From Chiloscyllium plagiosum (lineage: Eukaryota): a stretch of 53,246 nucleotides of DNA. The position numbers and the translations under genes were made by a program. Location of the stretch: positions 100,028,505-100,081,750 of the forward strand of contig NC_057718.1 in the NCBI RefSeq assembly GCF_004010195.1, written 5' to 3'. Within the stretch, counting starts at the first letter, position 1; every line of letters begins with the position of its first letter. Of the stretch, positions 1 through 53,246 are shown piece by piece. The notes beneath the pieces are model-generated. The model was not told where the DNA came from, ran no database searches, and saw only the letters and a list, made by a program, of their open reading frames with translations.

Positions 1-300
1 TATCACCCTCTCAGCCTCTCGAATAATCCTCAGTTCATCCAACTCCAGTTCCAGTTCCCTAACTCGTTCTGTGAGGAGCAAGATCTGACTGCATTTCCTG
101 CAGATGAAGTCGGCAGGAGTATCGGTGGTCACCCCTACCTCAAACATCCTGCAGGAGGAACATCCCACTGCCTGCGCTGCCATTACTCTACACCTCGTCT
201 CCGAAAACAAGAACACTGAGTAGCTTACCTGTGGACTTTAAAATTAGGTTAGAGGAGGAGGATGGGAGGGAGGCCCTACTATGTTCACACCAAATGCAGG
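1..300 (-). mobile_element. CR1/HER1-type LINE 5' end with ORF1 N-terminus (ATG at 183, runs off window)
   Basis: 183->1 translates MAAQAVGCSSCRMFEVGVTTDTPADFICRKCSQILLLTERVRELELELDELRIIREAERVI: CxxC..CxxC zinc finger plus leucine zipper typical of CR1 ORF1p. Confidence 0.85.
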
Positions 301-324
301 CAATCGGAACTAGCTGAGTGGGCA

Positions 325-385
325 CCATGGTCAGCATGGACCAGTTTAGGCCGAAGGGCCTGTTTCCACTCTGTATTACTCTATG
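325..385 (+). mobile_element. CR1 3' tail fragment
   Basis: ggtcagcatggacc..ggccgaagggcctgtttcc..actctatg matches the CR1 tails at 17160-17225 and 28000-28055. Confidence 0.7.
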
Positions 386-389
386 TCTT

Positions 390-1310
390 TGTGACTGCAC
401 TGTTGGAGCTGCTGCCTTTCAGATGTGATGTTAAATGGAAGCCCGTGCTTTGGTGGATGCGCAAACATATCCCACTGTATTAGTTCAAAGAAAATTAAAT
501 GAAGCATTGCTAAAGCCTTGCTAATATTGGGGAGACAGGACGCCAACTTGTGGAATGTTTCAGAGAACATCTTTGGGACTCCCACGCTAACCAACCCCAT
601 CACTCCATGGCTGAACACTTCAACTCCCCCTCCCACTCCACCAAGGACATGCAGGTCCTGGGCCTCCTCCATCGCCAAACTCTAGCCACCTGACGCCTGG
701 AGGAAGAGCACCTCATCTTCCGCCTTGGGATCTTCCAACCACACGAGCTCCATGTGGATTTCACCACTTTCCTCATTTCCCCTCCCCCAAAACCTATTCC
801 AGATCCAACCTTCCAACTCGGCACTGCCCTCATGAACTGTCCCATATGTCTATCTTCCTTCCCATCTATCCACTCCACTCTCCCCTCTGACCTATCACCT
901 ACTTCCCCACCTTCATCTACCTACCCAGCCACCTTCCCCCCAACCCTAACCCCTCCCATTTGTCTCTCAGCCCCCTTGAGCCTGCACACCAAGCACCCCC
1001 CTCTCCGCCCCACACACATTCATGAGGAAGGGCTTACGCCAAAACATCGATTCTCCTGCTCCTCAGATGCTGCCTGACCTGCTGTGCTTTTCCAGCACCA
1101 CACTCTTGACAGTAATATTTAACCCTCACTAATAGCACAAACGCCAGATTATCCGGCCATTCCATTAATGTTTTTTTGCTGATTACAGTTCGTTGCTGGG
1201 TATTCTAAATTCTGACAGGAGCAGCACTTAAAACAGTGCTTCATTGGCTGTGAAGTTGTTTGAACAATCCTAGCCAATGAACACTACTGTTTGGCCACAA
1301 GTCTTCCTTT
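390..1310 (+). mobile_element. DeuSINE (AmnSINE1/SacSINE1-like), split by a Penelope insertion
   Basis: ctgcactgttggagctgctgcctttcagatgtgatgttaaa (Deu-domain-like) left of 528; aatatttaaccctc..cagattatccgg..cttcattggctgtgaag right of 1113; halves joined by duplicated taatatt (522-528, 1113-1119). Confidence 0.7.
529..1112 (+). mobile_element. Penelope-like element 3' fragment: GIY-YIG endonuclease C-half plus pseudo-LTR (subfamily A)
   Basis: Reads IGETGRQL..FREHL..AEHFNSPSHS..RLEEEHLIFRLG..QP with an in-frame stop; C/T-rich 3' region; degenerate hammerhead at about 1020-1050; taatatt TSD. Confidence 0.85.
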
Positions 1311-1512
1311 TTAACCAAATGCCTACTTAATTCTGAATAATTAATTCGACATCAACCCATGGCCCAGAAGAAAAGATTAAAAGAAAGTGGGGCAGGATGA
1401 TTAAAGAGTCAGAGAGGGAATGTTAAAAATTGCTCAAAATATGTTTTAAAAAGTCCCAGTGATAATTAAAATCTGAAAAAATGAGGCTCTACCTTTTAAG
1501 CTTTTGAACAGA

Positions 1513-1824
1513 CAGTGGCTCAGTGGTTAGCACTGCTACCTCACGGCGCCAGGCACCCCAGTTCGATTCTACCCTCGGGCGACTGTCTACATGGAATTTG
1601 CATATTCTCCCTGCGTCTGGATGGGTTTCCTCCCACAGTCCAAAGATGTGCAGGTCCAGTGGATTGGCCATGCTAAACCAATCATAGTTGCAAGCTAAGT
1701 GGATTAACCACGGGAAATGCAAGGATAGGGTAAAGTGGTGGGTTTGGGGGGGATGCTCTTCAGAGGGTGGGTGTGGACTCTATGGGCCAAATGGCCTGCT
1801 TCCACACTGTAGGGGATTCTATGA
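1513..1824 (+). mobile_element. HE1 V-SINE
   Basis: tRNA-like A box (tggctcagtgg) and B box (gttcgattc), V domain (tttgcatattctccc..cccacagtccaaagatgtgcagg), CR1-like tail. Confidence 0.9.
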
Positions 1825-1947
1825 AATCTTAGAGTACGAGAGTAAGTGCATTTATCGTGGTGTTAAAAATTGACTTGCAATGGAATGGGAAACGCTTAAC
1901 ATGAATTGTTTTTGGTGTGTTGGTGTGTGGTAGCACATTTCACAACT

Positions 1948-2130
1948 TTGCTGGAAAAGCTCAGCAGGTCAGGCAGCACCTGTGGATAGAAAATCAGAGT
2001 TGATGTTTCAGGTCGAGTGACCCTTCCTCAGTACCCAAAACATTAACTCCGATTTCTCTCAACAGATACAGCCAGATCTGCTGAGCTTTTCCAGCAACCT
2101 CTGTTTCTGTTTCTGATCCGCAGTTCTTTC
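1948..2130. mobile_element. Penelope pLTR-derived inverted-repeat insert (subfamily C)
   Basis: ttgctggaaaagctcagcag and ctgctgagcttttccagcaa are inverted arms; minus strand reads ctgagga-agggtc actc gacct-gaaacatc (hammerhead-like). Confidence 0.75.
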
Positions 2131-3214
2131 GGCTCATATCAGAACTTTGTTTCCTTTATAAGTTTCAATTTCAAGGAACTCAGATTGATATCGTTCTCCC
2201 AAAGCATTTGAAGGAAGTGGATATCTTGGACAGCAATGTCTGAATTTCTGCGTTTAACCGCACATGTGAACTCTGGATGTTGCTGCCTGATTAGCATTTT
2301 AGCAATGGTAAGTGCTGATCGCCTCACAGTTCCTTTAACCATAAAATCCAGGTCAATAACATCTCAAAGGGAGGTAACATAATCTTGCTAGGATTTTAAT
2401 GAGAATAGCAGTAAAGAAGGAAGCTAATTGAGTGCCTCTGTAAAATTTAGAGAATTCTGCAATTCTCTGTGATCATTCTTACTCTCTAACCATTTACAGA
2501 TGATTTAAATCAATCACCAATTTAATATTGACCAAATAGCACAAGATTATTGAATCGGAGTTGAGTGTAAATTGTTACACAGCATCAGAAAATCAGGAAC
2601 GAAGGATATTGTTGACCCTCACAGTGGACTGCAGCCTGGGATTAAGATGACCCTGAATGTGTGTTGTGGATTTTCAAAAGCACCTGCTTTCTTCAGTTAA
2701 CTCTCACAACAGGCATTTCAAAATGATCAGAAACTCTTACCTGCTCCCACCCAGCCCCATGTAGTAAGATCACATTTTCAATCCCAAATGTCCTAGCTTC
2801 CTTGAACACTAATATTCTACTGAGTGCCCTGAGCAAAGCAAATGCTTCTGCAGAAAAGAGAATTCCGAATTCCAAATGCTTGATTAAATTTGCGTCATTG
2901 TCATAGTCTGAGTTAAAGTCTGTGAGGGCATATTTGAAATCTTTAGAACGGTGAGATAATGCAGCTGTGAGCTGGTTACTGAGCTTAAACCAGAGTTCAG
3001 GACAGCGGCAAATTATCCTGTAATGTGAAGACAAATGCTGGGAATATTGTCAAGGTGAATGCTGAAGGTATTTTTCTGTTTGCTATTTCTACAAAGACAT
3101 TGACCCACTTATAGGAGAACATCTATGTAAATTTGTTAAGCACATTATCCATTAACCCGCCAACAAGTCTAGGCTTCTGTTTCCACTCAACTTTAATAAG
3201 TTAACTCTTGCTAA

Positions 3215-3445
3215 TTGAAATAACTCCACAGAGGCCGGTATCCCATTGTCAAATTGCCCGTTATTTGCACATGAACAGTCCTTGGCTATAGTACTGCCCC
3301 ACTCAGAGTCAGATACCAGAGTGTCAGTAATTCAGACACTCTCCTTTTTATCTGTCAGCCAGGACTCCCTGATTAGACCAGTTTAACAGCCCCAGTCAGG
3401 GAACTCTGACTCTATAAGGTCCAGCTGGCTGACCTTATTACAATC
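3215..3445 (-). mobile_element. Solo LTR-like element, homologous to 44920-45373
   Basis: gaaataactccacagaggccggtatccc and tatctgtcagccagg..aacagcccc..tcagggaact are reverse complements of segments of the 44920 copy. Confidence 0.6.
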
Positions 3446-3482
3446 ACTGCACTAATGTCACATTTAGATTAATCAAGTACAA

Positions 3483-3678
3483 AGTGAGGACTGCAGATGC
3501 TGGAGATCAGAGCTGAAAATGTGTTGCTGGAAAAGCGCAGCAGGTCAGGCAGCATCCAAGGAGCAGGAGAATCGACGTTTCGGGATTCCTGAAGAAGGGG
3601 TTATGCCCTAAACGTCAATTCTCCTGTTCCTTGGATGCTGTCTGACCTGCTGCGCTTTTCCAGCAACACATTTTCAGC
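3483..3678. mobile_element. Penelope pLTR inverted-repeat insert (subfamily A) with 15-bp TSD
   Basis: About 75-bp inverted arms; attaatcaagtacaa duplicated at 3468-3482 and 3679-3693; hammerhead on + has GAAA changed to TAAA. Confidence 0.85.
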
Positions 3679-3737
3679 ATTAATCAAGTACAACCAACTA
3701 ACTTGCATGTCAATATGACTTCATTATCATTGTTGAT

Positions 3738-4068
3738 TCATAGAATCCCTCCAGTGCAGGAGCAGGCCATTTGGGTCCACACTAACCCTCTGAAGAGCGT
3801 CCCACCCAGACCTGCCTCCTACCCCTGTATCCCTACAATCCCCATGGCTACCCCACACATCCCTGGACACTATGAGTGATTTAGCATGGCCAATCCACCC
3901 TAACCTCCACATCTTTGGACGATGGAAGGAAACTGGAGCACCTGGAGGAACCCACATTGACACAGAGAGAATGTGCAAACTCCACACGGGCAGTCATCTG
4001 AGGGTGGAATCGAGCCCAGGTCCCTGGTACTGTGAGGCAGCAGTGCTATCCACTGAGCCACCGTGCTG
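3738..4068 (-). mobile_element. HE1 V-SINE
   Basis: Reverse complement of the HE1 pattern (gagaatgtgcaaactccacac..gtgaggcagcagtgct..ccactgagccacc). Confidence 0.9.
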
Positions 4069-4683
4069 CACTCATTGAATTATGGGAATAAATGCATGGG
4101 ATTTATCACCTCCATCCCTCATATTTTCCAGTTCATTCACCTCTAGTTGATCCATGCCACTATTTTAAACTCTCATCTATGTTTGCAAACATCTTCATGA
4201 CCTCCATCTTCCAGCCCTCCACCTCCAAACCCTCACCACTACCACTGCCAAGCGCTCCACCATAACTTTCAGCAGATTTGTGTAAGGACATAAGGGGTTG
4301 GGCAGGAGGTGGCAGTTGGCCCTTGAACCTGCACTGCTATTCCATACCATCATGACTGACCCAATCCCTGGTGTCAACTCATCATGGCACCAGCTCCTCA
4401 TAGTATTCAGCTCCTCAATATTTCAAACATCTATCCACTTTCTCTTTAAATACTTTTAAAGGCCATGTTGAGTTTTTGATCAATGGTTACCCTACCAGAT
4501 GTTGATAGTTGAGGATTCAGTGATGGTAATGCCAACGTGTAGTGGTTCGATTAAGATTGCTTTTATTTCAGTAAACCAGAATCCCAGATCATAATCTTGG
4601 GAAACATGGGTTCACATCAACATCAATAAAATTAACCAATAAAACGTCTTGTCTCCAAAGCAATGGTAGCCATGAAATTATTG

Positions 4684-4847
4684 GCATCTAGGGAACAGGA
4701 GAATCGACGTTTCGGGCATTAGCCCTTCTTCAGGCTAATGCCCGAAACGTCGATTCTCCTGTTCCCTAGATGCTGCCTGACCTGCTGCGCTTCTCCAGCA
4801 ACACATTTCCATCTCTGATCTCCAGCATCTGCAGACCTCATTTTCTC
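4684..4847. mobile_element. Penelope pLTR inverted-repeat insert (subfamily A)
   Basis: Perfect 40-bp inverted arms; gccatgaaattattg duplicated at 4669-4683 and 4848-4862. Confidence 0.85.
4703..4734 (-). ncRNA. Minimal type I hammerhead ribozyme core
   Basis: CUGAAGA-A-GGGC UAAU GCCC-GAAAC-GUC; conserved core intact, stem I flank truncated at the junction of the arms. Confidence 0.65.
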
Positions 4848-4865
4848 GCCATGAAATTATTGTTT

Positions 4866-4995
4866 GGCAAAAGTGAGGACTGCAGATGCTGGAAATCAGA
4901 GTTTAGATTCGAGCGGTGCTGGAAAAGCACAGCAGGTCAGGCAGCATCCAAGGAACAGGAAAATTGACATTTCGGGCAAAAACCCTTCATTAGGA
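4866..4995 (-). mobile_element. Penelope pLTR fragment (subfamily A)
   Basis: aaagtgaggactgcagatgctgg..ggcagcatccaaggaacagg; followed by a third atgaaattattg (4996-5007). Confidence 0.85.
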
Positions 4996-5245
4996 ATGAA
5001 ATTATTGTTGATTGATTGTGGTTCAAATGTTTACTTTAAGGGAAGGAAACTTGCAGTCCTTACCCAGTCTGGCCAAAATGACAGTCCAAGCACACAGCAA
5101 TATGGTTGACTCTTAACTGCCCTCTGAAATGGCCAAGCAAGTCCCTCAATTCAGGGCAGTTAGAGATGAGTGATAAATGCTCATCCAGGCCGTGATGCCC
5201 ACATTCCATGAAAGAATAAAACAAAATATGGATACAGGAGCTCAC

Positions 5246-5471
5246 AGTTCACAAAATGTGGCACTGGAAAAGCACAGCCGGTCAGGCAGCATCCGAGGAA
5301 CAGGAGAGTCAACGTTTCGAGCATAAGCCCTTCATCGGGAATGTCCTTCATCAGGAAGGGCTTATGCCAGAAACGTCGATTCTCCTGCTCCTCGGACGCT
5401 GCCTGATCTGCTGTGCTTTACCACACGTTATGACTCTGATCTCCAGCATTTGCAGTCCACACTTCCTCCTG
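5246..5471. mobile_element. Penelope pLTR inverted-repeat insert (subfamily A)
   Basis: Inverted arms; ggagctcac duplicated on both sides (about 5237-5245 and 5473-5481). Confidence 0.8.
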
Positions 5472-6151
5472 GGAGCTCACTGTTGAAACAATCAATTATC
5501 ACTCAGGTTTGAATCATAGTTCACCATTTTGACAAGCGGGCAACTGGACATTTGACTCATGGGTGGGCAATATGGAGGGAAGGGGGTACATTACTTCCCC
5601 TTCCAATTTCATTTTAATTTAGTCCCCTGGACTGTATTATTTTTTTGGCTAAGGTTGCTTATAACTTATTTGGAACTTGGATGTTTAATTTCTCAAACAG
5701 GGGACTTGGGGGTGATACATTTTTAAAAAAAGGAAGCATTTTGATTCCCCGAAAGGCTGGAGGTCAGTGTCATTTCAGAAGGAAGAGGGGAAATTGCTGG
5801 AGAAATAAAGCAACTCGAACTGAAATGAGAAGCAATCAAGTGTGGCAGGGAACAAGTGAATCACAGCTGAGGAGGTGGCCCTACTGATGAAAAGTGACAA
5901 TATACAGTGTAGGATTGTATCCGCCTCCTCACCACCACTTGTCAGGAGGCAAGCCTGCAAGGGATTAATGAGACAGATGAATAATAACAGCAAGAAAAAA
6001 AAACACCAAGAAAATAAAGAGAAAAGAACTGCATCTCAACAGTAAGTCTAGAGAGGCCACAGTGCTGAAATATTTCCACAATATAATGATGAACTGAGGA
6101 CTGACTGCATGTAATGGACTCTGTAAGGTCCAACAAAGTGCTCCATTTGTA

Positions 6152-6345
6152 TCAAGATTAGAGTGGTGCTGGAAACGCACAGCAGGTCAGGCAGCATCCG
6201 AGGAGCAGGAAAACCGACGTTTTGGGCAAAAGCACTTCAGAAGGGCCTTTCCTGCTCCTCGGATGTTGTCTGACCTGCTGTGCATTTCCAGCACCTCTCT
6301 AGTCTTGACCCTAATCTCCAGCATCTGCAGTACCCACTTCCACTC
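6152..6345. mobile_element. Penelope pLTR inverted-repeat insert (subfamily A) with 13-bp TSD
   Basis: tgctccatttgta at 6139-6151 and 6346-6358; inverted arms. Confidence 0.85.
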
Positions 6346-6354
6346 TGCTCCATT

Positions 6355-6790
6355 TGTACAGCAGCTTGGCTAGACCGGACCTGGAGTGTTGGTCTCCTTA
6401 TCTTTTTGCCACTGATAGAGTGCAGTGGAGGTTCACCAGGCTTGTACCCAGGGTGAGGGGTGGGCAGTGATGGGTAGGTAGAAGGGAGATTGGACCAGCC
6501 AGGGCCTGAGCATTTGGAAGACCAAGAGGAGATCTAATTAAAATTGGAAGAGATGGACAGGGTAGGTGCCGGTAAGATGTTTCACCTGGTTGGGGAGTCT
6601 AGAGTCAGGGAATACAAGTTAAGCATTTTCTCCAGATGAGAAGAAATTCCTTCACTCAGAGGGTGGTGAATTTTTGGAATTCTCTACCCAAAAGGGCTGT
6701 GGATGTTCACTCCCTGGGTACGTTTAAAGTGAAGATTAATGAATTTCTGATTGTAATTGGGGTCGGTGATGACAGGGATAGCCTGGATAG
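6355..6790 (+). mobile_element. Degenerate CR1 3' fragment
   Basis: MRRNSFTQRVVNFWNSLP..FKVKINEFL motif of the CR1 ORF2 C-terminus. Confidence 0.8.
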
Positions 6791-6799
6791 TCCACAAGA

Positions 6800-7285
6800 G
6801 CATAAGGAATATAAACAGGAGTAGGCCAGTCGGCCCCTTGAGCCCACTACATCATCCAATAGGATCATGGTTGATCCAACATTCCTCAGATCCACTTTCC
6901 TGCCTGTTCCCTGTAACCCTTGATTCCTCAACTGATCAGGAATCTATCTCAGCCTTAGGTTTGCACATGAACTCTGCCCCCACAGCTCTCTGTGTGACAA
7001 GGCATTCCAAAGACTTACAACCCTCTGAGAGAAGACGTTCCTCACATCTCAGTCTGAAATCAGTGCCCCTTTATTCTGAGGCTATACCCTCTGATCCTAG
7101 CCTCTCCCATGAGGGGAAACATCCTCTCAGCATTGACCCTGTCAAGCCCCTTCAGAATCCTATATGTCTCAATGAGATCACCTCCCAATCTTCTCAGCTC
7201 CAGGGAGTACACTCCCAACCTATTTAACCTTTGCTCCTAAGACAATCCCTCCATACTGGGGATCGGACAAGTGAACCTTCTCTGA
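6800..7285 (-). mobile_element. CR1 3' end
   Basis: cataaggaatataaacaggagtaggcc tail and ORF2 C-terminal remnant on the minus strand. Confidence 0.8.
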
Positions 7286-7582
7286 AGTCATTGAAATGTT
7301 CAGTCAGTCATGATCACTGGATGGGATAATGGTGACTTCTGTTCCTTTGATCTGAACTGTGAAGATTCTCTTTTTTTTGACTGCCAGGGTTCCAGCACTA
7401 AGAGTAACATTGAAAATCTGACATTGGCATTGCTATTAGAAAGGATACAATGAATAGACAGAAAATATCTCATTTAGTATCCATTCCATTCAGGCAGTGA
7501 TCAATTTTCACCTTTTCCTTTGGTCTGTGTCTACATTCATGCAAATGTCTGAGGCTGGACCAAGGCAAACATGCATCCTGCA

Positions 7583-9425
7583 ACAACCCCAGCTCATCCT
7601 CTGGAGTCATCACTGAGTCCATCTCAATCCCAGCTCATTCCCTACAATAATCACTGAGTCCATATCAACCGCAGCTCATCCCCTGGAGTCATCACTGAGT
7701 CCATCTCAACCCTAGCTCATCTTACAATCAGCACTGAGTCCATTTCAACCCCAACTCATCCTACAATCATCACTGAGTTTGCCACAATCCAAGCTCATCC
7801 TGCAGTCATCACTGAGTCCATCTCAATCCCAGCTCATTCCCTACAATCATCACTGAGTCCATCCCAAACCAAGCTCATCCTACAGACATCACTGAATCCA
7901 TCTCAATCCCAGATCATCCTGCAATCATCACTGAATCAATCTCAATCCCAGTTCATCCTGCAATCATCACTGAATCTATCTCAATCCCAGCTCATCCCCT
8001 ACAATCATCGCTGAGTCCATTTCAATCCCAGCTCATCCTACAATCATCACTGAATCCATTTCAATCCAAGCTCATTCTACAATCAGCACTGGGTCCATCT
8101 CAACCCCAGCTCATCCTGCAATCATCACTGAATCCATCTCAATCCCAGCTCATCCCCTACAATCATCACTGAGTCCATCTCAATCCCAGCTCATTCTACA
8201 GTCATCACTGAGTCCATCTCAACCCCAGCTCATCCTACCATCATCACTGAATCCATCTCAATCCCAGCTCATCCCCTATAATCATCACTGAGTCCATCTC
8301 AATCCCAGCTCATTCTACAGTCATCACTGAGACCATCTCAACCCCAGCTCATCCTACAATCAGCACTGAGTCCAATCAATCCAAGCTCATCCTACAGTCA
8401 TTACTGAATCCATCTCAATCCCAGCACATCCCCTACAATTATCACTGAGTCCATCTCAACCCCAGCTCATCCGACAAGCATCACTGAACCCATCTCAATC
8501 CCAGCTCATCCTACAATCATCACTGAGTCAATCTCAATCCCAGCTCATTCTACAATCATTACTGAGTCCATCTCAATCCCATCTCATTCTACAGTCATCA
8601 CTGAATCCATCTCAACCCCAGCTCATCCTACAATCATCACTGAATCCATCTCAACCCCAGCTCATCCTACAATCATCATTGAATCCATTTCAATCCCAGC
8701 TCATCCTACAATCATTACTGAGTCCATCCCAATCCCAGCTCATTCTACAGTCATCACTGAGTCCATCTCAACCCCAGCTCATCCTACAATCAGCATTGAG
8801 CCCAATCAATCCAAGCTCATCCTACAGTCATCACTGAGTCTATCTCAATCCAAGCTCATCCTACAATCATCACTGAATCCATCTCAATCCCAGCTCATCC
8901 TACAATCAGCACTGAGTCCATCTCAACCCCAGCTCATCCTACAATCATCACTCAATCCATCTCAACCCCAGCTCATCTTGCAATCATCACTGAGTCCATC
9001 TCAATCCCAGCTCATCCTACAATAAGCACTGAGTCCATCTCAATCCCAGCTCATCCTACAATCATCACTCAATCCATCTCAATCCCAGCTCATCCTACAA
9101 TCAGCACTGAGTCAATCTCAACCCCAGCTCATCCTACAATAAGCACTGAGTCCATCTCAATCCCAGCTCATCCCCTACAATCATCACTGAATCCATCTCA
9201 ATCCCAGCTCATCCTACAATCATCACTGAGTCAATCTCAATCCCAGCCCATCCCCTACAATCAGCACTGAGTCCATCTCAACCCCAGCTCATCCTACAAT
9301 AAGCACTGAGTCCATCTCAATCCCAGCTCATCCCCTACAATCAGCACTGAATCCATCTCAATCCCTGCTCATCCTACAATCATCACTGAGTCCATCTCAA
9401 CCCCAGCTCATCCCGTACAATAATC
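7583..9425. repeat. Minisatellite, 39-bp unit (41-bp variant), about 46 copies
   Basis: Consensus atcccagctcatcctacaatcatcactgagtccatctca; the variant has cccctac. Confidence 0.95.
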
Positions 9426-9472
9426 ACAAAGTTTGATGTTACTTTTTAATAAACAGAAATGTTGGAATGGAA

Positions 9473-9483
9473 ATGGATGGATG

Positions 9484-9548
<65 letters not shown>
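9473..9548. repeat. (GATG)n/(GATA)n microsatellite
   Basis: Seen directly. Confidence 0.95.
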
Positions 9549-10599
9549 CATTTATATAAATATATATGATATGCAACTGACTCATCAATTGTGGGCAAAG
9601 CAGAAGTTCTGTCCCTGTATTATCTTCTGTTTTGTTCTATATTCTGCTTTATCCAACTCGTTTACCCATGTTGTCTAAGCAACATGCATGCCCAGAGGAG
9701 AGGAACAAGAATTTGCTTCACGTTGGCATCAACTTTGATTCCCAGCACCTGTGGAACGATGCCACATCCTCTGCAGTTTGATGAATTACAGAAACACTCA
9801 CTGCATGTTGGTAATGGAACATGTTTGTAAGGGCAGGAGATTTAACGACATCTTAAGCACACATCCGAAAGTGGGAATTGGCATATCCCAATTAGAATTA
9901 AGTTTTCAGCATCAAATTTACAAAGAGATGGAGACTCGCTCACAAATTTCCCCACTTCTCAAAATCAATTATTCTGCTTCGGGTTTCTTCTGCCTTTTAT
10001 CAAAAGGTGCATATTTCTGCTGTTCCCCTCTCACCTCTGTCCCCTCTGTGCATATTCATATCTGAAAAACATAATACTGGTTTGATTGAGATCAATATGA
10101 CAATGGTGAAGCAATTTCTTTCACCCAAACTATTCTTTCTGCAGTCAACTAACCTTCAAAAGCCATACAACAAAGGGTTTAATTATATCCATTGAATCTT
10201 TAATGTTTGTGTTCACTGCAGTACAAACTCTTTGGCAAATATAACTGTCTTTTTATTTTTACAGTAAATGTGATGGTTTGTCAAACCTATATATCACAGA
10301 ACGAGGGGAATGGAAGCAGTTCTGCTGTTCTTTAAAGATCTGCAAATGGAAGTAACCATAACAACAGATCTATATTCTTGCATCACCTCATTGTTTGTTA
10401 GTGACAATCGTTCTTCATTGTCGAAAAGGCCACAAATTGCTTCTGCCTTTGTTAAATGCCACAAGCAGGCACCAAAGTTTTAAAAATGTGCTAGCCAGAT
10501 TGTCCAGGCATTTGCAAACTTAAAGGCTGTTTCCCTACAAATGGGGAGTCAAGTTGGGATCCTGTAACTAAGGGTTGCATCAAGGTGCTCTGCATGTAA

Positions 10600-10693
10600 A
10601 GAGTTAAAAATCACACAACACCAGGTTATAGTCCAACAGGTTTAATTGGAAGCACACTAGCTTTCGGAGCGACGCTCCTTCATCAGGTGATTG
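10600..10693 (-). mobile_element. Penelope pLTR fragment (subfamily B)
   Basis: aaaaatcacacaacaccaggttatagtccaacagg..; atgtaa on both flanks. Confidence 0.8.
10655..10689 (-). ncRNA. Minimal type I hammerhead ribozyme, intact
   Basis: CAC-CUGAUGA-A-GGAGC GUC GCUCC-GAAAGCUA-GUG: stem I CAC/GUG, 5-bp stem II, palindromic AGCU stem III, CUA cleavage triplet. Confidence 0.75.
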
Positions 10694-10699
10694 TATGTA

Positions 10700-10867
10700 A
10701 GATGGTGTTGTGTGTTCATGACGTTACTACACTTTAACTAATCTTGGAGCTGAACGAGTTATACCTAGGTACCTTTGTACCTAAGGTGGCCCAAGTAAGT
10801 TGCGACTTATAAACTTTTCACTGTACCCATTTGAGTGCATATGATAATAAAGCTAATTCAATTCAAC
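10700..10867 (+). mobile_element. LINE-type 3' tail (Rex1/RTE-like)
   Basis: aaacttttcactgtacc..atgataataaa..aattcaattcaa resembles the tail at 27475-27547. Confidence 0.5.
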
Positions 10868-10924
10868 CTGCAGTGTTCAGTGTCACCACATACCATTGAC
10901 ACATTGACTGGGGTTTTAAAATGC

Positions 10925-11050
10925 TGCTTATAGATATTTATAATCAACCTGCTGAGATGCTTTAGGACACACCTCTGCAGTAGCTGGGACTTGAACCCAG
11001 GTCTTTACTTGGCTCAGAGCCTGGGACAATACCACTGAACCAAAAGAGCC
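10925..11050 (-). mobile_element. tRNA-derived SINE head
   Basis: Minus strand tggttcagtgg (A box)..gggttcaagtccc (B box)..cagcaggttgatta; same family as 46998-47105. Confidence 0.6.
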
Positions 11051-11339
11051 CTACCTCATTGGCTTGAGTTTAGAAGGATGTGAGGTGATTTATAACATAT
11101 ATAATCAGAGGGCAGCCTGGTAGTGTTGCTGGTTACTGGGTGTTCCCTCTCCTGGGGAAAGGCTATAACTACAGGATGCAGATTAAAGATAAGACTTTTC
11201 CAAGGGGAGATGCTGGTGCTGTCATCTATGACCTCAGATAAATAAGCTCAGTACCCAGCTTCAGACCTCACTGCAGCCGATCCATGATTTGTTTAAAGTT
11301 CTGAAATTAAGAGGCTAGTGATGATTGTCAATTATTGTA

Positions 11340-11560
11340 AAAGCCCATCTGCTTCATGAGTTGCCTCTTAGCAAAGGAAATCCGCCATCTTTATCCAGTC
11401 TGGTCTCCTTTTGACTCCGGGCCCTCCACAACATGGGTGACTTCATGGTCCAGTGAACCACCCAGCCGGTCAGCCTCAGTGTTACCCTCACAAGGGACAA
11501 CTAGGGATGTGCAGTCAACACTGGGTCTTCCAGCAACACCCACCTCCCAGGGGATGAATG
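11340..11560 (+). mobile_element. SINE with L2/Crack-like tail (family of 4535-5225)
   Basis: aaggaaatccgccatctttatccagtctgg..gggacaactagggatg..atgaatg. Confidence 0.65.
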
Positions 11561-11614
11561 AGAGAGAGAGAGATATATATATAGAGAGAGAGAGAGACAG
11601 AGACAGAGAGAGAG
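11560..11614. repeat. (GA)n/(TA)n microsatellite
   Basis: Seen directly. Confidence 0.9.
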
Positions 11615-11639
11615 ATGAGGTGCAGCTTTGTCTGTCTGG

Positions 11640-11860
11640 GTGAGGGAGGTGTGCCGTAAGGCTGTGTGGTTCCCTACCCTGGGCCATTGACTGTACTCGA
11701 GGCTGAGTAAGATTTCTGTCAGATGAAGGAGTCAAGGTGGGGGTGGGTGGGGCAGATGAGAAACTGAGGCTGAGAACACAATCAGATCAACCATGATCTT
11801 ATGGAATGATGGAGCAGGAGCAGGCTTGAAGGGCTGAATGGCCTACTCCTGCTGCTGAGT
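11640..11860 (+). mobile_element. Degenerate CR1 3' end
   Basis: gatcaaccatgatctt..gaagggctgaatggcctactcctgct tail. Confidence 0.7.
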
Positions 11861-13221
11861 CCTTGACTCAGCGCACAATCTGGCCTTGATATTCCGGTCT
11901 TGAGAATGTTCAATACCATTATTGCTAAATGACTGGCATGAAACACGATGGTTTCTCGCTCAATCCGTCATGTAGATTGGGGGTCGTCAAGAGGTGGATC
12001 TGAGGGTCACAAATTGGAATGCCGGTTGATGAATTAGTGGAGCTATCTCCGGATAAAATGCACAGTATCTGCCATAAATCCTCAGCTCAGTATTGAGTTC
12101 AAAAACACACACCTCAGCATTAACTGCAACGATTTCCATTCCAGTGCTGCCTGAACAGCACTAGTGCTGGACGCCCATTGGGACCAGGGCTCTTTACCGT
12201 TCACCTTGCCATCGGTTAGAGAGCAGGTAACCACTTCACTGACTGCGAAAGAGCAAACTCTACTGTCGAGCCAGTGTCAGTGGCGGAGACCGCTGTGTTT
12301 TTGTCAACTTAGGTACCCTCTGCAGCCAACCAACCACTGGCTCGACTGAAGACTGTCAGGGAATGGAAGGTAGTTGTCCTAGGTCAGCCTGAGAAACGTG
12401 GAGCTGTCTGACCAGGACAGCATCTAGGCTGCTGGGAGTCACGCTTCACAGGATCCCGACCCATCTGAAGCCGCCAGCCAATCAGAGGCCATTGTCCCTG
12501 GAGAACTGGGAGCCATAAGGAGTTGCTCTGGGGAATGGAGTTTTCCTTGGAGGTTGCAGAGTGGTGGTGTTGGGAGTGGCTTCTTATTTTGGGAGATGTG
12601 TTCATGGGGTTTGGAGGCAAGGGAAGGGGCCGGAGCTTCCAAAGGCCATTACATCTGCCTCTCCCTCCAACCATGCCCACCTACAGTACCCAGATTGGGG
12701 CAAATGGAGCCCCCCCAACCGCCTCCCACACCAACTCCTCTACATTGTCCCTCCCCTCACCACCCTGGCAGACATATGGACATGGAGATGAGAAAAAGGA
12801 TTAGGCAGAGAATACCATAGGCTTCCACTCGCTGAGTGAAGACATTTCTCCTCATCTCAACCCTAAGCGGCCCACCCCTTACCCTTACACTGTGAGCATT
12901 CTGCTTTCCTGTCAGGAGAGCAACCACTATCCCTGCCAGGGAGACAGGTAATTGGGCCAGTGACAGATTGAGGCCCATATGTGGCTGTCAATTAAGGGCC
13001 TAACTCGATGATGGCTTGGGAAGGTCTCCACTGGAACTTCCTGCCTACAGCTTGGTTGCTGAGATGGTGAGAAGATGGAAGGCAACTGTCCAGTGCCAAT
13101 CTACCCCAATATGTGTCCTCACTGCCACTTCTAGGAAGGTGAAGCTCATGCCCCGTGGGTCCAATGCTTCCTCCTGTCATGATCTCCCCTTCTCGGAACT
13201 CCACAATCTATCCTAATCAAC

Positions 13222-13340
13222 AAGGTAGAAGTGGATACTGCAGATGCTGGAGATTAGAGTTAAGATTAGAGTGGAGCTGGAAAGGCACAGCAGGTCAGGC
13301 AACATCTGAGGAGCAGGAAAATCAACATTTCGGGCAGAAG
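13222..13340 (-). mobile_element. Penelope pLTR fragment (subfamily A)
   Basis: ctgcagatgctggag..caggtcaggcaacatc; cctaatcaa duplicated on the flanks. Confidence 0.8.
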
Positions 13341-13500
13341 CCTAATCAATAATCAACACATGCGGTTCGGAGAGCTGCCTTGAAAGGTATACTTGTTTCA
13401 CCTTTTTTGCCATGATGGATGTCAATGTTCAGAACAATTAGCCTCTGTCAAAGCATTAGCAGGTTTCTGCTGAGATTTTGATCCAGAGAACCTGAGAGAA

Positions 13501-13630
13501 CTTTCTGATGAAGGGTTTTTGCCCAATATGTAAATTTTCCTGCTCCTCAGATGCTGCCTGACCTGCTGTGCTTTTCCAGCACCACACTCTCAACTCTAAT
13601 CTCCAGAATATGCAGTCCTCACTTCCACCT
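13501..13630 (+). mobile_element. Penelope pLTR fragment (subfamily A), degenerate hammerhead
   Basis: ctgatgaagggtttttgccc..gatgctgcctgacctgctgtgcttttccagcacc. Confidence 0.8.
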
Positions 13631-13679
13631 AGAACGTTCTAGATGCCTACAACAGCTTGAGGAGCATAATTTGTCTTTG

Positions 13680-14055
13680 AGGAACACCACCAGGAATTGT
13701 GAGGTGTGCATTCCCAAAGTTAATCTCATTGTTAACGGGTCAAACCTTGAGAGAACTCGGCTGAGAGACTGCCTCCTCTGGGTGGAACGTCTAGAACTAG
13801 GGGTCACAGGGTCAGGAGAAACAGGTGGCCATTCATGCCTGAGATGAAGACAAACTTCACTCATTGACCCCGGAACGCCATGGTTGCTCTGTGACTGGGG
13901 CATGTCCGCAACTGAGATCCAGAACGTTTTGAATACCCAGAGAATCTAGGAATAAGGAAGTTCAGGTAAGAGAATTAATTGAGGTGAAAGTCTGGCCATG
14001 CTCTTGGGTACATGGCAAAGCAAGTTCGATGGATGGATTTGGCTCTTATTTCTTA
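13680..14055 (+). mobile_element. Highly degenerate CR1 3' end
   Basis: gtctagaactaggggtcacag..gagatgaagacaaacttc and tail remnants. Confidence 0.6.
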
Positions 14056-14167
14056 CAATTTCATATTGAATGATTATACATAATTCAAAGATATATGTAA
14101 TAAATATAAATGAACATCAAATGTTAAGTGATGATTTTGTAAGCTTTTTTAGGACTTTTTCACTACA

Positions 14168-14256
14168 GTTGTCATGGCAACCTCAGGCCTGGAGAGGCTG
14201 GTCATCCTTGCTGCTATAGGCCTTTGATGTGTATTTCCATCTTTCTCCATGGTAAC
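14168..14256. promoter_or_regulatory. Candidate regulatory cluster: two RFX X-box-like sites flanking a TCF/LEF site
   Basis: gttgtcatggcaac (14168-14181, one mismatch from GTTGCCATGGCAAC), cctttgatg (14221-14229), ttctccatggtaac (14243-14256); lies in non-repeat DNA. Confidence 0.4.
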
Positions 14257-15154
14257 ATCTCACTGGGGTGCAGTGACAAAGCAAGAACTGTACCAGGGAA
14301 GACATTCCACCTTTCCAAAGTCATCCTGGAGGAAAACTTGCTTCTAACGTTCCTGTTGTTAAAAGAGGCCTCTGGATGGCTTAAGTGTCAGATCAAACAA
14401 AATGCTCCTTTAAGATGGAAATGAAACACACTTAGACTTGATTTGTTTAATCGCCACCAAGATAAATCCACAATTGAATCCTCAGTCCTTCAGACTTTTA
14501 CCTTGAATCGCTCAACTTATTGGAACATCGACAGAATTACAGTCAGATGTAAATCTCCCGAGGTTTGGCCAACGATTGCCAAGAATCAAGTGCCAATAAA
14601 GGAGCTTTTAGCAGTAACCTTTCACAAATCTATCTAGTGGTTGTCGCAGAGATAACAAGAGCTTTGGGAACGATGCAGATAATTGAAATTCATTATTAGA
14701 TCCTGGAATGATTTCATAAACATTTGAGAGCATCAAACTGAGAGATAATTGCAGGTTTATTCAGCAAACCAGCTTCTCTATCCAATAAATGCGTACTTTA
14801 ATGTGTTTGTAATTCTTCAAGTTGTGGTAGAAATACTCAAATGTTCAGTGTTGAGCATCAGAGTGAAAGTCTCAAGAGGTCAGAATTTGGTAGCTTTGTA
14901 ATAATTTGCTCTTATCTTGTTTTAATTTGACTTCAGTGCTCTCACGAACATAAAGGGCAGAATAATAAGTATCTCTGCAGACACTGGAGTTGGAATTTTC
15001 ATCCCAGTTGGGCATAAACACCAATGTTAATGGGCAGCAGTACACAGAGGAAGGTCGCATATCTCCACATTGATGGGCTGGGGTAGGGAATCCCTCTTCA
15101 CAATAAGGAAGCATTTATCTTCAATGGTTTATTGAGGTTTTGTTGCATTTTACT

Positions 15155-15350
15155 GAGGTGCAGTTTGGAGTGCCTGTGCCTCTGAGCCCAAAGCCCTGAG
15201 TTCATGTCCCACTCCAGGATCCGAGAGTCAAGAGAGGTATCTTCACAGTGTGGCTCAAACAGAGTTTCGACCCGCAAACCCTTCTGGCGCATGTGGACGG
15301 TGGACGGTGCGAGTGGGAGAGAATCCTGGTCAGCAGTGAGATGGTAAGAA
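15155..15350 (+). mobile_element. Old tRNA-derived SINE
   Basis: gcctctgagccc..ctgagttcatgtcccact B-box-like head, similar to 46998-47105. Confidence 0.45.
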
Positions 15351-15674
15351 AGTTAGGGTTTCTCCAGTCACTATCCATCGCATGCCTGTAAAAGGTGTCC
15401 AAAGGCACAGCAACACGGAGACCTCGGTGTGCTCCATTGACCTGAAGGCCAGTGTGGATCGGACGGATGTCAGCAGCACAGGGTTCAATCCCTGATCCGG
15501 CTGGAATGGGATCAGTGCCCCCTTGCCCAGCTCCCTCTGGAGACCATGGCATTTTGGATCGAAAATCCTTGCAGCAATGACTGCGAGAAGAAGTAAAGAG
15601 ATTTAGTCTGGGATGGATTTTTAGCACAAATGCCATCTCAAACCTCTGTACTTTACTCACGGAGTAAAGATAAG

Positions 15675-15838
15675 CTCACTGTGGACCATAGGGTAGCTCT
15701 CTCATTAAAGAGAGACAGCTGGTGGTGAGTTTAATCTGAGGGTCATCACGCCTCAATTGAGGGGCAAGACTGAGAGGAAGGACCTTCACAGTAACCTCAG
15801 CCAGTGCGGGGATTGAACCCATGCTGTTGGCATCACAA
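15675..15838 (-). mobile_element. tRNA-derived SINE with a distinct central domain
   Basis: Minus strand gggttcaatccc (B box)..tgaggcgtgatgaccctcagattaaactcaccaccag; a related head lies on + at about 15465-15500. Confidence 0.55.
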
Positions 15839-15929
15839 ACTCCTCAGGAGGTTTGTGATTATGGAGATTTGTGTACCAACTCCAAAAACTTCATGTTGGA
15901 GAATTTCTTTCCTTTATTCTTTCACCAGA

Positions 15930-16100
15930 CACGGCCAACACTAGCAAGGGCAACACTTATCGTCTGTCCTCACTTGCCCCTTGAGAAGGTGAGTGTGAGC
16001 TGCTGCAGGTTGTGTACTGTAGGTTCATCCATACTGCCCTTTGGGAGGGAATTCCAGGATTTTGACCCAGTGACACTGAAGGAACTGTCCTTTAGATTCA
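15930..16100 (-). mobile_element. L2/Crack-like LINE 3' end
   Basis: ttgcccttgagaaggtg..gggaattccaggattttgacccagtgacactgaaggaac is the reverse complement of 47990-48120. Confidence 0.7.
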
Positions 16101-16110
16101 ACATTGAGTT

Positions 16111-16431
16111 TTAGATTAGATTCCATGCAGTATGGAAGCAGGCCTTTCAGCCCAACAAGTCCACACCAGACCCTCTGAAGAGTAACCCACCTAGATCCAT
16201 TCCCTACCCTATATTTACCCCTGATTAATGCACTTAACACTATGGGTAATTTAGCATGGCCAATTCACCTGACCAGTACATCTTTGAATTGTGGGAGGAG
16301 ACCGGAGCACCCGGAGGAAACCCACGCAGACACGGGGAGAATGTGCAAACTCCACACAGTCAGTCGCCTGAGGATGGAATTGAACCCGGGTCTCTGGCGC
16401 TGTGAGGCAGCAGTGCTAACCACTGAGCCAC
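16111..16431 (-). mobile_element. HE1 V-SINE (aatct-tail type)
   Basis: Full V domain on the minus strand; ttagattagatt tail. Confidence 0.92.
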
Positions 16432-16699
16432 GCCTTTAACAGCTTTAGTTCAACATCTTTAGATCAGAACCTCTCCCTCCACCTCATATTTTCTTCTCTT
16501 TTGTGGAAGTGAACTTGTCTTGTTTCTTCATGTTTCAATCTGATGGTGTTTATGCAGCAACTTGCACCACATTTAGACACAATCTTATTTGTCTTTATCT
16601 GTTACTACTTATTTTGCCAGTTTCATCACCAAATCTGTTTAATCTCCGTTGGTCCCTACCCTACCCTACCCTACCCACTGATCTCCTTTGTTCTTACTG

Positions 16700-17228
16700 C
16701 CTTTTCTGGTCTCCCTGCTATAGGAAAGATGTTGTGAAACTTGAAAGGGTTCAGAAAAGATTTACCAGGATGTTGCCAGGGTTGGAGGATCTGAGCTACA
16801 GGGAGAGGCTGAACAGGTTGGGGCTGTTTTCCCTGGAGCGTCGGAGGCTGAGGAGTGACATTATAGAGGTTTACAAAATTGTGAGGGGCATGGATAGAGT
16901 GAATAGCCAAGGTCTTTTCCCTGGGGTGGGGCAGTCCAAAACTAGAGGGCATAGGTTTAAGGTGAGAGGGGAAAGATTTAAAAGGGACCTAAGGGGCCAC
17001 TTTTTCATGCAGAGGGTAGTGCATGTGTGGAATGAGCTGCCAGAGGAAGAGGCTGGTACAGTTACAACATTTAAAAGGCATCTGGATGGGTATATGAATA
17101 GAAAGGGTTTGGAGGAATTTGGTCAAGTGCTGGCAAATGGGACAACATTAATTTAGGATATCTGGTCGGCATGGAAGGGTTGAATCAAAGAGTCTGTTTC
17201 TGTGCTGGACGTCTCTCTGGCTCTGTAA
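16700..17228 (+). mobile_element. CR1/HER1 3' fragment
   Basis: FWSPCYRKDVVKLERVQKRFTRMLPGLEDLSYRERLNRLGLFSLERRRLR..QRVVHVWNELP (ORF2 C-terminus) plus tail. Confidence 0.95.
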
Positions 17229-17834
17229 AAGGCATAACAAACATGTTAAGCAATAGCATAATAATATCATTGATAGTTACAACTATCTTCAAACTATAGC
17301 TTCAACTCCATTTGTACTGCCTGCTTCAGACTATTTCCCTGTTAATTTGTTTCAGAACTCTGGAGAAACCTTCAACCTGACTTCCTGTCACAGGCTTATT
17401 CTTTTCATTCTTAACATGAGGACCTGCCCTTTGAAGCCTGAAGAGCTGGATAAATGAGATAAATTGGCTCTGCGGTAGATTTTAATCCAAACAAAGGCTG
17501 CGTTAATTCACAGCAGTCCAGAAAAGATGGAAAAGGATTGTCTGATTGCCCATCATTCATTGAACATATCCAGTCAGAGTGACTGTTAGCAAGAGGATTA
17601 ATCAAATGTGAGGCAGAAACTCAAGGAAGCACATGTGATGAAAAATCCAAACCCATTATTCTAACCTTGATTAACGCATTGGTAAGTTGTGACTGGAATA
17701 TTATGCACAATATGAGCGTAAAAACCTTCAAAATCCTATTGAGTGAGGAGGGAGGAACAAAGCTGTTCCCACGACTTAAGACTCAAAGTTATCAAAGCAG
17801 TAACAAGGTTTCCAAGGGCAGAGACCTCCAAAGT

Positions 17835-18162
17835 GGATGGCATAGTGGCTCAGTGGTTAGCACTGCTGCCTCACGGTGCCAGGGACCCAGGTTCGATTCC
17901 AGCCTCAGGCAACTTCCTGTGTGGAGTTTGCACATTCTCCCCATGTCTGCGTGGGTTTCCTCCCACAATCCAAAATATGTGGAGGTTAGGATGGAATAGC
18001 CATTCTAAATTTCCCATGGTGTTCAGGGATGTGTAGGTTCAGTTCATTAGTCAGGGGTAGATATAGGGTTAAGGGAATGGGTCTAGGAGGGCTAGTCTTC
18101 GGAGGGTCGGTGTGGACTTGTTGGGCCAAATGGCCTCTCCCACACTGTAGGGTTTCTATGAT
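17835..18162 (+). mobile_element. HE1 V-SINE
   Basis: A/B boxes, V domain, ctatga tail. Confidence 0.92.
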
Positions 18163-18312
18163 TAATCCATGTGCTTTCTGATAGGGACATAGCAATAGAG
18201 GATGAAATTGGCCTTCTGAGCCTCTAAACATTTGTTATGTCTAAACGTCTCCCTGAGCACCAACATGCTGCCTTGTTTCCATATCCCTGATTCTCTTAGG
18301 CCCAAAGACTTG

Positions 18313-18573
18313 TCACAGAATCCCTACAGTGTGGAAGCAGGCCATCCGAACCATCGAGTCCATACTGACCCACCGAAGAGCATCTTGCCCCTATAACTCT
18401 ACATTTCCTATGGCCTAATCCACCTAGCCTATCCATTGTTGGAGTGCAGGAAGAAACCTGTGCAGACACGGGGAGAATGTGCAAACTCCACATAGACAGT
18501 CATCTGAGAGTGGAACTGAACCCACTTCCCTGGCACTGTGAGGCAGCAGTGCTAACCACTGAGCCACAATGCC
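18313..18573 (-). mobile_element. HE1 V-SINE (internally deleted)
   Basis: Reverse complement of the HE1 pattern. Confidence 0.9.
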
Positions 18574-18619
18574 ATGTCAAAGGCTGTTGATTGCGGCTTT
18601 GAATATACTCAACGGTGGA

Positions 18620-18930
18620 AAATCCTCAGCTCCTGGGAATGGAGTATTCCAAAGACTTGCAACTCCCACCATGAATGAAGAAATTTCTCTTCATCCCAGT
18701 CCTAAATGGCCAATCCTTTATTCGGAGAACGTGAGTGTGCATTGTTGATTGTCTGACCAGGAGTAAGATTCCTTACCACCTCCTCTTGTCATGCCCTTTG
18801 AGAATGTTACGCTTCAATAAGATCACATCTCAATCTTCTAAATTCCAGGAAAGGCAGGATTAATCTACTCAACAATTTCAGGACAATCCACTCATCTGAG
18901 GAGTTCATTTGTCAAACCATTGTTGTATTC
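18620..18930 (-). mobile_element. Degenerate CR1 fragment
   Basis: gaagaaatttctcttcatc..gtttcaataagatcac-like remnants. Confidence 0.6.
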
Positions 18931-19139
18931 CCTTGAGGGGACAGAACATTCTCAATCTCTCAATCGTTGGCTCTCCCATCTCCATGCCCAAATGGCCCAC
19001 ATAGCAACATCTATCGCCATTGGACATCCTTCGGATCAAGGAATAGGAAAACACAGGAATTTACCAACAAGTTCTTTGTGACAATCCTCATCTGACAAAT
19101 GACAGAGGTTGAAGTTCCACAATGCAAGTGGTCTTTACA

Positions 19140-20345
19140 GTCATAGAGTCTTGGAGACGTACAGCATGGAAACACACCCTTTGGTCCAACCCGTCCATGC
19201 CGACCAGATATCCCAACCCAATCTAGTCCCACCTGCCAGCACCCGGCCCATATCCCTCCAAACCCTTCCTATTCATATACCCATCCAAATGCCTTTTAAA
19301 TGCTGTAATTGTACCAGCCTCCACCACATCCTCTGGCAGCACATTCCATACACATACCACCCTCTGTGTGAAGAAGTTGCCCCTTAGGTCTCTTGTATAT
19401 CTTTCTGCTCTCGCTCTAACCCTATGCCCTTTAGTTTTGGACTCCCCCACCTAAGGGAAAAAACTTTGCCTATTTATCCACGCCCCTCATGATTTTATAA
19501 GCCTCTGTAAGGTCACCCCTCAGCCTCTGACGCTCCAGGGAAAACAGCCCCGCCTGTTCAGCCTCTCCCTCTAGCACAAACCCTCCAAACCTGGTAACAT
19601 CCTTGTAAATCTTTTCTGAACCCTTTCAAGTTTCACAACATCTTTCCAATAGGAAGGAGACCTGAAATGCACCCATTATTCCTAACCAATGTCCTGTACA
19701 GCTGCAACATGACCTCCCAACTCCTGTACTCAATACTCTGACCAATAAAGGAAAGCATACCAAATGCCTTCTTCACTATCCTATCTACCTGCGACTCCAC
19801 TTTCAAGGAGCTATGAACCTGCACTCCAAGGTCTCTTTGTTCAGCAACACTCCCTAGGACCTTACCATTAAGTGTATAAGTCCTGCTCAGATTTGCTTTC
19901 CCAAAATGCAGCACCTCACATTTATCTAAATTAAACTCCATCTGCCACTCCTCAGCCCATTGGCCCATCTGGTCCAGATCCTGTTGTAATCTGAGGTAAC
20001 CTTCTTCGCTGTCCACTACACCCCAAATTTTGGTGTCATCAGCAAACTTACTAACTATACCTCTTACGCTCACATCCAAATCATTTATATAAATGACAAA
20101 AAGTAGTGGACCCAGCACCGATCCTTGTGGCACTCCACTGGCCACAGGCCTCCAACCTGAAAAACAACCCTCCACCACCACCTTTGAGCCAGTTCTGTAT
20201 CCAAATGGCTAGTTCTCCCTGTATTCCATGAGATCTAACCTTGCTAACCAGACTCCCATGGGGATCCTTGTTGAAAGCCTTACTGAAGTCCATATAGATC
20301 ATATCTACCACTCTGCCCTCATCAATCCTCTTTGTTACTTCTTCA
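19140..20345 (-). mobile_element. CR1/HER1 LINE, 5'-truncated, RT domain to tail
   Basis: YMDFSKAF, GVPQGSVLGPLLFVIYINDLD, KFADDTK, FNLDKCEVLHFG motifs with frameshifts and deletions; ctctatgac tail. Confidence 0.95.
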
Positions 20346-20419
20346 ACCTGCTGGTCAGGTCACAGTAGAGCAGTAGAAGCTCGAAATAAATTGGTTTGTG
20401 ACTACTTGTAGATCAGGTT

Positions 20420-20570
20420 ACAATATTTAAAAGACATTTGGACAGTTACATGGATTGGAAATACTTAAAGGGATATGGGCCAAATGCGAGCAAATTGATC
20501 TAGATTAGTTTGGGAAACTTGTTCGGCAAGGATGGGTGGGGCTGTTTCTGTGCTGTATAACTCTATGCCT
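20420..20570 (+). mobile_element. CR1 3' tail
   Basis: tttaaaagacatttggacag..ctgtttctgtgctgtataactctatg. Confidence 0.75.
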
Positions 20571-21199
20571 CCAGGTTCCTTAAATAGACATTCAATCCTC
20601 CGTCACAGCAGTCATACACAGCACTTCTTCCAATAGATAGCAGGGAACAGCTGAGGATCATAAAGTCAATCTGGTTTCAGTTGTCCTTCACATGATTTAG
20701 TCTGATGGACATTCATTTCCCACTCAATAAAGAGGAACAAGTCCAATTTCAGCACCATGTCTTGCAACTTAAGACAGTAAGGCCTCTCACCCTCACTTCT
20801 CAAATCCCCTCAGCTCCTACATACCTCCCAGTCCACATTTTTGATACCTCTCCACCCCACCCCCCCTCATGGATGGTGAGAGGTCTTGGTGCATGGGGTG
20901 ATGGGTCTAGTTTGGCAGGAAGTAGGGGAGACTTGGGTATGGCCTCTTGAACCTAATCCAGGTCGTGGTTCATAACACCTCTAGCATACTGGAAGCGCAG
21001 AGTCCTTGAGAAACTCCATGGACATTGTGGAGGAGTAGCTCAGGGGTCTATAGAATGCTCCTGTCCAGACACAGGTTGATGCAAGGTCATTGAGGCAGAG
21101 ATGGGGAAATGGGGAAACAGGGAAGTCAATGGTCATTGGGAATGTGGCTGTCGTGGAGAATATGGGAATTGGAATAGTCAACAGACTCACAGACGTGCC

Positions 21200-21660
21200 T
21201 ATTGCCAGTTTGAGGACACAGTTTCAAATCCCTCCACAGAAGTGAGTGGAATTTAAGTTCAATTAACAAATTAACAATAGAAAGTGAGTCTTAGTAACAA
21301 TTACCATTAACCAAGCTGCTCACCAATGCCCATTAGGGACAGAGCATAGTAGGAACCATGTACCCCACTGCCTGTAAGGGAGGGAGAGGCAAAAACTCTC
21401 ATTACATTTAAGAAATAATTAAATGTGCACGTCTGATGCCAAAACACACAGGGCTATGGGGGAAGTTCTGGAAAATGGGATTAGAACAGTTAGATGTTTG
21501 TTTTTAAACCAGTGTGGATAGGATAGGCTGAAAGGCCTTTTTCTGTGCTATAGACCCCATGACTCAATGATGTTAATTCAGCCCTCCTTACCCAGTCTGG
21601 GCTATATGTATTTCAGACACAGAGTGAGGTGGTTAACTGTTAACTGCCCTTCAAAATGTA
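21200..21660 (+). mobile_element. SINE with L2/Crack-like tail, interrupted by a CR1 3' fragment (about 21345-21567)
   Basis: gtttcaaatccc..ggaatttaagttcaat head; ccttacccagtctgg..ttaactgccc body; CR1 tail ctatagaccccatgactc in between. Confidence 0.6.
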
Positions 21661-21699
21661 TCAACAAAACACTTAGGCCAAAATGCTTAAGCCTAAATT

Positions 21700-22210
21700 C
21701 AAAGATGTGTAGGTTAGGGTGGATAGGCTATTCTAAATTATCCATAGTGTCTCAGGGATGTGCAGGTTAGGGTGGATTGGCCATTCTAAATTATCCATAG
21801 TGTCTCAGGGATGTGCAGATTAGGGTGGATTGGCCATGCTAAATTACCCATAGTGTCCCAAGGATGTGCAGGTTACGATGGATTGGCCATGGTAAATTGT
21901 CCCATAGTATCCAGGGATGTGCAGGTTAGAGTGGATTGGCCATGGTAAATGACCCAAAGTGCCCCAGGGATGTGCAGGTTAAGGTGGATTGGCCATGCTA
22001 AATGACCCATAGTGTCCCAGGGATGTGCACGTTAGGATGGATTGACAATGCTAAATTACACATTGTGTCCCAGGGATGTGCAGGTTAGGAGGGATTGGCC
22101 ATCTAAATTGCCCATAGTGTCAGGGGATGTGCAGGTTACGGGGGTGGGGTTAGCCATGGGAAATGCAGGGTTATAGGGATATGGCAGAGGGCTGGGTCTG
22201 GGTGGCCTGG
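21700..22210 (+). repeat. 53-bp tandem repeat (8 units plus) expanded from the HE1 SINE internal segment
   Basis: gatgtg recurs at 21704, 21757, 21810, 21863, 21916, 21969, 22022, 22075 and 22126; unit gggatgtgcaggttagggtggattggccatgctaaattgcccatagtgtccca; normal HE1 3' sequence follows. Confidence 0.92.
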
Positions 22211-23119
22211 TCAGAAATGCTTGGGTTCCATGGAAGAATGAAGGAGAGAGTGGCGTTGAGGTGACCACCAGGTGAGCCGTGGTCTTGTGGGAGAGTGGAG
22301 GTGGATAAAGGAGCTGACTGCCTTATTCCTGCTCCTAATTCCCTTCTCCGTATGGAAGTCCTATTCCCAGCTCAGGAACCAGCCAGGTAGGGAATGCATC
22401 CTTTACCCGCACAGGGGATCTCTGGGGATCCTTGGACTGGGATCGGGAACCTCGGAATCAGTATTGCATCCCCAGGGAATCTCCAGTTAATATCTCCTGA
22501 TGTGGCTCGTCTTCCCTGGCAATGGTAACCATAAAGAAGCTTGGGGCATTATACAACAATAAATGTGCTGCATCAATTCGATTGTGGCTCATCCGAACGG
22601 GAAGTGAAATCGGTTCAGTCTACCATTAGCACTGCTCATGGCAAGGAAAGGCAGAACTACAGGAAGCATTTCTCACTCCAGAGACAGCGATGGATTACTA
22701 TGGGAACTCCGACAAAAAACTGAAATAACAGGTAGAAGATTAAATGCATCAGTCAAGGCTTAGAGACACGAACACCAACCGAAAGAGAGTTTGGCTGAGA
22801 GCAGAGTCATCCGACAGGGAAAATCATGTGTTCGACTGCAAATAAGAAAAGCAATCTTGCTTTACTGAGTGGGACCAATACTGGGAGCCAGCTGTCTCAC
22901 TGATTTAATGGGAACTGTTCTTGCAGATCCAAAACATAAAGGCTTTAACCAGGATCGATTTTGTCGATTGGTAATGCTGGAGAAAGGGATGGGATAGTCA
23001 ATTTGATCGGACTGTGTATTGATTTCTTTAGCAGTGAGTTTAATGCATTTGCATCTGCTCATGTGGGCTACGGGAAGGTAGCACTTTTAAAGTCAATACA
23101 AAGTAGGTTTGGAAAGGCA

Positions 23120-23905
23120 GAGCTTCAGAGGGGCAGGAGAGTCATGATAGGTGGATGCAGGTAGGGGGTGGTTGGGATTGGTCGGTGGGAAGGGTGGAGC
23201 AGATAAATGACGAGGAAGATGGACAGGTCAAGGGGGCAGGGAAGAGAGGGAAGGCTGGACGTGGGGTGAGGTTGGAGGGCGAGGGGAGTATATGTTAAGG
23301 TCTGTATGCTCCTGAGGTGGAATATAAGGTTTTGTTCCTCCAGATTGCATGTGGCCTCATTTTGTCAGTGGCGGAGGCCCAGGATGGACATGTGGCCAAG
23401 GGAGTGGGAGGGGGATGGCAATCAGAAGGTAGAGTTGATTGGAGCATGCAGAGCTCAGATGCACCACTAACCAGTCCCTGAGTCTGAGGCTGGTCTCTCC
23501 AATGTAGAGGAGACCACATCAGGAGCAATGGATACAGTAGACCAGGTTGGAAGAAATGCAGGTGAAACTCTGCCAGTGTTGGAAGGATTGTCTGGGGCCT
23601 TGGACGGAGGTGAGATGGGAGGTGTAGGGGCAGGTGTTGCACTTCCTGCGATATTAGGGAAAGGTGTCGGGTGTGGAGGGTTTGGAGGGGAGTGTGGACC
23701 TGACAAGGAAGTCGCGGAGTGAAACGGTCCCTACAGAAAGCAGATAAGGGTGGGGAAGGGAAAACCTGTTTGGTGGTGAGGTCAGACTGCAGGTGGAGAA
23801 AATGATGGAGGATGATACGTAGGATTTGGAGATTGGTGGGGTGGAATGTGAGGACCAGGGAGCTCTCTGTCCTTGGGAGAGGGGGTTTGAGGGCACAGTT
23901 ACTTT
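23120..23905 (-). mobile_element. Penelope-like element (Neptune-type) linker plus GIY-YIG, degenerate
   Basis: Minus strand NLVYCIHCS*CGLLYIGET; SLRDFLVRSTLP..TFP linker; purine-rich + strand. Confidence 0.85.
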
Positions 23906-24249
23906 GTTAAACACTCTTCAAATGTCACAAAGCTACTTCTGAGCTCAAGGAATATTGTAGCATATGAAAATACATTCAAACAAGCAGAAAGAGTAGGCCA
24001 CACTGCCCTTTGACCCTATTTGACAAGCTTATGGCTGATCTGATTTTAATCTCAACTCTATATATCCCTCGATTATCTTGCATTTAAAAAATAGTACATG
24101 GGAACTTTTTTAAAACAAAAGAAAATGTAAAGTGGGTAGTGTATCCATTTAGGTAAAAACAATGACTGCAGATGCTGGAAACCAGATTCTGGATGAGTGG
24201 TGCTGGAAGAGCACAGCAATTCAGGCAGCATCCGAGGAGCAGCAAAATC

Positions 24250-24277
24250 GACGTTTCGGGCAAAAGCCCTTCATCAG
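24250..24277 (-). ncRNA. Minimal hammerhead ribozyme core, intact
   Basis: CUGAUGA-A-GGGC UUUU GCCC-GAAAC-GUC. Confidence 0.75.
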
Positions 24278-24397
24278 GAATAAAGGCAGAGAGCCTGAAG
24301 CATGGAGAGATAAGCTAGAGGAGGTCGGGGGTGGGGAGATTTCTCCCCACCCTCCTCTAGCTTATCTCTCCATGCTTCAGGCTCTCTGCCTTTATTC

Positions 24398-24425
24398 CTG
24401 ATGAAGGGCTTTTGCCCGAAACGTC
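24398..24425 (+). ncRNA. Minimal hammerhead ribozyme core, intact
   Basis: ctgatga a gggc tttt gccc gaaac gtc; palindromic ACGU stem III; GUC cleavage triplet at 24423-24425. Confidence 0.75.
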
Positions 24426-24488
24426 GATTTTGCTGCTCCTCGGATGCTGCCTGAACTGCTGTGCTCTTCCAGCACCACTAATCCAAAA

Positions 24489-24706
24489 NNNNNNNNNNNN
24501 NNNNNNNNNNNNNNNNNNNNNNNNNNNNNNNNNNNNNNNNNNNNNNNNNNNNNNNNNNNNNNNNNNNNNNNNNNNNNNNNNNNNNNNNNNNNNNNNNNNN
24601 NNNNNNNNNNNNNNNNNNNNNNNNNNNNNNNNNNNNNNNNNNNNNNNNNNNNNNNNNNNNNNNNNNNNNNNNNNNNNNNNNNNNNNNNNNNNNNNNNNNN
24701 NNNNNN
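24489..24706. other. Assembly gap (218 N)
   Basis: N run. Confidence 1.
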
Positions 24707-25028
24707 GGTGCAGGTTTTGCAGTTCCTGCAGTGGCAGGGGAAGGTGCCAGGATGGGAGGGTGGGTTGTAGGGGGGCATGGACCTGACCAGGTAGTCATGG
24801 AGGGAATGGTCTTTGCGGAAGGTGGAAAGGGGTGGGGAAGGAAATATATCCCTGGTGGTGGGGTCTTTTTGGAGGTGGCGGAAATGTCGGCGGATGATTT
24901 TGTTTATGCGAAGGTTGGTAGGGTGGAAGGTGAGCACCAAAGGGGGTTCTGTCCTTGTTACAGTTGGAGGGGTGGGGTCTGAGGGCGGAGGTGCGGGATG
25001 TGGACGAGATGTGTTGGAGGGCATCTTT
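24707..25028 (-). mobile_element. Penelope-like element (Neptune-type) RT-EN linker
   Basis: PPLVLTFHPTNLRINKIIRRHFRHLQKDPTTRDIFPSPPL..LVRS..GTFPCHCRNCKTC (Cys-rich linker). Confidence 0.88.
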
Positions 25029-25099
25029 AGACTTTTAAAAGCGAATCTTGTGTAGCAAGTACTTTTATGTAAAACACAAGATCTTTTCCCTGTGATTTA

Positions 25100-25470
25100 G
25101 AAATGATCAAAATCTATCTATCTCTGCCTTAAAAATATTTAAAGATTCCGCACCTAGTAGAGTAACGAAACATCAGGAAATGAACCTTCCAGCTCAGCGA
25201 GCAAACCTACGTCCAAAACCTCAACCTGAGCTACAAATCTTCTCAAAAACATTCTGCACCTTTTGAGGAAGGGATTCCAAAGACTCACAACCACTTGAGA
25301 GAAAATAATATGTTTCCTCATCTCCATCTTAAATGGTTGACCCTTTACTTTTAAACTCTGACCCCATGTTTCTGGATTCACCCACAAAAGGATAAAATGC
25401 TTTCAATATCCATGGGGTTAAAGCCCCTTAGGATCTGATATGTTTCAATTAAGTTGCCTCAGACTCTTCG
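25100..25470 (-). mobile_element. CR1 3' fragment with a nested Penelope pLTR piece (25156-25250, subfamily D)
   Basis: KVKGQPFKMEMRK..SQVVVSLWN; insert bounded by attc(c/t)gcacct at 25145-25155 and 25251-25261. Confidence 0.75.
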
Positions 25471-25839
25471 AGGCAAGAGATGGGGGAGAAACGAACACGT
25501 ATGGACGCACAAGTCTTTTTCCTCTTGATATCCACACACAGGAAATCCTGGCACTGTTGATTATATTGGTGCTGCTGGAGAGACACCAAACCAAGGACTG
25601 ATTCCTAGACTTGGTATCTTGTCATGGTCTCCTCCTCCAGTGTCTACCTGGTCACTCCCTTACTTGTACTGCCTTCTGTGTCCAGACGGATTTTGTGTGA
25701 TTTCATTATCCTCACTCTCCTTCCCAACTGCGATGTTGTTTGTCAGGCAGCCAACCTGAATCCCAACTGGGCTCTCAGCAGGATTACTCTGGGATCACTG
25801 CAGGAGCCTACCCCCGTTCTAGGAGGAAGGTTAAAGATG

Positions 25840-25945
25840 TTCTGAAGTAAGAGTCACATACTGGCCTTGAAATGTTGACTCGGTTCCTCTCCCCACGGAT
25901 GCTGTCAGACCTGCTAAGTTTCTTCAGCAGTTTATGTTTGTATTT
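25840..25945 (+). mobile_element. Penelope pLTR fragment (subfamily C), degenerate
   Basis: gaaatgttgactcgg..ggatgctgtcagacctgctaagtttcttcagca. Confidence 0.6.
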
Positions 25946-26233
25946 CACTCTAAACCGACTCCCATCATCCCTCAGTCTTGTTAGCCTGATCAACCATTAC
26001 CTCACATTGTATATCGGCCCATAATCTGCACCGTACACTGATACAGTCATCCTTCACTAATCGGAATCTGGATCTCTGTATTCACAATGGCATTTTTGAG
26101 ATGGGTTTAGTTCTCAGCAACATTACTATTGGCTTATCAGCTGTTTTGACCTGAATCTCAGCTGGTACAGTAAATCCAAACATTGATCGCATCCGCAGAT
26201 AACAGCAAATGCTTCTTTCTCAATTACTGCAGA

Positions 26234-26553
26234 TCATAGAATCCCAACAGTGTGGAAGCAGGTCACTCAGCCCATTGAGTCTGCACCAGCCCTCCGAAGA
26301 GCTTTCCACCCAGACCCACTCCCCACCCCTACCCTAACCATGGCTAATCTGCCTAGCCTACACATCCCTGAACACTATTGGAAATTTAGCATGACCAATC
26401 CACCTCGCCTGCACCTCTTTGGACTGGAGGAGGGAGCCCACACAGACACAGGGAGAATGTGCAAACTTTACACAGTCGCCTGAGGGCGGAATCGAACCTG
26501 GGTCGCTGGCGTAGTGAGGCAGCAGTGCTAACCACTGAGCCACCGTGCTGCCC
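26234..26553 (-). mobile_element. HE1 V-SINE
   Basis: Reverse complement of the HE1 pattern. Confidence 0.9.
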
Positions 26554-27139
26554 ACTTTGTAGGCCTCTGCCTTGGAAACCAATTCCTCAGTGTTACTGCT
26601 TTGATAACTTTGAGTCTGATGTCCTGGGAACGGCTTTGTTCCTCTCTAACTTTAACTGGGAACAGTGCTTACTTTGTTGATCTTCATCCTTGATCCTTTT
26701 GGACCTTTGCCAAATCACTTCCTTCTGTGCAGAATCTTTCCCTTGGTGGGCCTTCCTCATTGCGGGAGTTGCTCATCTACAGCGTTTTCTGAAGTGCCTT
26801 ACTCTTCCACCTTGATGGCCCTCTGTGTCCCCTGCTGGGCACTCATTGTGTCTGTGGTGTTGGCTTGAACCACCCACCCTTGAAGATCCCAATGTGAGTA
26901 ATGGCATAGCTCACTCGTTAGGCATTTGGCAGGCTTTCGAGAGGGTGGTGCGGCCACCTGAGGCCAACAACTGGATGGAAGGAGCCTCAGCACTACGTCC
27001 GTTGATCGTTCCTGTCTCCCTGCTCAGACACACCGTCCTTTTCCCTCCTTTCTCCAGTGTCCCATCAGCACCTTTTAAGTCTCAATCACATTCTCCTCCC
27101 TGCCCCGTTGATTTCAGAATAGCATCATCATTTGCACCA

Positions 27140-28056
27140 TCGCGGAAGGATATTACTAAACTGGAGAGGGATCAGAGAGCTGGATGCAAGATGGCGCCGG
27201 ATATGGTCGACACCTTGCGAGCACCTGCGTGCAGATCTAAATTTCCTATTTCCTACAATCATTCTACACTCTTTACATTTAATAGCATGCTTTTGAAAAT
27301 TACTGATAACTATGTTTTATCTGAACTCGCTGGTTTGAAGCTCCTAGAATATTGAATGGACTCACAAAGTCTTAGCATTCGCCTGTACCTGTGTTTTGGT
27401 TTTTGCTGTTGTTTGTCTATTATTTACTTCTCTATGCTACTTAACTCTGTAATCTGTCCTGTATTGCTCACAAGACAAAACTTTTCACTGTGCCTCAGTA
27501 CACGTGACAATAAATTCAATTCAATTCAACTCAATTCAATTCAATTCAGAAAAGATTGACCAGGATGTTGCCAGAAATGGAGAGTTTGTGTTCTTATAAC
27601 AGGCAGGAAAGACTGGGAGCTTTTTCACTGGAGTGTAGGAGATTAAGGCATGTAAAATCATGAGGGGCAGAGATGAGGTGAATAACAAGGCTCTTTTCTC
27701 TAGGGTGGGGAATTTCAAAACTAGGGGGCATATTTTTAAAGGGGTAAAAACAAGGGCTGCAGATGCTGGAAACCAGAGTAGCAAAGAGGCATATTTTTAA
27801 GGTGAGAGGAGAACATTTTAAAAAGGACATGAGGAGCAACTTTATTTACACAGAGAGTGGTTCGTCTGTGGCAGAGGAAGTGGTAAATGTAGGTACAGCT
27901 ACAACAGTCAAAAGAATTTTGGATACATTCATGAATGGGAAATGTTTGGAGGGATATGGGCCAGGAGCAGGCAGGTGGGACTAGTTTAGTTTGGGATTGT
28001 GGTCAGCATGGGCTGGTTGGACCGAAGGGTCTGTTTCCGAGCTGTAATACTCTATG
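27140..28056 (+). mobile_element. CR1 3' fragment hosting two nested insertions (27177-27545 and about 27740-27785)
   Basis: RKDITKLER resumes as cagaaaagattgaccaggatg; a short pLTR piece is bounded by duplicated ggcatatttttaa; CR1 tail at the end. Confidence 0.85.
27177..27545 (+). mobile_element. Short non-autonomous Rex1/Babar-like element
   Basis: 5' caagatggcgccg; 3' cttttcactgtgcctcagtacacgtgacaataaa plus (attca)n; tcaga duplicated at 27172-27176 and 27546-27550. Confidence 0.6.
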
Positions 28057-28454
28057 AATGGGATATTGCACTGCAGTTTGCCAGTAAGGTTCAGGGCTGA
28101 TGTGGACCTCCTCTGCACTACCACAACCTCCCCCACCACCCCCTGAGGACCCTCACATCCTACGTCATGAGGGATCAAAAGGTCATCCCAGGGTTAAATG
28201 TGATAATATGATTGAAAATCATCTGACCGGGCCTGAAACATATCCCAGGAAGAGGAGATGGTTCCTCCACAGGTCTCAGGTGTCAGTCGTGATAAATCTA
28301 TCCCAAGGGAATGTGGACAAGGTGGAGAGGGAGCTGGCTGTATATATCTGCATTCTTGGTCTGTTCTGAAAGGGTTAATGCTCATGCAGTGTTCGTGCCA
28401 CCCATTCGACAGAGGTGATACATGGAATAAAGAAAATATATTTTCAGATTTGGG

Positions 28455-29078
28455 GGTGGCACGGTGGCTCAGTGGTTAACACTGCTGCCTCACAGCGCCA
28501 AGGACCCGGGTTCGATTCCAGCCTCGGGTGACTGTCTGTGTGGAGTTTGCACATTCTCCCTGTGTCTGTGTGAGTTTCCTCCCACAGTCCAAACATAGAC
28601 CATAAGACGTAGGATTGGAAGCAAGACCATTCGGCCCATCGAGTCCACTCCACCATTTAATCATGGCTAAGGGACATTTCAACTCCACTTACCCGCACTC
28701 TCCCCGTAGCCTTTAATTCCTTGCGAGATCAAGAATTTATCAATCTCTGCCTTGAAGACATTTAGCGTCCCGGCCTCCAATGCGGTCCCTGGCAATGAAT
28801 TCCACAGGCCCACCACTCTCTGGCTGAAGAAATGTCTCATCGTTTCCATTCTAAATTGACCCCCTCTAATTCTAAGACTGTGCCCACCAGTCCTAGTCAC
28901 CCCATCTAGGTGAATTTGCTATGCTAAATTGCCCATAGTGTTCAGGAATGTGTAGGTCAGGGCTAAGCATAGGAGAAAAGAGTAGGGGAATGGGTCTGGG
29001 TGGGTTACTCGTCGGAGGGTCAGTGTGGACATGTTGGGCCAGAAGAGCCTATTTCCACACTGTAGGGACTCTATGATT
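28455..29078 (+). mobile_element. HE1 V-SINE interrupted by CR1
   Basis: 5' half ends cccacagtccaaa (28593); 3' half resumes aggtgaatttgctatgctaaattgccc (about 28908). Confidence 0.9.
28594..28906 (-). mobile_element. CR1 3' end nested in HE1
   Basis: TRTGGHSLRIRGG..FFSQRVVGLWNSLP..FKAEIDKFL. Confidence 0.9.
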
Positions 29079-30249
29079 CAATCAATGAGAGGGGAACAGA
29101 GCACTGACTGGGAAAAGGCCAAGTGAAAGATGAAGCATTGCACAGTTTGAGAGAGGACCCTGAATCTCCACCTGATTGCCCAAGTCTTTCCGCTTTCTGT
29201 TTCAGTCTTCTCCACTGACCTGACCTTTTGGAATAAAGCAAAACAACTTAACAGAGGCAGCTAAATAGAACAGGCCATTTTCTTTCACGTAAAATTAGAT
29301 GGTGGTCGATCTTTCTCCTTGAGTCGCCGCAAAAGGTTTAAGTGTGTCCCTCAATGCTGTCTGCATAAAACAATTTATTAGTAAGGAATCAATGCCCAAT
29401 TTGTTCAAATTGTCAGATGTCAAAGCTCCCCCCCCCCACCCCCTCCCGCCCTCAGAGGGACACTTGCCTGTTAAAATATCTAGGGAAAACTCCGGATTTC
29501 ATTTTGTCCACCGATGTGATGTCAAAAGGAATCGCCCGTTTAAATTAAACACAAGAAGACCTGAAGGGATTCTGCAATGTATGTTCAGGCCCCTGGAGAG
29601 GATTAGGACCCAACTGACCTTTGATGAAAACAGAGGCATGAGACAATTCTTCATCATTGACTGGATTGATCCCTTGGAAGAAACAATAAATCTCAACTAA
29701 GACCTATTTTAGGAGCTGCTAGGCACAAATTTAATGAAAATATTGCCTCTGTCAGAGGCCTGGTGATGAAGGAGGAATGATATTAATCTGAGGATCTTTA
29801 CAACCAATCCACAGGCTAAGCTACCTTGTCGTCCGGACCTGTCTCTGAAATGACAGAGAATTTGAGAAGTCGGTTTGACTGTCATTACTGAGAATTTAAT
29901 AAACTCTCCCAGCTTCAGTTGGCCATACATTCAGTACTTTAGCAGCACACTGAGATTGTAAGCTCTACACCTACTTGCTGCTGAGTGGGTTCCATTTGTG
30001 CTCTGCTGTTTTGCTAAGTGAAAATTCCAGACAGCCACAGGAAGATTGGAATTCTGTTAACCATTGGTTCACAGAGATGAATGATCATGCATCGCTATTT
30101 CCCTGGCTCATTTCAGACTGCAGTCCCCACGGACGTGTGTTTTCACACAGCATATTCAGATGTTTTTGAAACAATCTTCACCAGCCACTATTTTTCCTGA
30201 GTGGACTGTCCTTAAGTTTCAGATGGTGGATTATAACAGTTTCAGCAAT

Positions 30250-30415
30250 GAACCCATCGAATTCACCAATGTCCTTTAAGGAAGGAAATTGCTAACCTTA
30301 CCTGGTCTGGCCTACCTGTGACCCACAACAATGTGGTTGACTCTTATCTATCCCCTGGGCAATTAGGGATGGGCAATAATGCTGGTCTAACCTTATCCTG
30401 TGAATGAATAAAGAA
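30250..30415 (+). mobile_element. SINE with L2/Crack-like tail, 3' part
   Basis: gtcctttaaggaaggaaatt..ccttacctggtctggcctac..gggcaattagggatgggcaata. Confidence 0.7.
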
Positions 30416-30457
30416 GAAAATAAATTTCAGGTGGTTTGTAACCGATAAATCTGATTT

Positions 30458-31282
30458 CAGCAAGTTTTGAGAAGATTTGTAGCTCAGGTTGAGGTTCTGG
30501 ATGTAGGTTTGCTAGCTGAGCTGGAAGCTTCTACGCAGAGCAGAGGAAAATCACCTATACTGTGTATTCAAAAATAAAGGGTACCCAATGAACACAGTTT
30601 GCTGATCTCTCAACAACAAACCCAAACAAGCAGACAAAACACGTCCAGAAACCGTAGCCACTCTCCCCTACATCAAAGTTATCTCAGAAATGACTGCCAG
30701 ACTACCCAGACCTCTTGGCATCATAGTAGCCCACAAACTCACCAACACACTAAAACAGCAGCTAATGAACTTGAAAGACCCTATACAGACAACAAGCAAA
30801 ATTAATGTTATTTACAAAATACCGTGCAAGGGCTGTAACAAACACTACATTGAACAAACAGGCATAAAACTAGCCACCAGGATACATGAACATCACCTAG
30901 CCACAAAACGACATAACCCTCTCTCACTAGTATCTTTACATAGAGATAAGGAAGGACACCACTTCGACTGGGACAACGCATCCATCCTAGGACAAGCCAA
31001 ACAGAGACACACACAAGAATTCCTAGAAGGGTGGCATTCCAACTAGAACTCTATCAACAAACACATTGCGTTAGACCCGATCTACCATCCCCGGAGAAAA
31101 AGAACAGGAAATGACATCACCACAGGAAATGACATCACCAACCCAAAGAAACCCAAACATATAAATAGAAAGCAGGAATCAGCAGCAGTGCTTCGCCTGG
31201 TGGCTCACCGAAGATGTTACCTAGTATGGTGACGAAACATCTGAAAATGAATCTTCCAGCTCAGCTAGCAAACCTACATCCA
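30458..31282 (+). mobile_element. Penelope/Poseidon-type element, 5'-truncated, with inverted pLTR piece and 11-bp TSD (subfamily D)
   Basis: ORF 30690-31046 NVIYKIPCKGCNKHYIEQTG..RIHEH..HHFDWDNASILG..FLEGWH (GIY-YIG); 30465-30528 is inverted pLTR; aaatctgattt at 30447-30457 and 31283-31293. Confidence 0.92.
31205..31244 (+). ncRNA. Hammerhead ribozyme remnant in pLTR (core mutated)
   Basis: UCA-CCGAAGA-U-GUUACC UAGUAU GGUGAC-GAAACAUC-UGA; U4 changed to C and the stem III G changed to A. Confidence 0.55.
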
Positions 31283-31964
31283 AAATCTGATTTTTTTAGA
31301 GGTGGACTCCGCAAAGCGTAAAATGCTTTATTTCCACCTCCAATTCTATTTTGATTTAGTCCCTACCCTCCCCTTCACTTCTTCAATCACAGAGGAATTG
31401 CCCGTGATGAGCAGGGTACTGCTTCCATTGGCCACCTGGGTATTTTCCCTTCCTGGTGAATGGAATACGAATAAAGTTTTCTGCACTCGATGTTTCTTCA
31501 ATGCGTCCTACACCTACACACACACGCCATGGCTGCTGGGAGAGGAAGTAAGCACCACTGCTGTTTGGTAGAAGTGTAGAGGATTTAAAAAAAAGATAAC
31601 CAGGAGATTAGAATCTCCACAGTTCAGGGACTGAAAAGAGCAATAAAAAAATACTTAAAAAGTAGCATGGGGAGGTCAACAAAAAGGAAAAAAGGAAGTA
31701 TAACCAGGAGAATCTCCTCCATTCAGCACAAAAAAGAAACTCTGGAATTTTATTGAATTTTATTTTTGTCATGACAATTAAGCCACCTGAGCTGCTTACA
31801 AGGCATCATCTTTCTTCTGCTTTATCCATTTGATGCAGATATCACTTCCTGGGCTGGCATTTAATGCCTGCCCCCAGTTGCCCTGGTGACTTCGTTGGTG
31901 ATGAGCCACTTTCTTGAACTGTCGCATTTCCTTGTGGGGCCGGTACAACGCAGTTCTGAAGGAA

Positions 31965-32185
31965 AAGTTCAGAAGTCACACGGCACCAGGTTATAGTGCA
32001 ACAGGTTTATTTGAAATCACAAGCTTTCGGAGCGCTGCTCCTTCCTCAGATGAAGTGAGAAGCGCACAGACACAGAATTCTCTCTCATTTCACCCGATGA
32101 AGGGGCAGCGCTCCGAAAGCTTGTGATTTCAAATATATACTGGTGACATGTGACTTCTGCCCCAGTCCAATAAAGGCACCTCCAC
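31965..32185. mobile_element. Penelope pLTR inverted-repeat insert (subfamily B) with 12-bp TSD
   Basis: gttctgaaggaa at 31953-31964 and 32186-32197; hammerhead-like cores on both arms. Confidence 0.88.
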
Positions 32186-32533
32186 GTTCTGAAGGAAGGT
32201 CTATGTTTCAGACACTGCGTCAGGTCTAAACAACAACATCCGTCCAGGTTGAGATGGTGGGTGACTGGAGGGGAACCTATATGCTATAGCACTCCAACGT
32301 CCCTGCTTCCTTTGTCCTTCTGGATTGCGTGGGTCACAGATTTGGGAGGTGGTCCTGAAAGAGCCTCGTGAAATTGTTGAAGCTCATGTAGTGAAAGATA
32401 CGTTCTGCTGTCTTGGTGCATCTGAGGTGTTGTGAGTGAAGGTTGAATGCATGCTGTTCAAGTGTGTCTGTCTCTATCATGTCGAATTTCTTGAGTGTTA
32501 CTGGGAGCTGCGCTCCTCCAGACAACTGGAGAG

Positions 32534-33383
32534 TGTTATCGACCGGGGAAGATCAAATTCCCCCCTCAAAATATTTTAAGGTAGCTTAGACCCTAATCTT
32601 TTCTTATTTAGGCAGATGTGATTGGATATTCCAGGTGTAATGCAGCTGGTCAAACCACTCAGCTTTAAGCAAAACAGAATTTATTTAAATACTATAATTG
32701 AAACAAAGGCAGGAAAGTGGAATTTAGAGTAATGTAACTATTAGAAAACTTAACCGACCTGATACAGTAACTTAACTAACTAACTGTTCCAATACAGCAA
32801 CTTCCTCCAATCACACTCATTGGCAAAAAGATAAATTCAAACATAGATTCTTACTGGCAGGCAGAATATCATCCAGAGGGAGATTTCAGAGAAAGTCAGA
32901 GGAATTCTTTACTGAAGCTTGCATCTCTCAAAGACTCTCACCTTGTGATGCTACAGCTAAAACAAACTAGATGAAAACTATACTGGGACAACTGGCGTCT
33001 CCCCTTCCATTTTTAAACCAGACTCTTTGGCACCTCTGCCTTTACAACCTCTCTTCAAAATAACCAAGGACAAAATTACTTTATTTCAAGTTAAAAATCA
33101 CACAACACCAGGTTATAGTCCAACAGGTTTGTTTGGAAGCACAAGCTTTCAGAGCACTGCTCCTTCATCAGGTAGCTGTGGAGCAGGATCATAAGACACA
33201 CAATTTATAGCAAAAGATCACAGTGTCATGCAACTGAAGTGATATATTGAACAAACCTAGATTGCTGTTAAGTCTTTCATATTTTAGAATGGGTTGCAGG
33301 TTCGGTTCATTAATATGCAAATCCCAAAACCTCTTTCAAGTCACACTCTCAAGATAAGATTTTAAAGTGACAGCATTGACACA
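32534..33383 (-). mobile_element. Solo LTR (TG..CA, 4-bp TSD AGAG) with a nested pLTR fragment
   Basis: tgttatcgac..cattgacaca; agag at 32530-32533 and 33384-33387; tttatt at about 32680 is AATAAA on minus. Confidence 0.7.
33089..33358 (-). mobile_element. Penelope pLTR fragment (subfamily B)
   Basis: aaaaatcacacaacaccagg..gctccttcatcagg; TATAAA on minus about 30 nt upstream of the hammerhead. Confidence 0.8.
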
Positions 33384-33676
33384 AGAGTAATGTGTCACAC
33401 TCCCGACTCATGCCTTGTGGAAGGTGAGATACCCACTGTAGAACTCCAAGCCTTTGACCAGCTACAGAGGCCGGTGTAGCCACATATCCAATTCAGTTTC
33501 TGATATTCATCACTGAGGGATTCAATCATGGCAATGCCACTGATTTATTGGAACTGATCATTTCTTGGCACTTACATGGTGTGGACATTATTTGCTGCTG
33601 ATTAACTTAGTTGTGAAGGGAATTTACTGGTTGTTACCTCACTGATCAGCAGATTTATTAAGTTTAGTCTCACAGT

Positions 33677-33840
33677 TTGCCCATAGTGTTCAGGGCTGTG
33701 CTGATTAGGTGCATTAGTCAGGGGTAAATATAGGATAATGGGGTAGGGGAATGGGTCTGGGTGAGTTACTCTTCAGAGGGTCGGTGTGAACTTTGTGGGC
33801 TGAAGGGCCTATTTCCACACTGTAGAAATTCTATGATTCC
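33677..33840 (+). mobile_element. HE1 SINE 3' half
   Basis: ttgcccatagtgttcaggg..tccacactgtag..ctatgattc. Confidence 0.85.
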
Positions 33841-34029
33841 ATGATTTACAATGTTGGGACGAGAACACACATCTTCTCATTAACAGAAGATTGGCTGTGG
33901 AATACATTTGTCGTCCTGTAATTGTAGAGAATTGGAAACACCATCAGAAACATACATAATGGTGCAGACAATGTTGTGGTGCTGTCAGAGTCACATGATT
34001 AAGCAGTGAGAGCTGGAAGAATGTGAAGC

Positions 34030-34760
34030 TGGAAGAGGCCATTCAGCCCCTCTAACCTGTCCCGCTATTTAATACAATCATGGCTGATCTCATCTCGGCC
34101 TCAACTCCACTTTCCCACCCAGTCTCCACAACCCTTCAACTCATTACAAGTTACAATTCTGCCTGTCTCTCCCTTAAATTCACTCAACGTCTCAGCATCT
34201 AGCACACTCTGGGGTAATACTTCCCACAGTTTCATGACCTGTTGAGCAAAGTAAATTCTCCTCATCCCTGTTTTAAATCCGCCACCTAAAATTGTGACCT
34301 CTCATTCTGGATTTCCCTACACGGGGAACCAACCTTTCTCCATCTAGTTTGTGAATCTACTTTAGTTTTGTACATACCTCAATAGATCTCCTCTCATTCT
34401 TCTAAACCCTGGAAAGCAAAGGCAAAAATGCTCAATCTCTCTTTATAAAACAAGGCCCTCATCTCTGGAGTCAATCTAGTGAATGCTTTCTGATCTGCCT
34501 CCAATACAACTGCATCTCTCCTCAAGTAAGGGAACCAAAACTGCAGACAAAATTCCAGGTGCCATCTCACTAATGCCATGTCCAGTTTCAGCAACACTAA
34601 TAATCCTATTTCTTTAGTAATAAATGCCAAAATTCCATTTGCCCTCCTTATTACCTGCTATACCTGCAAACTAGCTTTCTGTAATTCCTACACAAGGACA
34701 CCCAGATCCCTCTGCACTGAAACACTCTCATTTAGATCATAAGTTGTCTTTCTATTCTTC
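34030..34760 (-). mobile_element. CR1 3' fragment (older subfamily)
   Basis: ALVRWHLEFCLQFWFPYLRRD..FTRL; QRDLGVLV. Confidence 0.85.
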
Positions 34761-35205
34761 TGAACAGATCTGAAACTCTGACCTCGTGCAAGGAGAGTGT
34801 GGGTGCAGCTTAAACTGTAGATGAAGTGATCTTTCATGATGTTCCATTGGTTCCAGCAGTATGACTTTGGGAGAGTAAATAGAGTTGCAGAGTCATAGAG
34901 ATGTACAGCACGGAAACAGACTCTTTGGTCCAACTCATTCATGCTGACCAGATATCCAAAATTAATCTAGTCCTAATTGCCAGCACTTGGCCCGTTTCCC
35001 TCGAACCCTTCCTCTTCATGTGCCCATCCAGATGCCTTTTAAATGTTGTAATTGTACCAGCCTCCACCACTTCCTCTGGCAGCTCATTCCATACATGCAC
35101 CACCCTTTGCATGAAAAAGTTGCCCCTTAGGTCCATTTTAAATCTTTCCCCTCTTCAGTGAATGATGATCTCTACTTTTGGTCTCCCCCACTCCAGGGAA
35201 AAGAC

Positions 35206-36038
35206 TTTGTCTATTTATCCTATCCATGTCCCTCATGATTTTATAAACCTCTATAACATCACCTCACAACCTCCATTGCTCCAGTGAACATAGCCCCAGC
35301 CTATTCTGCCTCTTCCTCCAGCTGAAACCTTCCAACCTTGGCAGCATCCTTGCAAATATTTTCTGAACCGTTTCAATTTCACAACATCCTTCCAATAGCA
35401 GGGAGACCAGAATTGCACCAAATTCTCCAAAAGTGGCCTAACCAAATGTCCTGGACAGCCACAACATGATCTCCCAACTCCTATATTCAATACTCTGACC
35501 AAGAAAGGAAAGCATACCAAATGCCTTCTTCACTATCCTATCTACCTGTGACTCCACATTCAAGGAGCTATGAACCTGCACTCCAAGGTCTCTTTGTTCA
35601 GCAACACTCTCCAGGACCTTACCTTGTCTATTTATCCTATCCATGCCCCTCATGATTTTATAAACCTCTATAACATCACCTCACAACCTCCGTTGCTCCA
35701 GTGAACATAGCCCCAGCTTATTCAGCCTCTACCTACAGCTGAAACCTTCCAACCTTGGCAGCATCCTTGCAAATATTTTCTGCACTCTTTCAATTTCACA
35801 ATATCCTTCCAATAGCAGGGAGACCAGAATTGCCCCAAATTCTCCAAAAGTGGTCTAACCAATGTCCTGTACAGCCACAATATGACCTCCCAACTCCTAT
35901 ATTCAATACTCTGACCAAGAAAGGAAAGCATACCAAACGCCTTCTTCACTATCCTATCTACCTGTGACTCCACATTCAAGGAGCTATGAACCTGCACTCC
36001 AAGGTCTCTTTGTTCAGCAACACTCTCCAGGACCTTAT
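35206..36038. repeat. 417-bp tandem duplication inside CR1
   Basis: 35206-35622 is repeated at 35623-36038. Confidence 0.9.
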
Positions 36039-37165
36039 CATTAAGTGTATCAGTCCTGTTATGATTTGCTTTCCCAAAATGCAGCACCTCACTATTATCT
36101 GAATTAAACTCCATCTGTCACTTCTCAGCCCATTGGCCCATCTAATCAAGATCCTGTTGTAATCTGAGGGAACCCTCTTTGCTGCCCTCCAATTTTGGTG
36201 TCATCTGCAAACTTACTAACTATACCTCCTATACTCACATCCAATTCATTTTTATAAATGATGAAAAGCAGTAGATCCAGCACCGATCCTTGTGGCACTC
36301 CACTGGTCACAGCCCCCCAGTCTGAAAAACAACCCTCCACCACCACCCTCTGTCTTCTACCTTTGAGCCAGTTCTGTATCCAAATGGTTAGTTCTCCTTG
36401 TATTCTATGAGATCTAACCTTGCTAACCAGTGTCCCATGGGGAACCTTGTCGAACGCCTTACTGAAGTCCATATAGGTCACATCTACTGCTCTGCCCTCA
36501 TCAATCTTCTTTGTTACTTCTTCAAAAAAGTCAATCAAGTTTGTGAGACATGATTTCTCACGCACAAAGCCATGTTGACTATCCTGAATCAGTCCTTGCC
36601 TTTCCAAATACATGTGCATCCTGTCCCTCAGGATTCCCTCCACATACTTGCCCACCACCAAGGTCAGGCTCACCAGCCTATAATTCCCTGGCTTGTCTTT
36701 ACCACCCTTCTTAAACAGTGGCACGACGTTTGCCAACCTCCAGTCTTCCGGCACCTCACCTGTGACTATCGATGATACAAATATCTCAGCAAGATGCCCA
36801 GCGATCACTTCTCTAGCTTCCCACAGAGTTCTCGGGTACACCTGATCAGGTCCTGGGGATTTATCCACCTTTAACCGTTTCAAGACATCCAGCACTTCCT
36901 CCTCTATAGTATGGACATTTTGCAAGATGTCACCATCTACTTCTCTATATCTTCCATATCCTTTTCCACAGTAAATACTGATGTAAAATATTCATTTAGT
37001 ATCTCCCCCATTTTCTGTGGCTCCACACAAAGGCCGCCTTGCTGATCTTTGAGGGGCCCTATTCTCTCCCTAGTTACCCTTTTGTCCTTAATATATCTAT
37101 AAAAACCCTTTGGATTCCCCTTAATTTATTTGCCAAAGCTATCTCATGTCCCTGTTTTGCCCTCC

Positions 37166-37795
37166 NNNNNNNNNNNNNNNNNNNNNNNNNNNNNNNNNNN
37201 NNNNNNNNNNNNNNNNNNNNNNNNNNNNNNNNNNNNNNNNNNNNNNNNNNNNNNNNNNNNNNNNNNNNNNNNNNNNNNNNNNNNNNNNNNNNNNNNNNNN
37301 NNNNNNNNNNNNNNNNNNNNNNNNNNNNNNNNNNNNNNNNNNNNNNNNNNNNNNNNNNNNNNNNNNNNNNNNNNNNNNNNNNNNNNNNNNNNNNNNNNNN
37401 NNNNNNNNNNNNNNNNNNNNNNNNNNNNNNNNNNNNNNNNNNNNNNNNNNNNNNNNNNNNNNNNNNNNNNNNNNNNNNNNNNNNNNNNNNNNNNNNNNNN
37501 NNNNNNNNNNNNNNNNNNNNNNNNNNNNNNNNNNNNNNNNNNNNNNNNNNNNNNNNNNNNNNNNNNNNNNNNNNNNNNNNNNNNNNNNNNNNNNNNNNNN
37601 NNNNNNNNNNNNNNNNNNNNNNNNNNNNNNNNNNNNNNNNNNNNNNNNNNNNNNNNNNNNNNNNNNNNNNNNNNNNNNNNNNNNNNNNNNNNNNNNNNNN
37701 NNNNNNNNNNNNNNNNNNNNNNNNNNNNNNNNNNNNNNNNNNNNNNNNNNNNNNNNNNNNNNNNNNNNNNNNNNNNNNNNNNNNNNNNNNNNNNN
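37166..37795. other. Assembly gap (630 N)
   Basis: N run within the CR1 endonuclease region. Confidence 1.
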
Positions 37796-38169
37796 TTCCT
37801 GTTGCATTTGTATCCTGGAACATTAAGCTGCCAGTCCTGAGCCATGTTTCTGTAATTGCTATGATATCCCAGTCCCATGTTCCTAACCATGCCTTGAGTT
37901 CATCTGCCTTCCCTGTTAGGCCCCTTGCATTGAACTAAATGCAGTTTAATTTATTAGTCCTACCTTGTCCCTGCCTGCCCTGACTGTTTGACTCACTTCT
38001 GTTCTCAGCTGTACCCGTCTCAGACCGATCTCTTTCCTCACTATCTCCCTGGGTCCCATCCCCCCACCTTACTAGTTTAAATCCTCCCAAGCAGTTCTTG
38101 CAAATTTCCCTGCCAGTATATTAGTCCCTTCCAATTTAGATGCAATCCGTCCTTCTTGTACAGGTCTTG

Positions 38170-38345
38170 ACAAAATAGAGGTGGAAAGGGTTGCTTTCCA
38201 CTGTGGGACAATCCAGAACTGCAGGGGGGGGCACAGTTTCAGAACTAGAGGTCACTTTGTGGGAGACGGATGAGAAGTATTTTGTTTTCTCTCAGAGGAT
38301 TGGACAATTTTGGAACTCTCTGCCTCAGAAATTGGCAGAGGCTGT
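38170..38345 (+). mobile_element. Degenerate CR1 fragment
   Basis: tccagaact..gggcacagtttc..ctctcagaggatt..tttggaactctctgcc. Confidence 0.6.
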
Positions 38346-38400
38346 GGGTGGGTAGTTGGGGGGAAGGTGTGTCATTGAGAGAGAGGTGGAGAGAGGCAAG

Positions 38401-38760
38401 TCATAGAGTCATAGAGATGTACAGCATGGAAACAGACCCTTCAGTCCAACCTGTCCATGCCGACCAGATATCCCAACCCAATCTAGTCCCACCTGCCAGT
38501 ACCCAGCCCATATCCCTCTAACCCTTCTTATTCATATATCCATCCAAATGCCTCTTAAATGTTGCAATTGTACCAGTCTCCACCTGCTCCTCTGGCAGCT
38601 CATTCCATACACGTACCACCCTCTGCATGAAAAAGTTGCCCCTTAGGTCTCTTTTATATCTTTCCCCTCTCACCCTAAACCTATGCCCTCTAGTTCTGAA
38701 CTCCCCAACCCCAGAAAAAATACTTTGTCTATTTACCCTATCCATGCCCCTCATAATTTT
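38401..38760 (-). mobile_element. CR1/HER1 3' end
   Basis: MRGMDRVNRQSIF..RTRGHRFRVRGERYKRDLRGNFFMQRVVRVWNELP; (ctctatga)2 tail. Confidence 0.95.
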
Positions 38761-38865
38761 GTCAATTCACTGTTTGTTAATTTTCCAGTTGCACTCCGAT
38801 GTCCAGCGACAGATTAATTCAAACGCAGCAAAGGCAGTAACTGTGCAGGTTCACTCTCCCCCACC

Positions 38866-38899
<34 letters not shown>

Positions 38900-39149
38900 G
38901 CACTGTCCTCACCATGTGTTTCCTTTGTCTGCTCTTCTCCCTTTTAAAACTGCTGTTGGTTTGACTTTCTTTTCCAAAGTTCCAAAACAATGCAACAGCA
39001 TATAAAACAGGAATTGCTGCTCCTGGAATTTGAGGAAATCACCTCCAGCACCTAAAATACCTCAAAAAAAGGAGCAGCTCTTACAGCCAGAATTTTTTCC
39101 CATCCTCCAAGTTGGATTACCCCGAATCCTTTTCAAGAGTTCTCGTGGG

Positions 39150-39318
39150 TAGATGGGAATGTGGAATTCCCTCCCTCAGGGTATTGTGGATCAAGCCACA
39201 TCAGGTGGACTGCAGCGGTTCAAGGAGGCACCCCCACCTTCCCAAGGGGCAACTAGGGACAGGCAATAAATGTTGGGCCCAGACAGCGACATTCACATCC
39301 CACAAATGAAAAAAAAAC
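39150..39318 (+). mobile_element. L2/Crack-like LINE 3' end
   Basis: ggactgcagcggttcaagg..ggggcaactagggacaggcaataaatg..cacatccc plus A-run. Confidence 0.7.
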
Positions 39319-39449
39319 ATAAACAGGTTTTATTCAATGGTGGAGCAGCTTGAAGGGCTGAATGGCCAATTGCTGCACCTGTTTTGCAAACAAAATGAGT
39401 AAAGAAACATCAAAGTCAGCAATAAAGGTGAAACACAAAGAGGAGATGA

Positions 39450-40030
39450 TAGTGTCATGGTAATGTCACTCGAATTGTCATCCAGAGATCCTGGTGAGTA
39501 TTCTGGTGTTCAGTGGTAAAAGTTCCATCATGGTAGATGGTGGGAATTTGAATTCAGTGCACGGTGGCACAGTGGTTAGCACTGCTGCCTCACAGCGCCA
39601 GAGACCTGGGTTCAATTCCCGCATCAGGCGACTGACTGTGTGGAGTTTGCACGTTCTCCCCGTATCTGCGTGGGTTTCCTCCGGGTGCTCCGGTTTCCTC
39701 CCACAGCCCAAAGATGTGCAGGGTCAGGTGAATTCGCCATGCTAAATTGCCCGTAGTGTTAGGTAAGGGGTAAATGTAGCGGTATGGGTGGGTTGCGCTT
39801 CGGCGGGTCGGTGTGGACTTGTTGGGCCGAAGGGCCTGTTTCCACACTGTAATGTAATCTAATCTGGAATCGAACAGGTAGCTGGTGTAGTGACACCCTA
39901 TAATCACTGCTAATTGTTATTTTTTAAAAAACCGTCTGGTTCACTAATGCCCTTTAGGGAAGAAAATCTGCCATCCTTACCCGACACGTAACTCCTGACC
40001 CACAGCAATGGACTCGTCATTACTGTCTGA
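39450..40030 (+). mobile_element. SINE with L2/Crack-like tail, interrupted by HE1
   Basis: tggtaatgtcact..atccagag head; ctggttcactaatgccctttaggga..ctgccatccttacc body. Confidence 0.65.
39559..39865 (+). mobile_element. HE1 V-SINE, young aatct-tail subfamily
   Basis: Near-identical to 50621-50939; CpGs retained. Confidence 0.95.
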
Positions 40031-41019
40031 ACAAACTAGAGGAGGCCCAGCCAATGTCCCATTTCATTTTTTTTTTAGTTAAAAATATTTTGATTTATCA
40101 TTCAGCCCTTTTACGAAACTGGCGGCAAATATTTGTGTAATCGCTCTTGTACCAATGCCCCGCCATTGTCAAAGGTGCTACACAAATGCAAGTGGTTGTT
40201 GCAGTGCTCGGAAGGTGCCCATCAGGCAGTTTTGCCGGCAGTCAAAACGAGGGAGTGTGGAATCTATCACAAACACCCGGTATTCCACATTCCTGCTCTG
40301 ACTGGTACAGGATAACAGAGAATGGGAAAAGAATATGTTTAGGGGGTGATTATTCTGAAATGCTTTAAAGATGGGCAGAGATTTCAAGACGAGAGACACA
40401 TTCCCATTCAGCGATGTACGTGCAGCCTGCTACATGTTTTAATTCAATGACTGTCAAGTATGTTTCCAAACATTTCTTGTTAAATATTTTGCAGAAACTC
40501 TCAAACTCACTCGTTGTTCTTGAGGTTAATTTGAGAAAAAGAGTGTAGCAGGATTGACATGAGTCTAGTCCTTTCAGTCAGCTTCCTCTGGCCTTTTACT
40601 GACTGGAGAGCATCCCCTAGCAACGCTGGATCCAACCCGCAGCTAATGTGGTGCTGATTCCAACTCCACATTGAGATGGTGGGAGGTGTTACACAGTCAT
40701 ACTGGTGTCATTTCAGTGTTTCTTTATGATACTCAGTGGGTAATGTTCAGGAGTGTCTTCAGCTCATCCCCAATGGTGGGGACACAATATACACCAAACA
40801 ACAAGAAGATCTACAATGTGCATTAATATAGTGCCTACAGTACTGTACAGTACATCAACCATGAGGTGCTCGATAGGAGCTTTACCAAATGTGACTTGAC
40901 TCTGGGCTGTGGTACGGCAATATCAGGGCAGGTCAGCAGAGGCGAAGCCAAAGAGGGAGGCTTTCGGAGTTTTAGACCATCTCTCACATCGAAAGGATTG
41001 ATGTGGGAACTGAGCAAGA

Positions 41020-41800
41020 GTGAACCAGGTGTGACTCTGCAGCTGAACCAGGAGTGATCCTGGAACTGAATCAGGAGTGACCCTGGAACTGAACCAGGAG
41101 TGACCCTGGAACTGAATCAGGAGTGAACCTGGAACTGAACCAGGAGTGAACCTGGAACTGAACCAGGAACTGAACCAGGAGTGAACCTGGAACTGAACCA
41201 GGTGTGAACCAGGTGTGCCTCTGCAGCTGAACCAGGAGTGATACTGGAACTGAACCAGGAATAAACCTGGAACTGAACCAGGAGTGAACCTGGATCTGAA
41301 CCAGGAGTGACCCTGGAACTGAACCAGGAATAAACCTGGAACTGAACCAGGAGTGAACCTGGAACTGAACCAGATGTGAACCTGGAACTGAACCAGGAGT
41401 GATCCTGGAACTGAACCAGGGGTGACCCTGGAACTGAACCAGGAGTGAACCTGGAACTGAACCAGGAGTGACCCTGGAACTGAACCAGGAATAAACCTGG
41501 AACTGAACCAGGAGTGACCCTGGAACTGAACCAGGAGTGACCCTGGAACTGAACCAGGAGTGATCCTGCAACTGAACCAGGAGTGAACCTGGAACTGAAC
41601 CAGGGGTGACCCTGGAACTGAACCAGGAGTGAACCTGGAACTGAACCAGGAGTGACCCTGGAACTGAACCAGGAATAAACCTGGAACTGAACCAGGAGTG
41701 ACCCTGGAACTGAACCAGGAGTGAACCAAGAGTGATCCTGCAACTGAACCAGGAGTGACCCTGGAACTGCACCTGGAATGACCCTGGAACTGAACCAGGC
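41020..41800. repeat. Minisatellite, 23-bp unit, about 33 copies
   Basis: cctggaactgaaccagg plus a 6-nt linker (agtgac/agtgaa/aataaa); period 23 measured at 41461, 41484 and 41507. Confidence 0.95.
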
Positions 41801-42079
41801 GTGCATTTTAAAAAACGTTAAATTCGCAAGACCTCTTGTCAGAATGTTTTCCAACTGTACCACAGGGTCATTGCGCTGAGTGGGGCTTAGTGGGTTATAA
41901 TTAAGGAGAGGGACATGCACACAATGGACCAAGTGGCATCTTCAAAGTTTATCCATTCAGTGTGATGCTCTCACCAGTAAGCCAACAGAATTTCTTAACA
42001 TGTTTTGTTTCAGTTTCACACCTAGACTCCATCAACATTATAAACTCAGGAACTTGCCTTATTCCCATTGTTGGCCGTG

Positions 42080-42230
42080 CGTTTGGCGACATTGACTCGA
42101 AATTTTAGAACTCCCTCCCTAAAGCATTGTCTGTCCATCTGTCTGTCTGTCTGTCTCTCTCTCCCTGTCTCTCCATTTAGACACCTCATTGCCTGACCAA
42201 GGTTTTGATCCACCTGCCTCAATACCACCC
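42080..42230 (+). mobile_element. L2-like 3' fragment
   Basis: gaactccctccctaaagc..tgaccaaggttttgatccacctg; an oppositely oriented piece lies at about 40875-40975. Confidence 0.5.
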
Positions 42231-42269
42231 CAGCTCCGTGCCTGCTCAGTGCCGCCTTGGGGCATTCCA

Positions 42270-42560
42270 CCTGGCAACAGGAGAAGGATATTCGGCCCCT
42301 CTAACCTGCTTTGCCATTTTATAAGATCACAGCCTCAAATCTACATTTCCCACCTACCCACCCCTCAACCCTGATAACCATTCAGCCCTGCACTTCTCAA
42401 GAAACTATCCACTTCTGCCTAAAAAAGTTCCAAAGACTGTGATTCCACCACCTTCGGATGAAGAGAGTCCCCAAGAGTCAGAGTGTCTGTGAGAGAAAAT
42501 AACAAATTCTCCTCACCTCTGTCTTAACCGGACGACCCCTTATTTTGAAATGGTGACCCG
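42270..42560 (-). mobile_element. Degenerate CR1 3' end
   Basis: GHHFKIRGRPVKTEVRR; tail remnant. Confidence 0.7.
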
Positions 42561-42859
42561 GTTTAGTTTTGAGCCTGTGTTTGTCAGTCGGGTAGGTTAG
42601 AGACGCTGGACACTTTGACAAAATCTCCTTGCGTTTGTGATGACCGCGGGGAGCTGAGGCACAAAGAGCAAATGACATCTGGTTTAGGCCCCAAACTTCT
42701 GGAACCAGTGCTATGTGGGCGCACATTGATGACATCAACAGCACCAAGCTCCTCTTCATTCCCAGGGGTGGGGGTGGGTGCGCACCTGTTGCATTAACCC
42801 CTTTGCTCTGTGGCAGGAGCTATACCAGTGCAGGCAACTGTGGTCGTAGCCTCGCACAG

Positions 42860-43385
42860 AGTGGATCGAGGCCATTCGGCCCCCCCGACACCGACCTATC
42901 CACATTGATCCCATTTGCCCTGTAACCTTGAATGTTATGACACTTCAACCGCTCGTCCATGTACCCTTTACCTTCGCAGGCTGTGGATTCCAGATTCTCA
43001 CCACCCTCCAGATGAAAAGATTTTCCTCAAGTCCTCTTAATCCGTCCTTGAAATTATGCCCCCCACCAACCCCCCTGGCTGACCCTTCCAAAGGGAGACC
43101 AGCTGCATTCTATCCACCCAATCCAGGCCTTTTATAATCTTAAAAATCACGCAACGCCAGATTATAGTCCAACACATTCATTTGGAAGTACAAGCTTTCC
43201 TGCCCCACCTGATGAAGGAGCAGTGCTCCGAAAGCTAGTGCTTCCAAATAAACCTGTTGGACTATAACCAAGTGTTGTGTGATTATTTAACGTTGTCCAC
43301 CCCAGTCCAACACCGGTTCCTCCACATCATGGTTTTCATAATCTTATATACCTCAATCAGGTCCTCCCTACGCCTTCTCTGCCCT
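42860..43385 (-). mobile_element. Degenerate CR1 3' end with a nested pLTR inverted insert (43140-43333, subfamily B)
   Basis: ttccagattctcaccaccctc..; insert flanked by ttt(t/c)ataatctta. Confidence 0.75.
43206..43240 (+). ncRNA. Minimal type I hammerhead ribozyme, intact
   Basis: CAC-CUGAUGA-A-GGAGC AGU GCUCC-GAAAGCUA-GUG. Confidence 0.75.
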
Positions 43386-44122
43386 ATTGACTCCATTCTC
43401 TCTGCCCCAGATGCGACCCGGGACTTTTTGATTTCCTACCATTTTCCTGTCTGAATTTCAGATTTCCAGCAGCTGCAGTGTTTTTGCCTTTGGTCTACCC
43501 TCATCATTTTTACTGCTGTTTATATCTGCAGCCTTCAGTAGAGATTCATCTGTTAAAAGGAGAAACACGCTCAGACAAACAGGAATCAATTTTCTCCTTC
43601 AGGGACAAAATTCGAATTGGCGCTCCCTATGCCTGGCATCAATCTCCAGGAAGGTCACCTTTTAACTTCACTCAAACAGCTCTGATTCTCAATGCAGGTA
43701 CAAAAGGCAACATGCACTGAATCTCAGGGACTGACACGGTATCAGAAATAAAACATCAAACTGAACAAACAGATGGTGCTGTAATCCCTACAGAAAGTAA
43801 TGTTTGTTCAGAAGAGTTCAAAAGCATCTTTGTGTCCGATAAAGTGCGGGCAACAGAATTAAGCGTCTCTCCCACGTTAGCCTTAATACAGCCTTGATCT
43901 AAAAGCAGCTCAGTTGCTGATGTGAACATGCTTTTTTTTGAATACCTGAGACAGTACCTCAACTTTTCAGACTCCTGCCTAATGTACTTGAGCTGCAGAA
44001 TCAATCCCAGGGTCTATCTTTTCCCATGAATTTTCCAATTCTCAGATGAAAGCAGGATTTAGACTGAAGCTCGAACAAACCATTGGCACAGCTTAGAATT
44101 TGGCAAGGGAGGTGGTTTAAAG

Positions 44123-44200
44123 TTGAAACGAAAACAGAAATTGCTGGAAAAGGTCTGGCAGCAGCTGTGGAGAGAGATCAGAGTTAAGGTTTTTGGGTCA
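44123..44200 (-). mobile_element. Penelope pLTR fragment (subfamily C)
   Basis: acagaaattgctggaaaa..ggcagcagctgtggagagagatcagagttaaggttt matches 1948-2010. Confidence 0.6.
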
Positions 44201-44919
44201 TCTTTACCTACGTTCCAACTCCAACATTTAACAAGCATTTGTGAGCTCTGGAAGTTGCTATTAAATTTACTCCTTAATAACAGAAAGCATTTGAAACACC
44301 ATCATTTTTTTAATGCAAAATCCAGGCCAGGTTCATTTGATAGTGGTGCTCTCTTTTCTGTAACAATTAAACACTTTACTCACCAGCAAAATTATTCCTA
44401 CTTACTGCCCTCTGCCTTTTATATAACCCAAAAGAACACAGATATAACTCTGGTGAATTAAATTAGAATCATGAGAGTTTCCATTCCACTGCATCAAACC
44501 TTAATTAGAATATTTCTTTGTACAGATTTGCAACACTTTGTTCTTCTGTACATTTAGTTTACTTAAAGTACAGTATGTTTATTATGTTTGTTGATCATAA
44601 AGTAAAAACAAAGTGGAGTCAAGCAGCATTCTTAGGTGAGACAGTTTTGGATTCAGTTCTTTCAGAGCATGAATTCACAAGAGCATTGAAAGTTATATTA
44701 AACAACTCAAAGTGATTAATAAAAGCTATTAAGTTGTATTACTACAAAGTGAAACAATAATAATGTCTGCCACAACTCACTCCCTTTAATTGGAGCTACG
44801 CATTAAACTGTTTTTGCTGCATAGTACATTTGCAACCCCACTAAATTCAACAAGTTATATAAAGTAACACACTTAGTGTTACACCACAGGTGAAGTGCAG
44901 CCACTCATATCGACTCTTG

Positions 44920-45373
44920 TGTTGGTAACGAGGTCAGTCAGGTGGACCTCATGGAATACAAGTTCCCTGATAGGGGCTGTTAATCCGATCCAGTCATGGA
45001 GCCCTGGCTGACAGATATAGAAGCCGTTCTGCTATCACACTCGCTTTGTCAATGCAAGTTCACTGTAACTCAACTGACGAATTGAGGATGCAGTTTCGAA
45101 AGTGTGAACTTTTAAAACAATGTGCTGGCTGTAACGTGATTACATCACCAACACCTAAACGCTGTTCCGAAGGCATGATTTTTCTATAACGTGGGGATTG
45201 CACAAGAACGCAGCCATTGCGTTATAGAAGACCCACCTGAATGTATGAGCATCAGAGATTCTGTTATCTGAGAGCTGGCTCTGAAGAAGCCAGACCAGTG
45301 TCAAGTACTATGCAAGTGTAATTAAAAGGTGACTTGGTGATGGGATACCAACCTCTGTGGAGTTATTTCAACA
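44920..45373 (+). mobile_element. Solo LTR-like element with a nested MITE
   Basis: tgttg..caaca ends; attaaa near the 3' end; homologous to 3215-3445; no clear TSD. Confidence 0.6.
45020..45240. mobile_element. MITE (Tc1/mariner, Tigger-like), degenerate TIRs
   Basis: gccgttctgctatcac and gttatagaagacccacctg are imperfect inverted ends; segment absent from the 3215 LTR copy; inserted next to TATA. Confidence 0.55.
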
Positions 45374-45419
45374 ACTGCCCTCCACTCTTCCATGGCTACG
45401 TTTGTACCTGGGTGTCACA

Positions 45420-46545
45420 GAAACATACCGTCATACAGCACAGAAAAAGATTCCTCAGCCCAGCTCATCCTTGCTGACTAGGTTTCCCCAACTAAACTAG
45501 AGCCATTTGCTTGCATTTGGCCCATATCCCTTTAAACCTTTCCTATCCATGTACCTGTCCAAATGTCTTTTCAATGTTGTCTTTGTACCAGCTTCCACCA
45601 CTTCTTCTGGCAGCTCGTTCCATACACATACCACCTTCTGCATGAAAACATTACCCCTCAGGTCTCTTTTAAATGTTTCCTCTCTCACCTTTAACCTATG
45701 CCCTCTCACTTTAAACTCTCTTACCCTACGACCTTGGCTATTCATCTTACTTATGCCCCTCATGATTTTATAAATCTCTACAAGGTTACCCCTTACATTC
45801 AAGGGAAAAGCATCCCAGACTATCCAGCCTCTCCCTATAACGCTAACCCACCCCAATCCCCCAGTCTCAGTAACATCCTTATAAATATTTTCTGTACCGT
45901 TTCCAATTGCCTAACATCCTTCCTATAGCAGGGCGACCAGAATCGCACGCAGTATTCCTAAGGTAGCCTCACCAATGTTCTTTACAGCCACAGCATGACA
46001 TTACAACTCCAATACTCAGTGTACTGACCAATGGAGGCAAGTGTGCCAAACATCTTCTACCTGTGACTCCGCTTTCAAGGAGCTTTGTACCTGCACCCCT
46101 CTGTTTAACAGCACTCCCCAGGGCCCTATCATTAACTGTGTAAGTCCTGCCCTGGTTTGTCTTACCAAAATGCAACACATCATATTTATCTATTCCCGCC
46201 TCAGGCGACTGACTGTGTGGAGTTTGCACATTCTCCCAGTGTCTGCGTGGGTTTCCTCCGGGTGCTCCGGTTTCCTCCCACAGTCCAAAGATGTGCAGGT
46301 CAGGTGAATTGACCATGCTAAATTGCCCATAGTGTTAGGTAAGGGGTAGATGTAGGGGTATGGGTGGGTTGCGCTTCGGCGGGGCACGTGGACTTGTTGG
46401 GCCGAAGGGCCTGTTTCCACACTGTAAGTAATCTAATCTAATCCATCTGCCCACTGGCCCATCTCACCAATAAACCATTGTGCTCTGAGGTAACCTGTTT
46501 CACTGTTCACTACTCCACCTATTCGTCCACAGACGTACTAACCAT
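45420..46545 (-). mobile_element. CR1 fragment interrupted by HE1
   Basis: RGHRLKVRE..QKVVCVWNELP; DKYDVLHFGKTNQGRTY; tttatct resumes as ccatctgccc after the SINE. Confidence 0.88.
46192..46443 (+). mobile_element. HE1 V-SINE, 5'-truncated, aatct tail
   Basis: Starts within the B box (attcccgcctcagg); full V domain. Confidence 0.92.
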
Positions 46546-46997
46546 GATTTATTGGGTGGGGGTTGATGGATGAGGAAATGGCTGATTTGGTGATAGGAAA
46601 AAAGATGTTCAGTTGTGTGTAAAAGCATTTCTGGATAGAAAATTTGAAAAAATAAAGAGAACGAAAACATTTATAGAGCCACTGAAGCATAGAATGTGTC
46701 CTTTGATCCAACTAGCCCATGCAGGGCACTCCGGTGAGTCCTATTGCCCTAATCTGTCCTCCAGAACCTGTGAGTTCAATTCCCTTAAGGACTCCTCCAG
46801 TTTCCTTTTGAAATCATTCATCATCTCCCCTTTTACCACGGCTTATCACCAGCTTCTGTGCAAAAAAAGGTTTGTCCTCAGATTCCCCGTGTACCTCTTG
46901 CCCAAATCTTCAATCAACACCCCTCAGTCCTTGCCATGGTTCATCAGGATGGTTTCCATCAGTTGCCTCAAATTATTTCGCTCAGAATCGGACACAC

Positions 46998-47105
46998 ACG
47001 GTGGCAGTGCCCCTACCTCTCAGCCAGGAGGCCCTGAGTTCAGGTCCCACTTGCTGCAGAGTTGTGTCATAGTATCTCTGAGCAGGTTGATTAGCAAATA
47101 TCTAC
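46998..47105 (+). mobile_element. tRNA-derived SINE head
   Basis: ggtggcagtgcccctacctct..gagttcaggtcccac..gagcaggttgattag. Confidence 0.6.
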
Positions 47106-47189
47106 ACGCTCAAAGTTTTGTTGGGGGTTACACGCCATTCAAGATCCATTGCACATTATCACTTGGATAAACACATGCTCCACCCAAAC

Positions 47190-47394
47190 CAGTTAGAAGT
47201 CACATGACAACAGATTATAGTGCAACAGGTTTGTTTGAAATCACACAAGCTTTCAGAGCGCTGCTCCTTCATCAGCTGAACAGAGGCAATGCTCTTAAAG
47301 TTTGTGTGATTTCAAATAAACCTGTTAGACTATAACATGATGTTGTGTGACTTCTGACTTTGTCCATCCCAGTCCAAAAGTGGCACCTCCTCAT
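47190..47394. mobile_element. Penelope pLTR inverted-repeat insert (subfamily B) with 9-bp TSD
   Basis: cacccaaac at 47181-47189 and 47395-47403. Confidence 0.85.
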
Positions 47395-47689
47395 CACCCA
47401 AACAGAGTCTTTGGTGATTTAGGCTTAGCCATTGTCAAAATTCAGTCCATTAAGTCTGCCTTAATAGCTGAGGAAATTATGCAGGGTGTAGCTGAGTCAT
47501 GCGGGTGTGGAGTTCCCACATTTGGCACCCAGTAACTTATCTACACTCAGTTGCAGGGATTGTTGAAGTTGCGAATGATTCGCTTGGGCAGGAAATTGCT
47601 AAGGGTCCCCAATCCAGATCCCTGTCTCAAAGCAGAATCAACAGGCTCACAGGCCCATTTATAAGGGTAGGCCTTGAGGGAGGAATCAG

Positions 47690-48420
47690 AGAACATAAGA
47701 ACATAGAACCTCAGAGATAGGATCTGGGGTAGGCCAGTTGGCTTCTTGATTTGTCTTCCCATTCATTAAGATTGATCACATCATGGCTTAAACCACTTTC
47801 TTGTTTACCCTCCATATCCTTTGATTCCCAGTCAATCAAGAAATTCACCAAAGATCCTTAGACAGCACCTTCCAAATCCATGACAATTTTCATCTGGAAG
47901 GAAAAGCCCAGTAGATACATGGGAAATACCACCCCCTCCATGATTCTCCTAAAGCCAGTCACCATCCTGATTTGGAAACATGTCGCCGTTCCTTCAGTGT
48001 CACTGGGTCAGAATCCTGGAATTCCCCCCCCACTAAGGGCATTGTGGGTCTACCTACAGTACATGGACTGCAGTGGTTCAAGAAGGCAGCTCACCCCCAC
48101 CTTCTCAAGGGCAGCTAGGGATGGGCAATAAATGCTGGGCCCAGCTAGTAACGCCCACATCCAGTGAGTGAATTTTTTAAAAATTGATCAAACTCAGCTG
48201 TAAAAATATTTAATGATCCCATCTCTGCTGCTCTGTAGGAGCAGAATTCCACAGACCCACAACCCTCCGAGAGAGGAAAAGTTCTCTTCGTCTCCATCCT
48301 TTTAGCAACGACTTGATCAGGTTTGCTCAGGATCATCTATGCTTCATTAAGATCAGCTCTCATCATTCCAAAATTCCAATGGATAAAGGTACAACTTGTC
48401 CCACCTATCCTGGTAAGGTA
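47690..48420 (-). mobile_element. Degenerate CR1 3' end interrupted by an L2/Crack-like fragment
   Basis: gaacataagaacatagaa tail; gaattccacagacccacaaccctc..; split at about 47845-48180. Confidence 0.7.
47845..48178 (+). mobile_element. L2/Crack-like LINE 3' end
   Basis: gacagcaccttccaaa..cgccgttccttcagtgtcactgggtc..ggactgcagtggttcaagaaggcagctca..agggatgggcaataaatgctgg. Confidence 0.8.
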
Positions 48421-48615
48421 AACTTTGTCCCCAAGGTTGAATGCTCCAAGTAAACTTGCATGATTCTTTCAAACAGCTAGCACAGACACCGTGGGCTGAA
48501 TGTCCTCCCACTATGTTGAGTCACACGAGGCATTTCAGGTAGATCAGGAGTCAAGAAGGTAACGGACAAAATGGGCTGCAGGAGTCAATCAGTGTAAGAA
48601 GCCAAACCATTCCCT

Positions 48616-48957
48616 TAGAATCCCTACAGCGTAGAGCCAAGTCGTTCAGCCAATCTAGTCCACACCAACCCTCTGAAGAGCATCCCATTCAGAACCACCC
48701 TACCCCTGCATTTTCCATGGCTAACCCACCAAGCCTGCACATTCCTGAACACTATGGGGCAAATTACGCATGGCCAACCCACCCTAACCTGTACATCTTT
48801 GTGATTGTAAGAGGAAATCAGAGCACCCGGAGGAAACCCACGCAGACATGGGGAGAATGTGCAATCTCCACACAGACAGTCGTCCGAGTCTGGAATCGAA
48901 CCCGGGTTCCTGGCGCTGTGAGGCTGCACGGCTAACCACTGAGCCACTGTGCTACCC
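48616..48957 (-). mobile_element. HE1 V-SINE
   Basis: Reverse complement of the HE1 pattern. Confidence 0.9.
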
Positions 48958-49496
48958 TTAGCTTTACGCCGGATGGAAAATGGATTTTTACAGCAGGATG
49001 AGAGTTAGACGTACACCTTCCCCTCATCTCCAGACGTGATTTCTTACATTAACAGGAACCGTTTTGTAGCAAATTCTGATCAGGGATTGCACTCAGTGCC
49101 ACTCAATTTTAATTTGTTTTTATAATCCACTCGAGGAGGCAGAGCGTGTTCACCATTACAACCGCAGTGTAGCAGCTTTCAAGTGAAGGGGCTGTCATGT
49201 ATATTTAACACAAATGTATGTACTTCCACTCTGTTGGAATTTGAGGGGAGTTTCAGCGCCTGAAACACGATGTAACAAACATTTCAGGGATTTAATACTT
49301 TTTAAACGAAACTTTGAGGATTTTAACCATTGAAGAAGTACAGTGTTACATTTGATTTAAGTCCCAAGATTTCTCTCAGTTGTCACCATACTATCATTTA
49401 AGATACTATCTGCGTAATAACTGATATTATACAAGAACCAGGAGCAACAGTCCCTTGAACAGCATTTGTTGCCATTGCCTGATTGCCCTTGAGCAC

Positions 49497-49813
49497 CACG
49501 GTGGCTCAGTGGTTAGCACTGCTGCCTCACAGCACCAAGGGCCCTGGTTCAAGTCCAGCCTTGGGTGACTCTCCGTGTGGAGTTTGCACATTCTCCCTGT
49601 GTCTGTGTGGGTTTCCTCTGGGTGCACTCGTTCCCTCCCACAATCCAAAGATGTGCAGGCTAGGTGAATTGGCCGTGCTAAATTGCCCGTAGAGTTAGTT
49701 ACATTAGTCAGAGGTAAATATAGGGTAGGGGAATGGGTCTGGGTGAGTTAGTCTTCAGAGGGTTGGTGTGGACCTGTTGGGTCAAATGGCCTGTTTCCAC
49801 ACTGTAGGGAATC
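49497..49813 (+). mobile_element. HE1 V-SINE
   Basis: A/B boxes, V domain, tail. Confidence 0.92.
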
Positions 49814-49824
49814 TTAACAATATG

Positions 49825-50560
49825 GTGGTGGTGAGTTGTCATCTGGAGCTGCTGCAGTGTTTGGGATGTAGGGACATCCACAAAGCTGTTAGGGAGGCAT
49901 TCTGAACCAGCAACACTGAAAGAACAGGGACATCTTTCCAAGTCAAGAGGGGAAGGTCCCTTGGAGGTGGTGGGTATTCCCGCGTATCTGCTGCCCTTAT
50001 CCTTCTGAGTCAGAACTCACATGGCACCTGGTTATAGTTTATTTGACCTTCACCTGATGAAGGAGCAGCGCTCCAAAAGCTTGTGATTTCAAATAAACCT
50101 GTTGGACTATAACCTGGTGTCATGTGACTTCTGATTTTGCCCACCCCAGTCCAACACCAGCACCCCCACATCTTATCCTTCTACATGGTACGTGTTGCTG
50201 GTTTGGAAACTCCTGTCAGAGGAGCCTCGGGGAGTTGCTACAACGCATGTTGTAGATGGTACACCCTGTTATCACTACGGTGAAGGGAATGAATGTTGAA
50301 GGTGTTGGATATGGTGCCAATCGAGCGGGGTCTGCTTTGTCCTCAATGGCGTCGAGATTCTTCAGTGTTGTTGGAGCTGCACCCATCCAGGAAAATGGGG
50401 AGTATTCCATCAAACTCCTGACTTGTAGATGGTGGAGGAGGCTTTGGGGAGTCAAGAGGGGAGTTACTCGCTGCCGGATTCCCAGCCTCTGACCTGCTCT
50501 TGTAGCCACAGTGTTTATATGGCCTGTTTAGCTCTGCTTCTGACAAGTGAATCTGGAGAA
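49825..50560 (-). mobile_element. L2/Crack-like (CR1-group) LINE, RT C-terminal region
   Basis: AGQRLGI..LLTPQSL..QVRSLMEYSPFSWMGAAPTTLKNLDAIEDKA (ORF 50216-50509). Confidence 0.8.
50007..50171. mobile_element. Penelope pLTR inverted-repeat insert (subfamily B) with 11-bp TSD
   Basis: cttatccttct at 49996-50006 and 50172-50182; hammerhead has GAAA changed to AAAA. Confidence 0.88.
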
Positions 50561-50620
50561 AATGGGGTTGCCATTGTGCACTCAATTTCCTGGAAAGCTG
50601 CGGTTGGGTTCCTACAATGT

Positions 50621-50939
50621 GGACGGCACGGTGGCACAGTGGTTAGCACTGCTGCCTCACAGCGCCTGAGACCCGGGTTCAATTCCTGCATCAGGCGACT
50701 GACTGTGTGGAGTTTGCACGTTCTCCCCGTGTCTGCGTGGGTTTCCTCCGGGTGCTCCGGTTTCCTCCCACAGTCCAAAGATGTGCAGGTCAGGTGAATT
50801 GGCCATGCTAAATTGCCTGTAGTGTTAGGTAAGGGGTAAATGTAGGGGTATGGGTGGGTTGCGCTTCGGCGGGTCGGTGTGGACTTGTTGGGCCGAAGGG
50901 CCTGTTTCCACGCTGTAATGTAATCTAATCTAATCTAAT
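50621..50939 (+). mobile_element. HE1 V-SINE, full length, young subfamily
   Basis: tggcacagtgg, gggttcaattcc, complete V domain, (taatc)n tail. Confidence 0.96.
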
Positions 50940-51199
50940 GGGTAAGGGATCCTGTTTGACATATTCAGACAGTCTCCGCTCTCTTTAGGAAAGACTCCCC
51001 CAGCTACAGGGCAGCCGATTCAGATAGTAAAAGGGTGCCCAACTACAACAACAATAACATACATTTACATAGCACCTCTATTGTATTGAAACATTAAGGC
51101 CCAATTATTCATTCAGTCTTCAGTAACTTGAAGGAGAGCACATCTTGTAATATGGTTACGTTTACTGAGTATTCCAAGCTATGCAAGAACATCACAGAT

Positions 51200-51790
51200 T
51201 TTAGCAGATGGAATGGAAATTGGCAGATGGAATTACGTGCAAATAAATCCAAATCAAAACACGTTGAAACAAGAAGGAAGCAACATAGGAACAGACGCAA
51301 AACATGTCTGTGTGCAAAGGATTTGAATACAATTATTAATCTCTTAACAAAGGTTTACAGTCATTGTAAAGCTGTTAGCAACAAAACCACTTAAATACTG
51401 GAATGTGTTTCAAGTTTGTTCGACTGTAAGTTGCAGTGAAGGAAGAATTTAATTTATAGAATTCTTTATTACGTTTTTCAGAGAGTCAAAAACAGTTTGC
51501 ATCCAATTTTTCACATTTTCTCATGTAGTCCTTGGGTTATGGATGGGTCGGATGATTGGTTTTGTGACTGCATGCAGAGGTCAGTAGCAGTCTGCAAGGT
51601 TCAGTACTCCATCCCTTGATCAAGGGACGTAGCGACGATTTCAGATTTCACTGCAGAGTCTATGATTAAGAAGTTTGATCAAAAAGCAGGAGAGTGGATT
51701 TGCAGAGTATCAGATCAGTATGATCTCACTGAACGGCAGAACAGAATCAATGGGCTGAATGGCCTGTAGGTGTTCCTATATCTTATGCTC
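51200..51790 (+). mobile_element. Highly degenerate CR1 remnants
   Basis: WQMEL..NK motif at about 51220; gggctgaatggcct..gttcctatatcttatg tail. Confidence 0.5.
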
Positions 51791-52034
51791 CTCTAGTTGT
51801 CTTATTGCTGATTTCCAACAATCATCTTCTTTTGTGCTGGGGCTGACTGTTAGAGCTCCTTGAAGCCACACTCGGTTGATGTTTAAGGCTGTCACTCTCC
51901 CCTCCCCTCTAGAATTCAGCTCTTTTGTCCGTGCTTGATCCAAGATTGGACTGAGAACATAAGCTGAGTGGCCCTGGCGAAACCCAAACTACTCCTTCGG
52001 TTATTCTGGTAAACCTCTTCTGCACCTCTTCTGG

Positions 52035-52356
52035 GGTGGCTCAGCGGTTAGCACTGCTGCCTCACAGCACCAGGAACCCGGGTTTAATTCCACCCTCAGA
52101 CGACTGTCTGTGTGTTGTTTGCACATTCTCTCCGTGTCTGTCGTGGGTTTCCTCTGGGTGTTCTGGTTTCCTCCCACAGTCCAAAGATGTGCAGGTTAGG
52201 TTGGATGGGCCATGCTAAATTGCTTATAGAGCCTCGGGATCTGTGGTTTAGCCATGGGAAATGCAGAGATGTAGGGGGATAGGTCTGGGTGGGATGCTGT
52301 TTGGAGGGTCAGTGTGGACGCGATGGGCTGCTCTCACACTGCAGGGATCCTATGAT
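52035..52356 (+). mobile_element. HE1 V-SINE
   Basis: A/B boxes, V domain, cctatgatc tail. Confidence 0.9.
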
Positions 52357-52574
52357 CGTACGCTCTCCCATATGCTTACATCCACCCCAGAATCGGACAC
52401 AATACTCGCACTGTTGCCTTAGGTAAGTTCAGCATAACCTCTTTAGGTTTTACTCTCTGCCTTCTCCATGAAACCTTGAATACATTCTGTGTTAAACACT
52501 GCTGTCTCCCACCTGTCCTGCCACCTTTTACGGTTATGCACATATCACCCCAGATCTCTCTGCTCCTGCTCAGT

Positions 52575-52690
52575 AACAGTCCCCGTTTCCCACAGCACTG
52601 CACAGGAAGTGACAGATTCGACTTCTGAGGCAAAGCCCCAGAGTGGGTCTTGAATCCAGAGAGTTCGGGGTGAGTGTGGCACCAACAGCA
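52575..52690 (-). mobile_element. DeuSINE-like 5' fragment
   Basis: Minus strand ggattcaagacccactctgg..tgtcacttcctgtgcagtgctgtggga. Confidence 0.45.
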
Positions 52691-52767
52691 GGCCCAAACA
52701 AACTCAGCTCCTCTTGTCTGAGCTCAGTCTGAACTAGCCAGCCATTTTCATTCAGTCTGACGGTGAC

Positions 52768-53246
52768 GGTCTAAGTTGCCCTCTCTCAGGATAATAGGCT
52801 GACAGTCTAAGTTGCCCCCTCTCAGGGTAATAGGGCAACACTAAGTTGCCCCCTCTCAGGGTAATAGGGTAACATTCTAAGTTGCCCCTCTCAGGATAAT
52901 AGGGTGACACTCTAAGTTGCCCCCTCTCAGGGTAATAGGGCAACAGTCTAAGTTGCCCCCTCAGGGTAATAGGGCAACACTAAGTTGCCCCCTCTCAGGG
53001 TAATAGGGCAACACTAAGTTGCCCCCTCTCAGGGTAATAGGGCAACACTAAGTTGCCCCCTCTCAGGGTAATAGGGCAACACTAAGTTGCCCCCTCTCAG
53101 GGTAATAGGGCAACACTAAGTTGCCCCCTCTCAGGGTAATAGGGCAACACTAAGTTGCCCCCTCTCAGGGTAATAGGGCAACACTAAGTTGCCCCCTCTC
53201 AGGGTAATAGGGCAACACTAAGTTGCCCCCTCTCAGGGTAATAGGG
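52768..53246. repeat. Tandem repeat, 34-bp unit, about 14 copies, runs off the window
   Basis: ctaagttgccccctctcagggtaatagggcaaca; diverged at the left edge, identical copies to the right. Confidence 0.95.

Follow-up and report, generated by a model that had tools for sequence, protein, structure and literature searches.

The window, a stretch of 53,246 nucleotides from Chiloscyllium plagiosum, contains ten hairpin inserts, eight single-arm copies and one long two-arm copy (825 bp, ORF-bearing) of Penelope-like elements (PLEs). The insertion density is about one per 2.8 kb, and PLE stubs occupy about 5% of the window. All ten inserts listed in the original prediction were found to be head-to-head pairs of PLE 3' ends, with arms mostly 40-130 bp long and lacking an ORF. 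Inverted arms were recovered at nine of the ten positions by self-BLAST of the window, and profile searches detected both arms at all ten, 50007 included. The description of every insert as two-armed and ORF-less was thus upheld for the arms but not for coding content at 24153, which adjoins a gap with a Penelope ORF behind it and is therefore not established as ORF-less. The hairpins are listed below by their originally predicted positions and without strand; inner ends are relative to the predicted hammerhead cut, and fractions are matching bases in the target-site duplication (TSD).

1948: 1951..2138, family A, divergent subfamily; TSD 1940-1950/2139-2149 (10/11); right arm tailed; inner ends near -33 on the left and -12 on the right
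3483: 3483..3678, family A; TSD 3468-3482/3679-3693 (15/15); left arm tailed; inner ends at -11 and -32
4684: 4684..4847, young hairpin, family A; TSD 4667-4683/4846-4862 (16/17); right arm tailed; inner ends at -29 and -19, 2-nt overlap
5246: 5250..5471, family A; TSD 5237-5249/5472-5484 (12/13); right arm tailed; left arm to -34, right arm from -23, with a re-copied antisense piece of about 10 nt between them
6152: 6152..6345, family A; TSD 6139-6151/6346-6358 (13/13); right arm tailed; arms joined at -24/-23; right arm without the 3' half of the hammerhead core
24153: 24155..24488, family A, near-perfect (143/146 symmetric); left arm tailed; arms joined near -89/-87; right end cut off by the N-gap
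31965: 31965..32185, family B; TSD 31953-31964/32186-32197 (12/12); right arm tailed; inner ends reaching up to -58 and -44; central 27 nt assignable to neither arm
43140: 43143..43333, family B; TSD 43130-43142/43334-43346 (12/13); right arm tailed; one inner end at -8, the other at -32 to -38
47190: 47190..47394, family B; TSD 47181-47189/47395-47403 (9/9); right arm tailed; inner ends at -34 and -23; 2-nt insertion common to both arms
50007: 50007..50171, family B; TSD 49996-50006/50172-50182 (11/11); right arm tailed; short left arm ends at about +7, right arm starts at -35/-36

The other PLE copies and pieces in the window are:

529..1112, plus strand: 5'-truncated Penelope copy with a GIY-YIG C-terminal ORF piece, 3' region, decayed hammerhead and tail-less family A end; weak 7-bp flanking repeat
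4865..4995, minus strand: single-arm copy with tail, family A; TSD 4851-4864/4996-5009 (14/14); 5' end -30 to -33
10600..10691, minus strand: single-arm copy without tail, family B; TSD 8/9; 5' end -34 to -37; intact hammerhead descriptor
13224..13340, minus strand: single-arm copy with tail, family A; TSD 11/12; 5' end -17 to -19
13507..13630, plus strand: single-arm copy with tail, family A; TSD 9/10; 5' end -26 to -31
24707..25028, minus strand: Penelope RT-thumb/linker ORF piece behind the gap; CX4CXXC motif; 80% identity to a shark protein with GIY-YIG
25156..25251, plus strand: tailed single-arm copy, family C; 5' end around -19 to -23
27742..27787, minus strand: tail-only copy of 46 bp, family A; TSD 14/15
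30460..31283, plus strand: long two-arm copy, family C; inverted 67-bp tailed end at 30465-30531, then a 5'-truncated direct copy (arm of about 750 bp) with a GIY-YIG-type ORF and no tail; 11-bp TSD
33089..33360, minus strand: longer single-arm copy without tail, family B, reaching about -218; intact hammerhead descriptor; no TSD found

Alongside the single-arm copies and the ORF-bearing copy, the latter of the same build as the hairpins, the hairpins make up only about half of a continuum, and their description as the dominant product was overstated. Hairpin 4684 sits inside the TSD of single-arm copy 4865.

Families, target sites and coding regions

Among the inserts, at least two unrelated pLTR families (A and B) can be told apart, and these comprise several subfamilies. 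The two arms of any one hairpin are always of the same family and 10 of the 20 arms have their own partner as nearest match, while the subfamily varies from insert to insert. A Penelope origin was supported, for family A by copy 529-1112, in which the family A end is continuous with a GIY-YIG ORF piece and which showed 67-76% identity to P0001 and P0003 (tblastn). P0001 matches GIY-YIG (E 2.5e-4; 21.7 bits, slightly below the cut-off of 22.6), P0002 matches RVT_1, and the ORF of copy 30460 is 78-84% identical to shark proteins, some of them with RT domains. Judged from its hammerhead, tail and architecture, family B is a putative PLE family, its longest copy in the window (33089-33360) stopping short of any ORF. 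A CX2-5CXXC linker between RT and EN is a trait of the Neptune/Nematis clade, and a motif of this type occurs in 24707-25028 as well as in P0001, itself a match to copy 529; by this motif, family A would carry a Neptune-type linker, as against Poseidon for the PAc element. A Pfam search with two short ORF pieces returned no match. Among the 150 longest of 205 non-repeat frames, three weak Pfam matches and no credible host exon were obtained, leaving an intronic position of the locus unsupported.

TSDs of 9-17 bp were found at nine of the ten hairpins, in keeping with the 9-15 bp flanking direct repeats predicted for most inserts; none was found at 24153, the right side of which runs into the N-gap at 24489-24706. 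In a first control (±15 search, tandem repeats included), 6.4% of 391 random pairs scored 9 or more. In a second (±6, tandem repeats masked), 0.2% of 1000 pairs scored 9 or more and none 11 or more; as the element bounds were themselves set from the TSDs, only the null rate of this control is independent.

Hammerhead motifs and arm ends

The window yielded nine matches to a minimal hammerhead descriptor, where 200 shuffles averaged 0.025, and seven of the nine fall in six of the ten hairpins. The motifs share with the published minimal type I hammerheads of metazoan PLEs the core boxes, the extra base before helix II and a palindromic minimal helix III. An Rfam scan at E<=5 gave 15 matches with no hammerhead among them; its microRNA matches score under the gathering thresholds and reflect hairpin shape. 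Pairs of minimal hammerheads 100-700 bp apart on opposite strands, together with many single motifs from truncated PLEs, have been reported by Cervera and De la Pena 2014 (PMC4209133), where arm ends and TSDs are not mapped in the accessible text; the paired motifs here lie 43-176 nt apart, cut to cut.

The expected clustering of arm junctions at or near the hammerhead was borne out, both arms ending between -38 and +7 of the predicted cut in eight of the ten hairpins. Plotting 30 arm ends from this window against the predicted cut placed the pile-up before the core and not at the cut: ten ends stop 1-10 nt upstream of the core, ten lie within it, seven further upstream and three downstream of the cut. 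Left out of this count are two ORF pieces, 23179-23873 for want of a 3' end and 24707-25028 because of the gap, together with the weak matches at 25869, 43457, 44141 and 23121. Against a null of constant-hazard truncation, for which 29 of the 30 ends were used (row 27751 left out), the pile-up scan gave p = 0.014, 0.0014 and 0.0009 in 10-, 15- and 32-nt windows, values to be read with three widths tried, ends entered by hand, a single window and arms of one hairpin that are not independent. Alignments stop near -32 even for long copies because upstream sequence differs between subfamilies; arm ends were bounded by TSD or junction instead, with 43140R and both 31965 arms uncertain by 6-25 nt.

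The proposal that the junctions are ribozyme-defined, in the sense of cleavage, was not sustained. None of the 30 ends lies within 6 nt of the predicted cut, and 27 of the 30 arms continue past it, indicating that the RNA template was uncleaved at that point. The best explanation is that the hammerhead marks the position of the ends while its cleavage plays no visible role. Self-complementarity of stem II setting the junction (-12/-20) was seen in none of the ten hairpins, and inspection by eye for a 3' splice site at the pile-up revealed no consistent AG.

The predicted capacity to form dsRNA if transcribed was supported by folding z-scores of -2.8 to -38 (20 strands, ten hairpins). In these folds the 12 nt around the cut are predicted to pair with the opposite arm, at mean probabilities of 0.79-1.00, in 15 of the 18 strand cases that hold a cut site, the exceptions including 6152 minus (0.31) and 50007 plus (0.00); such pairing counts against a ribozyme-processed hairpin. 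In one single-cell polyA run, of which about 2% was read and which is a weak test, no transcription of the locus was evident and the unique flanks had no depth. From this run 7262 reads matched, 98% of them continuing into unlike sequence, and there were no pile-ups of read beginnings or ends, so no RNA 5' end was seen. Mismatches comprised 100 A>G and 107 T>C, compared with 137 C>T and 105 G>A. With paralogous reads from a fragmented library, the run is uninformative on cleavage and editing. The 15 joints listed, of about 10,000 in the read comparison, were subfamily switches and not hairpin centres. Two metagenome pattern matches, GC-rich and with a 22-mer alone in common, were judged to be chance.

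Tails, start sites and junctions

Exactly one arm is tailed in all nine scorable hairpins, and likewise in the long copy 30460; under independent choice by the arms, this would have a probability of 0.5^9 = 0.002. Read by eye, the tail-less ends of each family converge on a single site, to within about 3 nt in seven of the nine hairpins, and the single-arm copies 524, 10594 and 33089 use the same site, which therefore behaves as a start site. The tail-less arm extends further upstream than the tailed arm in six of the ten hairpins and in 30460 (two opposite, two tied). All ten junctions differ, the closest of the 45 pairs showing 8 mismatches in 24 bases, in agreement with the predicted recurrent abortive integration. 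The best reading is that the hairpins are separately made, cut-down PLE landings, a pattern already published.

From the observed anatomy, TSDs, one-sided tail, unique junctions and end positions, we infer two primers, an RNA 5' end and a joining step: independent insertions in which both target nicks prime at two RT start sites on uncleaved RNA, a reading to which we assign a probability of roughly 0.6. An endonuclease-bearing PLE enzyme would nick both target strands 9-17 bp apart, as the TSDs suggest, and each nick would prime reverse transcription on uncleaved element RNA, which may begin just upstream of the hammerhead. The outer start site would yield the arm with a tail of about 35 nt and the inner site the tail-less arm, and the two cDNA ends would then be joined, often across 2-4 nt of microhomology. 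Extension of one nick only would give a single-arm copy, a longer template the classical inverted-end-plus-ORF copy, and each hairpin would be a separate dead-end insertion. In LINE-1 twin priming, too, cDNA synthesis starts from both target nicks and microhomology links the two products; there, however, non-overlapping RNA parts are inverted, whereas here the same segment would be copied twice to give a hairpin. Against priming from both nicks, the short arms 1948L and 4684L begin inside the usual site, later gene conversion could have made the arms alike, and the in vitro support comes from a lizard Poseidon element, of other families than those found here. It is possible, though tentative, that shark PLEs routinely use a short RNA from the upstream edge of the hammerhead, with a dimeric enzyme priming both nicks.

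If so, a single insertion event would write a ready-made inverted repeat; the stubs would preserve, as a genome-wide fossil record, the intermediate of PLE integration, and would provide host transcripts with a large, standing supply of dsRNA hairpins; were the inserts intronic, they would supply many editable or silencing hairpins.

Alternative explanations and known systems

Palindrome centres are prone to asymmetric sequence loss. An unlikely alternative is fold-back synthesis, in which one cDNA would run from the tail to the RNA 5' end, self-prime, copy back and be cut at the base of the tail, the palindrome centre later losing sequence asymmetrically. This would account for the seven of ten hairpins in which a shorter arm faces one that ends at -29 to -38, and for private variants common to both arms (39/39 identical in 4684); it is close to the idea of Arkhipova 2013 (PMC3846280), in whose relevant passages junction palindromes are taken as self-priming. 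However, 4684, the youngest-looking hairpin, is already asymmetric (-29/-19), copy 30460 pairs its 67-bp tailed arm with a tail-less arm of about 750 bp, and single-arm copies use the tail-less site without a partner arm. Furthermore, where the tail-less arm holds sequence absent from the tailed arm, it cannot be a plain fold-back copy of it.

Rather improbable is a non-autonomous monomer of about 130 nt, starting just before the hammerhead, transcribed from stubs and mobilised in trans by PLE proteins, with the hairpins arising at insertion from that template. The same 5'-end pile-up would be expected, and the loose-end consensus (590 and 782 paralogous contigs) fades to A/T-rich sequence about 13 nt before 5355, near -36, with an agreement of only 0.44. 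The ends, however, scatter from -29 to -38 and do so in several subfamilies belonging to two families, neither an added promoter nor unique 5' sequence was seen, and long and short copies form a continuum.

The predicted retrozyme-like non-autonomous family, in which the hairpin propagates itself by ribozyme processing or hammerhead cleavage sets its ends, is very unlikely and already largely refuted here. Intact descriptors in six of the ten hairpins favour it, as does a 2026 preprint whose available portion derives animal retrozymes from PLE pLTRs (10.64898/2026.07.22.740005). Non-LTR retrozymes, as described in the portions available of Cervera 2020 (PMC7229834) and the Li 2026 preprint, consist of direct repeats in tandem, each unit with its own hammerhead, and are processed to circular RNA; they resemble the present inserts in type I hammerhead, lack of coding capacity and PLE connection, but here the units are inverted pairs and the fold buries the ribozyme. 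No junction is common to two of the ten hairpins, all pairs among the profile matches are inverted, none forming tandem direct units, pairing covers the cut site in most cases and the subfamily differs per insert, and a self-propagating family is therefore unsupported. Fold-back chimeras of the assembly are hardly credible: 24153 is 98% symmetric and adjoins a gap, but TSDs flank the other nine, whose arms are 82-100% identical and whose centres are asymmetric, and contigs of organisms B and C pass from unique flank into 1948, 5246 and 6152. Hairpin 4684 is probably missing from organisms B and C.

Priming from both nicks is supported by in vitro work. In the sections available of Frangieh 2024 (PMC11167929), the PAc Poseidon protein of the green anole, a predicted dimer, nicks and extends both strands in vitro with two internal RT starts separated by the tail; insertion is normal with a dead hammerhead, and no RNA reads ending at the hammerhead cut are described. 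Two starts bracketing the tail, two-strand nicking and dispensable cleavage are thus shared, whereas head-to-head products are not derived in those sections from the two-strand, two-site activity. Complex insertions of EN+ PLEs, as far as described in excerpts of Arkhipova 2013 and Craig 2021 (PMC3846280; PMC8557442), combine an inverted 5'-truncated copy with a one-sided tail of 30-40 bp; head-to-head inverted ends, a one-arm tail and heavy 5' truncation are alike, and TSDs are similar (8-10 bp there, 9-17 bp here). The present copies differ in their short ORF-less arms and density and in the concentration of inner ends inside the hammerhead core and immediately before it. As an element class, the hairpins are the short extreme of this published architecture, and the two-primer model is what we infer about their origin; copy 30460..31283 is an in-window case of the same architecture.

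Hairpin inserts and their Penelope origin

The predicted palindromic inserts, ten hairpins named here by position (1948, 3483, 4684, 5246, 6152, 24153, 31965, 43140, 47190 and 50007), were found to be real and abundant. Inverted arms were detected at nine of the ten positions by self-BLAST of the window, and searches of the window with profiles built from its own copies (family A, 127 nt; family B, 125 nt) recovered both arms at all ten, together with additional single arms. A third family, C, was represented in the window by one single-arm copy and one long two-arm copy. Target-site duplications (TSDs) of 9-17 bp were observed at nine of the ten hairpins; equal scores were reached by 6.4% of 391 random pairs in a wide search that included tandem repeats and by 0.2% of 1000 random pairs in a narrow search with tandem repeats masked. 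Altogether, 16 short inserts took up 2685 bp (5.1%) of the window. Weak additional pLTR-like stubs were seen at 25838-25945, with an apparent start right before a decayed hammerhead core, and at 43457-43479 and 44141-44200.

Derivation from Penelope-like elements (PLEs), as originally predicted, was supported by two features:
529-1112, GIY-YIG C-terminal ORF piece joined to a family A end (profile search and ORF match)
30460-31283, ORF-bearing, 5'-truncated direct copy preceded by an inverted 67-bp tailed end (TSD of 11 bp)

The second arrangement is that of the PLE insertions described by Arkhipova 2013 (PMC3846280) and Craig 2021 (PMC8557442). The window is shark-like in that the best hits of its Penelope ORF pieces among Chiloscyllium, Stegostoma and Hemiscyllium proteins were 68-84% identical. 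No ORF link was found for family B within the window. A minimal hammerhead descriptor gave nine matches in the window versus 0.025 in shuffles, and because every match points to the outer end of its arm, the hairpins are arranged head-to-head with their 3' ends outward. Known PLE insertion architecture mostly accounts for the inserts. The literature searches turned up no publication dealing specifically with ORF-less shark PLE hairpins or with arm ends accumulating upstream of a hammerhead; subscription papers, Repbase, Dfam and supplements may hold such families.

For the 24153 hairpin (symmetry 143/146), no TSD was found and the insert reaches an N-gap, past which lies a minus-strand Penelope linker ORF; the hairpin could represent one end of a longer insertion. 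A further degraded piece of Penelope linker/endonuclease, with no identifiable 3' end (23179-23873, minus strand), lies 300 bp from this hairpin.

Position of the inner ends

Inner ends were numbered from the predicted hammerhead cut. As subfamilies diverge upstream of the core, cross-alignments end near -32 even in long copies, and each limit was therefore set by the junction or TSD.

Inner ends of the hairpin arms (left/right, nt relative to the predicted cut)
1948: -33/-12
3483: -11/-32
4684: -29/-19
5246: -34/-23
6152: -24/-23
24153: -89/-87
31965: -58/-44
43140: -8/-35 (±3)
47190: -34/-23
50007: +7/-35

None of 30 arm ends lay within 6 nt of the predicted cut, and the proposal that hammerhead cleavage defines the hairpins was rejected. 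Ten ends fell in the 10 nt that precede the core and ten inside it, with seven farther upstream and three downstream of the cut. Tested against constant-hazard truncation, the clustering gave scan p values of 0.014 (10 nt), 0.0014 (15 nt) and 0.0009 (32 nt) for 29 ends, which were entered by hand and are not fully independent. From these positions, it was therefore concluded that the template was uncleaved and that many cDNAs ended right before the core, the simplest cause of which would be an RNA 5' end at that point.

The cut-to-cut distance was 43, 43, 46 and 46 nt in 1948, 3483, 4684 and 43140 (four of the eight hairpins with both cuts), which may be chance. Traces of template jumping were seen at the centres of 5246 (5345-5354), where an antisense piece was copied again, and 6152 (6240-6248), where the core's 3' half is missing between two T-runs.

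Outer ends and independence of the insertions

A tail of ~35 nt was present on exactly one arm in all nine scorable hairpins and in the 30460 copy. Read by eye, the tail-less end mapped to a single family-specific site, give or take ~3 nt, in seven of the nine, and the same site formed the end of three single-arm copies. Frangieh 2024 (PMC11167929) showed nicking and extension of both target strands and that the tail corresponds to the stretch separating two RT start sites. The remaining interest is one of mechanism, namely a two-primer model, in which both target nicks prime reverse transcription, and a possible RNA start ahead of the hammerhead, both testable genome-wide.

The two arms of each insert came from one family, and 10 of 20 arms matched their own partner most closely. 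Plain fold-back from a tailed cDNA cannot yield a longer tail-less arm unless the centre was later trimmed, yet the tail-less arm reached farther upstream in six of the ten hairpins and in the 30460 copy (tailed arm in two, tied in two). A retrozyme-like non-autonomous family, whose sign would be shared junctions, was rejected, as none were shared among all hairpin junctions compared and the closest pair had 8 mismatches in 24; the insertions are taken to be independent events.

Timing, transcripts and other features

In two other organisms, B and C, contigs extend out of the unique flanking DNA into the 1948, 5246 and 6152 hairpins, which are therefore shared with both. At 4684, contigs of both lose their match at 4668 with 37-40 letters remaining, the point at which an unoccupied site would continue directly into 4848, the remainder entering the older single-arm copy. 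This break point suggests that the 4684 hairpin is absent from B and C, which fits its identical arms and its location within the TSD of the 4865 single-arm copy. Hairpin formation thus seems to have taken place on both sides of the split between these species. Two inserts share a single site in the 4667-5009 stretch: the single-arm copy (4865-4995, 14-bp TSD) came first and the 4684 hairpin then landed in its left TSD copy, so that the target motif occurs three times.

In a hairpin transcript of either strand, the antisense arm comes before the sense arm. On folding, the cut region was paired with the other arm at a mean probability of 0.79-1.00 where both arms span it; lower values came from 6152 minus (0.31) and 50007 plus (0.00), whose partner arms do not include this region. 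Hairpin transcripts would, on this model, be dsRNA rather than working ribozymes. The predicted read-through dsRNA agrees with this pairing, and one RNA run, in which reads neither covered the unique flanks nor piled up at ends, was weak evidence in either direction.

The 150 longest of 205 non-repeat frames yielded no convincing host exon. Weak U6 matches at 35301-35402 and 35718-35819, below gathering score and within a duplicated CR1-like LINE stretch, were judged to be chance. Other features were:
16449-17156, 19633-20208, 35722-37934 and 45497-46334, CR1-like LINE fragments (by eye from translations)
7560-9270 and 40920-41940 (approximate limits), a tandem-repeat array each, with long repetitive open frames
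17837-18575, two inverted SINE copies, HE1-type and not Penelope, ~230 bp apart and 80% identical
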